DNA from: a virus
Reading direction: 5' to 3' (one strand)
Virus record (IMG/VR): IMGVR_UViG_3300009678_000001
DNA: 64,000 nucleotides
Of the stretch, positions 1 through 64,000 are shown piece after piece; position 1 is the stretch's first letter; every line of letters starts with the position of its first letter. The notes under the pieces are model-generated. The model worked only from the letters and a program-made list of their open reading frames with translations. It ran no database searches and had not been told where the DNA came from. A program made the position numbers and the translations under genes.

Positions 1-31
1 AATATGACTACCGTTCAAGATAGACAAACTG

Positions 32-38
32 CCTCCTT
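32..38 (-). promoter_or_regulatory. Shine-Dalgarno-like AAGGAGG for a gene that continues beyond the window start
   Basis: Minus strand reads AAAGGAGGCAGTTTG about 28 nt downstream of the fibre gene stop. It is the only strong SD seen in the structural block. The start codon is uncertain (TTG at 27-25?). Confidence 0.3.
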
Positions 39-65
39 TGATTTTTTTACGTTGAAGTAACATTA

Positions 66-2855
66 TTAAGCAGGATAATCAACTGGATACATCGGCGTGC
101 AGGTCCATTTAGGAACCTGATGGTCAATAATCATACCCGGAGCCTGAGTTAAACCGTCGCCGGTTGAACCAGTGGTAACATAACCGGTGCAAAGATAAAG
201 GTAATAAGTGTTGGTATCAAAAGTAGCACCACCACCGTTATAAGTTGCAGGCGAGCCAGCTTTATCAGGAATTCCAGTGCCAACGCACATCATTCCGGGG
301 AATCCCGGCCTATAACCGTTATACCAAGAAGGAGTGAAAAGGTTGGGTTGGAACACTAAAGCTCCCTCTCTGAGCCACAAACCGCCAGAAAAGAACATGT
401 TAATTGAATTGTCATTTCTTGGCTCTCTAACTCCGGTGCCAAGTCTGGCATCAGTAATTATAGTAGTGCCTGTTCTAGTGGTACTGATATTACGCCCAAA
501 CAGAAAAGCGTTTCCAGCTTGAGAACTGCCTGTGATACCACTTCCATGAATTAACATTCCATCGACATTTAAAAGGAAGCATCCAGAACCATTAAGGATA
601 GTGTTTTGTTTTCCTCCACTGATGACATTATTTGCGCCCCCTAGGATATGATTGTGCATACCCCTTAAAATGGTATTGTTTCTTCCTACAAGCACAGAAT
701 GAAGAGTCCCGCTGGCTAAAGCAAAGTGGCCGTTTGGAATTGTGGTATAGCTTGAAGCACCATGAACTTTATTAAGTTGTCCACCTAAAACAGTAGAAGC
801 ATAGCTGCCTCCACTGACATGATTTCCAATACCCACTAAAACAGCAGAAGAGTCACTGTTTTCAACAATGTTTTGGTTGCCTGCGCCGATAAAATTAAAT
901 CCAAGAGACGGATTGCCGGTAATTATGTTTAAATAACCCCCAACAATTGCGCTTGAAGAATTTGCGCTACTTACTTTATTCTCCTGACCGGCTACAATAG
1001 TTGACCAGTCAGCGTGAGCTTCATTAGCTTCCCCGCCTAAAATAGCAGCTTGGTCACCGTTAATATAGTTTCTTAAACCCGCCGCAATAGTAGAGAATTT
1101 GGCGTCTGTTGAAATAAAATTGCGCCCACCACCCCCAATGAATGCCCAAGCACTTCTAACAATACCGCTTTCTCCCGCCGCAATACCAGCAGACCTAACA
1201 GTATCGATTCGATTATTATCTCCACCACCAACAAAACTTCGACTACCACTAATTCTATGGTCTCTACCCCCAACAATCGAACTATCCGTAGAGGCAGTTA
1301 AGGTAATATAGTTACTAGTGCCTCCCCCAATAAACCCCCTATCTCCTGAAAGCCTATGCGAACTACCACCACCAATAAATGAGTTATCAGCAACAACCAA
1401 ATTCGCAGTCCCCGCGCCAACTATTGCATTAAGGCCAATGGCTTTATTAAGTTGTCCACCAATTACAGTAGAAAAACGTCCAGTTGCAAAGTTTGCAAAA
1501 CCATTAACAACTGTGGAATAATCTCCACTAGACATATTAGTGTCACCATTAACCACCAAACTAAAGTCACCAAAAGTTTGATTATTTTCACCCCCAACAA
1601 TTACTGCATGTTCGTTAGTTCCTGTTCCAGCCGCGTTGTTTAATCCTCCTATAATAACACCATAAGTAGAAGTGGAGACATTGTTTTTGCCGCCTCCTAT
1701 AAAGGACTCAGTAAGCATTACCCTGTTTAAAGTGCCCCCGACAATCGCGCTACCCGAAGTAGTGTCTGCAATTCTGTTTCGGACGCCTCCACCAATAAAA
1801 GCAAAATCGCCAGTAACACTATTACTATGTCCCCCAACAACAGTGTCGTTTTCTCCTAGAACAGTATTAAGTTTGCCCGCGCCAATAAAATTAAAATCGC
1901 TGCTAGCAGGGTCAATAAAGTTATTGCTTCCAGCTACAATCGCCGAGCCTTCAGAATCCAAAATGACATTAGCATAACCACCACCAATAAAGCCAGCTAA
2001 AGCAGTTGAAAGAGTGTTTCCAGAACCACCAGCAATAACAGCAAGCCTTGAACTTTCAATAATTCCTGTGGCTCCTGCAACTACAGCACTAAAATTAGAA
2101 GAACTATCTATTTCATTACCAACTCCACCACCAACGAACCCAAAATCTCCTTCATTTGAATTATCTTGTCCGCCCACAATAGCTGCACTAGGAGCACCTT
2201 TAACCAAGTTTCTAACTCCACCACCAACAAAACCGTAGTGCGAACCAGTCACAGTATTGACCTGCCCGCCGCATATTGTAGCATAATCCGATACAGCAAC
2301 GTTACAATTTATTCCAACTAAAATTCCAGCATAAACACAGGCTCCTACAATTTTATTGTTGCTTCCAGCCCCAATTATACCAACTGAAGCTTCGTCAATC
2401 CCATTAAAAGTTCCATTAACAACAGCAGAATTGGCTCCAGAAACCACATTGCTTTGTCCACCACCAACAATTGAACGAATAGCGCCAATAGCAACAGAAT
2501 TACTTGCTCCTCCTAAAATAGAAGCATAAGTAGCTGAAGGATTGACTAAATTAGTAGTTGCTTGACCACCAATAATGTTTTTAAAATAACCGCTACCGTT
2601 CGGAAGCATAAAAGAGTTGTTAGCGCCAGTAACAATCACATTCCCAGAAAAGATGTTATTAGCAGAATAGGGTTCTCTTAACAATCCGTAATCAACAATA
2701 GCGCCGCCTCCACCATAACCAAACAAAGTAGAAAGAGTAGTGTTAAAGTTTAAAACGGTCATTTTGTAAGGAAGTCCGTTAGAAACGATATATATTAAAT
2801 CGCTTGCCGTTGCGCTTGTCAAACCTGTTAGTTGTGATACCTTATAGTCAGCCAT
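66..2855 (-). CDS. tail fibre / adhesin-like virion protein with Gly-rich short repeats
   Basis: 929-aa ORF, last in the terminase-portal-structural run. Dozens of IVGGxxNxxxG / NSVAIG-type units (YadA-head-like beta-roll pattern) and a non-repetitive C-terminal ~150 aa. Confidence 0.7.
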   Translation of the reverse strand: MADYKVSQLTGLTSATASDLIYIVSNGLPYKMTVLNFNTTLSTLFGYGGGGAIVDYGLLREPYSANNIFSGNVIVTGANNSFMLPNGSGYFKNIIGGQATTNLVNPSATYASILGGASNSVAIGAIRSIVGGGQSNVVSGANSAVVNGTFNGIDEASVGIIGAGSNNKIVGACVYAGILVGINCNVAVSDYATICGGQVNTVTGSHYGFVGGGVRNLVKGAPSAAIVGGQDNSNEGDFGFVGGGVGNEIDSSSNFSAVVAGATGIIESSRLAVIAGGSGNTLSTALAGFIGGGYANVILDSEGSAIVAGSNNFIDPASSDFNFIGAGKLNTVLGENDTVVGGHSNSVTGDFAFIGGGVRNRIADTTSGSAIVGGTLNRVMLTESFIGGGKNNVSTSTYGVIIGGLNNAAGTGTNEHAVIVGGENNQTFGDFSLVVNGDTNMSSGDYSTVVNGFANFATGRFSTVIGGQLNKAIGLNAIVGAGTANLVVADNSFIGGGSSHRLSGDRGFIGGGTSNYITLTASTDSSIVGGRDHRISGSRSFVGGGDNNRIDTVRSAGIAAGESGIVRSAWAFIGGGGRNFISTDAKFSTIAAGLRNYINGDQAAILGGEANEAHADWSTIVAGQENKVSSANSSSAIVGGYLNIITGNPSLGFNFIGAGNQNIVENSDSSAVLVGIGNHVSGGSYASTVLGGQLNKVHGASSYTTIPNGHFALASGTLHSVLVGRNNTILRGMHNHILGGANNVISGGKQNTILNGSGCFLLNVDGMLIHGSGITGSSQAGNAFLFGRNISTTRTGTTIITDARLGTGVREPRNDNSINMFFSGGLWLREGALVFQPNLFTPSWYNGYRPGFPGMMCVGTGIPDKAGSPATYNGGGATFDTNTYYLYLCTGYVTTGSTGDGLTQAPGMIIDHQVPKWTCTPMYPVDYPA

Positions 2856-2868
2856 AAACCTTATTATT

Positions 2869-2876
2869 AATTACAC
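2869..2876 (-). promoter_or_regulatory. class II motif GTGTAATT (candidate late promoter -10 element)
   Basis: AAAAAAGTGTAATT lies 13 nt upstream of the fibre gene ATG at 2855. The same 7-8-mer occurs upstream of several other genes in the left 20 kb. Confidence 0.35.
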
Positions 2877-2885
2877 TTTTTTAAG

Positions 2886-4214
2886 TTATGTCTCAGTTAA
2901 AATATATCCACCATTCTCAAGAAGAAGATAGCCTTGTTCGTTTCCAGTTAAATTGTCATACTGTAAATAACCAGTACTAGTTATTACAGGTTGGTCTATT
3001 ACTCCGCTTATAAACAGTCCCTTTGAAAGGTCTTTGGGGTCAATTTCAGCCTCAAAAGAGAACCTTGTTGATGCTTGCCCATTTAGATTAAGCTGAAAAG
3101 TCGAATTTGAATATTTAGCGTTTCTAAAGAAATAATAGATTTGAGGAACATTACTCCGATTTTTAACCGTAATATCCACGTTATAATTCTTATCCTGAAT
3201 AAATAATCTCTCTAAAGTGCCGGTAAGCAGGTTTTTAGCAACAATATCAAAGCTTAAATTAACCAAAACAGGGAATTGAATTACTCTATCAAGGGGAGAT
3301 TTATAACCTAATTTAGTCAACGGTGTTCTATCAAGGCCCATTGAAATATCATATCCTTGAATTATTAAATCATTAAAATGAACGCCAAAATTAGATTCGC
3401 CACTGACTGAAACAGTGATATTCCCCGGCAAAAGAACTGTTTCCAAAGCAAGACTTTCGGTTGGTCTAGGAATACAACATTTTATGCCGGAATAGTTTCT
3501 ATAAGTCCTAATATCAATGGCAGGAATTGAAATCCCGCTGCCGCTGGTATAGAACATCATATTTTCCCCTATATAACTTACAGAAGTTTGAGGAAATTCC
3601 CCAACAGCCGCTGAAGTCCGATAAGAAGTCATGTAACAATTACCAAAGCCAAACGCATCAACATCTAGGTAACCCGCTTTTCCTGTAGTTTGATTGCTTA
3701 AATCTTCTCTATCTTTTTTAATAGCTACAAAGAAGTTGCGACAATCCCTATAGTTAAAAGGCCAATAAAGACCTTCTGCGTCCGTTTTCCACATCTCGTT
3801 TGGATGCCTAACAGTAAGACCAGAAAGCAAAGGAACCGAAAAATTAGCCCCAAAAGCGTTATCTCCTCTTGTGTTACTATAGTAGTTAATATATAAACCC
3901 AAACGAAGTTCGTTTAAAACACCAAAATTATGATAATTGAAGTTAAAATTGACTGTGGGGGCTGTAGTAATACTATCTGAAGCAACTCCAATTTTGCCAA
4001 TGTTTAAAATTCTAGTTCTATCAGTGTTAATTTGATAGTCAAAAGACGTGACGCGATGAACCGGAAAAACAATGTTGGTAGCGCCCGAAACCCCTAGTTG
4101 AGAGATATCGCTTTCCAGATATCCCAAAGAATTTAAAATATGATATCCAGTAGCGGGAGCCGGTCCTACAAATAAACCAGCTAAATTATATGTTATCCGG
4201 TTCCGATTCATCAA
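2886..4214 (-). CDS. major virion structural protein candidate (capsid or tube); family not recognised
   Basis: 442-aa ORF whose start overlaps the end of the portal candidate. The call rests on its position between portal and fibre genes. No catalytic motifs seen. Confidence 0.45.
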   Translation of the reverse strand: MMNRNRITYNLAGLFVGPAPATGYHILNSLGYLESDISQLGVSGATNIVFPVHRVTSFDYQINTDRTRILNIGKIGVASDSITTAPTVNFNFNYHNFGVLNELRLGLYINYYSNTRGDNAFGANFSVPLLSGLTVRHPNEMWKTDAEGLYWPFNYRDCRNFFVAIKKDREDLSNQTTGKAGYLDVDAFGFGNCYMTSYRTSAAVGEFPQTSVSYIGENMMFYTSGSGISIPAIDIRTYRNYSGIKCCIPRPTESLALETVLLPGNITVSVSGESNFGVHFNDLIIQGYDISMGLDRTPLTKLGYKSPLDRVIQFPVLVNLSFDIVAKNLLTGTLERLFIQDKNYNVDITVKNRSNVPQIYYFFRNAKYSNSTFQLNLNGQASTRFSFEAEIDPKDLSKGLFISGVIDQPVITSTGYLQYDNLTGNEQGYLLLENGGYILTET

Positions 4215-6126
4215 CTTTGCTGGCTAACAAAATAGCAGCTTGATAATCATCAATTTGATGTTCACAAGCTAAGTCTAGAATTTCCTGAACGCGCTCTGGA
4301 TTGGTATCAACAGGCTTTTCTAAATATTTTGGTATTGAGTCTAACCAATTTTCGGGTTCTTCGTTGGCAACAATAACCTTTGTTACCTCTTTAATTAATT
4401 CTTCTTGTTGGGAAGTGATTTTTTGGCCTTTTAATTTCTTTTCAACAGCCTCCTTAATTTCTTGATTAACCTGATTAGCTAGACTAAAATTTTCAATAGT
4501 TTTAGACATACTGAAGTTCGCGCCAATTGGCTTTACTTTCTTGGTGCTTTGTTTGCGTTTTGTCCCCTTTGGTCTTCCTCCCGGTCGAGATACGGGAGCG
4601 GGTTTCATAATTTCCTTTTGTTTAGCTAGCTCAAGCTGGTCTGCTGGCCCACCAACAATTGGTTGATAATAACCCTTATCTTTAAGAGGTTTAAAGGCGG
4701 CTTGATTTTCTTCCGAAGACTCTCTGTCAGGCAAAATACCAGTCTCAAAAGCTTCAAAGGCTTCTTCGGGTGTTAAAAGTCCAAGTTCATAAAGTCTAGT
4801 ATAAATTTTACTATATTCCAAAGAGTCCTTAAGATTGATATCAGCAAAATTGGGTGTAGGATAGTTTTTAAACCCTAGCATTTTGGAAATACGTTTAATT
4901 TCGGGAACTAGAAATTCACTTAAAAAAGCTTCGCGCCCCTGTTTCAATCTTTCAATCAAAACCTGAACCTTCATGCTGGTATTAGCAAACTTTTCGCCAT
5001 CCCCAAGTAAAACATTGTTTAACCCAGTTCGAATATCTCTATCAATTGATTCGTACTTCTTGGGGTCCAAGAAACTGGCAACATCAGGAAAAATATATTG
5101 AGCGTTGGTGGTATAATCTGCAATGAGCACACGACCCACCGATTCATTTTGAAACAAAGCTTGCATTTGGCGCATAGCTTCCATGTTAGTTCCCCCTTTG
5201 TCTGGTTCCGCACCCATAGTGATAAGAAGAATAGCTTGTTGAATTGTTCTAGTTGCTGCCATGTCCATTTTGCGCATCTCGGCTTTCCAGTTAATATCAG
5301 CTAAAACCGGAAAACCCATTGGAACAGCCATTGGTTCATAATCTTGTTTCTTATAAAAAACGGCCACTATTTGTTCAGGGGAAAGCTCAATAACAATTCG
5401 TCCCGCGCCCGTTTCAAGTTCTTTTTTTGTTTTGGCAGGAAGACTGTCATAAAAGGCAATCTCCTCTTCTGTTTGGGGCTTCTTCAGTCTTTGAATTTCA
5501 TATGGCGTAAGAACCTTTAAAAATTTTGAAGCAAAAAACGAAATGTTCCCACCTGTTTCAATGTCCGCAGGATTTAAGATAATATATCTAGCAGGAAGCT
5601 TTGAATCTTCTTCAATCGCGCCAAAAACCTGAGTCATCTTGGTTATATCTTCAGACAAAATTTTAGAATCAATCCTGTAGATTATCACGTTGCCAGAACG
5701 GTAATACTCTCTAAAAAATCTGTCTTGAAGCGACCACTCGCCAATCTTCTTAAGCCAAGCAGCAAAGAAATCCCGCGCCTTTTTGTTCCCACCTTTAAAT
5801 CTGAGTTCGCTACTCGAAAACTCAGTCATAAAGTCAATAGTGTTCCGAAAAATAGAAAAGTTATAATAGGTTTTTTGACAAAGGATAATGGCCTCTCTGG
5901 TATTAACGTTTCCCCCAGTGCTGGAATAGAGAAAAGGGTCTAGACCATTATTTATGTTTGTATAGTTGTCTGTTCTTTCAATGGTCCCCGCCCTGTTTCT
6001 CCTAGTTGGGCTGGAAGTTGTTGAACTTGAGTCACTTGCGTTTATTTGGATACCATAAACATACTCTCTGTCCTTAACCCCTTCAATAAATGCATCCCCT
6101 TTTTCTTTTTCTTTGGTCTTAGCCAT
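4186..6126 (-). CDS. portal protein candidate
   Basis: 646-aa ORF immediately downstream of the large terminase. Size and position are typical of portals. Basic C-terminal tract GGRPKGTKRKQSTKK. No motif-level proof. Confidence 0.55.
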   Translation of the reverse strand: MAKTKEKEKGDAFIEGVKDREYVYGIQINASDSSSTTSSPTRRNRAGTIERTDNYTNINNGLDPFLYSSTGGNVNTREAIILCQKTYYNFSIFRNTIDFMTEFSSSELRFKGGNKKARDFFAAWLKKIGEWSLQDRFFREYYRSGNVIIYRIDSKILSEDITKMTQVFGAIEEDSKLPARYIILNPADIETGGNISFFASKFLKVLTPYEIQRLKKPQTEEEIAFYDSLPAKTKKELETGAGRIVIELSPEQIVAVFYKKQDYEPMAVPMGFPVLADINWKAEMRKMDMAATRTIQQAILLITMGAEPDKGGTNMEAMRQMQALFQNESVGRVLIADYTTNAQYIFPDVASFLDPKKYESIDRDIRTGLNNVLLGDGEKFANTSMKVQVLIERLKQGREAFLSEFLVPEIKRISKMLGFKNYPTPNFADINLKDSLEYSKIYTRLYELGLLTPEEAFEAFETGILPDRESSEENQAAFKPLKDKGYYQPIVGGPADQLELAKQKEIMKPAPVSRPGGRPKGTKRKQSTKKVKPIGANFSMSKTIENFSLANQVNQEIKEAVEKKLKGQKITSQQEELIKEVTKVIVANEEPENWLDSIPKYLEKPVDTNPERVQEILDLACEHQIDDYQAAILLASKVDESEPDNI

Positions 6127-6137
6127 ATATCATAAAA

Positions 6138-6145
6138 AATTACAC
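6138..6145 (-). promoter_or_regulatory. class II motif GTGTAATT
   Basis: AAAATAGTGTAATT lies 11 nt upstream of the portal ATG at 6126 and abuts the terminase stop codon. Confidence 0.35.
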
Positions 6146-8022
6146 TATTTTATCACCATGGGCACAAACATTCCCGTTGGGCGTTCTACCGGTTGCCTCA
6201 TTATTTCAAAATAAGCTTTAACTCCCCAACAGCCTAATAGTAAAGCTGTATAACTGTCTTTTCTTGGTCTATCGGCGCTAGTAATCTTTTTTAAATGAAC
6301 AGGAACATCAAAAGATTGGGTCCCTTTGGCGGTTATTTTAACTTCTATAAGGGCGCACTCATTTTTAGTTTGTTTAATTAAGTCATCCTGTCTTTCAATT
6401 AACTCAAGAATTTGATTCTGCTCAAAATTTTGACCCTCATCGTTTTTAAGATAGGTTATATCTATTTTTTGAGAACAATAATGATTTAACGCAGCTTCGT
6501 TTGGTTGCACTTGGGAACCAAAAAACACTTTTTTATGGTCTATACAAGTTTGTAAATGAACGTTGGCGTTTCGAATAAAATCACTACTAAAAATCTGTGC
6601 AAAAGCTATTTTCCCGCCTCCGTTTTTCTTTTTGTTATATTTCAACCTTGCTTCTCGAAGCATTTCTTCATATTCGCGCCCCTCCAATTCACTTTTAAAA
6701 TCAAAAAAAGTAACCTCCAACCCATGAGAATGAAACGTTTCGCTTTCTGTAGCGCTATCCAAAAACTGAAATCCAGCATTATCAATAATTATCAACACTA
6801 TGTTAAAATGACTTAAAACATAAAAAAGATATTTAATGTGGTCTTTAAGGTCTCCACCGGCCACTGCATAAGCATGAACCAAGGTAGAAGTCTCTGTTTC
6901 CTCATCCAGTTCCATAATTGCCATAGCAAAATTGTCGCTTGAGGGGCTATTGGAAAAACTTGGGTCAATTGCTAAAACATACTTTTTATCAGGGTCACCC
7001 GTTATTTTGGTTGTAGGGTAATCGCCATCAGAAATAGTGCTGGCTAGCATTTTTCTAGCTGAATAATAACCCTCAGAATCATCAATAAACTTCGCGCCCC
7101 ATTCACGTAAAAAGGCAGAATTGGAAACCCCTCCGTTTTTGGCGGCTTCAATAATCTCCTGATTAAGCATCGCTTTGGGAATAGCTTCGTAACTAAGCTG
7201 AGAAACAAAATAAGTTAAAGCACTCTCTTTTGGAGAATAAATTTCTTCAATAAATTGGCAATATTTCTGATAAAGATATTCAAAAGTATAGCTGGCAGAA
7301 GAAAGGAAAATAACTCTAGCTTCGTTAGTAAAAACCGTTCTGTCTTCCTCTTTCATTGCCCCCGCCGCAATAGCTTCATCTTCTTCTCTCTCAGTTTTTA
7401 AACGTTCTTTAAGACCTTTGTGAACAGAAAGAAATGGAGTTAGAACTGTGTCAATAATTTCCTGAGACATTAACAAAAACTCATCAACGATAAGAACGTT
7501 GGCGCGAAAACCCCGGACCTTTTCTCCGTTAAGAGGGATAGCTTTAATTGATGAAACTTGTCCGTCTGGATAAGTGATTCTCCATTCGTATAAATCGTTC
7601 CTTTTAGCCCGATAACCAAACATTTGCCCAAGAATCTTTCCTTGAGGACTATCAACCAGTTTTTCAAGCTCACTAAAAATATGTCTAGCCGTCCTAAAGG
7701 TAGGACCGGCAATAATAATTTGAGCGCCGGGATTAAAAAGAGGATATAAAAAACAAAAGATAGCCGCCATTGTGCTTTTGGAACCACCACGAGTCCAAAC
7801 GCAAAGACTAAAGTTCCTAATCATCCAAGCTTTTAAAGTCATCTCTTGAAAAGCCTCCAAAGCAAAACCGCAAAGAAACTCAACCGTCCATCCAATATTA
7901 TAACGCATGAATTTGGCAAAGCTTACCCTAGCCACTCGGTCATCAAGTTCTCCCTGAAGTTCCATTAGTTCTTGATTAACGTTTTGAAGAGGACGTTTGT
8001 ATTTTTCTGGACTATAAATCAT
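6145..8022 (-). CDS. terL: terminase large subunit
   Basis: 625 aa. Walker A-like TRGGSKST, Walker B NVLIVDEF, then an RNaseH-like nuclease signature LAIDPSFS..DNFAMAIME. Its ATG overlaps the upstream stop (ATGA). Confidence 0.85.
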   Translation of the reverse strand: MIYSPEKYKRPLQNVNQELMELQGELDDRVARVSFAKFMRYNIGWTVEFLCGFALEAFQEMTLKAWMIRNFSLCVWTRGGSKSTMAAIFCFLYPLFNPGAQIIIAGPTFRTARHIFSELEKLVDSPQGKILGQMFGYRAKRNDLYEWRITYPDGQVSSIKAIPLNGEKVRGFRANVLIVDEFLLMSQEIIDTVLTPFLSVHKGLKERLKTEREEDEAIAAGAMKEEDRTVFTNEARVIFLSSASYTFEYLYQKYCQFIEEIYSPKESALTYFVSQLSYEAIPKAMLNQEIIEAAKNGGVSNSAFLREWGAKFIDDSEGYYSARKMLASTISDGDYPTTKITGDPDKKYVLAIDPSFSNSPSSDNFAMAIMELDEETETSTLVHAYAVAGGDLKDHIKYLFYVLSHFNIVLIIIDNAGFQFLDSATESETFHSHGLEVTFFDFKSELEGREYEEMLREARLKYNKKKNGGGKIAFAQIFSSDFIRNANVHLQTCIDHKKVFFGSQVQPNEAALNHYCSQKIDITYLKNDEGQNFEQNQILELIERQDDLIKQTKNECALIEVKITAKGTQSFDVPVHLKKITSADRPRKDSYTALLLGCWGVKAYFEIMRQPVERPTGMFVPMVIK

Positions 8023-8957
8023 GTTAAACTAAAAGTATTAGTGTCATAAAGAAATTGTAAATCATACTTAAAAAACTCACCTTCAGAGTAAAAAATCTTG
8101 GTTATAATTTGTGAGGCCGTCTCCCTATTATTGACAAAAAGAAATTGGACATTATGAAAATCACGTAAGATATGTCTGACGTTATGAAAGATAAAGTCAG
8201 GTTTAACTGACGAAAATTTACATTGTGGTAGTTTATCAAACTGAAACGCCAAACCAAATCCGCACTCAACAATAACAATTACTCTAAAACCAGCTATTCT
8301 GGCACGCTCAAACTCTTTATGAACTCGCTCAAAATCGCGGCCAAACGAATTAATAAAATCTGTCAAAGACTTCCTTTCAAAAACCAAATCAATAGGTTTA
8401 CCATTTACTAAAAACCCATAATCTCCAACGTTTAATGTTCCAATATGAGCTTCACAATCAAACTTAAGAGGCGTTTGCTCTCTGGAATCTATAACAATAT
8501 TGGAAAATAAAGGTTTTTGGGGATTAATTAAAGTAAAGGGGTCCGGCTTTTCAAACCTAACCCTTAAGCCTAAATCATAACAAAGCCTATAATAGTCTCC
8601 AAAAAGCAAATTATACCCAAAAATTGAGGGGCAATAAAGCGTTCGAAGCTCAACTTGAGAAGGAGCATATAATAGCCCCTTAACTTGAATTCTTGCTTTT
8701 AAAAAATTTAATGCATATTCTTTTAAGACATGTTGGGGCTGGCTGGCATACCACTTTTTAAAGTTCTCTCTGGAATTGAAATTTTGAGTAAAATACTGTT
8801 CGTAACTTTTATATTTAATAAGCTCGCCGGTTAGTAAATCGCGCCTATCAAAATGTTTGTGATAATAATCTTCTATTTTAAGCTTATGAGAACGAAGATG
8901 ACGATGCAGGTCTTCATTGGTTTCAAAAGCTGTTTGACATTCCTTACAATTAACCAT
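8019..8957 (-). CDS. ERCC4/Mus81-type nuclease with N-terminal C2H2 zinc finger
   Basis: CKECQTAFETNEDLHRHLRSH finger. VIDSREQ ... VGDYGF ... LVFERKSLTDF matches the ERCC4 GDxn-ERKxxxD signature. Start moved to Met25, where ATGGTTAA overlaps the upstream stop. Confidence 0.65.
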   Translation of the reverse strand: MVNCKECQTAFETNEDLHRHLRSHKLKIEDYYHKHFDRRDLLTGELIKYKSYEQYFTQNFNSRENFKKWYASQPQHVLKEYALNFLKARIQVKGLLYAPSQVELRTLYCPSIFGYNLLFGDYYRLCYDLGLRVRFEKPDPFTLINPQKPLFSNIVIDSREQTPLKFDCEAHIGTLNVGDYGFLVNGKPIDLVFERKSLTDFINSFGRDFERVHKEFERARIAGFRVIVIVECGFGLAFQFDKLPQCKFSSVKPDFIFHNVRHILRDFHNVQFLFVNNRETASQIITKIFYSEGEFFKYDLQFLYDTNTFSLT

Positions 8958-10038
8958 CCAACGCCTCCTCAACAGAAAACCCAAGAACGCGAGCTTTATA
9001 CTCGTCCATAGTTTCAATTTCTTGGACACCCTGTTTATATTTAAGCTTCCTCATTTCGGCAGCTTTAATGGTTTTCTTTCTTGATTCTTCCTGTTTCCAG
9101 TCAACAATAACATTTAAAATAGTCGCATTATCTTTAATTTGATTAGATAATCTCTTGCTACGTTCTTCCGTAAGAGCTTTAAAAAGCCTCTGTTGGCGGG
9201 CCACACATTCATTGTATTCTTTTCGGGCAACTCCAATAGCTTCAACTAATGCCATAGAGAGCTTCCCTTTTTCTTCAACTTCCCTATTTTGTTCCTCTTG
9301 AAACATTTTAATAGTTTTTTGTATATTGGATGACTGGACAACCTCAAGACAAAGAATTATATATTGGTCCACATCTTCTTTTGACAAATCGGGCTTATCA
9401 TAAGTATAGCTTATAAAAGCACTTTCAAAAAGCTCTCTGTCAACCTGACTTTCCAGAGTGTTTATTAAATGAACCAGTCTATAAGTATGCAAATAGTTTA
9501 TTAAAGAATACGCATTCTTTTTTTGTCTTGGATTTAATTCTTTAAAATTATAATTATCGCCTCTAACATATTTATTAATCCTAGCAGAAATTCGGTCAAG
9601 AGTTGTGGGGGGTCGCCAATCTTCTTGAGGAACCTCTTGCGGGTCCTGATAAGCTTCGGTGGTATTTAAGCTTCTAACATAACTTGTGACCGCTTTAGTT
9701 TCTGCGTTTCCAACACCCAAAAGATTGTTATTAAACAGAATTCTTGCTATTTCAAAAATCTTAAGAGTTTGATAATTATTTCTTATATATTCTTTTTGTT
9801 CTTCAGTTAATTCTAATTGAGATTTGGTTTCTTCTGGTGCGCCGTTTTTGGTTTTTCGGGACGCCAAAAATGATTTAATGCTTCTTGAATACTTATTATT
9901 GCCATGAGTGTCCACGTTTGGCCCCCAAGCTAACACAACCAGTTCAGCAATAGAAGGAGGGTTGGTTAGTCTAGAGTTCCACTCATTTAATATTTTTTCT
10001 TTCTGCTCGTCAGTTAATTCAAATCTTGGGTCGTCCAT
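8950..10038 (-). CDS. hypothetical protein (possible DNA-binding or small-terminase-like role, unproven)
   Basis: 362-aa ORF two genes upstream of terL, rich in charged and helical segments. No diagnostic motif. Confidence 0.6.
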   Translation of the reverse strand: MDDPRFELTDEQKEKILNEWNSRLTNPPSIAELVVLAWGPNVDTHGNNKYSRSIKSFLASRKTKNGAPEETKSQLELTEEQKEYIRNNYQTLKIFEIARILFNNNLLGVGNAETKAVTSYVRSLNTTEAYQDPQEVPQEDWRPPTTLDRISARINKYVRGDNYNFKELNPRQKKNAYSLINYLHTYRLVHLINTLESQVDRELFESAFISYTYDKPDLSKEDVDQYIILCLEVVQSSNIQKTIKMFQEEQNREVEEKGKLSMALVEAIGVARKEYNECVARQQRLFKALTEERSKRLSNQIKDNATILNVIVDWKQEESRKKTIKAAEMRKLKYKQGVQEIETMDEYKARVLGFSVEEALDG

Positions 10039-10041
10039 ATA

Positions 10042-10734
10042 TTAAGATACAATATCTATTTCTCCGTTGCGAATTACTTTTAAAACTCTAATCATAATCT
10101 TTTTTTTCATATTTTGAATATGTTTGTAGCCGGGACTTCGATTATGCTCGTTGGTTTTATAACCTAAAAGCCTAGCCACTTCTTCTTCGTCTAAATGGTC
10201 AACATAGAGAGCTTTATAAATCTTCCATTGTTGGGGTTTTAAAACAGACGCCATTTTTTTATGAATGTTAGCACCAGTCCTTTCAATATCAATACTATCT
10301 TCTGATTGGTTGTATACTTCTTGAATATGATGTTCTAAAGGAAGGGGTAGTTTTGTATCAAAAGCGCGTTTTTTTGTTTTTTCCCATTGGGCGTAAAGAG
10401 GACAGTTGCTGCACTGTTTAGTATAAATAGAACATAAATCGTCCCCCTCGGAAGCGGCGCACCTGAGACAAGGACGTGAATAGTTGCTATAATGATTGCG
10501 AACCAGATTTCTTATTTGACTTGAAATCACCTTGTTTATCCATGGTCCCAATGGGCGACTTGGGTCATATAAACTCCATTTTTTATAAATATGTATTCTT
10601 AAAATTTGGGAAACATCATCAAAATCCATCCAAGTAAGTGCGGTTAAGTTCCATTTGCCACGCCTTTTGTTAATTTCTACATTAATTTCTTCTATACAAT
10701 CCTCAAACTCAAGAGGAACTTTTTTAACTTTCAT
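10042..10734 (-). CDS. phage-encoded sigma-70 family (ECF-like) sigma factor with Cys-rich insertion
   Basis: Region-2-like FDDVSQILRIHIYKKW..PWINKVISSQIRNLVRN. Region-4-like HTH LDEEEVARLLGYK..GYKHIQNMKKKI. Insert CLRCAAS..CSIYTKQCSNC. Start set at the ATG (the track start is TTG). Confidence 0.6.
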   Translation of the reverse strand: MKVKKVPLEFEDCIEEINVEINKRRGKWNLTALTWMDFDDVSQILRIHIYKKWSLYDPSRPLGPWINKVISSQIRNLVRNHYSNYSRPCLRCAASEGDDLCSIYTKQCSNCPLYAQWEKTKKRAFDTKLPLPLEHHIQEVYNQSEDSIDIERTGANIHKKMASVLKPQQWKIYKALYVDHLDEEEVARLLGYKTNEHNRSPGYKHIQNMKKKIMIRVLKVIRNGEIDIVS

Positions 10735-10743
10735 AAACGCCAA

Positions 10744-11193
10744 TTAATCTTGGCTTTTGTTCCTCCGACTAAATGACTGTGGTTTAATAGCCCCTGCTTC
10801 TCTAGAAAACTCTTCTAAAAACTTCTTTTGAGACACTTTGGGGTTTTTTTGTCTTAGTTTTTCAAGAGATTTTATGTCTACTGGCCTTCCAGCAGCTAAA
10901 TCCTTAATAGTGGTTTTTGTGGGTTTGTTATGAATTACTTCTACCTGAATATCGGATAAAGACTGTACGGCTTCTTCGGCGCTTAAATTGTCATCTTCTT
11001 CATCTGTTTCTTCTTCGTAATCGGTCTGAACTGAAGGGGGAGGAGGACGGTTGGGGGGACGTTTAAGCAGGGGGGGTTTGCTGGCCACATTAGTTATTCC
11101 CGCAAAAGGGGTGCCACAAAAAGCACAAAGTCTAGGTTTATCTAATGAATATTCGGTTGCTTTACCGCAACTACTGCAAAAAGTTCTATTCAT
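10744..11193 (-). CDS. zinc-ribbon protein with acidic/proline-rich middle
   Basis: 149 aa. CSSCGK..CAFCG ribbon at the N-terminus, followed by PPNRPPPPS and an EEETDEEDD tract. Confidence 0.6.
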   Translation of the reverse strand: MNRTFCSSCGKATEYSLDKPRLCAFCGTPFAGITNVASKPPLLKRPPNRPPPPSVQTDYEEETDEEDDNLSAEEAVQSLSDIQVEVIHNKPTKTTIKDLAAGRPVDIKSLEKLRQKNPKVSQKKFLEEFSREAGAIKPQSFSRRNKSQD

Positions 11194-11206
11194 ACTACCT
11201 AATTAT

Positions 11207-11214
11207 ACTTACAC
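11207..11214 (-). promoter_or_regulatory. class II-like motif GTGTAAGT
   Basis: ACGTGTAAGTATAATTAGGTAGT-ATG upstream of the ATG at 11193. Confidence 0.3.
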
Positions 11215-11265
11215 GTAATATATTTTTCTAATCAAAATATTTTTACAAATCTTGGATTACTAACG

Positions 11266-11273
11266 GTGTAATC
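11266..11273 (+). promoter_or_regulatory. class II motif GTGTAATC
   Basis: ACGGTGTAATC lies 8 nt upstream of the ATG at 11282. Confidence 0.35.
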
Positions 11274-11281
11274 AAAGAAGA

Positions 11282-12289
11282 ATGATACATAAGCCTTGGA
11301 AATTAAAAGAAATTGAATATTTAAAAACAAATTACTCAAACACACAAAACGGCATTTTAGCAAAACATTTAAACAGAACCGTTTCCTCTGTTTATAGTGA
11401 AGCTCATATTCTTAAACTTAAAAAAAGCAAAGAATTTAAAAGCTGGCTTATCGGAAAGCGTAATAAAATGACCGGAAGAGACCTCAGTCCTAGTTTATTA
11501 CAAGAAATTGCATTAAAATATAAAAGCAGGGCGGAATTTCAAACTATGGACCCTTCAGCGTATAGCACGGCAAGGCGACTGAATCTATTAGATAGTATTT
11601 GCAAACATATGATTAAAGCCTCATTTAGTATTCCACAATTAATTTTACAAGATATTTTGAATGAAATATTAAAGTCAGAATGTTTATATAATTCTAGAAA
11701 AATTATTCCTCCTTATGAAATAGATTTGTTTTATCAGGAATTCAATTTGGCCTTCGAATATCACGGTAAACGCTGGCACCTTAATAATGTGCGAGACGAG
11801 AGAAAATTAAAGCTTTTCAATGAAAAGGGGATTAAGGTTTTTTATTTAATAGAAAATAACAGAAATTATGAAGAAGATATTAAAAATCAACTAATACTTT
11901 TGTTGCCACAAATCAATTCACATTGTAATAAAAACATAACCAAAGAACAAATTTCGAACTACGCAATTAAAAATCCTTATAAAAAAGTTTATAACGAAGA
12001 AAAATTAATAAGTGTAGCTAAACAGTATTCCTCCTTTAAAGAGTTTAGAACTAAGGAAAAACCAATTTACGTAAAGCTTAGTAGAATGCGCCTAATTGAC
12101 AAAGCAACGAGTCACATGGAGGACAGAAGAAAGGAGCGAAATCTAGAAGAGGTTAAAATGGTTGTTTCTAAATATGAAAAACTTATAGACTTGATAAAAA
12201 ATGATTTGGGTGCCTACGGATGGATTAGAAAACATGGACGTTGGGATTTAGTCTCTCATATTAAAGCGCAAAGACCAGTAAGCAATTAA
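11282..12289 (+). CDS. freestanding endonuclease-like protein (Myb/SANT-like HTH plus PD-(D/E)XK / DUF559-like core)
   Basis: 335 aa on the strand opposite its neighbours. N-terminus WKLKEIEYLKTNY..ILAKHLNRTVSSV. Core YEIDLFYQEFNLAFEYHGKRWH resembles Vsr/DUF559-type nucleases. Confidence 0.5.
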   Translation: MIHKPWKLKEIEYLKTNYSNTQNGILAKHLNRTVSSVYSEAHILKLKKSKEFKSWLIGKRNKMTGRDLSPSLLQEIALKYKSRAEFQTMDPSAYSTARRLNLLDSICKHMIKASFSIPQLILQDILNEILKSECLYNSRKIIPPYEIDLFYQEFNLAFEYHGKRWHLNNVRDERKLKLFNEKGIKVFYLIENNRNYEEDIKNQLILLLPQINSHCNKNITKEQISNYAIKNPYKKVYNEEKLISVAKQYSSFKEFRTKEKPIYVKLSRMRLIDKATSHMEDRRKERNLEEVKMVVSKYEKLIDLIKNDLGAYGWIRKHGRWDLVSHIKAQRPVSN

Positions 12290-12303
12290 ATCTTTCTTTG
12301 GAT

Positions 12304-13029
12304 TCAGGGACGCATTACTTCTAAAGCTTCTACAAGAAATTTAAGAAAGTCTGAACGAACTATATCCTCTGTTTCAAATTTAAAACAATAAATTCCATTT
12401 TCTTTTGCGAGAGGATAGTTATTAAAGTGATTGTATAAATTGTTAAATCCACCCCTACTTCCATTGTTTAGGTCGGTTTGTTTAGGGTCAGCCAAAATAA
12501 AACATTTGGAAAAGTGACCGAACCGCGTAAGAATAGTAACTATTTCATTGTGTCCAGAATTTTGACACTCATCGTAGATAAAGCATTTGGCGTTCCAACT
12601 CATTCCTCTAGCATAATTAGGAGGATAAGAAAAAACCCTTTTCTCTTTTTCTAATGCTTTGACTTGATGTTTAGGCAGAAGTTCTTCAAGTTTGTCCGTA
12701 AAAGGAAGGTTATAAAAATAAAATTTATCTGAAACCTCTCCGGGTAAAAAACCGATTTTAAAACTAGAACTTTCAACAGCAGAGCGAATATAAATAAGTT
12801 CCGAAACTCGTTTTTGGTCAAGAAGTTTTAATCCGCAATAAACCGCCAAAAGCGTCTTACTTGTCCCTGCTGGACCCGACACAAATATAACTTTAGTGTT
12901 TTTATCTAACGCAATATCTATAAACTCTTTTTGCTTTTTAGTCCATTTAAATTCGCGTATATCAAGGTTTTCCTTAAGCTTGTCCCTTTGATAAACATAG
13001 AGAGACTCATCCGTTTTCTTTTCTTTCAT
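12304..13029 (-). CDS. phoH: PhoH-like ATPase
   Basis: GPAGTSKT Walker A, IGFLPGEVSDKF, FIYDECQN (DEAQN box) and ADPKQTDL are all PhoH family signatures. Confidence 0.85.
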   Translation of the reverse strand: MKEKKTDESLYVYQRDKLKENLDIREFKWTKKQKEFIDIALDKNTKVIFVSGPAGTSKTLLAVYCGLKLLDQKRVSELIYIRSAVESSSFKIGFLPGEVSDKFYFYNLPFTDKLEELLPKHQVKALEKEKRVFSYPPNYARGMSWNAKCFIYDECQNSGHNEIVTILTRFGHFSKCFILADPKQTDLNNGSRGGFNNLYNHFNNYPLAKENGIYCFKFETEDIVRSDFLKFLVEALEVMRP

Positions 13030-13036
13030 ATTAAAG

Positions 13037-13056
13037 AACTACACTATGTATTACAC
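13037..13056 (-). promoter_or_regulatory. class II motifs GTGTAATA and GTGTAGTT in tandem
   Basis: TAG-GTGTAATA-CATA-GTGTAGTT-CTTTAAT-ATG lies between the AAA+ gene stop and the phoH ATG at 13029. Confidence 0.3.
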
Positions 13057-14205
13057 CTACCTAAACAGCATAGTTCCTTTATTCTCCTCGTGAAAAGTTT
13101 CAAAGTCCAAATTATAAATATCGGCAATAGACATTCCCTCCCGGTCAATATGGTTAACATTCTTGCCTAGTTTTTGCGCCAATGTTACTGATTTATCATA
13201 AGACAGCTTTTTAAACTCATATTCAACCTTCAAGCGCCCCTTCCGAAGCAGCGCTCTATCAATTGATTCTTTTTTGGCATTAAAAGTAACTATAATAGAA
13301 GTGTTTAAAATTGAACCCACAATGCCATCAGTTAAATTTAAAACGGTGCTGATGAGAGAATTGTTGCTTCCATCACGTTCCAAAACCGCTTTTTCGGCAT
13401 CCTCTAAAATCAAAACAACATTGTTATTATCAGTTAATAATCTAATAAAATCAGGCTCAATTAAAGCATTAACCATATTGGTTGGCACGAATATAAATTT
13501 TCGTTGAACACACTTGGTAAGATGTTTAAGATAGCTGGTTTTTCCTGTGCCGGGGTCGCCGTGAAAAATATACAAACCAGACCGACTGGTGTTTAGGCGC
13601 TCAACAATTGAATTATGAACATCAATAAATCCTTCTGGATAATTTAATTCTAAGTTAGTGTTTAGGTCGTCAAGAGGAAAATTACTTACTGCTAAGTTTC
13701 CAGAATGTCCCTTAATTAAAAGACTAACTTCGGAGCGGTTTTTAGGAACAATTGGAAAACGTTCATTTAGTTTATTAAAAATATCAAAAAAATAAACGTC
13801 ATCAACGCAAATATCCAAACTATATTCACTCGCTTTCCCATGATTATTAACATTGAGTTTTAACAAACAATTCCCCTTTTTGTACTTACAAAAAAACACT
13901 TCATAAAAAGAACGGTTTTCGTCATCAGTAAAAATAGCCTGCGTTAAATTATCTGATTTGTTTGTATCACAATTAGATATAGTTTTTTCGCTTCGACTGT
14001 TCTTTACAATACTCCATATTTCAAAATCCTCCCCATCTAATATATGTTTAAAAAGCTCTTCGCTTATATCATTAAAAAAGTAGGTACTTGGTAAAGTTTT
14101 ATAAAAACATTCAAATAAATAGGGCAAACTAATATCACCTAAACTGGCATTATAATAATCAAAAAACTGAAAACTCTTATCCAAAGTTACTTTTTTAATT
14201 TCCAT
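13057..14205 (-). CDS. AAA+ ATPase
   Basis: 382 aa. Walker A GDPGTGKT, Walker B VVLILEDAE, and ALLRKGRL arginine motif in the C-terminal half. Confidence 0.8.
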   Translation of the reverse strand: MEIKKVTLDKSFQFFDYYNASLGDISLPYLFECFYKTLPSTYFFNDISEELFKHILDGEDFEIWSIVKNSRSEKTISNCDTNKSDNLTQAIFTDDENRSFYEVFFCKYKKGNCLLKLNVNNHGKASEYSLDICVDDVYFFDIFNKLNERFPIVPKNRSEVSLLIKGHSGNLAVSNFPLDDLNTNLELNYPEGFIDVHNSIVERLNTSRSGLYIFHGDPGTGKTSYLKHLTKCVQRKFIFVPTNMVNALIEPDFIRLLTDNNNVVLILEDAEKAVLERDGSNNSLISTVLNLTDGIVGSILNTSIIVTFNAKKESIDRALLRKGRLKVEYEFKKLSYDKSVTLAQKLGKNVNHIDREGMSIADIYNLDFETFHEENKGTMLFR

Positions 14206-14212
14206 TGTTAAT

Positions 14213-14242
14213 AATCTACTAAAATCTTTAATTTTTTGTCAA
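14213..14242 (-). promoter_or_regulatory. sigma70-type promoter for the AAA+ gene (half of a palindromic divergent pair)
   Basis: TTGACA(14242-14237)-18-TAGATT, then 7 nt to the ATG at 14205. Confidence 0.5.
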
Positions 14243-14272
14243 TTGACAAATGCACCAAACCCTTCATAAAAT
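14243..14272 (+). promoter_or_regulatory. sigma70-type promoter opening the plus-strand block
   Basis: TTGACA(14243-14248)-18-TAAAAT, then 7 nt to the ATG at 14280. The two -35 boxes form the 14-bp palindrome TTGTCAATTGACAA (14236-14249). Confidence 0.5.
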
Positions 14273-14279
14273 TAAGAAC

Positions 14280-14561
14280 ATGGGTAAATGCGCTAAATGT
14301 GATAAAAGAGTTGGTTTAAACGAAAGTTTTTTAATTGAGTTCACGGCTGAAACTTCGGTCTGGTATCTCAACAAAAAACACTCAAACCGTTTTACGTTTT
14401 CAAACATGCTTTGTGCGGTTTGCGCCCAAAGAGAACTGAACAATGAAACTGCTAACCCTAACGGATGCAACGTTTTACGTAAAAGGGTTACCTGTAATTG
14501 TTGCAACGAAGAAATTATGACCACCAACCACAAATGTCCCCAAATCCCGCTTTTTACATGA
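14280..14561 (+). CDS. Cys-rich small protein
   Basis: 93 aa from the ATG 7 nt after the -10 box. Contains CAKCDK, CAVCAQ, CNCCNEE and HKC clusters. Confidence 0.55.
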   Translation: MGKCAKCDKRVGLNESFLIEFTAETSVWYLNKKHSNRFTFSNMLCAVCAQRELNNETANPNGCNVLRKRVTCNCCNEEIMTTNHKCPQIPLFT

Positions 14562-14752
14562 TTGACAACCCAAAAAAACATAGTATCATAGCTAGAAAGG
14601 TGCAAACCTTTAATCATATCACTAATCGTTGGGTAACATTCATATACTTGGATAAACGTGAAAAGTTCGACCCAAAGAACTATTTGGAACAAAATTTCAA
14701 ATGGCGCATTATTAAAGAGGTTGTGGAACAGCCTTGGAAAGCTGGCGCTTGA
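14558..14752 (+). CDS. hypothetical protein
   Basis: 64 aa. ATGA overlap with the upstream stop. Ends ..KAGA* over GGCGCTTGA, the same 3-prime sequence as the ISL element. Confidence 0.5.
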   Translation: MIDNPKKHSIIARKVQTFNHITNRWVTFIYLDKREKFDPKNYLEQNFKWRIIKEVVEQPWKAGA

Positions 14753-14924
14753 CCAGCACTTTTTTAATTAATCGTTCCTTATGCTTTTGATAAAAAGCTT
14801 TTTGTTTTACCTTCATACAACCAATACAGTGATACTGAAGACCATCTTTGGTCCCGGCCTGTTTGCGGAACTCGGTAAGAGGTTTCTCCCTCCAACATTT
14901 TGTGCAAGTTTTAAAGATTTCCAC
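14712..14924 (-). CDS. small zinc-finger protein of the kind found at the N-terminus of phage homing endonucleases
   Basis: 70 aa. CTKCWREKPLTEF..TKDGLQYHCIGCMK pattern. GTG start preceded by GTGTAAAG-AGTA. Converges on and overlaps the previous gene by 41 nt. Confidence 0.45.
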   Translation of the reverse strand: MEIFKTCTKCWREKPLTEFRKQAGTKDGLQYHCIGCMKVKQKAFYQKHKERLIKKVLVKRQLSKAVPQPL

Positions 14925-14930
14925 ACTACT

Positions 14931-14938
14931 CTTTACAC
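14931..14938 (-). promoter_or_regulatory. class II-like motif GTGTAAAG
   Basis: Lies 4 nt upstream of the GTG start at 14924. Confidence 0.25.
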
Positions 14939-15127
14939 ATGATTGCGATTTTTGGCATTTATTGCTTGATTGGCCTGTTATATTCGGTTGTCTCTATTAT
15001 CTGCCAAAGAAAGAAGCTGTTGATGTATGAAACATCTAAAGTTTTTCTTGTCCTTTCAATAGTTGTTTTTGGAACGTTTTTGTGGCCAATTGTGGTCTAC
15101 TGGAAATTTAAAAATTTACAACGTTGA
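14939..15127 (+). CDS. small membrane protein (two predicted TM helices)
   Basis: 62 aa. IAIFGIYCLIGLLYSVVSIIC and VFLVLSIVVFGTFLWPIVVYW are hydrophobic spans. Confidence 0.6.
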   Translation: MIAIFGIYCLIGLLYSVVSIICQRKKLLMYETSKVFLVLSIVVFGTFLWPIVVYWKFKNLQR

Positions 15128-15348
15128 TGAAAACAAGAAAGCTTGTAGAACTTGATAATCAAATTAAAGCTTCTATCTTACAACAAGCTATGTCACAACA
15201 AGCCAATGAAAACTTAGTAAATAAGATTCATACAATTTATAATAATATTTCCCATGACATTTGGACAAATTTAGGCTCTCAAATATTTTTGTGTGCTTCC
15301 TCAACTTTTAAAGAGGACCAGTTAATCAAACAAACAAATGACTATTGA
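15127..15348 (+). CDS. hypothetical protein
   Basis: 73 aa. TGATG overlap with the upstream stop. Confidence 0.55.
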   Translation: MKTRKLVELDNQIKASILQQAMSQQANENLVNKIHTIYNNISHDIWTNLGSQIFLCASSTFKEDQLIKQTNDY

Positions 15349-15541
15349 ATCCTACTACTTAATCAAGGAAGAAGCGCTTTCTGCGCTCCAAAACGAAGTA
15401 AACAAGTATATTAAAGCGGGTTTTGAGCCGCATGGGTCGCTTGCGATTCGAGTTTTGGGCGCTAACAGTTACTTTTACATCCAACCAATGATAAAATATA
15501 ATTCTTTTTGTAAACAAAAAAAGAGCCATGAATTTAGTTAA
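15338..15541 (+). CDS. hypothetical protein (DUF1737-like pattern)
   Basis: 67 aa. LQNEVNKYIKAGFEPHGSLA resembles small phage DUF1737 proteins. Overlaps the upstream gene by 11 nt. Confidence 0.5.
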   Translation: MTIESYYLIKEEALSALQNEVNKYIKAGFEPHGSLAIRVLGANSYFYIQPMIKYNSFCKQKKSHEFS

Positions 15542-15719
15542 AATTTATAAAACTATAGTAATAGGTCAAATTTACAAAACGGCTAATTTACTCAACTGTC
15601 AGATTTTTGAACAAACAAAACTAACACTACCTCCTACATTCCCCCCCCTTCCCTTTGAGATTAAACGAGAAATTCGTAATCAACTTCATGACCAGTTTAA
15701 AAAAGAAATTTTTAGATAA
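15528..15719 (+). CDS. hypothetical protein
   Basis: 63 aa, packed on the same strand. Confidence 0.5.
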   Translation: MNLVKIYKTIVIGQIYKTANLLNCQIFEQTKLTLPPTFPPLPFEIKREIRNQLHDQFKKEIFR

Positions 15720-15732
15720 TTTTTTAGTTGTA

Positions 15733-15882
15733 ATGACTTCAGAAATTAAAATACATAGAGTTGTTCGTGAACAACTTGATGGCAAATTAGATTGGAAAAT
15801 AACTCCCATCTTTTCTATGTTTTCGAACAATCGTGAAATAATACAAAAGCAAATAGAAGAGGTGTTGGATGAAGTATTTTAA
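15733..15882 (+). CDS. hypothetical protein
   Basis: 49 aa from the first ATG downstream of the previous stop (the track start at 15655 overlaps by 65 nt). Confidence 0.4.
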   Translation: MTSEIKIHRVVREQLDGKLDWKITPIFSMFSNNREIIQKQIEEVLDEVF

Positions 15883-16066
15883 TTTAGTATATAGCGAAAT
15901 GAGAAAAATAGATGACTCGTTTAACGATTCTATTTCAACTCAAAGTTTGCACTATCCACAGTCATGGATTATTTATATAAAGCTTGACCGCGAAATAATA
16001 GCACGTGTCGGAATGCCAATTAAACTATTAATGGAGGAGGCTCTAGATGGACTCTTTACAAGATAA
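15869..16066 (+). CDS. hypothetical protein, paralogue of 16229..16438
   Basis: 65 aa. NLVYSEMRKIDDSFNDSI aligns with NIVFNKMTEIDALLAKSI in the paralogue. Confidence 0.55.
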   Translation: MKYFNLVYSEMRKIDDSFNDSISTQSLHYPQSWIIYIKLDREIIARVGMPIKLLMEEALDGLFTR

Positions 16067-16232
16067 AATAAATAACATAAAACAACCAATACTCAACTCT
16101 ATTGTGCTTCAAGGATATAGATATCCTAAAACCAATTCAGGGACGTATTTATCGCTTTGCGATGAGACAATAAATAATTATCGAATCCAAATTGAAGAGC
16201 AAATGTTAATTGAAACACAAATGTTTAAATGA
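16047..16232 (+). CDS. hypothetical protein
   Basis: 61 aa, overlapping both neighbours. Confidence 0.5.
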   Translation: MDSLQDKINNIKQPILNSIVLQGYRYPKTNSGTYLSLCDETINNYRIQIEEQMLIETQMFK

Positions 16233-16438
16233 ACCGTTTAAAAAACCTTAATTTAAAAAACCTTAATATAGTATTTAATAAGATGACTGAAATAGATGCG
16301 TTGCTTGCTAAATCTATTAATTTTACATATTCAACTCGCCCCTCAGAAATTTATCTTGAAATTGACAACGAAACAGCAAGTATCAAATTTCCAGTTTGTC
16401 AAAATTGTGTTTTTGAAAATGTTTTTATAAATGAATAA
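16229..16438 (+). CDS. hypothetical protein, paralogue of 15869..16066
   Basis: 69 aa. ATGA overlap with the upstream gene. Shared N-terminal motif with the paralogue. Confidence 0.55.
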   Translation: MNRLKNLNLKNLNIVFNKMTEIDALLAKSINFTYSTRPSEIYLEIDNETASIKFPVCQNCVFENVFINE

Positions 16439-16682
16439 TCAGTTTACATTAGTTTTCAGCGCCCAAGAGAAGGAGGAGCTTCTTGAAATCTTTAAAAACC
16501 ATCCTAAATGGCAAGAAAAAATTAAAAATTCAAGTAATTCTTTCGTGTGGGAAAACATTATAACTTATCAAGGTTGCGCCGATAGGGGGTTTTGTTTTAA
16601 ATGTAATATCTTTCTAGCTGATACATTGTGTTTTTGCGGAGGGGGTTTTTGCCCCAAGTGTGGCGGCTATGTAGCTATGTAG
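16431..16682 (+). CDS. Cys-rich small protein
   Basis: 83 aa. C-terminal CFKCNIFLADTLCFCGGGFCPKCGG. Confidence 0.55.
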   Translation: MNNQFTLVFSAQEKEELLEIFKNHPKWQEKIKNSSNSFVWENIITYQGCADRGFCFKCNIFLADTLCFCGGGFCPKCGGYVAM

Positions 16683-16772
16683 TCCCGCGCTCTTCTCCTG
16701 AGAAACTTGATGGTATTTTTGAAGTCCATTATACCAACAGTAACATAAAACCCATTAAACAAAGGTTTGAAA

Positions 16773-17030
16773 ATGGTCAGTGGAAGGAAACAATTACTTG
16801 ATATGAAAAAACGCGATTATGTGGCTATTCATTATGTGACTGCCCACCTTCTTTCTAAAATTACATCGTTTACCGGTTTAATAGAAAATAAATGTACCTA
16901 TAATCCCAAAATAGAAGCTCTTTACTATAAAATAGGAGAAGCCTCAAATCGAGGCGCAGTTTCCAATTTTTGTATGAAGTTTTTTAGAAATGCTAACATT
17001 TTCAATAGAAACAAAAAAACACAGTTGTAA
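16773..17030 (+). CDS. hypothetical protein
   Basis: 85 aa from the ATG (the track start is TTG). Confidence 0.45.
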   Translation: MVSGRKQLLDMKKRDYVAIHYVTAHLLSKITSFTGLIENKCTYNPKIEALYYKIGEASNRGAVSNFCMKFFRNANIFNRNKKTQL

Positions 17031-17043
17031 ATATGGAGACCGT

Positions 17044-17253
17044 ATGATGGATATTATTAATCCAGACGAAATAGAAGAGCGGGTTTTTGGAAATATTTTT
17101 GGTAAAATATTCAGTCGCATTGAAATGCCAATAATGGAATCAATTGAAAAACAAATTTTATTACCCGTTGAAAACATAAGAAAGGATATTGAAACGGCAA
17201 CACTTGAATTTATTGTTAATAATGTGGTTGATAATAGCCCTTTTATAAACTAA
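17044..17253 (+). CDS. hypothetical protein
   Basis: 69 aa from the ATGATG just after the previous stop. Confidence 0.5.
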   Translation: MMDIINPDEIEERVFGNIFGKIFSRIEMPIMESIEKQILLPVENIRKDIETATLEFIVNNVVDNSPFIN

Positions 17254-17260
17254 AAAAACA

Positions 17261-17268
17261 GTGTAATA
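17261..17268 (+). promoter_or_regulatory. class II motif GTGTAATA
   Basis: AAAAAAACAGTGTAATA lies 6 nt upstream of the subtilase ATG at 17275. Confidence 0.35.
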
Positions 17269-17274
17269 GCTTTT

Positions 17275-19371
17275 ATGAGTAAGCTATTACTAGTTTTGTG
17301 TTTTTTAACTTTCTTTGGTTTTAATGTAAACGCTCAACAAGCTTGGATAGGCAAGTTTAAAGAGAATGGCGGCAATGGTTTAGCGGGAGAAATTGTTAAT
17401 TCGCGTCACTTAAAGCACCTTGATTTGCATAGGTTTGAATTTAAAAACACCGAAGTAGCAGAAAAACTCCTTTCTAGTGGCCGATTTGAGTTTTTGGAGC
17501 CAGATGAAGAAATCTCTATAAGCGCTATACCAAATGACACTTTTATATCTTCTCAGTGGGCAATTACCAACATAGAAGCTGACTTAGGATGGGACATTTC
17601 AACGGGTTCTGATGAGATTGTTGTAGCTGTTGTAGATACGGGCATTTGGACCCAACACAGCGATTTAACCAATAATCTTTGGAAAGACCCTCTCTCGGGC
17701 GCAAGCGGTTGGACTGCAAGAGGAGGGGTATTAACTGAAGGGGTCACAGATGACCATGGACATGGTACGCATGTCGCGGGAATTATTGGCGCAACAGGTA
17801 ATAACAATAAAGGTGTTGCTGGTTTAAACTGGAAAGTGAAACTTGCGGGGTTTAAGTTTATAGGTTCAAGTGGAACGGGCAGCAGAGGAGACGCTTTTTT
17901 GTGTCTTGATAAGATAATTGAATTAAAGAAACGAGGTATTAACATTAGAGTTGTAAACAACTCATGGGGGAGCACGAGTAAAGATTATACCTTATCTTTG
18001 GCAGCAGCTTTTAAAAAGCTAGAAGAAAACAACATCCTTGCAGTAAATGCCGCAGGTAATGAAAGTCAAAATGGTGACATTAACAGTTTTATGCCAGCTA
18101 ACCTTACCAATAATAATGTCATTTCAGTTATGGCTAGCACCCCCTTTAATAAGAAAGCATCTTTCTCCAACTTCGGGTATACCAGCGTTGATATTGCTGC
18201 TCCGGGTTCTAGTATCTTAAGCACTGTGCCACAAATAAAAGCCGCTTTAGGAACTTCTACAGGTTATAAAATGGCTAGCGGAACGTCTATGGCCGCTCCT
18301 CATGTAGCTGGACTTGCTGCTTTAGTTTTATCTTTAAATCCTTATTTAACAGTTGACCAAGTTAAAGAAGTTATTTTAAATAATGCTAGTTATGATTTAA
18401 TGGATAGTCCCACCAAAAGTCAAACAGGCGGCAAAATCAACGTTAAAAAAACTTTATCGAACCCTCTTGTTTATCGACCAGAGAAGAACCATAGTCCTGT
18501 TTTATTTGTTAAATATCCTACCAATGTTGTAGGGGGGCAAAGAATTACAATTTACGCATCTGCGATTGACCCGGACGGCGACCCTGTTAAAATTATTATC
18601 TCACCACTTGATACACTTTTTCGAGAAAAAACAAGCACAAACGCTGCCGGAACCAATGTTTCGTTTCTTTCACCTAAATATGTGATTGATTATGTTTGTA
18701 AAGCGCGAATTATAGCATTAGATAATAACGGTTCGTCCGCTGAACAATATATAAATATCAATATCCTTAAAAATGGTATTTATGCGCCAACATTTGGTTT
18801 AGAAACTGTTGTTATAAATAATCCTACTAATTCTCTGCATCCTATTGCTCGCGCCTGCTTAACCGAAGGAAGTATTATACCTCAGAAGTTAACATATGGT
18901 TATCTTTTTGGATTAAACGGTGGAGTTCAGGCTAATACTAGTTTTTTTGGAACTTTAACCAATTGTGCCAGCAAAACCGCCACATATGCCAACGGCATTT
19001 CAAATAAATCAATAGTTGTTTATACTATAGCAGAGACTCCTAAAAAAGAGTTAGTTTATTCTCCTTATACTTATTTTAGAGTCGGCACAGAAACTAGCTC
19101 TACTACTCAAGCGCCCATTATAGACCTTAAACTGAGCGCCCAATCTGGTTACGGCCCTTTGAACATAGCCTTTGATTTTAGTGGATGTAAAGACCTTTAT
19201 GGACCTGTAACTTTTATAATCGACAAAGAATCCAATGGCCAGCGCGTTTATATTCCCGAAAAAGGAACGTTGACCTATCCTAATGTGGGCACTTTCAAGT
19301 CAAGATTGACAGTGCAGGGAAAATATTTTAGTGTGTCGGCATGGTTTTACGTAACTGTGTTAACACAATAA
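17275..19371 (+). CDS. secreted subtilisin-like serine protease (S8) with C-terminal beta-rich domains
   Basis: Signal peptide MSKLLLVLCFLTFFGFNVNAQQ. Catalytic triad contexts VAVVDTGI, HGHGTHVAGIIGA and SGTSMAAPHVAGLAAL. About 300 aa of extra C-terminal sequence with DPDGDPV. Confidence 0.93.
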   Translation: MSKLLLVLCFLTFFGFNVNAQQAWIGKFKENGGNGLAGEIVNSRHLKHLDLHRFEFKNTEVAEKLLSSGRFEFLEPDEEISISAIPNDTFISSQWAITNIEADLGWDISTGSDEIVVAVVDTGIWTQHSDLTNNLWKDPLSGASGWTARGGVLTEGVTDDHGHGTHVAGIIGATGNNNKGVAGLNWKVKLAGFKFIGSSGTGSRGDAFLCLDKIIELKKRGINIRVVNNSWGSTSKDYTLSLAAAFKKLEENNILAVNAAGNESQNGDINSFMPANLTNNNVISVMASTPFNKKASFSNFGYTSVDIAAPGSSILSTVPQIKAALGTSTGYKMASGTSMAAPHVAGLAALVLSLNPYLTVDQVKEVILNNASYDLMDSPTKSQTGGKINVKKTLSNPLVYRPEKNHSPVLFVKYPTNVVGGQRITIYASAIDPDGDPVKIIISPLDTLFREKTSTNAAGTNVSFLSPKYVIDYVCKARIIALDNNGSSAEQYININILKNGIYAPTFGLETVVINNPTNSLHPIARACLTEGSIIPQKLTYGYLFGLNGGVQANTSFFGTLTNCASKTATYANGISNKSIVVYTIAETPKKELVYSPYTYFRVGTETSSTTQAPIIDLKLSAQSGYGPLNIAFDFSGCKDLYGPVTFIIDKESNGQRVYIPEKGTLTYPNVGTFKSRLTVQGKYFSVSAWFYVTVLTQ

Positions 19372-19378
19372 AAAACAT

Positions 19379-19570
19379 ATGAACGTTCACGAAGCTCTTG
19401 TGAAATTAAAAGCAGGTGGATATGTAAAATGCCCCAAGGAATATGTTGGACTTTTTAGGTGGTATGCTGGAAAAATAACTTTTACTTGTCCTGACAATTG
19501 CTGTGAATGGGATTACACAGAAGAAGAGTTTTTGGAACGAGAAAAAAATTCAGAGTTCGAGGAGCTTTAA
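19379..19570 (+). CDS. hypothetical protein
   Basis: 63 aa, contains CPKE..CPDNCCEW. Confidence 0.55.
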   Translation: MNVHEALVKLKAGGYVKCPKEYVGLFRWYAGKITFTCPDNCCEWDYTEEEFLEREKNSEFEEL

Positions 19571-19586
19571 AGAGTAAACTCCCGCC

Positions 19587-19614
19587 TTGACAAAACAAAA
19601 AAACCTGTTATCCT
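19587..19614 (+). promoter_or_regulatory. class I sigma70-type promoter (leaderless geometry)
   Basis: TTGACA-16-TATCCT, then 6 nt to the ATG at 19621. Confidence 0.55.
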
Positions 19615-19620
19615 GTCTTT

Positions 19621-19974
19621 ATGAATAGACGCGGTTTTTTTACGGATTTAGCCTCAGGGTTGATTGTGTCGGCTGCACCGACAATTTTCGCGCCTCAACT
19701 CATTAAGCCAATCTGGAAGCCTTTCAGGTATATCCGCGCAGGGGAGTATATTCGGGTCAACAGACAAAATGTAATTGAAATGGGAGAAATGTTTCATGAC
19801 CGATTAGCCAATAAACTTATACGTAACCCTCTACCTAACTTGTTTGAAATAAATCAAGTGGCGGGTATGACGTGGTATAAACCACGCTTCTATAGTAACA
19901 CTCCTGTTCTGACTGAATTAGACATTGTCAATTCTATTATATCTGAATATACAATGGTCGAACTACGTGATTAA
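19621..19974 (+). CDS. exported protein with twin-arginine-like signal
   Basis: 117 aa. N-terminus MNRRGFFTDLASGLIVSAAPTIFAP fits the S/T-R-R-x-F-F plus hydrophobic-stretch pattern. Confidence 0.55.
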   Translation: MNRRGFFTDLASGLIVSAAPTIFAPQLIKPIWKPFRYIRAGEYIRVNRQNVIEMGEMFHDRLANKLIRNPLPNLFEINQVAGMTWYKPRFYSNTPVLTELDIVNSIISEYTMVELRD

Positions 19975-19975
19975 C

Positions 19976-20311
19976 ATGACTAAAACTTACCGGCTAAAGT
20001 TGGACGACAAATATTTTGACTATTGTTATAGGGGTCAGATGTTTTGTTGCTGTGATTTTATAGAACGAATTTTTGGGTCTTTGCCCCCTAAGATAACACT
20101 CGCCGCTTCAACAACAAAAAAACAGGGCACTAGAATTTATGTCAAAAAACAGATATGCGAAGAGGAGACGTTTTGGTGGTGGCGGCACGACTGGGAAAGT
20201 AAAACAACAATATATACTCTGTCTGGTTGTGTTGAGGAAAAGTTAACCAAGCTGTTTCCGAATGTTAAAGTAGGGGAGCAGATTGCTGTTTGGGTGAACG
20301 TTACAAAATAA
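19976..20311 (+). CDS. hypothetical protein, family B paralogue
   Basis: 111 aa. C..F..RIFG..PPKITL..W.W..Y..LFP pattern shared with 20556..20918 and 41565..41897. Confidence 0.6.
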   Translation: MTKTYRLKLDDKYFDYCYRGQMFCCCDFIERIFGSLPPKITLAASTTKKQGTRIYVKKQICEEETFWWWRHDWESKTTIYTLSGCVEEKLTKLFPNVKVGEQIAVWVNVTK

Positions 20312-20317
20312 TTTATA

Positions 20318-20551
20318 ATGAAAAGCCAACTCGTTTTTAACATCTTAAAAAGGCCATTTCCTAAATTAATGCAAATGAAAAGAAAGAATTATATTGTTCT
20401 TTTTGAAAAAGATAGTTGCGGCACTGTAATACATGCCCCTTTAACCCCTCCAGACTGCCAATCTTATAGTTTAGGATATTATGCCGATAATTGGGCTATG
20501 GAAGGCTTTGAAGAAATGCCGGAAGGAACTCAGGTTGTAATTTCAATATAA
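20318..20551 (+). CDS. hypothetical protein
   Basis: 77 aa, packed on the same strand. Confidence 0.5.
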   Translation: MKSQLVFNILKRPFPKLMQMKRKNYIVLFEKDSCGTVIHAPLTPPDCQSYSLGYYADNWAMEGFEEMPEGTQVVISI

Positions 20552-20555
20552 GGAG

Positions 20556-20918
20556 ATGAAAATTTTTGAACTTGCTCTTTCGGAGTCTAATTATTGGGTA
20601 TACGCAGAAAGAAATGGAGAAAAAAAGTTACTGCGAGCATTATGCGCAAATTTTGTCTGGCAATTAATTGAAGGAAAACCTGAAAAGATAAGGGTCACTG
20701 TCGATACCCAACCGATTGAAGGGGCAAAAAAGCTTAAAGTTTGGCCAAACTTTTATGGTTGGTGTTGGTCAAATCCCGAGATGAATTTTACGATGCAAAC
20801 TGATACTGCGCCAGTATATACATATGCCTCAGAGGTACTGAATAATATCTTTGGACAACATGTTGGAAAACATAGTGACAACAGCTTTGATATTTGGCTC
20901 TTGATTGAACCATCATAA
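20556..20918 (+). CDS. hypothetical protein, family B paralogue
   Basis: 120 aa. LCANFVWQLIEGKPEKIRVTVDT..KVWPNFYGWCW..VYTYASEVLNNIFG. Confidence 0.6.
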   Translation: MKIFELALSESNYWVYAERNGEKKLLRALCANFVWQLIEGKPEKIRVTVDTQPIEGAKKLKVWPNFYGWCWSNPEMNFTMQTDTAPVYTYASEVLNNIFGQHVGKHSDNSFDIWLLIEPS

Positions 20919-20921
20919 ATA

Positions 20922-21116
20922 ATGACCCTAGAACAAAAAACTAGAAGTTTATTAAGGCGAGTGCTGCGGCTTGACTGTTTATCTTCTGAGATTGATTATG
21001 AAGTGCAACTTTACAAGCTCCAAAAAGAAGTTAGAAAACATTTAAAAGAATTGCCAAAGTTACGAAAATGTTTAGGTTGTGGTTTTGTGCATAACGGCGA
21101 CTGCGCGACTATATGA
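20922..21116 (+). CDS. hypothetical protein
   Basis: 64 aa, helical and basic, with a C-terminal CLGCGFVHNGDC. Confidence 0.5.
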   Translation: MTLEQKTRSLLRRVLRLDCLSSEIDYEVQLYKLQKEVRKHLKELPKLRKCLGCGFVHNGDCATI

Positions 21117-21295
21117 AAAACATAAAACTTATAAACATTGTTCAGGCTCTAGATAATGAAGTCGGTATTACTGATAAAGACATGGTTGAAACTATTAAGT
21201 TTTTAACTAACGTCCTTGATTCCAAAGATAGTGTTAAAAAGGTCTGGAAGCATGTTAAAGATGCATATGAATATGAGTTTTGTAAACCATCATGA
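21113..21295 (+). CDS. hypothetical protein
   Basis: 60 aa, ATGA overlap with the upstream gene. Confidence 0.5.
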   Translation: MKNIKLINIVQALDNEVGITDKDMVETIKFLTNVLDSKDSVKKVWKHVKDAYEYEFCKPS

Positions 21296-21420
21296 AACAA
21301 ACCGCTTTAGATATCTTACTTACAGACCCTGAATTTTTGGCCGCTTTCGGCGCTTTTATTACTGGTATGATAATATATGTTGCTGTTATGTGGTATAGAG
21401 ATTGGAGAAGAGAAAGATAA
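21292..21420 (+). CDS. small single-pass membrane protein (below the ORF-track cutoff)
   Basis: 42 aa: MKQTALDILLTDPEFLAAFGAFITGMIIYVAVMWYRDWRRER. ATGA overlap with the upstream stop. TM helix followed by a basic tail, holin-like in shape only. Confidence 0.4.
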   Translation: MKQTALDILLTDPEFLAAFGAFITGMIIYVAVMWYRDWRRER

Positions 21421-21425
21421 AACTT

Positions 21426-21686
21426 GTGAAAATTCAAATCGAAAAATCAGAAGGCCATTATAGGGCAGATTGTCTGGATTTGCCCGGAACTCCTCCTGTA
21501 GGATTAGGGGAAACGCCAGAAATGGCCGTCGCCTGCTTATTTTATAGGATGATGTTTGAAAGTCCCGGTGGCCCAAACAGTTATCAAAGGTATCGTTGGT
21601 TTGATTCAATTGAAAAAGGCGAGCCTATTATTGTTAATGACAAGATGTGGAGCTATCCCCCTTCTTATTTAAAAGATTTGAGATAA
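21426..21686 (+). CDS. HicB/UPF0150-like fold protein
   Basis: IQIEKSEGHYRADCLDLPGTPPVGLGETPEMAVACL resembles the HicB-type ..PdlPGc..qGeT.eEA.. motif. GTG start chosen just after the previous stop (the track uses TTG at 21402). Confidence 0.4.
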   Translation: MKIQIEKSEGHYRADCLDLPGTPPVGLGETPEMAVACLFYRMMFESPGGPNSYQRYRWFDSIEKGEPIIVNDKMWSYPPSYLKDLR

Positions 21687-21690
21687 AATT

Positions 21691-21879
21691 ATGAGTAAAT
21701 TGTATCAAATTTATGAACATGATTTGGCTATTCTTGAAAGCGAGCTACCAAGGTTGTTAGAAAGGCCAAACTGCGATGATGTAATTGTGCGCAAAAGGTG
21801 GGAAGCCATAAAAAAGATTATTTGTGACATAAGATGGGATTATGGTCCACCGTTAGAGAGTTTTATTATAGAGGAATAA
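21691..21879 (+). CDS. hypothetical protein
   Basis: 62 aa, last gene of the plus-strand block. Confidence 0.55.
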   Translation: MSKLYQIYEHDLAILESELPRLLERPNCDDVIVRKRWEAIKKIICDIRWDYGPPLESFIIEE

Positions 21880-21898
21880 TAATTGGTTTGTCCTCATG

Positions 21899-22043
21899 TT
21901 TTGAAAACACCTTTTAAAAAAGAGCGTCTGGCCGAAATTTTAACTTAGTAAATGGTTTGAAAACTCCACTTTTTAAAATGATGGGTGGGCTTTTATATAC
22001 AAGAAAGAAAGACAATATTTGAAAAGTCACCTTTTAAAATAGG
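21899..22043 (+). repeat. three dispersed copies of TTTGAAAA(C/G)nCaCCTTTTAAAA
   Basis: Copies start near 21899, 21956 and 22018 in the 350-bp non-coding convergence zone. They resemble the -35 plus spacer of class I promoters but lack a good -10 box. Confidence 0.6.
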
Positions 22044-22150
22044 TAGTGGAACGAATTTAACCCCCCCGCGCCCAATTCCGCCATAAGCCTCCCTTACTTT
22101 TTCATTAACACCCCCCCGGTCGAACTTATACTGCCTTTTCGCGTCAAGGC

Positions 22151-22180
22151 ACAAAAAAAGCGAGCTTATTAGGCTCGCTT
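22151..22180. terminator. bidirectional intrinsic terminator at the convergence of the plus and minus blocks
   Basis: AAAAAAA-GCGAGC-ttattag-GCTCGC-TTGTAGTGTTTTT. The minus strand reads the stem followed by TTTTTTT. Confidence 0.75.
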
Positions 22181-22230
22181 GTAGTGTTTTTAAGCTAAAT
22201 TAGTTTACTTTTCTGTGGGTGTTTGCTTCC

Positions 22231-22458
22231 TCATCCCAAACAAACAGGCTCTTGCCAAGTATCGTAATTGACCCATTGACGCATTAGGAGCTTGTGTGTG
22301 TCTTTGCTAATGGTTCCACCGTCAAGTAGGAATTTAATAAACTCTGCAATGGTCATTAAAGGATAATCTACTGGCATGTTGACTGCATTGTTATAAGTGG
22401 CAACGTAAACGCCTACAATGGCGCTTGCCCTATCGAGGTCAAGATATTGATTATTCAT
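22231..22458 (-). CDS. hypothetical protein
   Basis: 75 aa. AAAGGA lies 8 nt upstream of the ATG (SD-type start, unlike most of the block). Confidence 0.6.
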   Translation of the reverse strand: MNNQYLDLDRASAIVGVYVATYNNAVNMPVDYPLMTIAEFIKFLLDGGTISKDTHKLLMRQWVNYDTWQEPVCLG

Positions 22459-22484
22459 GGTCTAATCCTTTCAGATTAATGGGT

Positions 22485-22721
22485 TTACTTGGCTTCTGGA
22501 AAGGTCATCCAGAGCTTATGCAAAGCAGTCATAGTATTAGAGAAACCTTGACACACATCGTCAACCAAATAGAACTGTAGCTTGCCAAGGTCTGTATCTA
22601 TTTCCATTCCTTCACTGCTAGGTATTTGAGAACAAACCCTAGCGCCAACCGTATTGAATTTCTCCATGAGGGTTTTGACTTCTCCCCTAAGAGCTTTGAT
22701 ATCGTCTTTTATAGAATTCAT
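22485..22721 (-). CDS. hypothetical protein
   Basis: 78 aa. Leader TAGAGTAGGATTGTGGC-ATG shares a 12-mer with the leader of 22807..23997. Confidence 0.6.
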   Translation of the reverse strand: MNSIKDDIKALRGEVKTLMEKFNTVGARVCSQIPSSEGMEIDTDLGKLQFYLVDDVCQGFSNTMTALHKLWMTFPEAK

Positions 22722-22754
22722 GCCACAATCCTACTCTACACCTGCCTAAATGCA

Positions 22755-22786
22755 AACAAAAAAGGGAGGATTTTTTCTCCTCCCTA
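22755..22786 (-). terminator. intrinsic terminator
   Basis: Minus strand reads GGGAGGA-gaaaaaa-TCCTCCC-TTTTTTG, 20 nt after the stop of 22807..23997. Confidence 0.75.
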
Positions 22787-22806
22787 TATTGCTCTCCTAC
22801 AATGAC

Positions 22807-23997
22807 TTAGGAATTAATCACTAGTCTACTTACCTTGGTTTGTTTGTTCCCCTTCCATTCTTCATGAGCCTTAACTGTAAAAGTAGCATTGACCATGGTA
22901 CCCATAGGCACATTGACGTTTGTTCCACTCTTCCAGATAAGCCTAGAGCCATCATTAGCGCTAAAGGAGTGTATATAGGTGTAACCGTAAGCAGAATCAA
23001 ACCCAGTAGACTTTAGGTAGGTTATTGGCTCATTCTTAACCCGTTTACCGACTAGTCCAAAGTAGTTTTGAGTAGCTGCAATCCTAGCTCTTTCAATTGA
23101 ACGCGCATAGAACTCAGGGACAAAGGCCAGAATACCCGTATTTTTCCATTCTACAGCCTCACACTTGCAAACTACTAACAGACTATGCTCAAAATCTGTA
23201 ATGGCCTCAGAGTCTTTGTTTTCTAGGGTCTCAATAACATACTCCTTTGCCTTACTAGCTAGAATAATATCGCAATCCTCTGGTCTATGGTAGTCAACGC
23301 CCAATCTCCAATCTTTTGCAGGGTGCATCCAGTCAGACGCCCTATCCTTAGTAGCAATACCTAGGGTTTCTTGTGCTTTCTTGCTCCCTATAAACCCAAA
23401 AAACCTTATAACGCACGCTGCATAGGCCAGAAAACTCTCTACGTGACACAGTGAACGCCCGCAACCATACCCACCTAAGCCTTCTGATATTTCGCAAGCT
23501 TCTCTAAGTGAGAAGGCTAATTCTGCCATAGCTGCCAATCTTTCGGGACTATTGTGTCCCAAAAAATCACGTAAGCAATTGCGCCCTACCATCTTACGTG
23601 AACCGTCATCATGCAAAACAATAAAGGTTTCTATCCTATATCTAGCTTGCTTGCAATGGTCACAGTGTTGCGCACCCGTTCTAAACTCTCCTAATTCCGC
23701 CTCAATTCCGGGTGCTTTCCTTAGGATGTTTCCTTCCTCTGTATGCTCTACTACAGCCGCAAGCGTCCAACCATTAAACTTAGGCGCTTCCCCAGAGACT
23801 TCTACAAAATGATATCTATCTACTCTGACAACTAGGCCAGAAATATCGTCCTTAATCTGTATGTCCTCCGTTCTGCCCGTCTCATTAAAGACAATTAAAG
23901 GGCAACCCAGTTTGATAGCTTTCTTGTTAAGCTTGGCAATTTGCTCCCTAAGAGAGTAAAGGTTGCCCGAATAGACTCTATAAACGTTAGAATTCAT
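22807..23997 (-). CDS. hypothetical protein with CxxC..C cluster
   Basis: 396 aa. HCDHCKQARYRIETF..GRNCLRDFLG. SD-like TAGAGTAGGATTTAAAC-ATG. Confidence 0.7.
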   Translation of the reverse strand: MNSNVYRVYSGNLYSLREQIAKLNKKAIKLGCPLIVFNETGRTEDIQIKDDISGLVVRVDRYHFVEVSGEAPKFNGWTLAAVVEHTEEGNILRKAPGIEAELGEFRTGAQHCDHCKQARYRIETFIVLHDDGSRKMVGRNCLRDFLGHNSPERLAAMAELAFSLREACEISEGLGGYGCGRSLCHVESFLAYAACVIRFFGFIGSKKAQETLGIATKDRASDWMHPAKDWRLGVDYHRPEDCDIILASKAKEYVIETLENKDSEAITDFEHSLLVVCKCEAVEWKNTGILAFVPEFYARSIERARIAATQNYFGLVGKRVKNEPITYLKSTGFDSAYGYTYIHSFSANDGSRLIWKSGTNVNVPMGTMVNATFTVKAHEEWKGNKQTKVSRLVINS

Positions 23998-24023
23998 GTT
24001 TAAATCCTACTCTAGTCGCCCAT

Positions 24024-24055
24024 GACACACAATATCTTTTTTATCCTTATGTCAA
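24024..24055 (-). promoter_or_regulatory. atypical class I promoter copy
   Basis: TTGACA plus the conserved AAAAAAGATATTG block, but with 20-nt spacing and a poor -10 (TGTGTC). Followed by a 26-nt SD-containing leader. Confidence 0.35.
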
Positions 24056-24213
24056 ACTACTTCTTCCTGTTGTTCTTCCTGTTGTTCTTCCATCTCTTTC
24101 TCACCTAGGCAATCATGACACAACCCGTCAACGTCATTAATGTCAAGTAAGATGTGTATATGAAACACTTGTCCACATTTGGGACATGTAAAGATATTAG
24201 ACAAAGAATACAT
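24052..24213 (-). CDS. zinc-ribbon micro-protein (below the ORF-track cutoff)
   Basis: 53 aa: MYSLSNIFTCPKCGQVF..GLCHDCLGEKEMEEQQEEQQEEVV. Its TGA stop lies inside the TTGACA of the next promoter. Confidence 0.5.
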   Translation of the reverse strand: MYSLSNIFTCPKCGQVFHIHILLDINDVDGLCHDCLGEKEMEEQQEEQQEEVV

Positions 24214-24256
24214 GAGAAGTTAGGGTTTAGTCACCTCACCCCTTTTTGATTTTAGG

Positions 24257-24784
24257 CTATTCGCAGGTTATAGCGTGACTTCGCTCTGTAGCCCATTCTG
24301 GCAAATCTCCCTGTTTTTCTGCCATCCTAAAGTAGGAGTAGGCTTGTGCAAGGGGTTTAATGAAGTAAACGCATTCCATGGCATTCCAGTCCGCCGTTGC
24401 TAGTTCTTGTGCCACGATTGGCAGTCCGCCACCCTTGACCCCTTTAAACTTCATTAGCTCCTGTTTGTGTGTGCCGTCGACACACATGCGTAACTCTTGA
24501 CGTATCCTTAGACCATAAAGAAACTGTTTAGGTGTAGCAGTAACATAGGCTAACCCATTGTTAAGGAATTCAAGCTCGCCGTCAAAACAGTGAACCGCGT
24601 AAAGAGTATTAAAGGCATTAAGTATGCTTTCCTCTGTACCACTGAATAGCACATAGACGCTAGTACCATTCAATTGCTTTTGAACCTCACAACCACAGAT
24701 AGTTAATTTATTCATGCTTAAAGAATAATCCCCACAAGACAAGGATGCAAGTTTTTTTTTAATATTTTTTAATATTTTTTTCAT
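24257..24784 (-). CDS. hypothetical protein
   Basis: 175 aa, ATGA overlap with the ardC-like gene. Confidence 0.65.
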   Translation of the reverse strand: MKKILKNIKKKLASLSCGDYSLSMNKLTICGCEVQKQLNGTSVYVLFSGTEESILNAFNTLYAVHCFDGELEFLNNGLAYVTATPKQFLYGLRIRQELRMCVDGTHKQELMKFKGVKGGGLPIVAQELATADWNAMECVYFIKPLAQAYSYFRMAEKQGDLPEWATERSHAITCE

Positions 24785-25653
24785 GCTGCAACCGCCTCAA
24801 CATCAAGCTCTTCTGTAGGCTCTTCTGCCTTTGGATTAAGTTTTTCCATGACCCATTCAAACCTTTTTTGCGCTTGTCCACTAGCGCCAACAATCAGTTT
24901 GCAGTCATCACGCAATTGACTAATCCAGTTATTAAGATAGGCTCCGCTATTTTTGATTGTCTTACTAATGTCTATTCCGCAGTAGCTAGCAAAAAAGTTT
25001 GCACCTATTTCCGCAGTAAGTTCCTCTTTGCTATAAGATTCGTTCCCAAAATTACAGTCAAGAGTGACGCCTACTTCCTTACTAAGCCAGTGAGTTAATT
25101 CATGGAACAATGTGCAGTAATACTCTTCTACGCTGCCAAATTTCTCCTTTAAGGGCATGTATACAGTATGCTCTGAGGGTCTGTAGCAAGCCCTATCGCC
25201 ACTATGGATGACATTAACGCCCGTAGCCAGTACTAGCTTTTCAGCCTCTTCTATTGGCATAAAGTCAAGTCTGTTTTGCGCTGGCAGCTTGACCTTTACG
25301 TTCTCAGTATCTTCCAAGGCAAACACTGTATAATACCTTAAAAGAGGGATTGTCTTTTCCTCTTTGTTACCCGTAGGGCCGACTTTTTGCTCTTTAAGCA
25401 TTTTCCAGAATACTACAGGAATTCCCTTAGCTCCCTTTTTAATACTTCCGCCCGCTGCCCTTGCTTGATTGAAAGTCAAGAACCATTCTCCCTTGTCAGC
25501 TATAGCGCACATAAGAACATTAACTCCCCTATACGCCTTTTTGCTAATACAGTTACCATACCTAAAGCTACTCCAAGGTTTGTGCCATGGAACACTCTTA
25601 TTCTCTTCCATCGCCTTAACTATTCTGTCAGTGATAATTTCATATGTATTCAT
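24781..25653 (-). CDS. ardC: ArdC-like antirestriction protein (ssDNA-binding N-domain plus zincin-like peptidase)
   Basis: YEIITDRIV..SVPWHKPW..YRGVNVLM matches the ArdC N-domain pattern. C-terminal HELTHW metallopeptidase motif. Start set at the ATG 6 nt after the -10 box. Confidence 0.8.
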   Translation of the reverse strand: MNTYEIITDRIVKAMEENKSVPWHKPWSSFRYGNCISKKAYRGVNVLMCAIADKGEWFLTFNQARAAGGSIKKGAKGIPVVFWKMLKEQKVGPTGNKEEKTIPLLRYYTVFALEDTENVKVKLPAQNRLDFMPIEEAEKLVLATGVNVIHSGDRACYRPSEHTVYMPLKEKFGSVEEYYCTLFHELTHWLSKEVGVTLDCNFGNESYSKEELTAEIGANFFASYCGIDISKTIKNSGAYLNNWISQLRDDCKLIVGASGQAQKRFEWVMEKLNPKAEEPTEELDVEAVAA

Positions 25654-25659
25654 AGGCTC

Positions 25660-25687
25660 AATATACATAATCTTTTTTGCGCCGCAA
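25660..25687 (-). promoter_or_regulatory. class I promoter
   Basis: TTGCGG-16-TATATT, 6 nt to the ATG at 25653. Confidence 0.6.
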
Positions 25688-25702
25688 GCATTATTTTAAA
25701 AT

Positions 25703-25741
25703 AAATAAAAAAAACCCCTAAAGCATTGAGCTTCAGGGGTT
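25703..25741 (-). terminator. intrinsic terminator
   Basis: Minus strand reads AACCCCT-15 nt loop-AGGGGTT followed by TTTTTTTTATTT. Confidence 0.6.
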
Positions 25742-25776
25742 TATGGTGGGAGGGGGGAAGGAAACTTAGTAGGTTT

Positions 25777-25941
25777 TTAAACTCCTATTGTTTTCTCTTT
25801 TGCTTCTTTTACCGCTTTTGCATAATTTCTAAGACAAGCGATTTTGCAAAAAGTTTTTCCTTTTAGATGTTCAAACCATCTTGTCTTGTTTTGAGCTTTA
25901 ACTAAAGCGTTTGGATTTCCACACCAATCACATTCATTCAT
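25777..25941 (-). CDS. FCS/TRASH-like zinc-finger micro-protein (below the ORF-track cutoff)
   Basis: 54 aa: MNECDWCGNP..KTFCKIACLRNY. Paralogous pattern to 27033..27227. Confidence 0.5.
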   Translation of the reverse strand: MNECDWCGNPNALVKAQNKTRWFEHLKGKTFCKIACLRNYAKAVKEAKEKTIGV

Positions 25942-25947
25942 CACCCC

Positions 25948-25975
25948 ATAATACAAAACCTTTTTGCGTTGTCAA
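25948..25975 (-). promoter_or_regulatory. class I promoter
   Basis: TTGACA-16-TATTAT, 6 nt to the ATG at 25941. The TGA stop of the upstream gene lies inside the -35 box. Confidence 0.6.
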
Positions 25976-26520
25976 CTCTTTAGCTTTAAATAAATTGTAT
26001 CTCCTTGCAAAGTAACGCTTTGCATGTATTCTGGTAGGATAATAAACTCCCTAAACCTACCTATAGGTAGTTCACTTCGCAAAGCTCTTTTAGCAATTGT
26101 CAAAGGTCTACTATTTACAATCGGGCGTTCGCCCTCTTCTATGACTGTTTTCCTATGCTGTAAACCTGTTACGTTAATTGTTCTGTTACTGATACAGAAT
26201 TTTAGGCCGGGAACGATATCAACGTAAGAATCAGGTTTTCTATAGTCAGGATGAAAACGACCTAAAGAATGACTTTTTAAGCTTTCCTCAAAACTCTCTT
26301 TAAGTTGTTGAGCTGCAAGTATTAAGATAGGATGGTTTAGTGCTGGCCTGATTGCGTCAAGAGCTTCTAAAGACTTCCGAAGTTGATTGTCGTAAGATGC
26401 ACCATAAATTACAGTATGGCGAGCTAGTTCGCCAGCTTGTTTGCATCTGTATAGAAATGAGACAAACTGAGCTTTACTGGCAAGCTCCTTTAGGGTGTCG
26501 ATGACTAATTTTTCGTTCAT
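25972..26520 (-). CDS. hypothetical protein
   Basis: 182 aa with its own class I promoter. Confidence 0.7.
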   Translation of the reverse strand: MNEKLVIDTLKELASKAQFVSFLYRCKQAGELARHTVIYGASYDNQLRKSLEALDAIRPALNHPILILAAQQLKESFEESLKSHSLGRFHPDYRKPDSYVDIVPGLKFCISNRTINVTGLQHRKTVIEEGERPIVNSRPLTIAKRALRSELPIGRFREFIILPEYMQSVTLQGDTIYLKLKS

Positions 26521-26526
26521 CTCCCA

Positions 26527-26554
26527 ATAATAAAGAGTTTTTTTATCTTGTCAA
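26527..26554 (-). promoter_or_regulatory. class I promoter
   Basis: TTGACA-16-TATTAT, 6 nt to the ATG at 26520. Confidence 0.6.
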
Positions 26555-26794
26555 GCTTTTCTCAAAATGCCTTTGCAATAAGCCACAACGTTTTGAATCA
26601 AAAAAGACTATTAAAGCTATAAAGCTCTCAATTAGCCATCGGGGATAGCGCAATTTTAGCCAAAGAAATTTCCAAATCGGCGCTAATAAGCTTTTCTTAT
26701 TTTTAATATACTTCGTTGCTGCCCAACGATTTAAAACCGCAATAGGCTTGTATCCCATGGGGTAAAGCCAGATAAAACGTAATACTTCTGTCAT
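26543..26794 (-). CDS. basic/hydrophobic small protein
   Basis: 83 aa, Trp/Lys/Arg-rich, with a hydrophobic stretch ESFIALIVFF. Confidence 0.5.
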   Translation of the reverse strand: MTEVLRFIWLYPMGYKPIAVLNRWAATKYIKNKKSLLAPIWKFLWLKLRYPRWLIESFIALIVFFDSKRCGLLQRHFEKSLTR

Positions 26795-26802
26795 TATTCC
26801 CC

Positions 26803-26830
26803 ATTGTATCAGAAATTTTTACGTTGGCAA
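26803..26830 (-). promoter_or_regulatory. class I-like promoter with extended -10
   Basis: TTGCCA-16-(TGA)TACAAT, 8 nt to the ATG at 26794. Confidence 0.55.
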
Positions 26831-26852
26831 GAGGGGGGACCTCCCCAATGGG

Positions 26853-27011
26853 CTAAACGTAGATTGGATATGGATAATTTTCTTTTTGCTCTTGAGTTAG
26901 AAAGATTTGCATCCAAAGACTGCCAGCTTCAGAGACTTTTATATCTTGTGGAAGCTGCCCTTTGCCTAGCGCCACGAAAAAGTCTTGTCTTCTAATGAGA
27001 TAAAGCTTCAT
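26853..27011 (-). CDS. hypothetical micro-protein (below the ORF-track cutoff)
   Basis: 52 aa, MKLYLIRRQDFFVALGKGQL... Its ATG immediately follows an ISL element. Confidence 0.45.
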   Translation of the reverse strand: MKLYLIRRQDFFVALGKGQLPQDIKVSEAGSLWMQIFLTQEQKENYPYPIYV

Positions 27012-27035
27012 ATGCTCAAGCGCCGCAGGGCTTTA
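27012..27035 (-). repeat. ISL element
   Basis: TAAAGCCCTGCGGCGCTTGAGCAT-ATG fills the whole 21-nt gap between the stop at 27033 and the ATG at 27011. Confidence 0.8.
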
Positions 27036-27227
27036 TGAATTATAATCCCTTTCACAAGACCGACTACAAAACACCTTTTCTTGCATCTCGTTCTTGTTTT
27101 TATCGTCCCTGTTAATACCATACCTGAATTTAGCAGGTTGGCCGCACCACGCGCACTCACCCTCTGCTTTTTGGCGCACAACGTTAAAACGTCCAAAAGG
27201 GTCTCTTGAGATTGATACTGTATTCAT
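27033..27227 (-). CDS. FCS/TRASH-like zinc-finger micro-protein
   Basis: 64 aa from the ATG 7 nt after the -10 box: ..RDPFGRFNVV..CAWCGQPA..VFCSRSCERDY. Confidence 0.55.
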   Translation of the reverse strand: MNTVSISRDPFGRFNVVRQKAEGECAWCGQPAKFRYGINRDDKNKNEMQEKVFCSRSCERDYNS

Positions 27228-27234
27228 GTTCTCA

Positions 27235-27262
27235 ATAATAGAGAGTCTTTTTATGTTTGCAA
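27235..27262 (-). promoter_or_regulatory. class I promoter
   Basis: TTGCAA-16-TATTAT, 7 nt to the ATG at 27227. Confidence 0.6.
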
Positions 27263-27264
27263 GA

Positions 27265-27460
27265 CTAAATTTGAGAGTGCCCACATTTTGGACATTTGAG
27301 CACGTCAACCATTGTAACCTTAGAAGGAAGGAAACTAAGCGTATCTCCGTCTCTTGCGGGTTTACCATCAAGGCGACCTGTACCATTGACAAGAGCTTTT
27401 ACCCTTTTTAAGGGGAACTTTACATCGCCAGCAAATTTTTGTGCCTTGTTTGGTCTTCAT
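27265..27460 (-). pseudogene. possible frameshifted small gene
   Basis: The ATG frame (MKTKQGTKICWRC..) stops after 30 codons. The +1 frame continues ..GDVKFPLKRVKALVNGTGRLDGKPARDGD..CPKCGHSQI* and ends exactly at the next -35 box. The upstream promoter copy has an 11-nt spacer. Confidence 0.3.
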
Positions 27461-27501
27461 GCTTTATGTTACTTTCCGTCAAATTATACAATATTTATGT
27501 G

Positions 27502-27684
27502 TCAACCGCAAATATCTTGTGGTCTATGAGTTACCTGTTCGCCATTTTTCGCCACAAGAACCACTGTTACCTGATATTCTTTGCGAGCTTTAAGCTGTTG
27601 CGCCGCTTTCTTTTGCGCCGAATAGGAGGTTTCAGCTTCGACTTCAATTTCCTTGCCACGATAAAAAGCTTTATATATATTCAT
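27502..27684 (-). CDS. hypothetical protein
   Basis: 60 aa with its own class I promoter. Confidence 0.6.
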   Translation of the reverse strand: MNIYKAFYRGKEIEVEAETSYSAQKKAAQQLKARKEYQVTVVLVAKNGEQVTHRPQDICG

Positions 27685-27691
27685 AAAAGAG

Positions 27692-27719
27692 ATTATACAT
27701 AGTCTTTTTTATGCTACAA
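27692..27719 (-). promoter_or_regulatory. class I promoter
   Basis: TTGTAG-16-TATAAT, 7 nt to the ATG at 27684. Confidence 0.6.
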
Positions 27720-27727
27720 GCCAAACT

Positions 27728-27922
27728 TTATACTGCTAGGGCTGTATTCGTCTCAATAGGTGGCATACACTGATTAATCACTTCTAGCAATTCTGACAAT
27801 TTATTGTCATCTATGCCAAGAAATTCCCCTATAATACTTCTCATATCCTTATCTGTTAAAGCCACTTGTGCAATTTTAAGGGTTTCGAGTGCCTCTTCTC
27901 TTGTAAATTCTTTTGTGTTCAT
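27728..27922 (-). CDS. hypothetical protein
   Basis: 64 aa. Confidence 0.55.
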   Translation of the reverse strand: MNTKEFTREEALETLKIAQVALTDKDMRSIIGEFLGIDDNKLSELLEVINQCMPPIETNTALAV

Positions 27923-27978
27923 TGATTATAAAAATAGCGTATAAGGAGAAGAGCCGCAAGTAAAATTAATATGCTCAT
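27919..27978 (-). CDS. 19-aa hydrophobic micro-ORF
   Basis: MSILILLAALLLIRYFYNQ. Coupled at both ends (TAAATG upstream, ATGA downstream). Confidence 0.25.
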   Translation of the reverse strand: MSILILLAALLLIRYFYNQ

Positions 27979-27982
27979 TTAT

Positions 27983-28252
27983 TTATTCCTGTTCCTCTTC
28001 TGTGTCTTTTTCTTCCAGTTCATCTTCCAGACGTTCAACAACCTCTGCGAGTGTATCACAACTAGACACAACCCACTCTTGACTTGTCGAAATTGCTGGT
28101 TCGCAATGCCCTAAAGTCCTATACTTGAATTGCTGGTACTCCTGTTGAGACATTGACCGCCGACAAATTTCCTTAAACTCGTTTAATCCTTCCTCTAGTT
28201 CAGTGGCGAGTTCTGCGAGACGTTCCCAATTAGCTTTTGTAATTTTATTCAT
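27983..28252 (-). CDS. hypothetical acidic protein
   Basis: 89 aa, C-terminal EDELEEKDTEEEQE. ATGAATAA overlap with the upstream gene. Confidence 0.6.
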   Translation of the reverse strand: MNKITKANWERLAELATELEEGLNEFKEICRRSMSQQEYQQFKYRTLGHCEPAISTSQEWVVSSCDTLAEVVERLEDELEEKDTEEEQE

Positions 28253-28451
28253 TGAGTTTCACTGATTTAATTTTAAATTTTTCGTCTGTTCCCTCGTACT
28301 TTTTGACTAGTTCTGCTAGTTTGGTTTGCGCTGGCGCTAGGTCAAGCCATACACCAAACTCCATACAATGGAGCCAGTCACCATCGCCCACGTTATCCAC
28401 GTTATCATTATAACTAGGACACCACTGCACTATGTAATAAACGCTCTTCAT
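28245..28451 (-). CDS. hypothetical protein
   Basis: 68 aa from the ATG 6 nt after the -10 box (the track start is TTG inside the promoter). Confidence 0.6.
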   Translation of the reverse strand: MKSVYYIVQWCPSYNDNVDNVGDGDWLHCMEFGVWLDLAPAQTKLAELVKKYEGTDEKFKIKSVKLNE

Positions 28452-28457
28452 GGTTAA

Positions 28458-28485
28458 AAGATACAATATCTTTTTTAACTGTCAA
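28458..28485 (-). promoter_or_regulatory. class I promoter
   Basis: TTGACA-16-TATCTT, 6 nt to the ATG at 28451. Confidence 0.6.
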
Positions 28486-28763
28486 TAGCGGTTATTGTCA
28501 ATCTTTCTAATCGCATTAATCGCTGGTATAATACTTTCTGCACCAAGTTCATATGTAATTGATTCTTCAACAACACACAAAAGAGTCTTGGCTAGTCTAA
28601 CAGGATGTTCCCCGTTAGAGGAAAACTTTAGTCTTTCGTCATATGTCAACTTTTTATAAAGCTGTAAAGCTCTCTCTTTTAAAATTTCGCCTGCTTTAAC
28701 AGACATTTCTTTAATAGCAGATTCAAATTCAGCACTACTACGGGCAACTTCTTTAGTATTCAT
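28482..28763 (-). CDS. hypothetical protein
   Basis: 93 aa from the ATG (MNTKEVARS..). Confidence 0.6.
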   Translation of the reverse strand: MNTKEVARSSAEFESAIKEMSVKAGEILKERALQLYKKLTYDERLKFSSNGEHPVRLAKTLLCVVEESITYELGAESIIPAINAIRKIDNNRY

Positions 28764-28772
28764 AAAGTATAA

Positions 28773-28800
28773 AAGATACAATATCTTTTTTAAAAGTCAA
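28773..28800 (-). promoter_or_regulatory. class I promoter
   Basis: TTGACT-16-TATCTT, 9 nt to the ATG at 28763. Confidence 0.55.
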
Positions 28801-28803
28801 CAC

Positions 28804-29028
28804 TCAAGCGCCGTTTACAGTTAATCTGCTAATTTGACTTCGCGCCATACCGTCAAGGCATTCAAAAGCTTTTCCTTGTCTTTCTATTCTAGTTTTTGCG
28901 CCATTGATGATATTAGCTACCTTTTGCGCATTTTCGCGCCCGCCGCAATCCTGAATCAGGTTAAAGTTCCCGTTAGAGAACACCCACTTGCGAAAGCTCC
29001 GATTGAAGTTAAATAGTGTTTTATTCAT
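28804..29028 (-). CDS. hypothetical protein
   Basis: 74 aa. Ends ..VNGA* over GGCGCTTGA (the ISL 3-prime half). Confidence 0.6.
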   Translation of the reverse strand: MNKTLFNFNRSFRKWVFSNGNFNLIQDCGGRENAQKVANIINGAKTRIERQGKAFECLDGMARSQISRLTVNGA

Positions 29029-29034
29029 ATTCTG

Positions 29035-29062
29035 AGAATATAGAATCTTTTTAAAACGTCAA
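29035..29062 (-). promoter_or_regulatory. class I promoter
   Basis: TTGACG-16-TATTCT, 6 nt to the ATG at 29028. Confidence 0.6.
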
Positions 29063-29068
29063 TACCTT

Positions 29069-29362
29069 TTAATTTTTTAGAGTATAACCCGCACCTTTTA
29101 AAGCTGTTTCGTGGTCATAACCTCCCCTATAAGACCCTTCAAGCTCGCTCCAATTCAAAATTTTTCCTTCAGAATCAGCAGCAAAGATGTAAGTTTCAGG
29201 ACCAGTAAACATTGCATCAGCCGCAGAAACTACTACATATTCATGCTCTTTAACTTCCATCCCCCCAATGTCTTCAGCATAATCTTTTACTTTAATTGGC
29301 GGGTCAAGTTTATACAAAACTTTACCCTTAGAGAGAGGTTTAATTAGGGTTGCGTAATTCAT
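29069..29362 (-). CDS. hypothetical protein
   Basis: 97 aa. Its ATG is directly preceded by an ISL element. Confidence 0.65.
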   Translation of the reverse strand: MNYATLIKPLSKGKVLYKLDPPIKVKDYAEDIGGMEVKEHEYVVVSAADAMFTGPETYIFAADSEGKILNWSELEGSYRGGYDHETALKGAGYTLKN

Positions 29363-29387
29363 ATGCTCAGTCGCCGCAAGGGCTTTT
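29363..29387 (-). repeat. ISL element (inside a 5-prime leader)
   Basis: AAAAAGCCCTTGCGGCGACTGAGCAT-ATG, downstream of the promoter at 29419..29446. Confidence 0.75.
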
Positions 29388-29418
29388 TGATTGTTTTTTA
29401 AATTGTTTAACTTTTAAG

Positions 29419-29446
29419 ATTATACAATATCTTTTTAAACCTGCAA
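29419..29446 (-). promoter_or_regulatory. class I promoter (with leader)
   Basis: TTGCAG-16-TATAAT. An approximately 50-nt leader containing an ISL precedes the ATG at 29362. Confidence 0.55.
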
Positions 29447-29451
29447 GACTT

Positions 29452-29769
29452 TTAAGCACCCGCTAAACTAGCTTTTTCCAGCCAATTAACTTCTGGTTTG
29501 TCCTGAAAATGATAGTCCCGTTCTATATAAAGACCAAACTTTAACTTGATAGACTGTAATTCTTTAAGGCTTATAGTGCCGAATTCGACACAACCCATTC
29601 CTAAGTCCGCATAACCCCAAGCAACATCGTCATCAGGTTCTAGGTAACAAATAAGCCAAGTCGCCGCTCCCATTGGGTTAAAAAACTTAACAATCGGGCG
29701 CATATTATCAGGACTAGCTTCCCTAAGTTTTCTGTGAAGTTCTTTAGTTAAGAATTTTTGTCGTGCCAT
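29452..29769 (-). CDS. DUF2958-like protein
   Basis: 105 aa. FFNPMGAATWLICYLEPDDDVAWGYADLGMGCVEFGTISLKEL resembles the DUF2958 pattern common on plasmids and ICEs near ardC. Confidence 0.55.
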   Translation of the reverse strand: MARQKFLTKELHRKLREASPDNMRPIVKFFNPMGAATWLICYLEPDDDVAWGYADLGMGCVEFGTISLKELQSIKLKFGLYIERDYHFQDKPEVNWLEKASLAGA

Positions 29770-29775
29770 AGTTTA

Positions 29776-29803
29776 ATTATACAATATCTTTTTTGCGCTG
29801 CAA
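29776..29803 (-). promoter_or_regulatory. class I promoter
   Basis: TTGCAG-16-TATAAT, 6 nt to the ATG at 29769. Confidence 0.6.
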
Positions 29804-29804
29804 G

Positions 29805-30014
29805 TTAAATCTCAGTATAAGCTACTGAAATTGCAGTATTAAGATTTTTGATTGCATCTTCTCTACTAGTGGTGGGATTTACCCTCATATAAAACTGAAT
29901 TCTGTCTTCTGTAGGAGGATATTTCTTTTGTGCTTTCTTTTCCGCCGCGTTATGGCTTCCAGCCTGAATTATGCCTATTTCTTCTCCCTTACAATAAACA
30001 ATATAATTTTTCAT
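29805..30014 (-). CDS. hypothetical protein
   Basis: 69 aa with its own promoter. Confidence 0.6.
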   Translation of the reverse strand: MKNYIVYCKGEEIGIIQAGSHNAAEKKAQKKYPPTEDRIQFYMRVNPTTSREDAIKNLNTAISVAYTEI

Positions 30015-30020
30015 AGTTAA

Positions 30021-30048
30021 ATTATACGATATCTTTTTTATCTTACAA
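30021..30048 (-). promoter_or_regulatory. class I promoter
   Basis: TTGTAA-16-TATAAT, 6 nt to the ATG at 30014. Confidence 0.6.
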
Positions 30049-30235
30049 CCGTAAATTCATCCCACCAAAAGAACTTTTTATAGGGAAATCCATCAATATC
30101 AAAAGTCGCGCCGTTAAAGTGTGGTCCTGATAGTTCAGAAGGAGTATGAACAGTTAGAATTTCTCCCTTTTTAAAGGTTCTGCCAGTCGCGCAAACATCC
30201 TTTAACATCTCGATTTTATAAGTTTTTAAGTTCAT
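30038..30235 (-). CDS. hypothetical protein
   Basis: 65 aa. Its ATG is preceded by a degenerate ISL (30236-30256). Confidence 0.55.
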   Translation of the reverse strand: MNLKTYKIEMLKDVCATGRTFKKGEILTVHTPSELSGPHFNGATFDIDGFPYKKFFWWDEFTVVR

Positions 30236-30338
30236 CTCTCAAGCACCAAGGGGTTGAACTAACTCCTCATCGTCAAAAAACCAGCAAACATAAAGAGAAT
30301 TTCTGGCATTAGTGCAAAAATCGCGCATTTGGACAAAC

Positions 30339-30407
30339 TCAGTTCTTAATAAACTCTGAGTTCTGCCACTGAAACCGCTCGCCAATTGCTAAATCCTTAA
30401 ACCTCAT
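30339..30407 (-). pseudogene. 22-codon ORF, probably a truncated cassette gene
   Basis: MRFKDLAIGERFQWQNSEFIKN*, 7 nt after a TATAAT with a weak -35. About 100 nt of non-coding sequence follows. Confidence 0.25.
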
Positions 30408-30443
30408 AAGAAAGATTATATATAGTCTTTTTAAAAAGACAAA

Positions 30444-30470
30444 GAAAAAAGCCCCCAAAAGGGGGGCTTT
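30444..30470 (-). terminator. intrinsic terminator
   Basis: Minus strand reads AAAGCCCCCC-tttt-GGGGGGC-TTTTTTC. Confidence 0.75.
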
Positions 30471-30615
30471 AGCCAATTTATTTGATAGACCTATATAACC
30501 CTTCAAAAGGGCCGGTTGGCGGCACTATCTTTTTAACGACTTTTAGCTACGCCGTATGAATTAGCCAACCCTATCACTTGAAAAGCTTAACAGATTTTTT
30601 CCAAAAAGCAACAAT

Positions 30616-30635
30616 AAAGCCCTTCGGCGTCTGAG
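30616..30635 (+). repeat. ISL element in inverted orientation
   Basis: The plus strand reads AAAGCCCTTCGGCGTCTGAG, the only copy seen on this strand within the minus block. It lies just downstream of the stop at 30639. Confidence 0.55.
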
Positions 30636-30638
30636 AAT

Positions 30639-31034
30639 TTAAGCTGCAACGGGTTCTGCCACTTCAGTTACAGGAATATTTTCTGTAACGTGCTCAGTCG
30701 CAGGCTGTTCGGGAGCATTGCTCACTCCTGACTTTTCAGCCGCTCGCGCCACCTTTTTGGCCAGTTTTTCAGCCTCTTTAGCCGCCTCTTCCTTGTGTTT
30801 ATTTTCCCAATAAGCCTTTTTCGAAGCTGAGATTTTGTCCCTTCCAGCTTGGCTCATCTTACTTCCCTTGGGTCGCCCCTTTCGAGTTTGAGAAGGAGAA
30901 GGAAGAAGGCTAGGAAGAGTTGAGGGAATATTAATTCCACTCATCAACTGATTGTATTCAGACTGCTTTACCGCAATCTCTTCCAGCAACTTTGCCGCTC
31001 GCAAGTGAGTTTCGGGCGTTAACACTATGTTCAT
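30639..31034 (-). CDS. basic, AT-hook-like DNA-binding protein candidate
   Basis: 131 aa. RKGRPKGSK followed by a Lys/Ala/Glu-rich helical region. Confidence 0.55.
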   Translation of the reverse strand: MNIVLTPETHLRAAKLLEEIAVKQSEYNQLMSGINIPSTLPSLLPSPSQTRKGRPKGSKMSQAGRDKISASKKAYWENKHKEEAAKEAEKLAKKVARAAEKSGVSNAPEQPATEHVTENIPVTEVAEPVAA

Positions 31035-31094
31035 TTTGTTCTTTCTTTCTTTTTAATTGTTTTTAAAATTTTGTCTTTAACTGACAACACCCAT

Positions 31095-31122
31095 ACGTTA
31101 ACACTACTTTTTAAACGTGCAA
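31095..31122 (-). promoter_or_regulatory. class I-like promoter (with 60-nt leader)
   Basis: TTGCAC-16-TAACGT with the conserved TTTAAAAAG spacer. Confidence 0.4.
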
Positions 31123-31163
31123 GACTATTTTTTTTCAATAATCAGTCTTAAGCTAATAACTAA

Positions 31164-31931
31164 TTAAGCTTCAACTAGTTGCGCACTAACTTTTTTCTTA
31201 TCATAGTGGGCGAAATAGTCCGTTTTATACCCGCCTCTTCCCTTCCTTCTAATTAGCTCCCAAGCTTTAGCCGCTTGAGTGCCAGAGGGTTGCACGCCAT
31301 GAAGCAAGACTGCATAATTTTTGTTAGCTTTCCGTGCTAGAGAGTCATCATGGTCAATCTTTAGTCCTAAATCTTTTGCCTCTTTCTCAGAAAAGACAAC
31401 TTTAACCGATACAAGCCCATGTTTTTCAATGAGATAGTCAAATTTTCCACCCCTTGAAGCAGTAAGCTTTAGATTATGGGGTATAGACCCTAATCTATTG
31501 ACCCAAAATGGTAGAGCTTTGGTGTAGGCATAAAACAGCTTATTGGGGTAGCGCCGAACTACTTCCACCCACGCGTCAAAATAGTCCTGACTGAAAAAGT
31601 CGCCTGAACCATGTATGCGAATTATGGCATATTTCTTAGAAAAACGTGCAATTTCATTGTCAAGCAACGCGACTATTTGGTTGATTGACTTTCCTTTTAC
31701 CAAGTCAAAATTGTTCCATCTGCTATCCCTTGTATTCTGAAAAAGGCTTTCGCCTGAAGCCGCATAACACCTAAATTGAGCGTCGGGTCCTGTTATAATT
31801 GGACCGCCAAATCTAGGAACTTTCGCTAGGCAATCCTTTGCAAAGGGGCAGGACCAACCAGCAGGGAGACTGAATATCTTTGTTTTATCAATCTTGGCGT
31901 TACCGTTAGCAAAAAAGAGTCTGTTATTCAT
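31164..31931 (-). CDS. GP88-like conserved phage protein (N-terminal Cys cluster)
   Basis: 255 aa. SLPAGWSCPFAKDC..FRCYAASG..IRIHGSGDF resembles the mycobacteriophage gp88-type family. Function unknown. Confidence 0.45.
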   Translation of the reverse strand: MNNRLFFANGNAKIDKTKIFSLPAGWSCPFAKDCLAKVPRFGGPIITGPDAQFRCYAASGESLFQNTRDSRWNNFDLVKGKSINQIVALLDNEIARFSKKYAIIRIHGSGDFFSQDYFDAWVEVVRRYPNKLFYAYTKALPFWVNRLGSIPHNLKLTASRGGKFDYLIEKHGLVSVKVVFSEKEAKDLGLKIDHDDSLARKANKNYAVLLHGVQPSGTQAAKAWELIRRKGRGGYKTDYFAHYDKKKVSAQLVEA

Positions 31932-31938
31932 AAATTGG

Positions 31939-31966
31939 ATTATAAATAATCTTTTTAAAAAAGCAA
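31939..31966 (-). promoter_or_regulatory. class I promoter
   Basis: TTGCTT-16-TATAAT, 7 nt to the ATG at 31931. Confidence 0.6.
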
Positions 31967-31990
31967 GCCCCCATTTTTTAGGTGGGGGCC
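31958..31990 (-). terminator. intrinsic terminator overlapping the next -35 box
   Basis: Minus strand reads GCCCCCA-cctaaaaaa-TGGGGGC-TTGCTTTTTT. Confidence 0.65.
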
Positions 31991-32021
31991 GGGGGGGCAG
32001 GGCTACTTATGGGAGAAGTAT

Positions 32022-32465
32022 TTACATACCAACAGGACTATCAACAGGCACACACTCTCCATAATAATTTAAATTGGGCGTTTGAAACTCAAGGTATCCA
32101 ACCTTGTAGCGGTAATGTTCTTTAGGCTGTTCAAGAGGAACGAATTCTAGGTAAGTAATTTCCTCATATCGTTTTGAGGCCAACTCACAAGCTTGGCACA
32201 TCAAACCATTTTTGCGCCCTTTATATTTCTTTGTATCTTGCTCGGAATTAAGTATTTGGAACAAAGACGAATATATTAAAGCGTGTTCAAACTTTTCTTG
32301 CGTACTCCAAAAGTAAGCAAGTGTAGGAGTCAACCAATGCAATTCGCCATTGGTGCCTTCGTGGTTGTAGAAAGAGAAGTATCTTTCTTGAAGTTCGATA
32401 GGATTGCTGTCTTCGATTGCTATTGCAACGTGTAAACCAAAGTTTTGACGATACAACTTTTGCAT
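32022..32465 (-). CDS. hypothetical protein
   Basis: 147 aa from the ATG (the track start is GTG inside an ISL). Confidence 0.65.
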   Translation of the reverse strand: MQKLYRQNFGLHVAIAIEDSNPIELQERYFSFYNHEGTNGELHWLTPTLAYFWSTQEKFEHALIYSSLFQILNSEQDTKKYKGRKNGLMCQACELASKRYEEITYLEFVPLEQPKEHYRYKVGYLEFQTPNLNYYGECVPVDSPVGM

Positions 32466-32491
32466 ACGCACTCAAGCGCCGTGGGGCTTAT
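32466..32491 (-). repeat. ISL element
   Basis: ATAAGCCCCACGGCGCTTGAGTGCGT-ATG. Confidence 0.7.
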
Positions 32492-32554
32492 AAAAAAGAA
32501 ACAGTTTTCCTGAACTGTAAATTTTAAAAACTCTGGTGCTTGATTTATATACTC

Positions 32555-32582
32555 ATACTATCAAGGATTTTTCCTAAGTCAA
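32555..32582 (-). promoter_or_regulatory. sigma70-type promoter (with leader)
   Basis: TTGACT-16-TAGTAT. An 89-nt leader including an ISL precedes the ATG at 32465. Confidence 0.4.
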
Positions 32583-32686
32583 CAGGAATAATGGGGGAAC
32601 AACCTTATTTTTTTGGACTTTTTTAAGATTTTTTGCTCAATTTTGAGACATTTTAGGGTTTTTTCCTACTCTCAAGCGTCGATGAG

Positions 32687-32995
32687 CTATTTTATAATTT
32701 CAGCTAGAGGCCAAGTGGTTTCGTCCATTTCATAATTTTTATCTCCTTTTGAGAACCAGAATGTCCCTACTGAGCTACTGCAATTAGTAAAGCCGTGTGC
32801 GCGACAAGCATCAAAGACCGCCTGAACATCCTTGTCTTTATCCCATTTAAGTTCTGTACGTATTGCTGTGTATATTAATTCCCATTCTCCAGCACAAGCA
32901 ACGACTTTAGAATCAATTCGAAACTGATTCATTTTGTGGATTTGATAGGCCGCGACTGCAATAACAATACTATCGGGCATTTCAACTAGTTCCAT
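32687..32995 (-). CDS. hypothetical protein
   Basis: 102 aa. A degenerate ISL (32669-32689) follows its stop. Confidence 0.65.
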   Translation of the reverse strand: MELVEMPDSIVIAVAAYQIHKMNQFRIDSKVVACAGEWELIYTAIRTELKWDKDKDVQAVFDACRAHGFTNCSSSVGTFWFSKGDKNYEMDETTWPLAEIIK

Positions 32996-33022
32996 AAAGA
33001 AAGTTTACAATCTGAGGGGCTT

Positions 33023-33205
33023 TTAGTTTGATAGAATGATTACTTTTGTGTACCTATCTTTGCACAAGTCATTCGCTTCTTCACTTGTAAGACTTTCATC
33101 AATCTCTTTTCCTTTTACACTGACTGCATTGACAAGTTGAACTATCCTATAACGCTTATCCAACAAGTTTTTTTGCAGCGTAACAGTGGTTTGTTTGTTA
33201 TTCAT
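33023..33205 (-). CDS. hypothetical protein
   Basis: 60 aa from the ATG 7 nt after the -10 box. Confidence 0.55.
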   Translation of the reverse strand: MNNKQTTVTLQKNLLDKRYRIVQLVNAVSVKGKEIDESLTSEEANDLCKDRYTKVIILSN

Positions 33206-33212
33206 AAACACA

Positions 33213-33240
33213 AGAATACAATATCTTTTTTAACTCTCAA
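33213..33240 (-). promoter_or_regulatory. class I promoter
   Basis: TTGAGA-16-TATTCT, 7 nt to the ATG at 33205. Confidence 0.55.
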
Positions 33241-33257
33241 GAACTTTTTGCGCCGCC

Positions 33258-33632
33258 TCAGAGCATTATTTTAGCTTTTTCTTCCATAGTTAAAACCGCC
33301 GCGTGAATACTTTTAATGTCTTCAAAGTCAAGGAACACATCTGTTTGATTACCTATAATTGTTACTCTATCTGGCCGCACTACAGCAATATTTCCAACAT
33401 TAATAGGTTCAAAAATAGTATTATCCGCCTCTATCAGTTCATCAAGGGTGACGCTTTGAACTACTTGGCCACAAGAGCACAGTTCTACAACTTTTGTTTT
33501 TCGTCTAACTAGAATAAATTTTGAGGTTCCCACATCTCCTAATACGCGATTGTAACCTATTGAGGACAAACAATTTAGGAGCGCCGTTAAATGTGATTTA
33601 CTTTTAATTGTAAGTTGGACCGCATCGTTCAT
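33258..33632 (-). CDS. hypothetical protein
   Basis: 124 aa with its own promoter. Confidence 0.65.
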   Translation of the reverse strand: MNDAVQLTIKSKSHLTALLNCLSSIGYNRVLGDVGTSKFILVRRKTKVVELCSCGQVVQSVTLDELIEADNTIFEPINVGNIAVVRPDRVTIIGNQTDVFLDFEDIKSIHAAVLTMEEKAKIML

Positions 33633-33640
33633 ATAGGAGG

Positions 33641-33668
33641 ATTATACAACATCTTTCTATTAAATCAA
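33641..33668 (-). promoter_or_regulatory. class I promoter
   Basis: TTGATT-16-TATAAT, 8 nt to the ATG at 33632. Confidence 0.55.
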
Positions 33669-33719
33669 GGTTTTATGGAGAAATGTTTCGAACTACTATG
33701 CATTGCCAAGTAGCATGTA

Positions 33720-33752
33720 TGTATTTACATTGTATTTACTTTGTATTTACAT
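33720..33752. repeat. three tandem copies of TGTATTTAC phased at 11 bp
   Basis: Copies at 33720, 33731 and 33742, about 50 bp upstream of the promoter at 33641..33668. Candidate operator or iteron. Confidence 0.7.
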
Positions 33753-33766
33753 CCTTTAACTCTATA

Positions 33767-34009
33767 TTATATTATACCATTGTCAGTTAACGCCTCAATA
33801 TACGCCTTGGCATACACTCTATGCCTTAACCTCAACTCTTTAGTGTCTTCATTGGCAAGCTTTATCCTCAGAGAATTAAGCTTCTGCAAAGAACTTCTAA
33901 CGCTATCGGTGATAGTAGAATCGTCAATATCGGGCATGACCTTGTGAGAGTGCTGGCTTAAGCTGTCAATAACTTCAGTCAGCGCCGCAATTATCTCTAA
34001 GTTGCTCAT
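33767..34009 (-). CDS. hypothetical protein
   Basis: 80 aa from Met12, just after the upstream stop. Confidence 0.55.
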   Translation of the reverse strand: MSNLEIIAALTEVIDSLSQHSHKVMPDIDDSTITDSVRSSLQKLNSLRIKLANEDTKELRLRHRVYAKAYIEALTDNGII

Positions 34010-34019
34010 AATCAAAGTC

Positions 34020-34325
34020 TTATCCTTGGAACAGTCCGTCACTATAAGGTTGATAATCCTTTTTGGCCATTATCTCCTTAACCCTTTCCTCTGTCACTTC
34101 GCGCCAACCAACGGGCAAACATTGATACCATTGACCTTTGAACTTCACAAAGTCGCCAGACGACATAGAACGGACATGTAATTTGCAGAAAAGTGTTGAT
34201 TCACAACCACTTCCAGCGTTGAAAGCCGCAAAAATGTCCTCTAAGCCCAAATTGTCATCCCACACACTGGAAAACTCTACAGTTTGCGCCGCACCAAAGG
34301 AACGGGGATATTTAATTTCAATCAT
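34020..34325 (-). CDS. hypothetical protein
   Basis: 101 aa with its own promoter. Confidence 0.65.
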   Translation of the reverse strand: MIEIKYPRSFGAAQTVEFSSVWDDNLGLEDIFAAFNAGSGCESTLFCKLHVRSMSSGDFVKFKGQWYQCLPVGWREVTEERVKEIMAKKDYQPYSDGLFQG

Positions 34326-34331
34326 GCACCC

Positions 34332-34359
34332 ATTCTAGCAAGACTTTTTAAAGTTGCAA
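34332..34359 (-). promoter_or_regulatory. class I promoter
   Basis: TTGCAA-16-TAGAAT, 6 nt to the ATG at 34325. Confidence 0.6.
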
Positions 34360-34438
34360 CCCTAAAAGTTTGCCTAAAATGTAGACACCCAAGAAAAAGA
34401 ATCAATTAAAGTCAATAAGAACAGCAATTAAGAGCCAC

Positions 34439-34645
34439 TTAAGACCCATTATCAAGGTAACTTATCAAAACATCATTCTGTGCTTGGTCCTTTACTTGGT
34501 CCCAAATTGAGTCATGAATTGGCCAAATTACGTTCCGAACTTGGTTCTCAACTTGGTCTGGAGTCTGGCCTTTAATTTGGCTTCTCATATGCCACATTTG
34601 GCTTCTGACGTGCTGTTGCCAAATTTGAACCTTTAAAGCATCCAT
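34439..34645 (-). CDS. QVWD-repeat family micro-protein
   Basis: 68 aa. ..QIWQQHVRSQMWHMRSQIKGQTPDQVENQVRNVIW..IWDQVKDQ with period-4 Q-[VI]-W/x-D/x. Confidence 0.6.
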   Translation of the reverse strand: MDALKVQIWQQHVRSQMWHMRSQIKGQTPDQVENQVRNVIWPIHDSIWDQVKDQAQNDVLISYLDNGS

Positions 34646-34650
34646 TCCCT

Positions 34651-34800
34651 TTAATTAATACTATCAATTAGCTTACCAAGAACAGAATTTTTATATCCAC
34701 TCTCCGTTGCATCCATTACGAGACAGACCAACGGAAAAATTGTAATTGTACACACAATCAGCAAAAAAAGGATAATTATTGCTCTGGCAAAAACTCTCAT
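34651..34800 (-). CDS. small membrane protein (below the ORF-track cutoff)
   Basis: 49 aa: MRVFARAIIILFLLIVCTITIFPLVCLVMD... TAATATG junction with the upstream gene. Confidence 0.45.
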   Translation of the reverse strand: MRVFARAIIILFLLIVCTITIFPLVCLVMDATESGYKNSVLGKLIDSIN

Positions 34801-34801
34801 A

Positions 34802-35017
34802 TTAATCTTTTGTGTTTATGTTTTCTTCTAAACCCTTAACTATACATTCTGCCCATCGTGCGCCGAACCTCTTGTCATCAAGCTCCTTATCAATTTCCTT
34901 TAGAAAGGACTGAATGTCTCTGCCTAAACCATCAGGGTAGCCGTCGCCATGCCTATAGACAATGGCTCCAGTTGAATCGTCGCTGTAACAGAAATGAATT
35001 GTAGCTCTAGTTGACAT
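34802..35017 (-). CDS. hypothetical protein
   Basis: 71 aa with its own promoter. Confidence 0.6.
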   Translation of the reverse strand: MSTRATIHFCYSDDSTGAIVYRHGDGYPDGLGRDIQSFLKEIDKELDDKRFGARWAECIVKGLEENINTKD

Positions 35018-35023
35018 ATTTGG

Positions 35024-35051
35024 ATTATACGATATCTTTTTAAAACGTCAA
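35024..35051 (-). promoter_or_regulatory. class I promoter
   Basis: TTGACG-16-TATAAT, 6 nt to the ATG at 35017. The upstream TGA stop lies inside the -35 box. Confidence 0.6.
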
Positions 35052-35254
35052 GCGCCCGTTAATGGTTCAAACGTCCTATCTTTAGGCCAACGGGCTAACC
35101 TATGGTCGTTAGCGTATTTTAGCCAAGCTTCTGCTTTTTCTTTATCCTTCCAAATATTCAAGGCAATCTGGCGCATTTCTAGGGCAGTTTGTTCCTCTTG
35201 ATAATGCCACATATCCCTATCATCTGAGGACTTAATGTCACGCCAAGAAATCAT
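35048..35254 (-). CDS. hypothetical protein
   Basis: 68 aa. ATG preceded by an ISL. Ends ..LTGA*. Confidence 0.6.
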   Translation of the reverse strand: MISWRDIKSSDDRDMWHYQEEQTALEMRQIALNIWKDKEKAEAWLKYANDHRLARWPKDRTFEPLTGA

Positions 35255-35278
35255 ATGCTCAAACGCCGCAGGGCTTTA
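35255..35278 (-). repeat. ISL element
   Basis: TAAAGCCCTGCGGCGTTTGAGCAT-ATG lies between the stop at 35276 and the ATG at 35254. Confidence 0.8.
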
Positions 35279-35515
35279 GCTTTTCGTTTTTATAGGTTTC
35301 GCGCTTAGCCAGAGAGTTTGAACTTTCTTTGATTTGGGAAACAACTTATCTAAAATATTTTCTGCTTCTTTAATGTGATGTTCAAGCGCCGCCTTTGATT
35401 GTTCTTTATACTGGTCACTGGACTGAACGAAACTTTTATATAGCTGGACAATCATATCCAATCTACAGTTAGCGTTCTCAGTTTCGCGAATAAAATCTAA
35501 AGCGTTTGTCTTCAT
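35276..35515 (-). CDS. hypothetical protein
   Basis: 79 aa, helical. Confidence 0.6.
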   Translation of the reverse strand: MKTNALDFIRETENANCRLDMIVQLYKSFVQSSDQYKEQSKAALEHHIKEAENILDKLFPKSKKVQTLWLSAKPIKTKS

Positions 35516-35539
35516 ACTCTCAAGTGTCGCAGGGTTTTA
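35516..35539 (-). repeat. ISL element (variant)
   Basis: TTAAAACCCTGCGACACTTGAGAGT-ATG. Confidence 0.65.
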
Positions 35540-35689
35540 ATTCCAAAATGCAATTCCGTGGCTAAATTCTTCTAAATGAAGAGGGTTCATTTCAAGGTCA
35601 TTTAAACCATGTATATCAATGTAGGCGATAGGCAAATCATCTTTAGCGCCGTTTTTCTCCAGCAATTCTTTAAGTTCTTTCCACGTCAT
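35537..35689 (-). CDS. hypothetical micro-protein (below the ORF-track cutoff)
   Basis: 50 aa, MTWKELKELLEKNGAKDDLPIAYIDIHG... Has its own promoter. Confidence 0.5.
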   Translation of the reverse strand: MTWKELKELLEKNGAKDDLPIAYIDIHGLNDLEMNPLHLEEFSHGIAFWN

Positions 35690-35696
35690 AAACAAG

Positions 35697-35724
35697 AGAA
35701 TACGATATTTTTTTTATTCCGCAA
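35697..35724 (-). promoter_or_regulatory. class I promoter
   Basis: TTGCGG-16-TATTCT, 7 nt to the ATG at 35689. Confidence 0.6.
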
Positions 35725-35727
35725 GCT

Positions 35728-36102
35728 TTAACTTGGGTTAATAAAAGGATTAAACTTAGACTGAGAGTCAAGATTTCTATCTAAGATGCTCTGTTGCAAC
35801 ATCTTAATAGCTTCAACGCAATCAGCATCTTTAGGTCCGCGCCCTTTGTTCTTTTTAATGTGATTCCAGATTTTATCTGTAGCACAACACCAAGGAAGAT
35901 TTGTATTCCAATCATTGTCTTCTTTTTGGAAGCCAATACCAACTGTGCCAAACTTGGGAAAACATACAATTGCCTGATTCTTACTAACTTTAACCCGCAT
36001 CAACCAAAAATCTTCATCCAATGGAGGAGTTATTAAAAGTGTGTTGCCAAAAGGTTTTGGGTCTTGAATTTTGTTTGAATTAAGTTCAATTGTAAGTTTC
36101 AT
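35728..36102 (-). CDS. hypothetical protein
   Basis: 124 aa from the ATG 6 nt after the -10 box. Confidence 0.65.
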   Translation of the reverse strand: MKLTIELNSNKIQDPKPFGNTLLITPPLDEDFWLMRVKVSKNQAIVCFPKFGTVGIGFQKEDNDWNTNLPWCCATDKIWNHIKKNKGRGPKDADCVEAIKMLQQSILDRNLDSQSKFNPFINPS

Positions 36103-36108
36103 ATTCAG

Positions 36109-36136
36109 ATGATACAAAATCTTTTTTAAGAATCAA
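36109..36136 (-). promoter_or_regulatory. class I promoter
   Basis: TTGATT-16-TATCAT, 6 nt to the ATG at 36102. Confidence 0.6.
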
Positions 36137-36440
36137 GCTCTTTTTTAGCTCTTATGTCTATCCCAAATCGACAATAGCCCGCCCAAGCTGGAATGTTTGA
36201 GGCTGAACAGACCTGTAAATTATGCCACTTATGGAATTCTTTGGGCCAATACTTAGGGTCTGCAAGCACTCCTAGCCTAAAGTGTTCCCGCGCCTCATTA
36301 GGAGAATCTGCTAGAATAAAACGCCGCTGGTTCTGATAGCAACCCCACTCGCCTGTAGTCAACAAGTGTTCACTGGTAAAAGTAACCATCCATCGCTTGT
36401 CAGGGGGATACAGCTTGATATCAATTGGGTTTTCATTCAT
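36126..36440 (-). CDS. hypothetical protein
   Basis: 104 aa. Its 3-prime end encodes the next -35 box. Confidence 0.65.
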   Translation of the reverse strand: MNENPIDIKLYPPDKRWMVTFTSEHLLTTGEWGCYQNQRRFILADSPNEAREHFRLGVLADPKYWPKEFHKWHNLQVCSASNIPAWAGYCRFGIDIRAKKELDS

Positions 36441-36446
36441 ATCCCA

Positions 36447-36474
36447 ATCATATAATATCTTTTTTAACTGTCAA
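36447..36474 (-). promoter_or_regulatory. class I promoter
   Basis: TTGACA-16-TATGAT, 6 nt to the ATG at 36440. Confidence 0.6.
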
Positions 36475-36743
36475 CCTTGAAAATCTTCTCTAGGGGTTAC
36501 CTTTATCTCAAGAGGAACAACCCAAAAAACCAACAAAAGGTCGCCATTGGGAACCTCTTCGAACCGTCCCACAGTCCAATTAAAAGATTTGTAATCTGCT
36601 AGCTTTTGCATCAAATGAGCGCCGCCATCTAGCGCCCCTTGCGGACTTTTACAGTTTAAGCCATACACATAAAAAGCCCCTACTGATAAACCTCTGAAGT
36701 ATACTGCCGTATATTCTCTGCTTGGAGTAATAATTGTTTTCAT
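36471..36743 (-). CDS. hypothetical protein
   Basis: 90 aa. TGA stop inside TTGACA. Confidence 0.65.
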   Translation of the reverse strand: MKTIITPSREYTAVYFRGLSVGAFYVYGLNCKSPQGALDGGAHLMQKLADYKSFNWTVGRFEEVPNGDLLLVFWVVPLEIKVTPREDFQG

Positions 36744-36752
36744 TGTTTTTGT

Positions 36753-36780
36753 ATTCTACAACATCTTTTTTAACCCGCAA
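36753..36780 (-). promoter_or_regulatory. class I promoter
   Basis: TTGCGG-16-TAGAAT, 9 nt to the ATG at 36743. Confidence 0.55.
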
Positions 36781-36787
36781 GCTTTTC

Positions 36788-37579
36788 TCATAACATGTTT
36801 ATAGGTTTCAGCGCCCACCCGAATTGTTGGTTAACTTTAGAATAAAGCTCTCTAATCTCTTGTTCTGCTTTCTCAAGTCGTTCAAAATCAAGTGGATGTG
36901 CGTTTTTAACGTGGTCTCTAGCTTGATGATGCCCCGAATATTTACCCTTTAATAAGATTTGAGTATTACAAAATGAACATTTAAAGTATGTTTTCATCCT
37001 TGGCCCTAAAATCTTTTCTATTGACTGCCACCTTGTAAAAGCTTTCCCTATTAGTTTCTTCAGTCTATTGCGCCAATTGGTTATACGATACCTAGATTGA
37101 TAGGGTCCGCTCATAAAAGTGCTGCCTTTTAAGAAAGTAAAAGTATCTAAAACCGCGCCGCTACAGAAGCTAATCTCATCTTTAAACTTAATTTTGTCAC
37201 CCTTTTTAACCTTTACTGTTGACCGCTTCTTAATGTTCTCCCAACACCTATCGCGCCACTGTTGCGCCCATTCATAAGTTGTTGGTGTTAAAAGCTTTAG
37301 GATTCTTTCAGGACACTCAGATTCACAAGGTCCCATTTCCTCACTCATATCCTTGTAGCCAAAATTATAGTAATCGTGTGGTTTATAACCCAACAAGCAC
37401 ACAATACCAATAACGCTCTTTCTTGTGCCATCTTCGTTCAGACACTCATAAGCTAGGTAGGCTGTGCGATAACCCTTTACCGCGCAATCAATCACACACC
37501 CCTGTTTGCCATTGAATTCCTTCTCAAAGAATTCTCGAACTGAAACGCCTTGATTTTTGTTTGTAAATGTCCAACCCAT
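36788..37579 (-). CDS. hypothetical protein with C-terminal C2H2-like finger
   Basis: 263 aa. MGWTFTNK.. N-terminus. CSFCNTQ..HHQARDHVKNAH near the C-terminus. Confidence 0.7.
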   Translation of the reverse strand: MGWTFTNKNQGVSVREFFEKEFNGKQGCVIDCAVKGYRTAYLAYECLNEDGTRKSVIGIVCLLGYKPHDYYNFGYKDMSEEMGPCESECPERILKLLTPTTYEWAQQWRDRCWENIKKRSTVKVKKGDKIKFKDEISFCSGAVLDTFTFLKGSTFMSGPYQSRYRITNWRNRLKKLIGKAFTRWQSIEKILGPRMKTYFKCSFCNTQILLKGKYSGHHQARDHVKNAHPLDFERLEKAEQEIRELYSKVNQQFGWALKPINML

Positions 37580-37605
37580 ATGCGCTCAAAAGCCGCGAGG
37601 CTTAG
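37580..37605 (-). repeat. ISL element
   Basis: CTAAGCCTCGCGGCTTTTGAGCGCAT-ATG. Confidence 0.7.
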
Positions 37606-37616
37606 TAATTTTTTGG

Positions 37617-37635
37617 TTAACGCCGCAGGGCTTAA
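37617..37635 (-). repeat. ISL element (second copy in tandem, no ORF between)
   Basis: TTAAGCCCTGCGGCGTTAAC, 12 nt upstream of the previous copy. Confidence 0.7.
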
Positions 37636-37655
37636 TTGCCCTTAAAGCTATAGAC

Positions 37656-37683
37656 AAGATACACTATCTTTTTAAACTGTCAA
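37656..37683 (-). promoter_or_regulatory. class I promoter (with leader)
   Basis: TTGACA-16-TATCTT. A 76-nt leader carries two ISL copies. Confidence 0.55.
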
Positions 37684-37687
37684 CGCT

Positions 37688-37879
37688 CTATGAAAGGCTA
37701 TGCTGTATATGAGCTAAGTATGAGGCTCTTTTAATCTTCTTCTCTGCTAGGTAAGCTGCCTTTCTCTCCCTTTTGTTTGGGAACAAAGAAAGCATAACGT
37801 CTTCGTGATTTGTGGAATTACCTAATGCGTAAAGAAGATTTTCGGTTTCAAATTGGGTTAATTGAAATGTAACTTTCAT
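37688..37879 (-). CDS. hypothetical protein
   Basis: 63 aa, ATGA overlap with the upstream gene. Confidence 0.55.
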   Translation of the reverse strand: MKVTFQLTQFETENLLYALGNSTNHEDVMLSLFPNKRERKAAYLAEKKIKRASYLAHIQHSLS

Positions 37880-38076
37880 ATTGAATGCAAACCTGTTTTC
37901 TCAAGCTCTTCAGGACCAAAAGCAACATTTAACATATCAACCGTAACAGAATAGCAACCGTTTTCGGGTATTAGTCTATTTACAACCCCACATTGACCTT
38001 TCCATGCGCCAGTGAGGATTCTAACCCTGTCGCCAATATTAAAGGATTGCTGTTCTTCTTTTGAGTCTTTATTCAT
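37876..38076 (-). CDS. KOW-motif-like small protein
   Basis: 66 aa. GDRVRILTGAWKGQCGVVNRL resembles a KOW motif. Confidence 0.5.
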   Translation of the reverse strand: MNKDSKEEQQSFNIGDRVRILTGAWKGQCGVVNRLIPENGCYSVTVDMLNVAFGPEELEKTGLHSI

Positions 38077-38084
38077 CTGTGGGG

Positions 38085-38112
38085 ATTATACAAAATCTTT
38101 TTAAAATGTCAA
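38085..38112 (-). promoter_or_regulatory. class I promoter
   Basis: TTGACA-16-TATAAT, 8 nt to the ATG at 38076. Confidence 0.6.
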
Positions 38113-38295
38113 TGCTCCAAAGCCGCAGGGCTTTTTAATATGAATTGAATATCTGTTGTAATTTGGTCCGCAATTGGGTCCCCAATTTTAACCAACTGTT
38201 CGGTCCCAAATGTGATTTTCAACTTGTTCTTGAACTTGGTCCCTAATTTCGTACCTAACTTGGTCTTCAAGTGTATCCCAAACTTTCTTCCCTAT
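38110..38295 (-). pseudogene. decayed QVWD-family gene
   Basis: Repeat units are still readable (..VWDTLEDQVRYEIRDQVQEQVENHIWD..), but there is no ATG (ATA in its place) and an internal frameshift. It is flanked by ISL copies. Confidence 0.35.
38114..38136 (-). repeat. ISL element (perfect 6-bp stem variant)
   Basis: AAAAAGCC-CTGC-GGCTTTGGAGCAT abuts the TTGACA of the next promoter. Confidence 0.75.
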
Positions 38296-38298
38296 TTA

Positions 38299-38323
38299 TG
38301 CTCAGACGCCGCAAGGCTTAAAG
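38299..38323 (-). repeat. ISL element embedded in the 3-prime end of a CDS
   Basis: AAGCCTTGCGGCGTCTGAGCAT is translated as ..KPCGV*, with the stop inside the element. Confidence 0.75.
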
Positions 38324-38508
38324 TTTATTGGTATCACCATTACTTCAATTGGTTTAGAATGTTCGCTTGTCCCATAACCCATCTTTAGCGCCGCCGCCCT
38401 AGATTTAAATAACTGGTGCGTGTTAGGCAAAAGCCATCTCTTTCTAAGTATATGTTGTGCTTTTTTATGGTGATAACTCTCACACCAAGAACACCAAGGA
38501 ATTTTCAT
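38302..38508 (-). CDS. hypothetical protein
   Basis: 68 aa. CSWCESYHH near the N-terminus. C-terminus encoded by an ISL. Confidence 0.6.
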   Translation of the reverse strand: MKIPWCSWCESYHHKKAQHILRKRWLLPNTHQLFKSRAAALKMGYGTSEHSKPIEVMVIPINFKPCGV

Positions 38509-38516
38509 ATAGCCAG

Positions 38517-38544
38517 ATTATACAAAATCTTTTTTAAGTGTCAA
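38517..38544 (-). promoter_or_regulatory. class I promoter
   Basis: TTGACA-16-TATAAT, 8 nt to the ATG at 38508. Confidence 0.6.
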
Positions 38545-38803
38545 TAATTTCCCGCCTATTGATAATCTTTATTCCCGAATGATGACAGTGTGGACACTTT
38601 TCCTCTGCAACTTCCCCCGTTACTTTAAACTGTGTTCCACAATCACAAGTAAAAGGAGCATGTCTGTTAATATCAGAGAAAACATCTACGGGCGCGTCCT
38701 GAAGGGTATAAATTCTTAAAAGACAGTCGCCTCCTTTCGATTGAGCTTCTTGTTCTAAGCCGCAACCGGGACAATGAATGATAACTGTATCGAAACAACC
38801 CAT
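38534..38803 (-). CDS. double zinc-ribbon protein
   Basis: 89 aa. CPGCG..CDCG..CPHCHH. Confidence 0.6.
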   Translation of the reverse strand: MGCFDTVIIHCPGCGLEQEAQSKGGDCLLRIYTLQDAPVDVFSDINRHAPFTCDCGTQFKVTGEVAEEKCPHCHHSGIKIINRREIIDT

Positions 38804-38809
38804 ATTAAG

Positions 38810-38836
38810 AGTATACTAAATCTTTTAAATTGTCAA
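38810..38836 (-). promoter_or_regulatory. class I promoter
   Basis: TTGACA-15-TATACT, 6 nt to the ATG at 38803. Confidence 0.55.
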
Positions 38837-38876
38837 TCGTATTTGTTGAGCATTACGCTCAGGGCACATTTCTTTC

Positions 38877-39203
38877 TTACACTTCATATATACGTCGAGT
38901 TCCACACTTAGGACACCAACCGCTTTCGTCAAGGTGACGCGCCTTACAAGTAGGACATATTTCTGTGGGATTTTCAAGCTTTTGGACAAGACCGCCCACC
39001 GAAACAATGCTCTTGTCTTCAATTTCTGCCTTCTTACGCAACCATTCAATTTCCGCGCTCTCCGCACTTTTAGCTGTCAATTCCCTTACAATTTGCATAA
39101 GTGTTTGAAACGCAATGTTTTTGGTTGTACAAAGTCCATAAGACCTATTAACAAATTGTACTCCGTTGCGTTCAAAAGCTTCTTTAATTTCTTGTTCGGT
39201 CAT
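38877..39203 (-). CDS. hypothetical protein with C-terminal zinc ribbon
   Basis: 108 aa. CPTCKARH..CPKCG. TGATG overlap with the upstream stop. Confidence 0.6.
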   Translation of the reverse strand: MTEQEIKEAFERNGVQFVNRSYGLCTTKNIAFQTLMQIVRELTAKSAESAEIEWLRKKAEIEDKSIVSVGGLVQKLENPTEICPTCKARHLDESGWCPKCGTRRIYEV

Positions 39204-39436
39204 CACGATTCCTTTGTAACATAAGGCCAGTAGATAATATACTCTAATCCCATATTGTCTTGGCAGTATTGTTTTAGTTTCCTGTGTTTCTTGGCTAAAT
39301 CAATCACCAACTGAGGATTGCCTGTTACAATTCCCATACATTGGCGACCAAACATTCCGCGCCCCGAATAATCATAGCGCACTTCGCCGCCAACTTCTTC
39401 TGAGATTTCTTCAATGATTTTTTTGTTGGTTGTCAT
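39203..39436 (-). CDS. hypothetical protein
   Basis: 77 aa from the internal ATG (MTTNKKIIEE..RYDYSGRGMFGRQCMGIV..). The upstream part of the track ORF is an alternate frame of the QVWD gene. Confidence 0.55.
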   Translation of the reverse strand: MTTNKKIIEEISEEVGGEVRYDYSGRGMFGRQCMGIVTGNPQLVIDLAKKHRKLKQYCQDNMGLEYIIYWPYVTKES

Positions 39437-39437
39437 A

Positions 39438-39662
39438 CTAAGTGTTAAAGTTTTTATCGTCTTCGGCTTCTTTCTGAGACTGGTTCCGAATTTGACTCCC
39501 GATTTGTTCCCAAATTTGTTCTCCAATCTGATTCTTGAAGTGTTTCCAAGTATATAGCCAAATATGATTCCCGGTTTGTTCCAATACTTGGTTATTAATG
39601 CTATCAGATACTTGCGATATCTGCTCCCAAACCGGCTCTTTTTTAAAGACAATAATATCCAT
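39438..39662 (-). CDS. QVWD-repeat family micro-protein
   Basis: 74 aa from MDIIVFKKEPVWEQISQV..NQIGEQIWEQIGSQIRNQ. Confidence 0.55.
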   Translation of the reverse strand: MDIIVFKKEPVWEQISQVSDSINNQVLEQTGNHIWLYTWKHFKNQIGEQIWEQIGSQIRNQSQKEAEDDKNFNT

Positions 39663-40032
39663 AAACACATCTGCTGCCATTTCGGGTGCAATCATGATTG
39701 TCATAAACAACCCCGTCAATAACAGCAACAAAATGTTTACTAACTTGACAAATTAGCTTACCTTTGGGTAGTTCATTAGCTCTCAAGTGAACTTTACAGC
39801 CTTGACCAATAAACATAGTTGGCACCCAAGTCCAACCCAAACTCTTTAAATAGGCTCTCAATACTGACCTTTTTACCCCTCCCTGATAGCCCTTTTTTGG
39901 CCGCAAAGCGTCATAAATCTCCTGATAAGGTTTACCAGTGACAATCGAAACAGCCCTAACAGAACAGTCACCCGTTTTGCCTTTGTAACCAGCATCAACT
40001 CTTCCTCCGTCTGTCAAAACAACATTGTTCAT
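39643..40032 (-). CDS. hypothetical protein with Cys..His..Asp pattern (papain-like peptidase fold possible)
   Basis: 129 aa from the ATG 6 nt after the -10 box. TGDCSVRAVSIVTG ... KHFVAVIDGVVYDNHD. Confidence 0.5.
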   Translation of the reverse strand: MNNVVLTDGGRVDAGYKGKTGDCSVRAVSIVTGKPYQEIYDALRPKKGYQGGVKRSVLRAYLKSLGWTWVPTMFIGQGCKVHLRANELPKGKLICQVSKHFVAVIDGVVYDNHDCTRNGSRCVYGYYCL

Positions 40033-40038
40033 GCTGCA

Positions 40039-40066
40039 ATAATACAAAGTCTTTTTTAAAAATCAA
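40039..40066 (-). promoter_or_regulatory. class I promoter
   Basis: TTGATT-16-TATTAT, 6 nt to the ATG at 40032. Confidence 0.6.
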
Positions 40067-40314
40067 CCTAAAAATTCATTACCGCAAGAGCATTTGTAAG
40101 TAACTTTAGAACCATTCTGAACAGTTATATAAGTGGTCCCCGGTGGAGGCCAAGGTCCATCATAATCAAGACTAAAATCCTTTGGCAAAACCTCTTCGTC
40201 ATAAGTGATAGGTTCAGATTTAACTATTGCCTCAGGGCCAATTTCCTCTTGGCACTTTGGGCAAACCCTGATACCGTCATCAACCTCAGGGGGGTCATTC
40301 CAATAATCATTCAT
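40063..40314 (-). CDS. zinc-ribbon protein
   Basis: 83 aa from the ATG after an ISL. CPKCQ..CSCG. Confidence 0.55.
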   Translation of the reverse strand: MNDYWNDPPEVDDGIRVCPKCQEEIGPEAIVKSEPITYDEEVLPKDFSLDYDGPWPPPGTTYITVQNGSKVTYKCSCGNEFLG

Positions 40315-40336
40315 ACTCTCAAGCGCCGAGGGGTTA
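40315..40336 (-). repeat. ISL element (variant)
   Basis: TTAACCCCTCGGCGCTTGAGAGT-ATG. Confidence 0.7.
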
Positions 40337-40384
40337 AAAAAATTTAATATTCCGAACTTGGTCCCCAACTTGACCTTCGTTCAT
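40334..40384 (-). pseudogene. 16-codon stub of a QVWD-family gene
   Basis: MNEGQVGDQVRNIKFF*, with its stop inside the ISL. Confidence 0.3.
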
Positions 40385-40392
40385 AATATCGT

Positions 40393-40605
40393 TCAAAGTT
40401 TAATGTCTGGCCCACCAATACCCTTGATAATTCCGTTTTCAGCATAGGTAACATACAAAACATGTCTCTCTTCCTCTGAAATGAGACCCGCATCGCCCAA
40501 GGCATCAACGTAACCCGCCAAATAAGGATTTGGAACTTGGTCCGACTCCTCATACATTTGGACCATAGCTTTTTCAATGAGGGTTATTGCGTGTTCTATG
40601 TTCAT
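40393..40605 (-). CDS. hypothetical protein
   Basis: 70 aa with its own promoter. Confidence 0.6.
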   Translation of the reverse strand: MNIEHAITLIEKAMVQMYEESDQVPNPYLAGYVDALGDAGLISEEERHVLYVTYAENGIIKGIGGPDIKL

Positions 40606-40611
40606 ACTGCA

Positions 40612-40639
40612 AAGATACAGTATCTTTTTAAACCTGCAA
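40612..40639 (-). promoter_or_regulatory. class I promoter
   Basis: TTGCAG-16-TATCTT, 6 nt to the ATG at 40605. Confidence 0.6.
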
Positions 40640-40644
40640 GCCTT

Positions 40645-41082
40645 TTATTCATCGTTCCAACATTGGCACCTAGGATTGTTAGACGACCCACAATACTTGC
40701 AGTAACTTTCCCACAACCCCAATCTCTCTTCATCCGTTAAACCGGATATAAGAGTTTTGAGATTAGTAAAATTTGGTGGTTGAATGCTCAGCCAGTGCCC
40801 CCAATAGATAGGCACACAGTTCTTTTGCCATTTACTACACCAGCCAATTCTAGGATGGTCTCTATCTGTCCTAAGAATATCAATAGCCTTTAAAGCCTCA
40901 TCTTTATAGTTCCGCCAATAACTTTTGGCATAATCCTCTAAAAGTTCAGTCAAATCTTGTTCGTCCTTTGGTGCACAACCAGTTTGAATAAACAAAACTT
41001 CCTTAATATCTACCCTACCCTCGCAAATATCTCTAATACAACAGGATAGAGAGAAACCTATTAAATGGCGTTCCAGTTCCAT
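40645..41082 (-). CDS. hypothetical Cys-rich protein
   Basis: 145 aa. Ends CKYCGSSNNPRCQCWNDE. Confidence 0.65.
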   Translation of the reverse strand: MELERHLIGFSLSCCIRDICEGRVDIKEVLFIQTGCAPKDEQDLTELLEDYAKSYWRNYKDEALKAIDILRTDRDHPRIGWCSKWQKNCVPIYWGHWLSIQPPNFTNLKTLISGLTDEERLGLWESYCKYCGSSNNPRCQCWNDE

Positions 41083-41095
41083 AATTAAAAAAATT

Positions 41096-41524
41096 TTAAA
41101 TAATTCGTTTGATTAATTTTAATGAGGGACACAAAGCAATCTTTGACCCGTTTAAAAGCTTAGGTTTGAAAAGCGTCTTTCGCTCGGTTCCTAACGCTTC
41201 CCAATTATTCCATACGTTCAAACAATCATCAACTGTTTTGGGTGCCCAATTTAAATCAGCCTTATGCTCAACTGATAATGTAAATACTTGTAACGAATCG
41301 ACTTCCCAAAGCTGCGTATTAGAAGTAATCGTTAAATTGTTGTATCTTTCTTGACCATCCTCTAGGTTATGATAAGCAAATAATGGAGTGTTGCGGACCT
41401 TAGGAAAAGTTTCTATATTAGGAATATATTCGACCACTCTAAAGTTCATCCCTTCTGTCTTTAAATGTGGAGTCCATGAATAAAGCTTTCCTTCAAATTC
41501 TTGAACAAGTTTGTAAACTACCAT
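41096..41524 (-). CDS. hypothetical protein
   Basis: 142 aa from the ATG 9 nt after the -10 box. Confidence 0.65.
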   Translation of the reverse strand: MVVYKLVQEFEGKLYSWTPHLKTEGMNFRVVEYIPNIETFPKVRNTPLFAYHNLEDGQERYNNLTITSNTQLWEVDSLQVFTLSVEHKADLNWAPKTVDDCLNVWNNWEALGTERKTLFKPKLLNGSKIALCPSLKLIKRII

Positions 41525-41533
41525 AAAAAAGGC

Positions 41534-41561
41534 ATGATACAATATATTTTTTAAACCGCAA
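41534..41561 (-). promoter_or_regulatory. class I promoter
   Basis: TTGCGG-16-TATCAT, 9 nt to the ATG at 41524. Confidence 0.55.
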
Positions 41562-41564
41562 GCA

Positions 41565-41897
41565 TTATTTGTCTACAGAGATTGAAAGATAGACAGGATA
41601 GTTGATACCAGCTTCGCTATCAGGAAAAAGGTCGCGTAATATTCTCTCTGCGTAAACATATGTCTCTCCACCCTCACCATCCTTCTTATCGAACCAATTC
41701 CAACCTCTAGAATGAGGGGTCACCCAAAGTTTATGGCCTTTTATTCTTTTGGTTGAGACCGTTATTTTGATGTGGCGAGGCTCTTTACCTAGTAACCTAT
41801 ACACAAAACCCGCACATATCGCCATGTGGTCGTTATGCCAGTAAGCGCCGTCATCTAAGGTAAGAAAAAAAGTCAGTTTACTAATCAATTTTCTCAT
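41565..41897 (-). CDS. hypothetical protein, family B paralogue
   Basis: 110 aa. ICAGFVYRLLGKEPRHIKITVST..KLWVTPHSRGWNW..TYVYAERILRDLFP aligns with the plus-strand copies at 19976 and 20556. Confidence 0.65.
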   Translation of the reverse strand: MRKLISKLTFFLTLDDGAYWHNDHMAICAGFVYRLLGKEPRHIKITVSTKRIKGHKLWVTPHSRGWNWFDKKDGEGGETYVYAERILRDLFPDSEAGINYPVYLSISVDK

Positions 41898-41902
41898 GGG
41901 GC

Positions 41903-42109
41903 TTATTTTATTCCTGCTTTTCTGTTTTCTTTCATTAATTCAATACTATTAACTTGTTGACTAAAAGAGGAAAAAGGACTCCAATTAGTAACTAAATAAA
42001 AATCTCGAAGAAAAACCAAACCCTCACTCAAAACATTTAGTTGTTCGTCCGACAAACATTCGCCCCTTTCCCAAGAGTTAAACAGTGTGGCTACATCTTT
42101 TCCGTTCAT
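41903..42109 (-). CDS. hypothetical protein
   Basis: 68 aa. Confidence 0.55.
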   Translation of the reverse strand: MNGKDVATLFNSWERGECLSDEQLNVLSEGLVFLRDFYLVTNWSPFSSFSQQVNSIELMKENRKAGIK

Positions 42110-42117
42110 AAAACAAA

Positions 42118-42312
42118 TTAAGGCTTAATTTTTTTGATTCTGGAGCTATCCATAGTTGAAAACTCATAACCATGTTTATGCAATATTGTTGATAGCTTGT
42201 CGCAACACCCTTCTATAGTTTCTTTGTCTTCTTTGTTGTTGTCTACGTTCCATAACGCCTTGTGAAGGTTTACAATTGCTCTTGCCACCCTGCTACAAAG
42301 TCTCTTTTTCAT
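42118..42312 (-). CDS. hypothetical protein
   Basis: 64 aa with its own promoter. Confidence 0.55.
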   Translation of the reverse strand: MKKRLCSRVARAIVNLHKALWNVDNNKEDKETIEGCCDKLSTILHKHGYEFSTMDSSRIKKIKP

Positions 42313-42321
42313 GATGTTACC

Positions 42322-42349
42322 ATTTTAAAATATTTTTTTAAAATGTCAA
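42322..42349 (-). promoter_or_regulatory. class I promoter
   Basis: TTGACA-16-TAAAAT, 9 nt to the ATG at 42312. Confidence 0.5.
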
Positions 42350-42372
42350 CCCTTTCTTTTTTGGTCTAACCT

Positions 42373-42786
42373 TTAAATATCGTAGTTAGGATATTCAGGC
42401 TGTTTCTTAAAACCATCCATCACTCTATGCAAGTACTCATATGCCCATTTTTCATCTATAGCCTTAGTGTGGTCATGGTCCCATCCAAATACTTCTTTAT
42501 AAGTCATTCTGATAGTATGAGATTCCCATTTATCCGCTTCGTTATCCTCTTCTCCCGCACCAAAACCCCAAACATTTTTCTCTCTTTTGTAACCAAAAAT
42601 TACCCCATCCCACATCAGATGATAGTGAGAGTCATGTAGCGTGACGCCCACTAACTCTGGATGCAGTCTCCCTACAGCGCACCGAACAGTCCAATCCACA
42701 GACTTAGAATATCTCTCCGCTTCTTGATTTAGCTTAAAAGCTACCTCAGTCAGAACATGCATCTTGAGAAAATCTTCGTGTGTCAT
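42373..42786 (-). CDS. hypothetical protein
   Basis: 137 aa with its own promoter. Confidence 0.65.
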   Translation of the reverse strand: MTHEDFLKMHVLTEVAFKLNQEAERYSKSVDWTVRCAVGRLHPELVGVTLHDSHYHLMWDGVIFGYKREKNVWGFGAGEEDNEADKWESHTIRMTYKEVFGWDHDHTKAIDEKWAYEYLHRVMDGFKKQPEYPNYDI

Positions 42787-42794
42787 TTAAGCGC

Positions 42795-42822
42795 ATGATA
42801 CGATATCTTTTTTAAAAGTCCA
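42795..42822 (-). promoter_or_regulatory. class I promoter
   Basis: TGGACT-16-TATCAT, 8 nt to the ATG at 42786. Confidence 0.5.
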
Positions 42823-43174
42823 GTTCTATTTTAGCGTAAAGAACATCGGGAGGAACTTTAAAGAACAAGGTCAGGGCGTTACAAAGCCAAAAAATCATCC
42901 CCTCAGTTTCCCATTCGTAAAGCGTCCCCGATTCAGGTTGAACTTCTTTGGGACATTTAGTAGCTTTAGCTGTATAGTTAGGGAAAAACTCGTCCGAGAA
43001 AATCAGATTAAAGCCTTTTTTCATGGTAATTTTACCCTTGAGTTTTAACATTCTATCAATTGCTTGTGTTGCTCCTCCTACGAAAGCCTCTGCGACCAAA
43101 CCTAAGGTAGGTTCGTCAAAAACCCAAATTTTGCCTAGCTTATATGGGCGAATTATAAATATTTTATTTTCCAT
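42812..43174 (-). CDS. hypothetical protein
   Basis: 120 aa, TAATG overlap with the macro-domain gene. Confidence 0.65.
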   Translation of the reverse strand: MENKIFIIRPYKLGKIWVFDEPTLGLVAEAFVGGATQAIDRMLKLKGKITMKKGFNLIFSDEFFPNYTAKATKCPKEVQPESGTLYEWETEGMIFWLCNALTLFFKVPPDVLYAKIELDF

Positions 43175-43632
43175 TAAGCTAGTTGATTGATTACGATAAG
43201 CATGTCTGTGTCTTTAAATACTTCTTCAATCATTACCCTGACAATCCTCCAGTTCCCTCCCGCCAAACCGCACCCCATTTTAAAAGGAATTCCAATAGAT
43301 TTAATTCCTTTGGCTACAGCGTCGTTTTTCATTTTGTCGAGGGCTTTATAAAGGGCTTCATAATTTAACGCCCGAAGACCCCCAATTTCAAATTGACCAT
43401 ACAAATTGTAAATATGTTTAATGTAATCGCCTGAAACCTGAGAGACTGAAAAGGTTCCGAGTTTTGTTCTTTTCCCGTAAGAAGTATTCTTGTCTGTTTC
43501 TAACACTTCTGGCCACTGGCGAGCGATAGCAAGAGCTACACCCGCTCCCATGGTGTGAAAACAGTTTGCAACGTGAGCTATAGCATCTGTTTTGGAAAAA
43601 ACAATAGAACGGTTTTGAGTAACGCTATTCAT
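43174..43632 (-). CDS. macro-domain (ADP-ribose binding/hydrolase) protein
   Basis: 152 aa from the ATG 8 nt after the -10 box. AHVANCFHTMGAGVALAI and IGIPFKMGCGLAGGNW match the two Gly-rich macro-domain loops. Confidence 0.65.
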   Translation of the reverse strand: MNSVTQNRSIVFSKTDAIAHVANCFHTMGAGVALAIARQWPEVLETDKNTSYGKRTKLGTFSVSQVSGDYIKHIYNLYGQFEIGGLRALNYEALYKALDKMKNDAVAKGIKSIGIPFKMGCGLAGGNWRIVRVMIEEVFKDTDMLIVINQLA

Positions 43633-43640
43633 AAAAACGC

Positions 43641-43668
43641 ATTCTACAACATCTTTTTCAAACGTCAA
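43641..43668 (-). promoter_or_regulatory. class I promoter
   Basis: TTGACG-16-TAGAAT, 8 nt to the ATG at 43632. The upstream TGA stop lies inside the -35 box. Confidence 0.6.
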
Positions 43669-43919
43669 CAATAATCCAAAACCTCTGTAAAGTCTTGTAT
43701 TTGCTTGGTGCCGCCCTCTGATTCTTTTATTAGTTTAATATAAGTTTCCTTATTAATAGTCCTTGAAGGCATACTGGCTAGTTCTAATGTAAAAATGTCG
43801 GGAGTTGATTGCGCATAACTTGAATGCCTAAACAAACAACCAGTTAGTAAATTAGTAAACTTGTAATAGCCCTCAATATAGACCTTTGCGGTTAGATAGT
43901 AATTGTGGGGAGACAACAT
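43665..43919 (-). CDS. hypothetical protein
   Basis: 84 aa from the Met just after the upstream stop (TAAGATG). Confidence 0.55.
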   Translation of the reverse strand: MLSPHNYYLTAKVYIEGYYKFTNLLTGCLFRHSSYAQSTPDIFTLELASMPSRTINKETYIKLIKESEGGTKQIQDFTEVLDYC

Positions 43920-43920
43920 C

Positions 43921-44232
43921 TTAAATTGTTCCTTGAAGGTCAAAATAAGTTTTCATCATGCCTTTCTCTGTATCGTTCGCTTCTTGAATTAGTTTTTTGC
44001 GTCTAGCACGCCAAACACTCATTGAAGTTTCAAGTTGTGCGTTATAAGGGACGTATCCACTAGAATAAAACCCACACTCGTATCTTTCGAGTCCAATTTT
44101 ATAACCAATTTTTCGTGCGTCTGGAATCCCTGCCTTGGTAAGCTGGTCTTTAGTCCAAAATCTTTTGCGCTCTTTGTCTATATAAGCCGCTTCCAGTATT
44201 TCGCCTGTTTTAGGATAAACAAATTTATTCAT
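43921..44232 (-). CDS. hypothetical protein
   Basis: 103 aa. GGAG lies 5 nt upstream of the ATG in a 17-nt leader. Confidence 0.65.
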   Translation of the reverse strand: MNKFVYPKTGEILEAAYIDKERKRFWTKDQLTKAGIPDARKIGYKIGLERYECGFYSSGYVPYNAQLETSMSVWRARRKKLIQEANDTEKGMMKTYFDLQGTI

Positions 44233-44249
44233 AAATGCTCCAAAACACC

Positions 44250-44277
44250 AGAATACAGCATCTTTTTAAAATGTCAA
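44250..44277 (-). promoter_or_regulatory. class I promoter (17-nt leader with GGAG)
   Basis: TTGACA-16-TATTCT, then GGTGTTTTGGAGCATTT-ATG. Confidence 0.55.
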
Positions 44278-44299
44278 TGCTCAAGCACCGCAGGGCTTC
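44278..44299 (-). repeat. ISL element embedded in the 3-prime end of a CDS
   Basis: AAGCCCTGCGGTGCTTGAGCAT is translated as ..KPCGA*. It directly abuts the TTGACA. Confidence 0.8.
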
Positions 44300-44640
44300 A
44301 GTTCTAATCTAATCCCTTCAATTTTGTTTTTTTCAGTTAAATACCACCCCTCTATTATTAAATCAATATCAATGGTGGTCTTGGGACCAAAGATAGTCCA
44401 TTTTTTGTTTTCAGCCTTATCAAACACAAGTAATGTATTACCATAGTTCATAACGTTAGCTTTGTCCCCTTCAATAAAAGGAGCGTTTTCTATAGTCTGA
44501 CCTAAATCGTCTTGGATTGTTTTAATTAAGAAAAACATATCAGCCACCACCCACCCTTCGCCCAAATGATTATTTTTTGGGTCCTTTGGTTTTTGACCTA
44601 TAGACCAAACAACAATCTTAGAGATGCTTTTTGATTTCAT
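44281..44640 (-). CDS. hypothetical protein
   Basis: 119 aa. Overlaps the upstream gene by 23 nt. Confidence 0.65.
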   Translation of the reverse strand: MKSKSISKIVVWSIGQKPKDPKNNHLGEGWVVADMFFLIKTIQDDLGQTIENAPFIEGDKANVMNYGNTLLVFDKAENKKWTIFGPKTTIDIDLIIEGWYLTEKNKIEGIRLELKPCGA

Positions 44641-45004
44641 CTGGACAAACTTCTAAAAGATAAATTTTTGTTAGTTTATAAATACCTTCAATTAATTGTT
44701 CTCTCTGAGCTACAACTTTGTCCACTTCCTGTTTTACTCTTTTGCCTTCTTTTAATGGCAAAGAAGCAAAATATCTAAAATGACCGTCATAAGAACGTAT
44801 ATAGGCATAACCTTCTCTCCCTAAAAATTTTGGAACTGCAAACCCAACCCCACAAAGAAAACCCGGAAATTGGTCATATTCCCAAAAAAACATCCTTTTT
44901 TCGTGTTTTTTGCCGTCGCCATTACATTCTATACAACGGTTTTTTTCAATAGTCCCTGTTCCTTTACACTCTTTACACTCTCTCTTATTACTTAAATTCC
45001 TCAT
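44618..45004 (-). CDS. protein with DnaJ-type CxxCxGxG zinc finger
   Basis: 128 aa. CKECKGTGTIEKNRCIECNGDG. Confidence 0.6.
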   Translation of the reverse strand: MRNLSNKRECKECKGTGTIEKNRCIECNGDGKKHEKRMFFWEYDQFPGFLCGVGFAVPKFLGREGYAYIRSYDGHFRYFASLPLKEGKRVKQEVDKVVAQREQLIEGIYKLTKIYLLEVCPDEIKKHL

Positions 45005-45016
45005 ATCATAACTCCC

Positions 45017-45265
45017 TCAAAATGAGTTTTTGGTAGTTACAAAAACTTGTTCCATAATTTGGAGTCGAACCTGTTCTTGGGTTTGTTCCCAACCTCTTTC
45101 TAATTGGTCCCAAACTTGGTTTCCAACTTGGTTTCCAATTTGATTGCTAAAGTGATACCTAATTTGATTTAGAATTGTTAAATATTTTTTATCCATTTCA
45201 CAAACAGGTCTAAGACAAAAACCATACCGAATGCTAAAACTAATATTAATATAATGTACATTCAT
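45017..45265 (-). CDS. QVWD-repeat family micro-protein
   Basis: 82 aa. ..NQIRYHFSNQIGNQVGNQVWDQLERGWEQTQEQVRLQIMEQV. ATGA overlap with the upstream gene. Confidence 0.55.
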   Translation of the reverse strand: MNVHYINISFSIRYGFCLRPVCEMDKKYLTILNQIRYHFSNQIGNQVGNQVWDQLERGWEQTQEQVRLQIMEQVFVTTKNSF

Positions 45266-45477
45266 TCAACTAAACTGTTGATTTGGTGCTCAATTTGGTA
45301 GCCAATTTCTGCCCACATTTGGTTTTGAGTTTGGTCCCAAACTTTGTTTTCTATGGTTTGATGCCCAATTTGCTTAGAAATTTGAAGTCTTATTAAGTCC
45401 AAAGTATCTGTTAAGACTTGGCACTGAAACCGGTACTGGTCCCTAATTTGGTCTTTTGTTTTAAATCTCTTCAACAC
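45262..45477 (-). CDS. QVWD-repeat family micro-protein
   Basis: 71 aa. ..DQIRDQYRFQCQV..KQIGHQTIENKVWDQTQNQMWAEIGYQIEHQI. Confidence 0.55.
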   Translation of the reverse strand: MLKRFKTKDQIRDQYRFQCQVLTDTLDLIRLQISKQIGHQTIENKVWDQTQNQMWAEIGYQIEHQINSLVE

Positions 45478-45808
45478 TTAGATTGGTTCTTTGATAAGTT
45501 TCGTATACATCAATAGGGTCGCTGGCTGTCCAAGGCATTAAAATAAAATTAATTCCAAATGGGTGATACATTTCCATTTTTTCTTTGTCTGTTGCCTCGT
45601 CTAAATAGCCAGCCACATACCAATCCAGCCCTTCAAATGGGTAGGCCCAGTTTTTTCCTTTCTTATCCGGCCTGTGTCCTACGACATAAATTCTATCTCT
45701 GTCGTTTCGTTTATAACGCGCCCCTTCCCATTGGTCCGAACCAATCTTTACTTTAACTGGTTGCACGTCAAAACACCCACATTGTTCTAACCATTCTTTT
45801 AAAGTCAT
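45461..45808 (-). CDS. hypothetical protein
   Basis: 115 aa. ATG preceded by a consensus ISL. Confidence 0.65.
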   Translation of the reverse strand: MTLKEWLEQCGCFDVQPVKVKIGSDQWEGARYKRNDRDRIYVVGHRPDKKGKNWAYPFEGLDWYVAGYLDEATDKEKMEMYHPFGINFILMPWTASDPIDVYETYQRTNLSVEEI

Positions 45809-45832
45809 ATGCTCAAGCGCCGCAGGGCTTAG
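45809..45832 (-). repeat. ISL element (consensus)
   Basis: CTAAGCCCTGCGGCGCTTGAGCAT-ATG. Confidence 0.85.
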
Positions 45833-45833
45833 T

Positions 45834-46034
45834 TTATTCTAATTCCCACCATTCGGGGTCCACTTCTGCCAAAGCTTTACCTAAGTCACTAGGAAAAACA
45901 ACGGCAATATCATAAACGGGATTTTCTTTACCTTCACTATCTGATTCTGTCAAACTCAAACCCCTATGATTCAGAGTTAGGTTAGAGACTTTCTTAAAAA
46001 ATGTTTCTAATTTGGCTTTATCGTGTTCTTTCAT
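45834..46034 (-). CDS. hypothetical protein
   Basis: 66 aa, flanked on both sides by consensus ISL copies. Confidence 0.6.
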   Translation of the reverse strand: MKEHDKAKLETFFKKVSNLTLNHRGLSLTESDSEGKENPVYDIAVVFPSDLGKALAEVDPEWWELE

Positions 46035-46057
46035 ATGCTCAAGCGCCGCAGGGCTTA
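46035..46057 (-). repeat. ISL element (consensus)
   Basis: CTAAGCCCTGCGGCGCTTGAGCAT-ATG, identical to the copy at 45809. Confidence 0.85.
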
Positions 46058-46060
46058 GTT

Positions 46061-46324
46061 TTATTTATAATAAGTCTGAATATAGGCATCTGCCACCTGT
46101 TTGAAATAGCTAAAAATTCGCTCTTTTGTTTGTTCTGTTCCGTCGCCGCTCATATTAACAGTTACGCCTCCAATCTTGAGAGGCTTTACTTTACCATCCC
46201 TAAAAAGCCTCAAAAAACGCGAAACTGTCATCAGTTCAACCCACCTACGTTCAGGGGTCTTGATTTCGACCTTGAACTTCTTCACCTTTGGAAGGAAGTT
46301 GGCTACCAACGTAATTGATATCAT
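46061..46324 (-). CDS. hypothetical protein
   Basis: 87 aa with its own promoter. Confidence 0.6.
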   Translation of the reverse strand: MISITLVANFLPKVKKFKVEIKTPERRWVELMTVSRFLRLFRDGKVKPLKIGGVTVNMSGDGTEQTKERIFSYFKQVADAYIQTYYK

Positions 46325-46330
46325 GAAACG

Positions 46331-46358
46331 ATGATAGCGGGTCTTTTTTAAAAATCAA
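46331..46358 (-). promoter_or_regulatory. class I promoter
   Basis: TTGATT-16-TATCAT, 6 nt to the ATG at 46324. Confidence 0.6.
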
Positions 46359-46542
46359 GTCGATTGCTCAAGCCGCTCCTAAAAATTTCACTTACAATTT
46401 GGTCCCAAATTTGCCCCTTAACTTGGTTCCAAGTTTGTCCTCCAATTTGGCTCCCAACTTGTTTCCAAACTTGCTCCCAGACTTGGTCCCCAACTTGGCT
46501 CCAAACTTGGTCTATAATCCTTTCTTTAATTATTTGGGTCAT
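46348..46542 (-). CDS. QVWD-repeat family micro-protein
   Basis: 64 aa. IIDQVWSQVGDQVWEQVWKQVGSQIGGQTWNQVKGQIWDQI. Confidence 0.65.
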   Translation of the reverse strand: MTQIIKERIIDQVWSQVGDQVWEQVWKQVGSQIGGQTWNQVKGQIWDQIVSEIFRSGLSNRLDF

Positions 46543-46548
46543 AAAGGC

Positions 46549-46773
46549 TTAAATTTGGTCCCAAATTGCGTCCTCAAGTTGTTTCCGAAGGTTGTCCCAA
46601 AGTTGTTCCCTAAGTGGATTCCAAACTTGTATAACCTGCATCCAAATTGGGTCCCAAACCTGTTCATCAAGCTGACTTTTAACTTGGTCCCCAACTTGGT
46701 CCCAAATAATCTTACGAATCTCAATATCGGTTTGGTACCAATCCTCCGATAATTTGTCTAGCATCATTTTCAT
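46549..46773 (-). CDS. QVWD-repeat family micro-protein
   Basis: 74 aa. IIWDQVGDQVKSQLDEQVWDPIWMQVIQVWNPLREQLWDNLRKQLEDAIWDQI. Confidence 0.65.
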   Translation of the reverse strand: MKMMLDKLSEDWYQTDIEIRKIIWDQVGDQVKSQLDEQVWDPIWMQVIQVWNPLREQLWDNLRKQLEDAIWDQI

Positions 46774-46811
46774 TTATTAAAACTTTTTTAAAAATCAATC
46801 ACAAAAAGAAA

Positions 46812-47105
46812 CTAAGGAATTCTTGGTGGCAGTGGTAAAACAATTCCTAATTTAGTAAGGGCTTGTTCATCTGTATTGTTCAACCCGTTATAAATCACTT
46901 TTGTAGCTATATAAAGACACTCGGCTTGTGTCCAATCTGGAAACCTTTTCTCTAAAGAATCACAAAATCTATCCCTTAATTCTTCAACAGGTATGGGATT
47001 AGATTTAGAAACAAATGTAAAAGCAATTTTGAAAACCACGTCTGCTAAAATTTCAGAATTATCACTTAAATCTTTTAAAATTTTTGGTGAAATTTTCATA
47101 ACCAT
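46812..47105 (-). CDS. hypothetical protein
   Basis: 97 aa, overlaps the upstream QVWD gene stop. Confidence 0.6.
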   Translation of the reverse strand: MVMKISPKILKDLSDNSEILADVVFKIAFTFVSKSNPIPVEELRDRFCDSLEKRFPDWTQAECLYIATKVIYNGLNNTDEQALTKLGIVLPLPPRIP

Positions 47106-47311
47106 ATTTGCTCAAGAACTTGGTTCCGAACTTCCATGAAAACGTCATTCCTTATTTGTTCCCTAGATGGGTTTCCAACATGCTTCATAACTTGGCTCCC
47201 AATCTCAGTTCGGTCCCCAACTTGGTCCATAACGTGGTCCCAAACTTGGTCCATAACGCGGTCCCAAACTTGGTCCACAACTTGATACTGAATTTTGGTG
47301 ACTAAGCTCAA
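47096..47311 (-). CDS. QVWD-repeat family micro-protein (TTG start)
   Basis: 71 aa. YQVVDQVWDRVMDQVWDHVMDQVGD.. The TTG start immediately follows the upstream TGA. No nearby ATG. Confidence 0.55.
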   Translation of the reverse strand: MSLVTKIQYQVVDQVWDRVMDQVWDHVMDQVGDRTEIGSQVMKHVGNPSREQIRNDVFMEVRNQVLEQIWL

Positions 47312-47608
47312 TCAATCCGCTTTTGTTTCAACTTCTTCAATAGAATATTCAGGTAAAGCTTTATTAATCCGCAGTTTAACGCGCTCTATAATTGGTTTTA
47401 CCACATCGGGCGCTCTGGCTACGGTTTTGAGTTTATTAGCTCTACCTATAGCTACCCGTAAACCAAAGTCTCTGTTAAACGAGTCTCCAGCATCAATATT
47501 GGTATAGCTCCAGCCAATATGAACCGTTTTGCGGTCATGGTCTTCTACTCCCGCCACAATGCCGCGCCTTTGATTTGTTTTGGGGTCTCTGACAAATTGA
47601 ATAAACAT
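47312..47608 (-). CDS. hypothetical protein
   Basis: 98 aa with its own promoter. Confidence 0.65.
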   Translation of the reverse strand: MFIQFVRDPKTNQRRGIVAGVEDHDRKTVHIGWSYTNIDAGDSFNRDFGLRVAIGRANKLKTVARAPDVVKPIIERVKLRINKALPEYSIEEVETKAD

Positions 47609-47614
47609 ATCTGT

Positions 47615-47642
47615 ATTTTAAATATTTTTTTTAAAAAAGCAA
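47615..47642 (-). promoter_or_regulatory. class I promoter
   Basis: TTGCTT-16-TAAAAT, 6 nt to the ATG at 47608. Confidence 0.55.
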
Positions 47643-47646
47643 GCAA

Positions 47647-48642
47647 TTAATAGTCCTGATTTAAAATCTTGACCGACAGTGATTTACCAAGAATTGGGGA
47701 ATATTTGGGCGTTATTGGTCGCAAAACAATCCCCTCTGCCTTGCGCTCTTGTCCTGTAGATGTGAGATAAATAGCCTTGTTAGCTTCTTCCTGAAGCCGC
47801 GCCATGGTCCAAGTATCATCAAATGTAAAAGGTTCACTAACAGGAATAACCACAGGAATTTGCAATTGGTTGCATAACTCATTTATTTCCTGCCAGTTAT
47901 ACCATTTGCCAGTATCAAATTCTTTAACATTAAAGACAAACATCTGAAAACTGTTCAGGCCCAATGGGTTACCTTGAATTTTGCCCCCGCAAGCCTCTGC
48001 TTGAATAGCAATGTTTTTACCCAACTCTTTAAGCTTAGAAGTTAGATTATATTGGTCTGCAATCTTCCAAAAGCCGGTCCCTTCTTTTTGCTCCAGCCGC
48101 CGACTGCAAACGCGAACTTCACCGTTTTCATAAATCACAGTCATTGAAGAACCGTCAGCTTTGATAGTTAAATAACAAAGTTCATTCCTAAACTCTTCTA
48201 AAATCTCTGGATAGTTTTGAATGTTTTCTTCGTCTGTAATTGAGATTAAATGAGTAGGAAAAGAACCCTTGGCGTCTCCATTAACAGAAGAATCAATAGG
48301 TTTGTCGTATTTTAAAATACCTAAAGCTTCCGAAACGTCCGAACCTTCTTCAACCTGATAGTTATAGCTTGGAATGATAGTTAAAGGGCAAACTAAACCC
48401 TGAGAAGGAGAGCCGCGAAACTTGGCGTTCCAGACACGATATTTTTGCCTTTCTAAAAAACTAAAATAAGAATTCGCGCTAGGAACAATAGAGTCAATAC
48501 GAATAAACACCACTAAATCGCCGTTTTTATATTCTCCCTTCTTAACCACAACAGGCCATTCTTTAATTTTGGCGACTTCAAGAGAGTCGGCGTTGAAATG
48601 TGGTTGGACGCTATGAATTCGTTCAATTGTGGCTAATTTCAT
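47647..48642 (-). CDS. RNA ligase, DRB0094-like (N-terminal OB domain plus nucleotidyltransferase domain)
   Basis: 331 aa. N-terminus MKLATIERIHSVQPHFNADSLEVAKIKEWPVVVKKGEYKNGDLVVFIRIDS. Motif I is the lysine in LTIKADGSS. Confidence 0.75.
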   Translation of the reverse strand: MKLATIERIHSVQPHFNADSLEVAKIKEWPVVVKKGEYKNGDLVVFIRIDSIVPSANSYFSFLERQKYRVWNAKFRGSPSQGLVCPLTIIPSYNYQVEEGSDVSEALGILKYDKPIDSSVNGDAKGSFPTHLISITDEENIQNYPEILEEFRNELCYLTIKADGSSMTVIYENGEVRVCSRRLEQKEGTGFWKIADQYNLTSKLKELGKNIAIQAEACGGKIQGNPLGLNSFQMFVFNVKEFDTGKWYNWQEINELCNQLQIPVVIPVSEPFTFDDTWTMARLQEEANKAIYLTSTGQERKAEGIVLRPITPKYSPILGKSLSVKILNQDY

Positions 48643-48757
48643 TTTAAAAGGTACCCACTAGCGAACTGGCTAGTGGGTGGTTTTTTTTACCTTTACTTAA
48701 CAAGCCTGCAAACCAACAAACAGGTTAATTTGCAGCGTCTTCCCCGAAGACATTTTA
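48643..48757 (-). ncRNA. structured ~110-nt 5-prime leader of the RNA ligase gene (three consecutive hairpins)
   Basis: Minus strand reads GTCTTC-gggg-GAAGAC, CTGCAA-18 nt-TTGCAG and ACCCACTAGC-6 nt-GCTAGTGGGT. This contrasts with the leaderless neighbours. An 18-codon ORF (MSSGKTLQ..) at its 5-prime end is an alternative reading. Confidence 0.4.
48653..48688 (+). terminator. canonical intrinsic terminator oriented on the plus strand
   Basis: 10-bp stem ACCCACTAGC/GCTAGTGGGT followed by GG and T8 on the plus strand, in a region with only minus-strand genes. Confidence 0.5.
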
Positions 48758-48785
48758 ATGATATCAAGCCTTTCTAAAAAGTCAA
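48758..48785 (-). promoter_or_regulatory. class I-like promoter for the RNA ligase leader
   Basis: TTGACT-16-TATCAT. Confidence 0.5.
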
Positions 48786-48786
48786 T

Positions 48787-48809
48787 CTCTCAAGTGCCGA
48801 GGGGCTAAG
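48787..48809 (-). repeat. ISL element (CTC-loop variant)
   Basis: CTTAGCCCCTCGGCACTTGAGAGA abuts TTGACT. Confidence 0.7.
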
Positions 48810-48815
48810 TTTTCG

Positions 48816-48835
48816 CTAAGTGCGCCGCAAGGCTA
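48816..48835 (-). repeat. ISL element (tandem partner)
   Basis: TAGCCTTGCGGCGCACTTAG begins with the TAG stop of 48833..49084. Confidence 0.7.
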
Positions 48836-49084
48836 ATCTTTTTGGTGAACTTTAAATGCTAGTATCTTAGTGGGGTTTGGACAACGCCAACCGTCAGTAA
48901 TACACTCATATCCAAGAGTCCTCAGAACTGTTCTAAAAGTATTTGTTTCACTTAATGATAGTTCTACCGCATCGCCCACATTCATTGTGTTCGCTAAAGT
49001 AATGAGATTCTTTAAGGTTTGTTCTCTTGAACCCCTTCCTTTAGGAATGGGTAAATTTTTATGTATCGTAAAACTTTTAACCAT
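48833..49084 (-). CDS. hypothetical protein
   Basis: 83 aa. Confidence 0.6.
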   Translation of the reverse strand: MVKSFTIHKNLPIPKGRGSREQTLKNLITLANTMNVGDAVELSLSETNTFRTVLRTLGYECITDGWRCPNPTKILAFKVHQKD

Positions 49085-49089
49085 TCGTT

Positions 49090-49521
49090 TTATGGTAAAG
49101 GTAACATTTTACTTGGGATTAGCCTAAATCTATCTTTTTTGTTTTTGCTTTGAATATATCTTTTAATATCATCGTGTCTTCCATAAATACCCCTTTCAGA
49201 GTATTGATAAGGCTCCCATGCACCGTATCCATCCCAATCGGTACAAAACTCAATTACTATCTGAAAAACGGGCGCTTTTAAGTGAACCCATTTTCCTAGC
49301 TTAGAATCATAAACATGTACTCCAGCATTATCATAATATTTTTTGCGCTCTATTTCTTTATAGGTTGTGCCGCCTTTATTGCCACATTTCGGACAATATT
49401 CCCAAGGGTCTTCAATATTTAAAGTAAACTGTTTATGGCAGCTTAAGCATTTAAAACGAGCATAATGGCCATCTCCATGGTCTTCTTGCCATTTGGGACT
49501 AATTTGTAATAAAGTTCTCAT
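49090..49521 (-). CDS. zinc-ribbon protein
   Basis: 143 aa. CLSCHK..CPKCGN. Confidence 0.65.
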   Translation of the reverse strand: MRTLLQISPKWQEDHGDGHYARFKCLSCHKQFTLNIEDPWEYCPKCGNKGGTTYKEIERKKYYDNAGVHVYDSKLGKWVHLKAPVFQIVIEFCTDWDGYGAWEPYQYSERGIYGRHDDIKRYIQSKNKKDRFRLIPSKMLPLP

Positions 49522-49532
49522 ACAGGGCTATT

Positions 49533-49757
49533 TTATTTTTGGTCCCAAACTTGGTCCTCAACTTGGTCCCAAACTTGGCCCTGAACTTGGTCCCAAACTT
49601 GGTCCCGAACTTGGTCCCGAACTTGGTCCCGAACTTGGTCCCGAACTTGGTCCCGAACTTGGTCCCAAACTTGGTCCCAAACTTGGTCCCAAACTTGGTC
49701 CCGAACTTGGTCCCGAACTTGGTCCCAAACTTGGTCCTCAACTTGACCCTCAATCAT
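49533..49757 (-). CDS. QVWD-repeat family micro-protein, hyper-regular member
   Basis: 74 aa consisting almost only of DQVW/DQVR units. The ATG and the minus-strand context favour this frame over the three other open frames. Confidence 0.6.
49541..49750. repeat. near-perfect 12-bp tandem array, about 17.5 units (ACTTGGTCCCRA)
   Basis: Read directly. The units differ mostly at one A/G position (Trp vs Arg codon on the minus strand). The outermost units carry a few other changes. Confidence 0.95.
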
Positions 49758-49770
49758 AAAGATTTAGTTT

Positions 49771-49896
49771 TTAATTCCTCAACTTGCCAATAAACTTGGT
49801 CTTTAATTTGTTACCATTAACTTGGTTCCAAACTTGGTCCCCAACTTGGTTCCGAACTTGGCCCCAAACTTGGCCCCAAACTTGGTCCGCGTTCAT
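49771..49896 (-). CDS. QVWD-repeat family micro-protein (below the ORF-track cutoff)
   Basis: 41 aa: MNADQVWGQVWGQVRNQVGDQVWNQVNGNKLKTKFIGKLRN. Confidence 0.5.
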   Translation of the reverse strand: MNADQVWGQVWGQVRNQVGDQVWNQVNGNKLKTKFIGKLRN

Positions 49897-49903
49897 AAAA
49901 GAA

Positions 49904-49925
49904 GGGTAGCCCCGCAAGGCTACCC
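49904..49925 (-). repeat. ISL-related 8-bp hairpin / terminator-like
   Basis: GGGTAGCC-ttgcgg-GGCTACCC-TTCTTTT-ATG, downstream of the DUF932-like gene. Confidence 0.6.
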
Positions 49926-49934
49926 CAAATTAAC

Positions 49935-50939
49935 CTAATTTTTTGGCAAGGTTAAGTCCTGTAGGAGTAAATCAGTAGCCCTCTGTTTGAGATTAGCTCC
50001 AGTACCAAGTAGCGCCGATTCAAACTTTGCTTCCTGTCTATTAGCTCCTTCTTCTGCTCTGGTGCTTCTTTTTTGGTCAACAAATTCAGTTATACTGTTT
50101 AGGTAATCATACCTTGTCTCGCCTACATTCCCTGTGCCACGCTGAAAAAGTTCTGTTACCTGCTCTCGAATATTCTCAGTTCTTGAGCTACATTCATAAA
50201 GTCCAGTTTCCTTATTCAATTTCCCCGGAAACAAGGTTTCATTGTACCTAACTACCTCTTCTTCATTGCATTTCTGGTCTTTGAGCATTTTCAAGACTAG
50301 CTCCAGCCGCCCAAAATAACCATAAGCAATTCCGAGCGCCCTTTGAACTTCCTCTTTGTGACTCTTAAAACTTTTGGTATGGCGCATCTTAACCTGATTC
50401 TTTGCGCCTTTTAGGGCTGCATTAAGGGTGTTTTGACAGACTACCCGCACCGCTACATTCTGCATCCATACTGAGTGCGTACCATCGTGGCTTGAAATCA
50501 TCAAAATCCACTTGTCCATCTTATCGCTAGGGTCAATATACATGGTTTCTGGCAGCTTGGCCATAATCCAGATTTTGCGCCCCTCTCTTAAAGACCCCGC
50601 AGTCTCATAAACTGCCTGACCTTCAGAAATAACCGAATCAAAAAATTCAAAAGCTTCCTCGTTTTGGACTGGCGTATATCGATTACCTACCACTCCCAGT
50701 TTAACCCCATTGTCCTCCCTTACAACAGCTTTATAATCTTCAAATTCAGAAAGACCACTCTCTGTCTGAATAAAAATTGGCTCTTTGCGAACCCTCCAAT
50801 CCAAATGCGCCAATTGGATTGCTTCTTTGGCTGTAACTGTTCCTTTGACAACGCTTCCCAATGAATGCCAAGGAACTATATTATTACCGCTAAAAGTTTC
50901 CGCAGTGCCGTCTTCTCTAATTGTTATTTCGTGTGACAT
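49935..50939 (-). CDS. DUF932-like (phage/plasmid TIGR03299-type) protein
   Basis: 334 aa. ..NIVPWHSLGSVV..TAKEAIQLAHLDWRVRKEPIF..AVVREDNGVKLGVVGNRYTPVQNEEAFEFFD..ETAGSLREGRKIWI matches the family pattern. Confidence 0.7.
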   Translation of the reverse strand: MSHEITIREDGTAETFSGNNIVPWHSLGSVVKGTVTAKEAIQLAHLDWRVRKEPIFIQTESGLSEFEDYKAVVREDNGVKLGVVGNRYTPVQNEEAFEFFDSVISEGQAVYETAGSLREGRKIWIMAKLPETMYIDPSDKMDKWILMISSHDGTHSVWMQNVAVRVVCQNTLNAALKGAKNQVKMRHTKSFKSHKEEVQRALGIAYGYFGRLELVLKMLKDQKCNEEEVVRYNETLFPGKLNKETGLYECSSRTENIREQVTELFQRGTGNVGETRYDYLNSITEFVDQKRSTRAEEGANRQEAKFESALLGTGANLKQRATDLLLQDLTLPKN

Positions 50940-50969
50940 ATTGTTTTACAAGTTTGTTTATCTGTCTAC

Positions 50970-50997
50970 AGCATAACAAATCTTTTTAAACCGTCAA
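50970..50997 (-). promoter_or_regulatory. class I promoter (30-nt leader)
   Basis: TTGACG-16-TATGCT. The upstream TGA stop lies inside the -35 box. Confidence 0.55.
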
Positions 50998-51176
50998 CAG
51001 GTTTCTTTTGAAAGTCTCCCCACTGCTTTTTCAAGTGCAACCATCTTAACCTCAAGTGGTTGCCCAGTCAAAAAAGCAACCAAAAGAGATTGAGACAAAT
51101 CTTCTATTATCACATCAGCCTCTTTTGGAGGAGTAGTACGAGTTTGTGTCCTAATTTTAGACAGGCAGTTCTTCAT
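50994..51176 (-). CDS. hypothetical protein
   Basis: 60 aa, ATGA overlap with the upstream gene. Confidence 0.5.
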   Translation of the reverse strand: MKNCLSKIRTQTRTTPPKEADVIIEDLSQSLLVAFLTGQPLEVKMVALEKAVGRLSKETC

Positions 51177-51409
51177 TGTTTCTTTATAAAAATTACGCTC
51201 TCTTCAAGCCCGAAAGCCCAAAGAAAATTATTCCAACCTCTGTGTCCTAGTCCGCGCATTTTCCAGACTATTCTTTTAGTATCATGAGCATTTTTGATTA
51301 ACCAGTCTTGTTTTTGTTCTCTAGACCAGTTAACGTTGTATATTTCATCCACAGGAAAGAATCTTGTGTTGTCAGCTAAAAAATCTTCAATTTCTGGTAA
51401 ATTTGGCAT
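51173..51409 (-). CDS. hypothetical protein
   Basis: 78 aa. ATG preceded by an ISL. Confidence 0.6.
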   Translation of the reverse strand: MPNLPEIEDFLADNTRFFPVDEIYNVNWSREQKQDWLIKNAHDTKRIVWKMRGLGHRGWNNFLWAFGLEESVIFIKKQ

Positions 51410-51430
51410 TGCTCAAGCGCCGCAAGGCTA
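51410..51430 (-). repeat. ISL element
   Basis: TAGCCTTGCGGCGCTTGAGCA-ATG. Confidence 0.8.
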
Positions 51431-51616
51431 GTTTATTTTTAGGTCTCTAACTTGGTCCCAAATTTGTCCCACAACTTGGCTTCTAAATTGGTCCTGTATT
51501 TGGCTTTGGCCCCAAATTTGTTTCTTGGTTTCATGCCCAACTTGGTCCCAAATTTCGCTCCAAATTTGGTCCCAAACTTGGTCCCGAACTTGTCTTTTTA
51601 TTAAATTACTATTCAT
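51428..51616 (-). CDS. QVWD-repeat family micro-protein
   Basis: 62 aa. [45 protein letters not shown]. Confidence 0.65.
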   Translation of the reverse strand: MNSNLIKRQVRDQVWDQIWSEIWDQVGHETKKQIWGQSQIQDQFRSQVVGQIWDQVRDLKIN

Positions 51617-51872
51617 TCAAATAATCATCGGGATTAACTTCTTCGCCAACATCGTCTTCTTCAGTTAAAGGAGAACCACAAATAGCACAAATTTCTTCTA
51701 AAAGCGAATAGCTGCTATGCGCTCCGCCATCTCCCTCTTGAACCAATACTTCAACCAGTTTATAGACGCGCCAATTGACTAACTCTGCTAATACTGGCAA
51801 GTCTTCCTTGGTAGGAGGCCAACAAGAGGCGCAAAGGTCTAAATGTTGGTCGTTAAGTCTTATTCTAGGCAT
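51609..51872 (-). CDS. hypothetical acidic protein with CxxC pairs
   Basis: 87 aa. CASCW..CAICGSPL. Confidence 0.6.
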   Translation of the reverse strand: MPRIRLNDQHLDLCASCWPPTKEDLPVLAELVNWRVYKLVEVLVQEGDGGAHSSYSLLEEICAICGSPLTEEDDVGEEVNPDDYLNE

Positions 51873-51895
51873 CTCTCAAGCGCCGAGGGGCTAAG
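51873..51895 (-). repeat. ISL element (CTC-loop variant)
   Basis: CTTAGCCCCTCGGCGCTTGAGAG-ATG. Confidence 0.75.
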
Positions 51896-51896
51896 T

Positions 51897-51912
51897 TTTC
51901 GCCGCAGGGCTA
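51897..51912 (-). repeat. ISL element (tandem partner, truncated)
   Basis: TAGCCCTGCGGCGAAAA begins with the TAG stop of 51910..52116. Confidence 0.65.
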
Positions 51913-52116
51913 GTTTATTTTTATGTTCCAAATGTGTTCCACAACTTGGCCTTCTACTTCTTCCCCAACTTCTTCCCAAACTTGGCCCCAAACTTGTTCA
52001 AAAACCTGTTCCCAAACTTGACCTTCTACTTGGTCCCAAATTTGTTCCCCAATATGGTTATGAACTTGGCTCCTAATTTGGTCATCAATTTGCTTCCTAA
52101 TGTTATCTTTCGTCAT
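51910..52116 (-). CDS. QVWD-repeat family micro-protein
   Basis: 68 aa. MTKDNIRKQIDDQIRSQVHNHIGEQIWDQVEGQVWEQVFEQVWGQVWEEV..KIN*. Confidence 0.65.
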   Translation of the reverse strand: MTKDNIRKQIDDQIRSQVHNHIGEQIWDQVEGQVWEQVFEQVWGQVWEEVGEEVEGQVVEHIWNIKIN

Positions 52117-52340
52117 TAACGCGCCGATTTAAATTCTGGTATTTCCATCCAATGCGCCCGAACTGAAGGTAAAGCTATTGTACTCGTATAAGTTAAATCA
52201 TTGTCCGTCATAACAATAATTTTTGTGCCTTGCTGCTCCCATCTTCCAGTAATTTGCTGCCATCCCTCTTTCCGTTTAAGAGACCAAAGAACGGTGGTTT
52301 TTTGTGGAGGTTTCTCTTTCTCGAAATTCTTCCAAATCAT
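52116..52340 (-). CDS. hypothetical protein
   Basis: 74 aa from the ATG 7 nt after the -10 box. TAATG junction downstream. Confidence 0.55.
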   Translation of the reverse strand: MIWKNFEKEKPPQKTTVLWSLKRKEGWQQITGRWEQQGTKIIVMTDNDLTYTSTIALPSVRAHWMEIPEFKSAR

Positions 52341-52347
52341 AAAAACG

Positions 52348-52375
52348 ATGATAATAAAAGTTTTTAAAATGTCAA
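52348..52375 (-). promoter_or_regulatory. class I promoter
   Basis: TTGACA-16-TATCAT, 7 nt to the ATG at 52340. Confidence 0.55.
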
Positions 52376-52398
52376 TGCTCAAGCGCCGCAGGGCTTAA
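52376..52398 (-). repeat. ISL element (consensus)
   Basis: TTAAGCCCTGCGGCGCTTGAGCAT abuts TTGACA. Confidence 0.8.
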
Positions 52399-52407
52399 GC
52401 CCTTTTT

Positions 52408-52641
52408 TTAAAACGCCGAGGGGCTAAGCGCCATAGGGGGTTCTGTGTTCCAAGCTTGGTGCCAAATTTGGTTTTCTACTTGGCTCCCAATCTGTTCCCA
52501 AACTTGGTCCCAAATCTGTTCCCAAACTTGGCCCCAAACTTGGCCTTCTATTTGGTTCCAAATTTGGTCCCCAATATGGTGGTCCCCAATATGGTCCCTA
52601 ACTTGGTCCATAACTTGGTTCTGAATGTTGTCTCTTGTCAT
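52408..52641 (-). CDS. QVWD-repeat family micro-protein
   Basis: 77 aa. MTRDNIQNQVMDQVRDHIGD..QIWNQIEGQVWGQVWEQIWDQVWEQIGSQVENQIW. Confidence 0.65.
   Translation of the reverse strand: MTRDNIQNQVMDQVRDHIGDHHIGDQIWNQIEGQVWGQVWEQIWDQVWEQIGSQVENQIWHQAWNTEPPMALSPSAF
52410..52432 (-). repeat. ISL element embedded in the 3-prime end of a CDS
   Basis: GGCGCTTAGCCCCTCGGCGTTTTAA is translated as ..ALSPSAF*. Confidence 0.7.
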
Positions 52642-52655
52642 GTTCTTAAGGAGGG

Positions 52656-52865
52656 CTAGGTTTCACTAAAACATTTATTTGAAATTTGTATCATAACTTC
52701 ATGCCGTAATTGGTTCCAGTGTTCCTGACCTTGGTAAACTTGGTCCCCAACTTGGTTCCAAACTGCTTGGTTCCCAACTAGGTTTTGAATACTCTTAAAA
52801 GTTTGCCCCAAAACGCCATTATATAACTGATGATGTAACTGATTCTCAATCTTATTTCTAGTCAT
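52656..52865 (-). CDS. QVWD-repeat family micro-protein (divergent)
   Basis: 69 aa. MTRNKIENQLHHQLYNGVLGQ..NLVGNQAVWNQVGDQVYQGQEHWNQL. Confidence 0.55.
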   Translation of the reverse strand: MTRNKIENQLHHQLYNGVLGQTFKSIQNLVGNQAVWNQVGDQVYQGQEHWNQLRHEVMIQISNKCFSET

Positions 52866-53067
52866 GTGTCTCTAAAACTTGGTCCCCAACTTGGGTCCTA
52901 ACTTGGTTCCGAATTTCTTCTAAAGATGGATGTAAAAAACGTCGCCCCCAAAGTAACGGGTGCGAAGTCGGGTCTTGGATTTGATTATAAATTTGCTTCA
53001 AAATTTGGTCCCAAGTTTGGCCCCAAACTTTTGCGAACACCTGACTCTTAATCTCATCTTTGGTCAT
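52858..53067 (-). CDS. QVWD-repeat family micro-protein (divergent)
   Basis: 69 aa from MTKDEIKSQVFAKVWGQTWDQILKQIYNQIQD..IRNQVRTQVGDQV. Confidence 0.55.
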   Translation of the reverse strand: MTKDEIKSQVFAKVWGQTWDQILKQIYNQIQDPTSHPLLWGRRFLHPSLEEIRNQVRTQVGDQVLETHD

Positions 53068-53071
53068 GTTT

Positions 53072-53278
53072 TTAGTAAATTTTGCTGCACCGAAAAACTT
53101 GGTACAAAATTTCATTTTTAATTTCATACCTTATTTGTGGGTCCCAATAATCCTGAATTTGGTTATGAACCTGCTTGCTAATTTGGTTGCCAGCTTGGTT
53201 GAACAACGGTCTTACAACAAGTTCCGAAGTTTGACCCCGAACAAAAGCATCCTGATTCTCAATCTTATCTTGGGTCAT
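53072..53278 (-). CDS. QVWD-repeat family micro-protein (divergent)
   Basis: 68 aa. MTQDKIENQDAF..NQAGNQISKQVHNQIQDYWDPQIRYEIKNEILYQV. Confidence 0.5.
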   Translation of the reverse strand: MTQDKIENQDAFVRGQTSELVVRPLFNQAGNQISKQVHNQIQDYWDPQIRYEIKNEILYQVFRCSKIY

Positions 53279-54002
53279 ATTTTATTAAAAAAGGTAAATA
53301 CAATTTAATACAAATCTCAGTAGCCACTTTTTCATCAAAACAATATGTAATCGTTCGTTTTTCAAAAGCTTTGTCTAATTCTTTTTCAGCTTCATCTACT
53401 TGTTTGTTTAAATCTTCTTTTTTGTAATTAGCTGGATTAGTTTTAATATCTATTAACCGCGCCGCAAAATCAGGGTTATATTTTTTGACATTAACGGGAA
53501 AAATCCCGTCAGTAAAAAAATACTTACCAGCCCAAGCAAGCCTAAATAATTGCACCGCATTCTTAAAAGAATAGCCAAACTCTTCTACCGCCTTGTGCCG
53601 CTTTGAACCTAAAAGCCCAGTCCGCTCGCCGTTCATCAATCTTCTTTCCCCAAACATGTAGCCTTTTAAAGATTTATATAAATGTTTACTATCAAGCAAA
53701 GAAAATTTATGAGTAAGGATTAACGCCCATTCTGGAGAGGGTTTAAAATTCGGCGCTTCATCTGTAAAAAGCAATTCTAAAGCCTGAGTGTTAGTCTTTC
53801 TTAAGCTGGATAAAAAATGTCGAAGCTCAAAAAGAAAAGTATCATCATTTTCTTTTTTAATATCCTGATGGTCGAACCTTTGGAGACCAATAATCTTTTC
53901 GGGTTCTTCGTTTAAAAAACAACCCCTAGCGTCCAAGTCGGACGCTGGAGTATTTAAACCGTAAGCATGACTTCCACCAAGAGTTGAGTAAATAATCTTC
54001 AT
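53265..54002 (-). CDS. pol-beta superfamily nucleotidyltransferase (RNA-repair-associated type suspected)
   Basis: 245 aa. N-terminal LGGSHAYGLNTPASDLDARG fits the hG[GS]-x(9-13)-DhD motif. Overall shape resembles the PF10127-type predicted nucleotidyltransferases. Confidence 0.65.
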   Translation of the reverse strand: MKIIYSTLGGSHAYGLNTPASDLDARGCFLNEEPEKIIGLQRFDHQDIKKENDDTFLFELRHFLSSLRKTNTQALELLFTDEAPNFKPSPEWALILTHKFSLLDSKHLYKSLKGYMFGERRLMNGERTGLLGSKRHKAVEEFGYSFKNAVQLFRLAWAGKYFFTDGIFPVNVKKYNPDFAARLIDIKTNPANYKKEDLNKQVDEAEKELDKAFEKRTITYCFDEKVATEICIKLYLPFLIKYDPR

Positions 54003-54280
54003 TTTGCTTCAATCTCACAGCACCAAGTTTCAAGAGCATCAAGGTTTTCTCCCTTGTAAATTTCTTCCAGTTTATCGAATTCGTTCCTCAACGCCGAATG
54101 TAAAATGTCCCCAAGTTGACCCCAACCTATATCGTCACAGTCTAAAGAGTGTTTGGCATAAGCGCAAAGACAAGCGTGAAGCAACCTGTCGTTTCGCCCA
54201 TTATGTTCATTTAGTTTATGGTAATCGGGCTTTATAAGAGCTTGAATTCCCGTCAATAAATCTTTGTTAATTGGTTCCAT
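53999..54280 (-). CDS. hypothetical protein
   Basis: 93 aa, ATGA overlap with the upstream gene. Confidence 0.6.
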   Translation of the reverse strand: MEPINKDLLTGIQALIKPDYHKLNEHNGRNDRLLHACLCAYAKHSLDCDDIGWGQLGDILHSALRNEFDKLEEIYKGENLDALETWCCEIEAK

Positions 54281-54283
54281 AAA

Positions 54284-55252
54284 TTATTTAGACAACAGCC
54301 TAGGATAGGTTTCTTTAATTCTATCTAAAATCAGCCGCCCGTTTTCTGTAATTATACGCCCATTTGCCTTCTCAATTTTCATCAAATCGTTCTTTAAGAG
54401 ATAAATTTCAGCGTCTCTTTGGACCGCTGTCATGGTCTGTCCCGTCTTAGCCGCCAAAGTGGTTAAAGAAACTCCTGTGCCAGCCTCTAAAATACCCAAA
54501 ATCTTAACCTCAGAAGGAAGAAGCCCCAAAGGAAGAATAAACAGTTGCGTCTTAATCTCGTTCCATTCCTTCAAAGATAGAATCCTTCTGTCGTGACTAT
54601 CCATATAAAGCTTGATAGACATAGCTATCTGGAAAGACTGCCGCGCATTACCACGAAAACAATCAGAAATATCTTCTAATGCCTCATCGTGAATTTGATT
54701 GGGCGTTATATACTTGAGAAGTATTTTACCAAGTTGCTCCCGAGTATAGCCTTCTAAATCAACTCGTTCCAGCCTGTTAAGGAAAGCCGCAAAAAGCTTT
54801 TGAGGTTCAGATGTGGCAAATATCCATGTAATCTTCCTCAAGTCAAAAACGTAGTCTTTCCCATTAAACAACAACCTATTTTTATGTTCCTTATTGGGGT
54901 TAAGAATAGTCAACAACTCTTCCCTCATCATGTCTTTTGGGAGTTCTGCTGCTTCGTCAAAAAATAAGGTGACTTCGTTTTCTATTTTTGGCTGCAAAAT
55001 TTGAGTCATTAACTGAAAGAAACTTTTAACACCCCCACAATTAATTATCGTTAGAGGTTTAATTTTGGTAGGGTTACTGGGTGTAATCAATTTACTGCTG
55101 AAACTTTCCGACAAGACTGTCTTGCCATCGCCCTTTGGACCAGTAAATAGAAGAGGGGGAATTATACCACTTCTATAATAGTTTTTTAAAAAGAAGCCAA
55201 GTTTTAGCTTGGCTCCTTCCTGTCCTATAATGTTATCAAACGAAACACTCAT
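54284..55252 (-). CDS. AAA+ ATPase, RuvB / clamp-loader-like
   Basis: 322 aa. FDNIIGQEGAK, Walker A GPKGDGKT, Walker B LFFDEA, sensor WIFATSEP, RGNARQS, and a C-terminal winged-helix-like region. Confidence 0.6.
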   Translation of the reverse strand: MSVSFDNIIGQEGAKLKLGFFLKNYYRSGIIPPLLFTGPKGDGKTVLSESFSSKLITPSNPTKIKPLTIINCGGVKSFFQLMTQILQPKIENEVTLFFDEAAELPKDMMREELLTILNPNKEHKNRLLFNGKDYVFDLRKITWIFATSEPQKLFAAFLNRLERVDLEGYTREQLGKILLKYITPNQIHDEALEDISDCFRGNARQSFQIAMSIKLYMDSHDRRILSLKEWNEIKTQLFILPLGLLPSEVKILGILEAGTGVSLTTLAAKTGQTMTAVQRDAEIYLLKNDLMKIEKANGRIITENGRLILDRIKETYPRLLSK

Positions 55253-55261
55253 TCTTTCTTC

Positions 55262-55498
55262 TCATTCTTTCTCGAAATGAATCTCTGTAGTTTCCAATGG
55301 AATATGCGTTATTAATGTTTCAAGCTTGGCTGTTATTGGGGTGCCTTTAAGTTTGTTCTGGTCTGCCCATTTGCGCCACACCGGAATTGGATAGTCGGGC
55401 TTAAACAGTTTGTTCAATTCAGACAAAGGCACTTCACAGCAACTCACCGCTCCTGTTTTGCGTCCACTGCCTTCTTTTCTAGGTTTTTTTTCTATCAT
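55262..55498 (-). CDS. hypothetical protein
   Basis: 78 aa. Confidence 0.55.
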   Translation of the reverse strand: MIEKKPRKEGSGRKTGAVSCCEVPLSELNKLFKPDYPIPVWRKWADQNKLKGTPITAKLETLITHIPLETTEIHFEKE

Positions 55499-55722
55499 AC
55501 ATTAATAAAAACAATTTCTAAAAGCGTTTCTTTCACAATCCCGCTACGCAAATCAGATTGCGGCCAAAACATTGCATCCATTTGACTTCTAAAACGGTTG
55601 TTAACTTGCGCACTAATTTTGTCAAGAATAAACCATTCAGTTTTTTGAATTTCTACTCCGACGCTGTTGTGAACGCTGTTTTCTACTTTATTAAGCCGCA
55701 CTGACAAATCGTCCATTTTCAT
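55495..55722 (-). CDS. hypothetical protein
   Basis: 75 aa, overlaps the rIIB-like gene end by 32 nt. Confidence 0.5.
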   Translation of the reverse strand: MKMDDLSVRLNKVENSVHNSVGVEIQKTEWFILDKISAQVNNRFRSQMDAMFWPQSDLRSGIVKETLLEIVFINV

Positions 55723-56596
55723 CGCGCTTATTGTAATAAGTCACCTTAACCTTACCAAGCTTGTTTTTTTCGCTTGCAAACCTGCCAAAGGAGTCGCGCT
55801 TAGGGTTGAAAGCTTTAAGCCTGTTCCCTGTCACTTTACCAGAATACAGCCTTTCTGTCAAGATGTTGCCATTTTCCCATTTTCCAACCACCGAAACAGG
55901 AAGATATCTCCAAGCTCTGCCTTTGGACTTATTTAAATCTTGCGGGATTGCAACAACATCCATTGGATTAACTTTGACAACAACAACTTTAGTTTTGTTG
56001 TTTATAATACCCCCATAATAAGGCAAATAGGAATAAGAACAAAAATGTAGCCCATTTGAACAAAGCCTGATTCTGCTTGGGTCTACTTCATTGGGGTCCA
56101 TTTTGACAATCTTGCCAATAGCATGTTTCAAATGAGTGCCATCAGGAGACTTGTTATAGGAAGTCATGTCTTCTCTCAGCATCTTATAAGCAAGAAAACA
56201 CCCGTCATCAGTAATAGGCATCTCTCCATTTTCAAGAAAATCGTACAGTTCGTTTCGTGCATCTTCTGAAGGATTTTTATAGAGATTAGCCAAAAACCTC
56301 ACATAAGGTTCATAAGGGAAACCTCCTTGGACAAACTGTAAAATGCGCTTAACCAAGGTCCCATGAATTTCCTGTCCGTCATAATAAATCGCGCCGCTGT
56401 GGACTTTCACTTTGCCGTAGCTATGCTTTAGGATAGCGCCGGGAAGGTCCATTGCTTCAATCAGCTTCTTGTAATTCTTCTGTCTGTAAAACTCAAGAGC
56501 CTTTTGCCAATTTGGGTGGGTTGAATTGATGGAGTGCCGTTTACCATCTACCACCACAACCAGCACGTTGCCGTTAAAAATTGCTGAAACGTTCAT
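55691..56596 (-). CDS. rIIB: rIIB-like protein
   Basis: 301 aa. Blocks VVVDGKRHSINSTHPNWQKALE, GAIYYDGQEIHGTLVKRIL, YVRFLANLYKNPS, DDGCFLAYK, SNGLHFCSYSY and VVKVNPMDVVAIP parallel T4 rIIB as I recall it. Lies near an rIIA-like gene. Confidence 0.65.
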   Translation of the reverse strand: MNVSAIFNGNVLVVVVDGKRHSINSTHPNWQKALEFYRQKNYKKLIEAMDLPGAILKHSYGKVKVHSGAIYYDGQEIHGTLVKRILQFVQGGFPYEPYVRFLANLYKNPSEDARNELYDFLENGEMPITDDGCFLAYKMLREDMTSYNKSPDGTHLKHAIGKIVKMDPNEVDPSRIRLCSNGLHFCSYSYLPYYGGIINNKTKVVVVKVNPMDVVAIPQDLNKSKGRAWRYLPVSVVGKWENGNILTERLYSGKVTGNRLKAFNPKRDSFGRFASEKNKLGKVKVTYYNKRDENGRFVSAA

Positions 56597-56603
56597 ATTT
56601 TTA

Positions 56604-56631
56604 ATTGTATTAAAAATTTTTAAAATGTCAA
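56604..56631 (-). promoter_or_regulatory. class I promoter
   Basis: TTGACA-16-TACAAT, 7 nt to the ATG at 56596. Confidence 0.6.
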
Positions 56632-56654
56632 TGCTCCAAAGCCGCAGGGCTTAA
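56632..56654 (-). repeat. ISL element (perfect-stem variant)
   Basis: TTAAGCCCTGCGGCTTTGGAGCAT abuts TTGACA. Confidence 0.75.
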
Positions 56655-56663
56655 CCTTTTTTT

Positions 56664-56682
56664 AAAACGCCGGAGGGGCTAA
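56664..56682 (-). repeat. ISL element (tandem partner)
   Basis: TTAGCCCCTCCGGCGTTTT begins with the TAG stop of 56679..56861. Confidence 0.65.
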
Positions 56683-56861
56683 AAAATGTCAAAAGTTTGG
56701 TCCCAAATACGGTCCAAAACTTGGTCTGCAACTTCATCTCTAAATTCACTAATGTCCCAAATTATAAGCGCAATCTGGCCCTTCACACTCCCCTCAACTT
56801 GGTCCGCTATTTGTCTTACGAGTGTGTCTTTAATTTTTTGGACCTTGTTATTTACTCTCAT
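56679..56861 (-). CDS. QVWD-repeat family micro-protein (divergent)
   Basis: 60 aa. ..VRQIADQVEGSVKGQIALIIWDISEFRDEVADQVLDRIWDQTFD. Confidence 0.5.
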   Translation of the reverse strand: MRVNNKVQKIKDTLVRQIADQVEGSVKGQIALIIWDISEFRDEVADQVLDRIWDQTFDIF

Positions 56862-57078
56862 AAAAAATCTGGTTCCAATGGTTTAGAAGGTATTCCCAAA
56901 TTGGGTCTGCAACATCCTCAATCGTAAGTGCAATACTGTCTCTTTGGTCCCAAATCAGGTCTCTTACTGACTGCCCAACGTGGCTTACAATTTGGTCAAC
57001 AAGGTGGTCGTCAGATTCATGAATTCGATTTCTAATTTGATAAAGAGTTTCGCTCTCAATTTTGGTTAAATATATCAT
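56848..57078 (-). CDS. QVWD-repeat family micro-protein (divergent)
   Basis: 76 aa. ..YQIRNRIHESDDHLVDQIVSHVGQSVRDLIWDQRD..ADPIWEYLLNHWNQI. Confidence 0.5.
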   Translation of the reverse strand: MIYLTKIESETLYQIRNRIHESDDHLVDQIVSHVGQSVRDLIWDQRDSIALTIEDVADPIWEYLLNHWNQIFYESK

Positions 57079-59180
57079 TTTTCCCTTATATAAGCCAAAA
57101 GGTCTTTTTGAATGTCTTCTTCCTCTTTCTCAAAACCGTAACTTTCCATTGCGTGTTTGATATAAGAATACAAAGGATAGTGTTTTAAAACATCGCTCTT
57201 AAGGCTCGCAAAATCAACACTGGGCGTTTTAGTGCTTTCAGTCGCAAGCATGAAACCTTTCTTTGCCGAATTAATTACATTAATAATAGCAAGTTTTTGG
57301 CGTGCCTTTTTGGAAGCAACCTCTAGCTTAATATAGGCTCTCAAAAGCTCCGCAAAGGGAGAATCTTTTTTCACGCCAGACCATTTATACTCGCCCAAAT
57401 AACTTTCCTCTATGCTGTCAAAAGCCTCTTTGTCTGCAATAAGCTGAGAAAGGTCTTCTTTGGCTATAGTCGCCTCAACCGCTTGAATTAAGTAATCCTT
57501 AAGAGTAACCCATTCGCTCAAATCTTCTTTAGCCACCAAAGCTTTCTTAAAACCATAGACTACAGGAACAGGATAATTAAGAGAACGTAAGGTGTCTAAA
57601 ACCGACTGAATAAATTTTGACCGTTTTTTGTCGTTTTCTTCCCAACAAACTTCATACCTGTCAATTTCAACATAGACCCCGCCCTCTTCAAGGTCTACTT
57701 CTGCAATATCCCAAAAATCACTTTTAGCCCTGCCATCAGGATTAAATACAAAGACCTTTTTGGAATTCTTCTCATTATTACCATTATAGGTATTGGGGGG
57801 CACAGGAAGCTCTTTAACCGACTTAAGTTGGGGAACCAAGTCTTCAAGCCCCATCTCTTTAAGTAGTAGCTCCCGATATTCGGGCTTAGTTGCCACAATC
57901 ATCCAAACATATTCACAATAAGTTTCTTTAAAATGATAGGAAACCCTGCTCTTACACCTTGTTGCGTCTTTAATGTAGACTTGCAAGTCTTTCTTAAAAG
58001 GCAATCTGTCTACAATCTCTAAAGATACCTTTTTGCGCCCGTTCCTATACCAACGCTCAATGAAAACATCATTGGGCTGTAGATTATTACGCTTATAAAA
58101 GTCTTCAGGAACCATAAAGTTAGTCCCCTTGACAGACTGACCGCCAAACTGAAGGTCTAAACCCTCAATAATATAGCGCAAGTTGCTGCTATAAGCTCCA
58201 TCTAGAAACAAATCAGCCCAAATTTCTCTGGCGTTCCAAAGAGTTCTGGCACTGGCAAATTTAGCCTTTACCGTCTCTTCAAATCCACCAATAATTTCTC
58301 GACATAAAAGCAAAATAGCATTCTTGGTCTTATCTGTATATTGTAAACCTTCCCGATTAACCGCAATATCAAGGTCGCCAATATTAAAATGAAACACTAA
58401 ACCAGACTGAAGAAGACGTTCTAGTTTAGCATCAAGACTGGTAAAAACACTGGCGCGAATGGGATATGCAACCTGCCCCATTACCGCATAAGAAGTGGTT
58501 TGATTCTTATACATCACCCAATTCTTACCACTAAAAGCCTCTTCCAGTGGAATTTGGTTATAGTAACGATTCCCTATAATTTTTGGCGCAACCTTCCAAA
58601 ACCTAAAAACATCCTGTGCTTTTAGTCGAAATTCTTCAAAATCAAATTCATTAACAGGGACAATAATTTCAATCCCATCTGGCTCTTCAGTGGGGCTTTT
58701 ATCCATTTGGGCAATACGCCCTTCCTGTGAAGGGTCAATGAAAGCAGTGTAAGTAGTCTTAACGCCTTCCTGATAACTTACAATAGAAAAACTGTCCCCG
58801 TAAGCAAAACCCGACTTGGAACCAATCCCCAACATCCCAATAGTCGCATTGGAATTTCTTTTCGTTGATTTGCAATACTTTACATAGGTATTGGTTACAT
58901 CTTCATCGCTGAGGCCAGTCCCAAAATCGCGCACTCGAAACTCTGGTTCCAAAACATTAGGCAAGTGAACTTGGATAGGAAGGTCCCCTTTTCCAGCCTC
59001 TACATTAGCGTCATAAGCATTACAGCTATATTCCCTGATAACAGCCTTGGTCTTATCCTCATAAAGACTGTTCCGTAGAATATGAAAAAGCATTGAAAAG
59101 TCTTGGGCATCAATCCCAAAACTATTCACTTTCAAATCACCTTCTGTTTCAAGAATCCGGCTCTGTTGTGTTAAAATCAT
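57075..59180 (-). CDS. rIIA: rIIA-like protein (N-terminal GHKL/HATPase_c domain)
   Basis: 701 aa. N-box VIREYSCNAYDAN, G1 VRDFGTGLS, G2 GMLGIGSKSGFAYGDSFSIVSY, DGIEIIVPV. Size and block order parallel T4 rIIA. Confidence 0.78.
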   Translation of the reverse strand: MILTQQSRILETEGDLKVNSFGIDAQDFSMLFHILRNSLYEDKTKAVIREYSCNAYDANVEAGKGDLPIQVHLPNVLEPEFRVRDFGTGLSDEDVTNTYVKYCKSTKRNSNATIGMLGIGSKSGFAYGDSFSIVSYQEGVKTTYTAFIDPSQEGRIAQMDKSPTEEPDGIEIIVPVNEFDFEEFRLKAQDVFRFWKVAPKIIGNRYYNQIPLEEAFSGKNWVMYKNQTTSYAVMGQVAYPIRASVFTSLDAKLERLLQSGLVFHFNIGDLDIAVNREGLQYTDKTKNAILLLCREIIGGFEETVKAKFASARTLWNAREIWADLFLDGAYSSNLRYIIEGLDLQFGGQSVKGTNFMVPEDFYKRNNLQPNDVFIERWYRNGRKKVSLEIVDRLPFKKDLQVYIKDATRCKSRVSYHFKETYCEYVWMIVATKPEYRELLLKEMGLEDLVPQLKSVKELPVPPNTYNGNNEKNSKKVFVFNPDGRAKSDFWDIAEVDLEEGGVYVEIDRYEVCWEENDKKRSKFIQSVLDTLRSLNYPVPVVYGFKKALVAKEDLSEWVTLKDYLIQAVEATIAKEDLSQLIADKEAFDSIEESYLGEYKWSGVKKDSPFAELLRAYIKLEVASKKARQKLAIINVINSAKKGFMLATESTKTPSVDFASLKSDVLKHYPLYSYIKHAMESYGFEKEEEDIQKDLLAYIREK

Positions 59181-59186
59181 GACTTC

Positions 59187-59214
59187 AGAATACCAAATCT
59201 TTTTTGTGACGCAA
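59187..59214 (-). promoter_or_regulatory. class I promoter
   Basis: TTGCGT-16-TATTCT, 6 nt to the ATG at 59180. Confidence 0.6.
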
Positions 59215-59239
59215 GAATTTTTTAAAAAATTTTTAAAAT

Positions 59240-59410
59240 TTATCGGGAACTAATTCGAAAAACATTGGGAGACCGCTTAGACTGCTTGGAAATAGCTTGA
59301 ATGTGTTCTTGCGCAAGGCTCTTCCCCTCGGAAGTATTGGGAAAAGCGCCTTGAATTGTGTTATCTTGTTTATCTAGAACAAGTAACATCTTTTTTTTAC
59401 TCTTTTTCAT
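59240..59410 (-). CDS. hypothetical basic micro-protein
   Basis: 56 aa from the internal ATG (MKKSKKKMLLVLDKQ..). Overlaps the upstream stop by 14 nt. Confidence 0.45.
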   Translation of the reverse strand: MKKSKKKMLLVLDKQDNTIQGAFPNTSEGKSLAQEHIQAISKQSKRSPNVFRISSR

Positions 59411-59648
59411 TACAAAGTCTACTAAACCACTCGATAATCTCAAAACCAATTTTATCAAGCTCGCGCTGTTCCATCTGGCACTTTCCTATCAGAGTTTCAA
59501 GTTGTTTGGCTTTCTTTTTAGCCTCTCGCGGACTTATATTATCTTCTTCGGGTTTGATTTTATTAATTTCCCGTTCAAGAAAATCAATACTCTTGTTTAG
59601 TTCATCAAGTTTCTTTAATATTTGTTTGGCTTCTAAGACCTTTTTCAT
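59397..59648 (-). CDS. coiled-coil small protein
   Basis: 83 aa from the ATG, Lys/Glu-rich heptad-like sequence. Confidence 0.55.
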   Translation of the reverse strand: MKKVLEAKQILKKLDELNKSIDFLEREINKIKPEEDNISPREAKKKAKQLETLIGKCQMEQRELDKIGFEIIEWFSRLCNEKE

Positions 59649-59691
59649 CAATACCTTTTTTTTGTTACAAGGTATTATAATTATCTTAGAT

Positions 59692-59916
59692 TTAGTTTTC
59701 TATCTTTTCTTGAAAACAAGTATTAATTTTATCGCCTATAAGAATCTGGCTCTCCTGTCTCATTAAAAACATTGCTTCCTCTCCATCAGTTGTTGTTCCG
59801 TTCATTAAGCTAATATTTAAATCTTTAGACATGTCTACCTGTTGGCGAATTGATGTAGCTATGTCTACGAAAACCCTTTCTGATAAGCTTCCTTGAACAT
59901 AAGTTATGTGAAACAT
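59692..59916 (-). CDS. hypothetical protein
   Basis: 74 aa. Confidence 0.55.
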   Translation of the reverse strand: MFHITYVQGSLSERVFVDIATSIRQQVDMSKDLNISLMNGTTTDGEEAMFLMRQESQILIGDKINTCFQEKIEN

Positions 59917-59923
59917 AAAATAA

Positions 59924-59961
59924 GAAAAACAAGCACAAATTTCTTTATGCTTGTTTTTTTG
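59924..59961. terminator. bidirectional intrinsic terminator
   Basis: AAAAA-CAAGCA-12 nt loop-TGCTTG-TTTTTTT. T-rich sequence follows the stem on both strands. Confidence 0.65.
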
Positions 59962-59980
59962 CTCTTAATTTTAATTTGAT

Positions 59981-60292
59981 TCAGTCCGCCACTTTCCGAA
60001 CCATTTCTTGGAAGTAATCGTACTCCCGAACCCTGCCCACTTCCCACAACCCCTTATCAAGAGTGATAGGGGCGTGCTCTTCATGGACAACGGTCGCTGA
60101 CTTTTCCAGAGAGAGAAGAATTCTCTCGCCTTCCTGAATCAGTTCAAACTCGTCCTCTGCTTCGAGAATGTGACTGTGACCAGACTCGCCATGTGCTACC
60201 ACATAATGTCTTAGTTTTGTGACCTTGGCTTCCTTGGAAGGAGGTTGGGTCACCCTTTTGAACAGAACGTCGCCTTGTTGTGCGGTTTTCAT
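59981..60292 (-). CDS. hypothetical protein (conserved phage GDV..HGESGHSH type)
   Basis: 103 aa. QQGDVLFKRV..VVAHGESGHSHILE. Confidence 0.6.
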   Translation of the reverse strand: MKTAQQGDVLFKRVTQPPSKEAKVTKLRHYVVAHGESGHSHILEAEDEFELIQEGERILLSLEKSATVVHEEHAPITLDKGLWEVGRVREYDYFQEMVRKVAD

Positions 60293-60305
60293 ATATTGTT
60301 TCTCT

Positions 60306-60333
60306 ATTATATTACAGCTTTTTAAAAAGTCAA
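60306..60333 (-). promoter_or_regulatory. class I promoter (13-nt leader)
   Basis: TTGACT-16-TATAAT. Confidence 0.55.
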
Positions 60334-60335
60334 GC

Positions 60336-61355
60336 CTAGGTTAATTTCTCTGCATTCGTAAACCAATTACTGTTGCGCCATTTAAGGGCCGCTTCAATCG
60401 TGCTACATTCAGGGGCTACGCCCTCCAAATGCCACACTCCAACTGAAGGATTAAGCATCTTAAGATATTTGGCGTTTGGAACAACGTCTGATAAATTGAC
60501 ACTAAGAAGCTCATAGTTGCCAAGCTTTTCCAAAACCTTATGACTTAAGCTTACCAACATGCGCTCAATTCCAATTTTGCGAATTAGCTCTCTCCGCTTG
60601 TCCACATTGGTTTCTTTTAAAACTTCTTTGGGATTGAGTTTTTCCGCAGGAGTTAAAACCTGTTTTGGGGACATAGCTATTCCATTCAGGAAATAAAGCT
60701 TCCAACCATCAGAATATTCAACCGCTGGAGCTTCATCTTTGTGAAGTCGCCCTTCGCTATTGCGCCAAATTTGGGTTGGCTTGCTGGTAACAATGAGGCA
60801 GCTATCAGTAGGGTAAAAAAGGCCCAAATCCGCGCAAGCTTCAAGCTTATCGTAGTTTTTCATAACTTCAGCGTCAAATTTAACTCCAATCATCTTGTAG
60901 GCGCTTACCCACCCAAAATAATTGGAATAAAAATGACCATCAAAGTAGGGCCAGACAAAAAGCTTAATGGTATTTTTGAGCTTTGTAATAAGGTCCTCTT
61001 CTGAAAGAGGATTTTTGGACTTGAAAGTTATTTGGCTATTAATCTGTTCCCAAGTTGTTTCAAACAAGCCCCGCAAATTCTTATTTATCTCACTAAAACT
61101 GGGGCGCTTTGGATTCCAGTTTTCATAGCCCCCCTCACTCAAAAGGCAAAAGGCAATCCAACCGCCAAAAGGACTAGAAACATGAATGACGGGGTTTTTC
61201 TTGCCCAAAATTTGCTCGCTCCATTCGCCTCCTAGCCTTTGTGCTTCGCTGGTTGGAACTTGGCGACAGTCAAGCGCCCTGTCCCGCCAGTAATTCTTGA
61301 TTTCCTCAAGTTTTTTGACTTGTTCGTCAGTTAGTTTTTCGATTTTATCTGCCAT
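60336..61355 (-). CDS. hypothetical protein
   Basis: 339 aa, no recognised motif. Confidence 0.7.
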   Translation of the reverse strand: MADKIEKLTDEQVKKLEEIKNYWRDRALDCRQVPTSEAQRLGGEWSEQILGKKNPVIHVSSPFGGWIAFCLLSEGGYENWNPKRPSFSEINKNLRGLFETTWEQINSQITFKSKNPLSEEDLITKLKNTIKLFVWPYFDGHFYSNYFGWVSAYKMIGVKFDAEVMKNYDKLEACADLGLFYPTDSCLIVTSKPTQIWRNSEGRLHKDEAPAVEYSDGWKLYFLNGIAMSPKQVLTPAEKLNPKEVLKETNVDKRRELIRKIGIERMLVSLSHKVLEKLGNYELLSVNLSDVVPNAKYLKMLNPSVGVWHLEGVAPECSTIEAALKWRNSNWFTNAEKLT

Positions 61356-61387
61356 ATTTTTTTAAGTTGTTCTCTAAATCTGTAGCT

Positions 61388-61415
61388 ATGGTAACAAAAC
61401 TTTTTGAAATGTCAA
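61388..61415 (-). promoter_or_regulatory. class I promoter (32-nt leader)
   Basis: TTGACA-16-TACCAT. The upstream TGA stop lies inside the -35 box. Confidence 0.5.
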
Positions 61416-61606
61416 CAGTTTAGAAATTTTGAGCTTTCGTCCCAAATTTGTTCTGAAATTTGTTCCCAAGCGTCTTCAAGTCGAAAAAACTTCTCGTTCG
61501 CTATAATTTGGCTCCGAATTTGGAGATGAACTTGGTTATAAATTTCTCCTCCAATCAAACTCCGAAGTTCTATAATTTTAGTCGTCATCTGGTTCAAACG
61601 GTTCAT
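61412..61606 (-). CDS. QVWD-repeat family micro-protein (divergent)
   Basis: 64 aa. ..GGEIYNQVHLQIRSQIIANE..DAWEQISEQIWDE. Confidence 0.5.
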   Translation of the reverse strand: MNRLNQMTTKIIELRSLIGGEIYNQVHLQIRSQIIANEKFFRLEDAWEQISEQIWDESSKFLNC

Positions 61607-61628
61607 ATATTCAAGCGCCGAGAGACTA
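61607..61628 (-). repeat. ISL element (variant)
   Basis: TAGTCTCTCGGCGCTTGAATAT-ATG. Confidence 0.65.
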
Positions 61629-61811
61629 TGTTGTTTTTGTGTTCATAACCGCAACTTGTTCCAAAATTGGGTTCCAAATTTGGTCCCTAAATTGGTCCCG
61701 CATTGGAGTCCAAACTTGGTACCTAAATTGGTTCTTAATTTGGTCCCCAACTTGGTTATTAATTTTATCCCAAATTTGGTCCCCCATAATCTGAATTTTA
61801 GTATTAGCCAT
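61626..61811 (-). CDS. QVWD-repeat family micro-protein
   Basis: 61 aa. IMGDQIWDKINNQVGDQIKNQFRYQVWTPMRDQFRDQIWNPILEQV. Confidence 0.6.
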   Translation of the reverse strand: MANTKIQIMGDQIWDKINNQVGDQIKNQFRYQVWTPMRDQFRDQIWNPILEQVAVMNTKTT

Positions 61812-61827
61812 AACTCTGGTTTCTTTA

Positions 61828-61977
61828 CTAAGGGCTTAGTGTCTCCCTAAAAACTTGGTTCCAAAGCTGGTCCTCAATTTGGTGCTTGATTCGGTTTTCT
61901 ATTGTGTCAATAACTTTCCCAACTTGGTCCCAAACTTGGCTCCTAGCTTGATTCCAAAAAGCATGAGATATAATCAT
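61828..61977 (-). CDS. QVWD-repeat family micro-protein
   Basis: 49 aa from the ATG in an ATGA overlap with the upstream stop. MIISHAFWNQARSQVWDQVGKVIDTIENRIKHQIEDQLWNQV. Confidence 0.55.
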   Translation of the reverse strand: MIISHAFWNQARSQVWDQVGKVIDTIENRIKHQIEDQLWNQVFRETLSP

Positions 61978-62981
61978 AGTTCTGGTTTCTTTACTAAAGT
62001 CATGCGCCGCCATATTAATTTGCGCAGTTTTCCTTCAGGACCATGGGGTTGATGGACGAGGCTTTTTCTTCGCCAATGCATCCGTGGAGAAGCGTGATGT
62101 CCCCCTAGACTTGGTGACTCGTGTTCAATCTTATAACCATATCCAACAATATTAGGAGACCAAAGCGCTTCTTTTTTAATTTCTCCCGTCTTAGCCTTTT
62201 TCTCGGGTCTTTCTAAAGATGCTGGCTTAATAAGTTTTGGACTGGTCCCCCAAACCATTAAAGTAAGGATTGTGGCTTGAACGGCCTTAATTAGGATTTT
62301 CTGTTCTTCTTCAGATGAAGGAGATGGGGATTTGTCGTTTTTAATTTTTTCATATAGTTTTGGTTGGTAGAGTTCATACATTAATTCTTGAACCTTTGTC
62401 ACATCTTCCCACCTACCTTCTTTTTCAGTTAGACCAACAGTACTAATTGGCATATTAGTTGGATACCACGCGGCATAATTAACAAAACGCCCGCTATCCA
62501 TTAAAAAAGGTAAATGAAAACACAAAGTTCCCACATTTACTTCTTGTCCCAAAACAAAATCTCCTTTATCTACAAGTGAAACGCCAATAAAGGGAAATCG
62601 CCAGCCTAAATAAGATTCAACAAATTGTGTTGGAAACACTAATATAAAATGTTTTAAAGGCAGATAAACTTCGCTAAAACTAAAATCTTGAGGAGGGACA
62701 GTCGCCACACATTCCAACAGAAATTCATGGTCAATAAAATAAGTCGGAACCTGAGTGTCTATCAAATTGTTGGTAACCGTTTTAATTACTTGGTCTGTGT
62801 CTCCTTGCAAAGAATAAAACCATGAATTAATAATGCCTAAAACAAGACTGTAATATTTTGGGTCATAATACCCATTAGGGCAGACAATTCGTTTCGGGTA
62901 AAACAAACTAATTCTTTCTTGCGCCTTTTCGCAAAGTTCTTTGAAATGGTCCCACTCGTTTTCAAAAATTTCAATCTTCAT
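61974..62981 (-). CDS. hypothetical protein
   Basis: 335 aa with its own promoter. Confidence 0.7.
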   Translation of the reverse strand: MKIEIFENEWDHFKELCEKAQERISLFYPKRIVCPNGYYDPKYYSLVLGIINSWFYSLQGDTDQVIKTVTNNLIDTQVPTYFIDHEFLLECVATVPPQDFSFSEVYLPLKHFILVFPTQFVESYLGWRFPFIGVSLVDKGDFVLGQEVNVGTLCFHLPFLMDSGRFVNYAAWYPTNMPISTVGLTEKEGRWEDVTKVQELMYELYQPKLYEKIKNDKSPSPSSEEEQKILIKAVQATILTLMVWGTSPKLIKPASLERPEKKAKTGEIKKEALWSPNIVGYGYKIEHESPSLGGHHASPRMHWRRKSLVHQPHGPEGKLRKLIWRRMTLVKKPEL

Positions 62982-62987
62982 CCCAAC

Positions 62988-63015
62988 ATTTTAAATAAAA
63001 TTTTTAAAAATGCAA
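62988..63015 (-). promoter_or_regulatory. class I promoter
   Basis: TTGCAT-16-TAAAAT, 6 nt to the ATG at 62981. Confidence 0.55.
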
Positions 63016-63018
63016 GTA

Positions 63019-63657
63019 TTATTTTTGCTTCAAAATGAAGCTTAACCACTCTACCCTTGGGACAGTTGAAATTTCGCTTGCCGCAGTCCTAGGTAAAGGT
63101 TTTTTAGGCTCATAAAGAAGTCTGTGTCTGAAATTTTCGATAGGCATATTCCCTCTTTCACTGTTTAAGTCCCTATGGGCCAAAACAATATTGGTCCACT
63201 CGTCCTTTCCACCATGGGATTTGGGTTTAACGTGTTCTAAAGAAGCTTCAGCTAAAGTTAAGATTTTACCACTATAAGCACATTTCTTGCCATAATGACG
63301 ATAAGCGTTACGTTTGTTTAGTTTTAACTCCCTGAGGGCTAGACCGTTATAGTTTTTTGCCCTCATCACAATCGGCGCTCTAATAGTTCTTTTAGAGGTA
63401 TGAATTGGAATGTCCCATGAACGAACCGGTAAATTCATCCAAGCTTCTAAATTAACTGGTTCCCAATAGCTAACTTTATCGAAATTCGGTCTGCCATCAT
63501 CATCTAATTCAAATTCAATATCAATCCCTTGAGAGGCCATATTGCCATCTTCTGAAGTAGAAAAAAGATTGGTAAGAGCCTTCTTTATTGTCGCGGTGCC
63601 TACAACAATATAAAGACTATTAAGAACAAGAACAAGCTGTTCATTTAAAAGGTTCAC
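63019..63657 (-). CDS. HNH endonuclease
   Basis: 212 aa. LEHVKPKSHGGKDEWTNIVLAHRDLNSERGN is a canonical HNH motif. Apparent GTG start. Confidence 0.8.
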   Translation of the reverse strand: MNLLNEQLVLVLNSLYIVVGTATIKKALTNLFSTSEDGNMASQGIDIEFELDDDGRPNFDKVSYWEPVNLEAWMNLPVRSWDIPIHTSKRTIRAPIVMRAKNYNGLALRELKLNKRNAYRHYGKKCAYSGKILTLAEASLEHVKPKSHGGKDEWTNIVLAHRDLNSERGNMPIENFRHRLLYEPKKPLPRTAASEISTVPRVEWLSFILKQK

Positions 63658-63874
63658 TAAAAAGAATTGTGTCGTTAACTGACCAAAGTAAAGGACTTAT
63701 ATCATTACCGAAACCAACTTTTCTTACAATATCACCCCAATCAGAAACTAAAAATGACTGATAAATCTGCGTATCAATTTTTCTTCTTACTACTTTTATC
63801 TGGCTATACGGATGATTCCAAACTCGGTCGCGAAATATGTTTCTATTCATCGTAAATTTATTCAAAAAATTCAT
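63641..63874 (-). CDS. hypothetical protein, distantly QVWD-like N-terminus
   Basis: 77 aa. IFRDRVWNH..QIKVVRRKIDTQIYQ. The C-terminal LLWSVNDTILF is shared with the next (partial) ORF. Confidence 0.5.
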   Translation of the reverse strand: MNFLNKFTMNRNIFRDRVWNHPYSQIKVVRRKIDTQIYQSFLVSDWGDIVRKVGFGNDISPLLWSVNDTILFSEPFK

Positions 63875-64000
63875 TCAAATAAATTGCATCGTTAAGCCTC
63901 CAACTTAAAAGAGTTAAATTGTGCCCAAGATAGGTTCTTATTTCAATGTCGTGCCAAACAGAAGTTGATAATGACTTTAAAATTTGTGTATGAATTTCTT
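63858..64000 (-). CDS. partial ORF (5-prime end outside the window), paralogue of 63641..63874
   Basis: Reads ..HTQILKSLSTSVWHDIE..LTLLSWRLNDAIYLNEFFE*. Confidence 0.4.
   Translation of the reverse strand, partial: EIHTQILKSLSTSVWHDIEIRTYLGHNLTLLSWRLNDAIYLNEFFE

Follow-up and report, generated by a model that had tools for sequence, protein, structure and literature searches.

The early region of a large, uncultured phage contains an intergenic element of approximately 21 nucleotides that is a genuine repeat of about 25 copies. It is most likely a mini H-type pseudoknot, GCC-N-NNN-GGC-GYUUGA-NNN, abutting the next start codon. The best explanation, offered tentatively, is that the element may be a factor-recognised RNA gate on translation initiation of the downstream cistron. 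The 64,000-nucleotide stretch analysed, called the window here, is the early region (rIIA, rIIB, RNA ligase) of this novel phage, which is approximately 209 kb in length.

The 16-mer AAGCCCTGCGGCGCTT has 15 matches at three or fewer mismatches, against 0.21 expected. At E<0.01, a covariance model built from the copies found 24 hits (23 minus-strand, one plus-strand), and one further copy lies approximately 9 kb past the window end in the same genome. An earlier note on this DNA had described a roughly 25-fold repeat at gene junctions, and the count and all of its example coordinates are correct. All 24 hits fall within positions 27009-61632, with none in 1-27000. The copies are confined to the early-gene block, 23 of 24 are in the sense orientation, and their frequency is about one per four gene junctions. 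Four copies are identical across 21-26 nucleotides and two across 36 nucleotides; the flanking genes are unrelated.

By prediction the hairpins have little stability (-3.5 to -6 kcal/mol, mean z = -1.05), and for some copies no fold is obtained. The repeat and its positions, as first described, stand; the reported covariation of a bulged 6-bp stem does not. Shuffles score as high as the copies in 305 of 500 trials for that stem and in 120 of 500 for its 3-bp core. The "bulge-less" variants at 38118 and 56637, cited as covariation, are one duplicated 36-nucleotide sequence and not independent events. The GAGCA/GAGAG tail, taken for an unpaired spacer, covaries with the hairpin loop.

The covarying positions are the last three loop bases and the three bases after the invariant GA. 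Stem S1 is GCC/GGC, L1 is 1-2 nucleotides, L3 is 6 nucleotides (G-Y-U-U-G-A), and S2 is formed by the last three loop bases and the three bases after L3. Taken alone, 3+3 bp of stem is marginal. S2 occurs as six kinds of triplet pairing (UGC:GCA, CUC:GAG, CGC:GCG, CAC:GUG, CUU:GAG, and UUC:GAA) and is completely paired in 19 of 22 copies. Paired cells make up 91.3% of S2 (shuffles: 81.5 +/- 1.9), and the covariation score reaches 0.369 where shuffles give 0.200 +/- 0.029; neither value was matched in any of 500 shuffles, and slid controls gave 26-50% pairing. In the loop-tail permutation test, P is < 1e-5 when copies are counted and only 0.02 with each loop/tail haplotype counted once, because the covariation rests on two large sub-families and four singleton haplotypes. 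It is by this covariation that the element reads as a pseudoknot. A recognised RNA motif typically shows such a pattern, with S1 and L3 conserved in sequence and S2 variable. The analysis supports a structural role as RNA linked to the following start codon, but with a loop-tail pseudoknot in place of the bulged stem proposed earlier. The copies, hairpin-only partner copies, and leader promoters are listed below.

27013-27033, minus strand: full element, class a; TAA stop overlaps the 5' edge; GCC-CUGC-GGC-GCUUGA-GCA, U, ATG (52-aa ORF)
29364-29384, minus strand: full element, class a; 5-nt loop CUUGC:GCA; ends a ~45-nt leader; U+ATG (97-aa ORF)
29419-29446, minus strand: promoter TTGCAG-N16-TATAAT; ATG not adjacent; leader ends in element 29364-29384
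30236-30256, minus strand: full element, class a variant ACC-CCUU-GGU; S2 CUU:GAG; direct ATG (65-aa ORF); small upstream ORF stops 4 nt before
30617-30637, plus strand: sole inverted copy; S2 UUC:GAA; directly past the stop of minus-strand gene 30639-31034; T-rich run next on the minus strand
32469-32489, minus strand: full element, class a; S2 CAC:GUG; CGU+ATG (147-aa ORF); ends a ~75-nt leader
32555-32582, minus strand: promoter TTGACT-N16-TAGTAT; ATG not adjacent; leader ends in element 32469-32489
32669-32689, minus strand: degenerate copy; TAG is the stop of a 102-aa ORF; one S2 mismatch; no ATG after
35256-35276, minus strand: full element, class a; TAA stop at the 5' edge; GCA, U, ATG (68-aa ORF)
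35517-35537, minus strand: diverged class a copy; ACC..GAC; one S2 mismatch; U+ATG (79-aa ORF)
37583-37603, minus strand: full element, class a; S2 CGC:GCG; CAU+ATG (263-aa ORF); second element in a ~70-nt leader
37613-37633, minus strand: hairpin-only partner copy, without L3/S2b; same leader as element 37583
37656-37683, minus strand: promoter TTGACA-N16-TATCTT; ATG not adjacent; leader carries elements 37613 and 37583
38113-38133, minus strand: class b, TTGACA-promoter fusion; L3 UUUGGA; 36-nt identity to copy 56632
38299-38319, minus strand: full element, no ATG after; S2 intact; GCA-UAAAUAG; upstream ORF stop is the TGA inside L3
40316-40336, minus strand: class a, type 2; ACC-CCUC-GGC-GCUUGA-GAG, U+ATG (83-aa ORF)
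44278-44298, minus strand: class b, TTGACA-promoter fusion; upstream 119-aa ORF reads through and stops at the L3 TGA
45810-45830, minus strand: canonical class a copy; stop 3 nt upstream; GCA, U, ATG (115-aa ORF)
46036-46056, minus strand: canonical class a copy; stop 4 nt upstream; ATG (66-aa ORF)
48787-48807, minus strand: class b, type 2; CUC:GAG; then A and a TTGACT promoter-like box
48820-48835, minus strand: hairpin-only partner copy; TAG is the stop of an 83-aa ORF
51410-51430, minus strand: class a; TAG stop is the first 3 nt; UUGC:GCAA, possible 4 bp; direct ATG (78-aa ORF)
51873-51893, minus strand: class a, type 2; CUC:GAG; direct ATG (87-aa ORF)
51897-51912, minus strand: hairpin-only partner copy; TAG is the stop of a 68-aa repeat protein
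52376-52396, minus strand: class b, canonical element fused to a TTGACA promoter
52406-52426, minus strand: hairpin-only partner copy, followed by UUUUAAAAAAA
56632-56652, minus strand: class b, element fused to the rIIB promoter; marks the 3' edge of an insertion of two ORFs that two relatives lack
56660-56680, minus strand: hairpin-only partner copy; overlaps the stop of a 60-aa ORF
61608-61628, minus strand: most diverged class a copy; GUC-UCUC-GGC; S2 not formed; TAG stop is the first 3 nt; U+ATG (64-aa ORF)

Of the 24 copies, 13 have the ATG that belongs to the consensus given earlier, at +5 to +8 after GCTT (binomial P = 3e-10; modal GCTT-to-ATG distance 6 nucleotides), and 13 copies have ATG 0-3 nucleotides downstream of S2b. 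A TTGACA -35 box takes the place of the ATG in 6-7 copies; the promoter-adjacent copies had been recognised before, and a TTGACA promoter lies directly 3' of five window copies. The association with stop codons was also borne out, the upstream stop overlapping or lying within 7 nucleotides of the element or its hairpin-only partner at most junctions. To the two leader copies already known (listed as 29363 and 37580, here 29364 and 37583) a third is added, 32469; all three lie in 5' leaders of 45-75 nucleotides without an upstream ORF. Two hairpin-only partner copies have UUUU directly 3'.

The stoperators of cluster A mycobacteriophages are asymmetric, occur in one orientation, and lie in short intergenic gaps. 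The element resembles them in these respects, with about 25 copies, some abutting -35 boxes, and could be a double-stranded DNA operator at which a phage protein blocks early promoters and elongation. This is very improbable. Covariation of S2 to new sequences is unexpected for such an operator, since changes in both triplets would not keep the protein-DNA contact, and no DNA-binding regulator was identified.

Approximately 37 genes near the elements have a promoter that ends about 6 nucleotides upstream of the ATG (modal spacing 6 nucleotides). The -10-to-ATG spacing is 6-9 nucleotides in approximately 32 of the 37 promoters, for implied leaders of 0-3 nucleotides. This placement implies that the early genes of the phage are mostly expressed from leaderless mRNAs. 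The earlier note was correct that no convincing Shine-Dalgarno (SD) sequence accompanies the element, and missed this wider context. Other internal genes of the phage have stop/start overlaps, and A-rich leaders of 13-32 nucleotides without the element are also present. A terminator scan of 27-47 kb found only one convincing intrinsic terminator, which indicates long transcripts. Relatives have the same promoter layout and lack the element, with short unstructured spacers at the homologous genes.

The modal GCTT-to-ATG distance equals the -10-to-ATG distance of the sigma70-type promoters, as it would if the element were an alternative promoter (middle-type or for a phage polymerase) whose conserved block ends at -7 and whose transcription starts at the A of ATG. 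This is the least probable of the explanations considered. Positions -12 to -7 lack a TAnnnT, no -35 or activator box is conserved upstream, no gene for MotA, AsiA, sigma, or RNA polymerase was seen within the window, and the loop-tail pairing would be left unexplained.

The preferred explanation, the gate on initiation, would operate as follows. The element would be an RNA signal that acts in cis on the sense (minus-strand) transcript, with the next start codon 0-3 nucleotides past its 3' edge and the upstream stop usually in its 5' edge. It would mark cistrons that lack their own promoter or have a leader, amid leaderless early genes. When folded it would occlude the region from -1 to -22 and so gate initiation. 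The folded state would most likely be held by a phage or host factor reading the conserved S1 and L3 bases, a factor being favoured by the weak stand-alone stability. Either of two events might open the gate: termination of a ribosome at the stop codon within the element, or loss of the bound factor. Copies joined to -35 boxes would be junction copies left where a promoter-bearing cassette follows, and identical copies of 22-36 nucleotides would also supply sufficient homology for cassette shuffling, as in promoter-early stem-loops. The sequence itself shows the repeat with its bias in strand and region, the adjacency to ATG and to -35 boxes, the loop-tail covariation, the leaderless promoter layout, and the lack of the element in relatives, whereas the action as RNA, the binding of a factor, and the direction of the effect on translation are inferred.

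Adjacency to ATG is kept at the ends of the three long leaders, where there is neither compaction pressure nor an upstream ORF, which argues for the gate. The same leaders rule out a pure termination-reinitiation linker as the general role, one of four roles listed earlier with none chosen. Support also comes from an unrelated metagenomic phage contig, L077, in which two consecutive genes have the same element abutting ATG and the remaining genes have normal SD sequences. Against the gate, the 6-7 copies by -35 boxes keep S2 intact with the start codon absent, so the model must treat them as relics. The element-free spacers in relatives and element-free A-rich leaders in the phage mean that the element is not required for initiation. 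Similar sequences in a different phage lineage (L004/L011) are found in either orientation and also within coding termini.

T7 early mRNAs are cleaved at intercistronic RNase III sites, and mitochondrial mRNAs become leaderless through tRNA punctuation. As in these systems, structured signals would recur between the cistrons of one polycistronic transcript. An endoribonuclease might recognise the pseudoknot and cut at its 3' edge. The upstream product would be an mRNA with a compact 3' structure, the downstream product would have its 5' end 0-3 nucleotides before the AUG and be leaderless like the promoter-driven genes, and before -35 boxes the element would just end the upstream transcript. 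This possibility, less likely than not but a serious rival to the gate, has one function covering both contexts and works for the three leader copies as well. The element-ATG distance equals the implied 0-3-nucleotide leaders, the conserved S1 and L3 suit recognition by an enzyme, and long transcripts are implied. However, no nuclease or RNA-binding regulator candidate was recognised among the 98 ORFs, and the structure, at 3+3 bp, is far below the size of an RNase III substrate, the known signals being long double-stranded hairpins or whole tRNAs and cleavage here being putative. The benefit is doubtful because element-free leaders are tolerated, and relatives lack the element.

The promoter-early stem-loops (PeSLs) of T4-type phages (Arbiol et al. 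2010, PMC2839356; Comeau et al. 2014, PMC4122927) are, with the mycobacteriophage start-associated sequences treated below, the closest known systems. Like PeSLs, the element recurs as a cassette between genes in a region of small early ORFs, spans the upstream stop to the downstream start, and in 6-7 copies is a GC-rich inverted repeat just ahead of a near-consensus sigma70 promoter. Its copies are similar enough to recombine by homology, and an element lies at the end of one insertion seen in comparison with relatives. The PeSL analogy drawn earlier holds for these fusions and is consistent with the rIIA-rIIB insertion. It fails for the 13 promoter-less copies abutting ATG, and for the stem-loop, which is too weak and lacks the U tract of a terminator. 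PeSLs further differ in that the genes here are leaderless and the element has no SD, its conserved part is a covarying loop-tail pseudoknot, and no close relative is available here to reveal exchange.

As a main role, a PeSL-type joint, with 22-36 bp of linker homology for cassette excision, insertion, and swapping and with incidental RNA structure, is unlikely, though it still competes with the gate. It would account for the identical copies between unrelated flanks, the relatives without the element, and the two-ORF insertion, which ends at hairpin, element, and promoter where L002 and L122 have rIIB directly after rIIA. Element-flanked genes are non-syntenic with L002, the double forms resemble unequal-crossover scars, and the related sequences in L004/L011 lie at gene ends and are read in three frames. 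Homology alone does not, however, predict the compensatory loop-tail changes or the ATG adjacency kept within long leaders. With about one element per four junctions some coincidence with breakpoints is expected, and at 40-56% protein identity to the relatives no breakpoint is mappable.

The other PeSL function, a transcription attenuator or insulator whose structure would pause or terminate RNA polymerase from upstream units, is highly unlikely. The position right past stop codons and just ahead of promoters would suit it, as would the UUUU after two hairpin-only partners and the inverted copy at 30617 ahead of a T-rich run and a strong terminator. Stems of 3-6 bp with the free energies given above were nevertheless missed by the terminator scan, and termination would silence the promoter-less genes behind 13 copies.

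The start-associated sequences (SAS/ESAS) of cluster K mycobacteriophages (Pope et al. 2011, PMC3203893) are similar in distribution. They too are short, asymmetric, conserved sequences (11-19 copies), all facing the same way except for one reversed copy, restricted to the non-structural genome half, ahead of the ATG of unrelated genes (3-7 bp upstream, against 0-3 nucleotides here), sometimes containing the upstream stop codon, and absent from other phages. Unlike the element, the SAS (GGGATAGGAGCCC) contains an SD core. RNA pairing is unsupported for the ESAS, for which the authors favour DNA-binding proteins, whereas the element shows compensatory pairing. As of 2025, the function of SAS/ESAS was still untested (PMC12699233).

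Among phage RNA operators and riboswitches there are partial parallels. T4 RegA targets are AU-rich, unstructured translational operators, and the gene 32 leader of T4, T2, and T6 contains a small, single-copy H-type pseudoknot approximately 40-70 nucleotides upstream of the start. As proposed for the element, these are RNA elements at or by the initiation regions of several phage genes; a phage protein controls translation there, but no RegA or gp32-type regulator was identified here. The preQ1-I riboswitches are minimal H-type pseudoknots of approximately 21-34 nucleotides. As a predicted pseudoknot, the element is like them in size and architecture, in a 3' helix that abuts or covers the initiation region, and in conserved loops with covarying helices, and it has neither a sequence match nor an Rfam match. 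About 25 copies in one phage before unrelated genes is unlike any riboswitch, and no ligand is implied. The element, most likely a pseudoknot, adds a new form to the repeated signals found at gene junctions in other phages.

No near match to the window was found by megablast among 50,697 phage GenBank records. Its rIIB gene is identical on a 208,805-bp ENA contig (ERZ27267619, k141_1231447) and on two short contigs, all of which derive from this phage (99.9-100% identity). The minus strand contains about 100 small ORFs from 22 to 64 kb. The following genes serve as landmarks.

57075-59180, minus strand, rIIA
55691-56596, rIIB
47647-48642, RNA ligase

An RlaP-type nucleotidyltransferase and an AAA protein are also encoded, and the left side of the window contains a large-terminase-like protein, an ERCC4 nuclease, and an ArdC-like protein. 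The window is therefore the early-gene region of a novel, uncultured phage of about 209 kb. The rIIA protein shares at most 38% identity with any match found, and the phage is only distantly T4-like. The nearest relatives by rIIB identity are contigs L122/L123 (56%) and L002, a 202-kb viral contig (51%). RegA, RegB, MotA, AsiA, a sigma factor, and a recognizable RNA-binding protein were not found among 98 ORFs. The intervals 24781-25668 and 8019-9029 are listed for an ArdC-like antirestriction/metallopeptidase protein and a zinc-finger ERCC4 nuclease. The intervals 61974-62981 and 11282-12289 are listed for an AcrVA2-like protein (precomputed Pfam match, source contig) and an opposite-strand HNH homing-endonuclease-like gene.

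The repeated element is about 21 nucleotides in length and has the consensus AAGCCCTGCGGCGCTTGAGCAT, which lacks a Shine-Dalgarno (SD) sequence. Its 16-mer core has 15 matches with three or fewer mismatches against 0.21 expected. A position-weight scan identified 22 copies above 18 bits on the minus strand, while shuffled sequences gave 0 to 6 hits at a far lower cutoff of 8 bits. The covariance model proposed in the earlier note was built from 24 copies (alignment A1) and searched without filters. It returned 24 matches with E < 0.01, of which 23 are minus-strand and one is plus-strand (30613-30641). Every match falls within 27009-61632, with none in the first 27 kb. Neither the strand bias (P = 1.5e-6) nor the confinement to this block (P = 4e-7) is due to chance. 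One further copy, fused to a TTGACA box, lies approximately 9 kb beyond the window end in the same genome. The count of about 25 copies in the earlier note is therefore confirmed, as are all of its example coordinates.

The element had been described there as a 6-bp bulged stem supported by covariation. That stem is paired in 81% of alignment cells. Its covariation score was reached by shuffles in 305 of 500 trials, and that of its invariant 3-bp GCC/GGC core in 120 of 500. Predicted hairpin energies range from -3.5 to -6 kcal/mol with a mean z of -1.05, and no fold is predicted for two copies. One 36-nt duplicate accounts for both "bulge-less" forms (38118 and 56637), which were cited as variants that keep the pairing. 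The claimed covariation was not borne out, and the 6-bp stem was rejected as the constrained structure because of this and its weak energies.

A different pairing is present in the 22 copies whose 3' half could be aligned. The GGC is always followed by six nucleotides, G-Y-T-T-G-A, of which the final GA is invariant, and the three bases after GA complement the last three bases of the loop. The element can thus be read as GCC-N-NNN-GGC-GYUUGA-NNN, where GCC and GGC form stem S1, the last three loop bases and the terminal three bases (S2b) form stem S2, and the six nucleotides preceding S2b are loop L3. Six complementary S2 combinations are present.

UGC:GCA, 11 copies
CUC:GAG, 4 copies
CGC:GCG, copy at 37603
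CAC:GUG, copy at 32489
CUU:GAG, copy at 30256
UUC:GAA, inverted copy

All three S2 positions are paired in 19 of the 22 copies, and the exceptions are the three most degenerate. On alignment A3, 91.3% of cells are paired for S1 and S2 together (shuffles, 81.5 +/- 1.9), and the covariation score is 0.369 (shuffles, 0.200 +/- 0.029). None of 500 shuffles reached the observed value of either measure. Sliding the partner by one to three columns reduces pairing to 26-50%. Because two sub-families hold most of the double changes, the tails were also permuted among the loops. This gave P < 1e-5 on all copies and P = 0.02 when each distinct haplotype was counted once (6 of 9 perfect, 2.9 expected). 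A fourth S2 pair, between the first loop base and the base after S2b, was discarded; 20 of 23 window rows lack it, and it shows no association in 50 de-duplicated metagenomic clusters.

The geometry is a 3-bp S1, an L1 of 1-2 nucleotides, a 3-bp S2, no L2, and a 6-nucleotide L3. This corresponds to a classical H-type pseudoknot, in which the loop would pair with a downstream segment and compensatory changes would preserve that pairing. Judged from the alignments, the loop-tail pairing is probably real. S1 and L3 are conserved in sequence and S2 varies, which favors recognition of a folded single strand over a protein site on duplex DNA. The base-pairing constraint makes sense only for a single strand, and a DNA operator is very improbable.

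A terminator is similarly improbable. The elements have no U tract and no GC-rich stem of at least 5 bp followed by a U run. A terminator scan gave 12 sites against 15.3 expected, none of which is a full sense-strand element; the sole overlapping match (37590-37603) is the plus-strand complement of the copy at 37583-37603. Only one convincing intrinsic terminator was found between 27 and 47 kb (30448-30470, minus strand; AAAGCCCCCC-TTTT-GGGGGCTTT plus a T run). It lies shortly after the inverted copy and before a promoter, marking a transcription-unit boundary. Rfam 15 gave no match at the gathering score for the window and 27 related loci, and only chance-level matches for 44-53 kb at E <= 10. 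Against E. coli 16S rRNA, which may not resemble the rRNA of the host, the best duplex is -28.0 kcal/mol (shuffled, -25.7 +/- 2.2; fraction 0.18). For 23S rRNA, with the same reservation about the host, the shuffle fraction is 0.61. An rRNA-complementary translational enhancer was rejected, as complementarity to these rRNAs does not exceed that of shuffles.

The copies can be sorted by their context as follows.

27013, 29364, 30236, 32469, 35256, 35517, 37583, 40316, 45810, 46036, 51410, 51873, 61608 (starts), class a, element followed by ATG, 13 copies
38113, 44278, 48787, 52376, 56632, class b, element followed directly by a TTGAC(A/T) -35 box, five copies in the window and one outside
37613, 48820, 51897, 52406, 56660, hairpin-only partners lacking the 3' half, 20-30 nucleotides upstream of a full copy
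38299, 32669, full copies with no start after them
30617, plus strand, inverted copy

An ATG is present at one of four offsets in 13 of the 24 copies (P = 3e-10). The distance from the 3' edge of the pseudoknot to the ATG is 0 nucleotides in three copies, 1 in eight, and 3 in two, and the ORFs begun there encode 52-263 aa. The -35 box of class b lies 0-1 nucleotides after the same edge. An alternative promoter is very unlikely. At most junctions, the upstream ORF ends with a stop codon that overlaps the 5' edge of the element or is no more than 7 nucleotides from the element or its partner copy. At two junctions, the upstream ORF runs into the element and ends at a TGA in its 3' half.

The genes flanking the copies show no relationship to each other. 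At seven junctions, the preceding gene belongs to one repeat-protein family; two of the seven share 14 extra upstream bases, so that a few copies were duplicated together with their neighbor. At least 12 paralogous small ORFs (45-90 aa; 38109-62013, minus strand) are composed of 12-nucleotide tandem repeats, GGGACCAAGTTx, encoding the tetrapeptide [W/G/R][D/E/N]Q[V/I]; in one of them, the number of near-perfect units is 17. GGRMCMAAKTT is matched 44 times, with 1.2 expected. Examples of the ORFs are 49533-49757, 52408-52641, 51428-51616, 46348-46542, and 61626-61811, and in several cases the ORF end coincides exactly with an element.

Three promoters (29446-29419, 37683-37656, and 32582-32555) have no adjoining ATG. 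Their leaders are 45, 70, and 75 nucleotides long, A/U-rich, and without an ORF, and each ends in the element and an ATG. Tight packing could explain the adjacency at crowded junctions, but not in these three leaders. It is thus the element itself that is tied to the start codon, and a terminating ribosome cannot be the sole agent acting on it, since the leaders contain no ORF. We infer with confidence that the element functions on the sense strand, in a single orientation, and is tied to the next start codon. Four other promoters have A-rich leaders of 13-32 nucleotides without the element, and the L002 homologues of element-preceded genes have short unstructured spacers upstream. The element is thus not needed for initiation as such, and adds either regulation or processing. 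The 17-nucleotide leader of the gene at 44232 (44233-44250, minus strand), GGTGTTTTGGAGCATTT-ATG, includes TGGAGCAT, which is identical to bases in the 3' half of the 38113 and 56632 variants. This leader lacks a hairpin and may be an element remnant.

A TTGnnn-N16-TAnnnT promoter precedes at least 37 genes on the minus strand, with 4-9 nucleotides between the end of its -10 hexamer and the ATG. The spacing is 6 nucleotides in 17 cases and 7 in eight. About 37 sigma70-type promoters with a conserved TTTAAAAAGAT spacer are found on the minus strand at 22000-64000 (for example, 35024-35051, 38085-38112, and 28458-28485). Transcription from sigma70 promoters usually starts about 7 nucleotides after the -10 hexamer, so that here it would begin 0-3 nucleotides from the A of the ATG. 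Genes with this layout are likely expressed as leaderless mRNAs. By the same reasoning, most early genes should be leaderless, and almost none has an SD. Stop/start overlaps (ATGA, TAATG) are present at other internal genes, and SD-like purine runs occur at a few. The earlier note was right that no SD accompanies the element (no copy has one) and missed this wider leaderless-gene setting. The promoter layout, with about 37 promoters in 40 kb, is common to L002 and may be a clue to the host.

The conserved unpaired bases and low intrinsic stability suggest a trans-acting partner. The element is tentatively read as a factor-recognized RNA gate on initiation of the downstream cistron, although this reading falls short of even odds. 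For copies with a stop codon embedded at the 5' edge, coupling of the downstream cistron to upstream translation would be a further effect of the gate. The closest rival is cleavage at the 3' edge of the element, releasing a leaderless mRNA. This would account better for the -35-adjacent copies and would mirror the 0-3-nucleotide leaders of the promoter-driven genes, and is a possible but less probable reading than the gate. It is somewhat more doubtful that the pseudoknot serves as a "punctuation mark" letting an internal cistron act as a leaderless mRNA, by nuclease cut or ribosome docking. A host tRNA-processing-type or other structure-specific nuclease might be directed to the 3' edge, as a phage counterpart of mitochondrial tRNA punctuation. 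Alternatively, ribosome docking might load the adjacent AUG without an SD or a free 5' end, similar to a minimal bacterial IRES.

No copy of the element was found in L002 or L122/L123. The rIIA and rIIB genes adjoin each other in both relatives (L002:12121-12144; L122:5990-6028). In the window they are separated by one insertion (56679-57078), which comprises two small ORFs (76 and 60 aa), a hairpin-only copy, a full element, and the rIIB promoter and ends at an element. The element-flanked genes 46034-45834 and 51872-51609 have L002 homologues at non-syntenic places. The insertion and the non-synteny fit a role as a junction or in recombination; this is weak evidence, because about one quarter of the junctions carry the element and the relatives are distant. 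For breakpoint comparison, the other contigs are the same phage, and L002 and L122 are too distant (rIIB 51-56%). A recombination joint like the promoter-early stem-loops (PeSLs) of T4-type phages is plausible as a secondary role and rather unlikely as the only one. Cassette sharing between motif-carrying lineages was rejected; all that these lineages have in common is an ArdC-like protein and a distant ERCC4 domain.

The earlier note had likened one of its possible roles for the element, a recombination joint, to PeSLs. All copies lie within the block of small minus-strand ORFs by rIIA/rIIB, as expected of PeSLs, and the promoter-fused copies resemble them (PMC2839356, PMC4122927). The PeSL composite of a stem-loop, a sigma70-type early promoter (plus an SD), and an ATG is found only in five window copies and one outside; 13 copies are promoter-less and abut the ATG. 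PeSLs also have a stable terminator stem-loop, whereas the predicted stem here is weak. The analogy holds for the promoter-fused copies and fails for the family as a whole.

The distribution of the element is closest to that of the start-associated sequences (SAS) of cluster K mycobacteriophages, which are defined as short, asymmetric, one-orientation repeats a few bp before the starts of unrelated non-structural genes (PMC3203893). The element has all of these features. Unlike the SAS consensus, GGGATAGGAGCCC, which contains the SD core, the element has neither that sequence nor an SD. SAS function is still untested (PMC3203893, PMC12699233). Nothing relevant to the element sequence was found in the searchable literature, and no described family joins a covarying mini-pseudoknot, start-codon contact, about 25 copies, and a leaderless background.

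A metagenome scan with a 20-mer of the element identified at least 116 loci. Among the matches listed, most occur singly and in unrelated surroundings, the other strand is frequently coding (..LLKRRKA*), and chance would predict a similar number. An 18-mer scan of genome contigs gave only single matches in unrelated taxa, at about the chance number. A "universal" motif was rejected on these counts, and a borrowed host REP-like repeat was rejected because the 18-mer scan found no bacterial genome with many copies. In a viral scan with the loop and S2b left free, 10 of 97 matches are fully paired, a weak excess (5.3 +/- 2.1 expected, P = 0.03), and no new multi-copy phage was found.

A minority of the metagenome-scan contigs contain several diverged copies. 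L077, an SD-using phage-like contig, has two consecutive genes preceded by an element abutting the ATG. L001 and L059 contain the S2 variants UCC:GGA and UGC:GCA, which are not at gene starts; a reading of the L001 copies as an SD inside S2b before a start codon was dropped because the supposed GTG start is followed by a terminator. L021 and L115 have more than one copy each. In a GC-53% phage lineage (L004, L011, L047, L007), gene ends carry related sequences in either orientation; these are translated in three frames within N- and C-terminal tails, and only two of the three S2 pairs are kept. These occurrences outside the phage are leads, not proof of a wider family.

Three further observations were made. 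The N-terminal region of RecT-like genes (L004, L011, L047; for example, L047:2788-3456) has one to four tandem antisense motif copies, read as AQTPQGL, SNAAGL, and similar, in a frame that differs between phages; the C-terminal tails of neighboring genes have the same motif. A bacterial multi-hairpin repeat of approximately 95 nucleotides (TCCRAG-hairpin-GGCAAG-GGCG..GCCC-hairpin, tandem G.A) ends in AGCCYTGCGGCGCTTGAGCA, the 20-mer of the element. It is present in L023, L025, L039, L042, L058, L061, L080, L088, L092, L095, L100, L105, and L111 (metagenomic, GC 0.57-0.64), shows compensatory hairpin changes, is often followed by an SD and the ATG of unrelated genes, is tandem in L111, and is absent from Rfam. 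Truncated 5' fragments of tRNA-Ser/tRNA-Val genes (L103:3736-3780 and the L005 3' end, minus strand, just upstream of tRNA-Val 1469-1544) are joined at the D-loop to CCAGCCYTGCGGCGCTTGAGCA, upstream of an intact tRNA.

The 21-nucleotide motif is small enough for direct biochemistry and, if portable, could serve as an SD-independent expression or processing tag. By either punctuation route, it would be a portable SD-independent expression signal travelling with gene cassettes. If the proposed function is correct, the element would provide the long-unexplained SAS repeats with a structurally defined counterpart, and compensatory mutants of this counterpart can be designed at once. It would also show how a leaderless-gene phage expresses or regulates cistrons lacking their own promoter, and would represent a post-transcriptional layer not described for large lytic phages.
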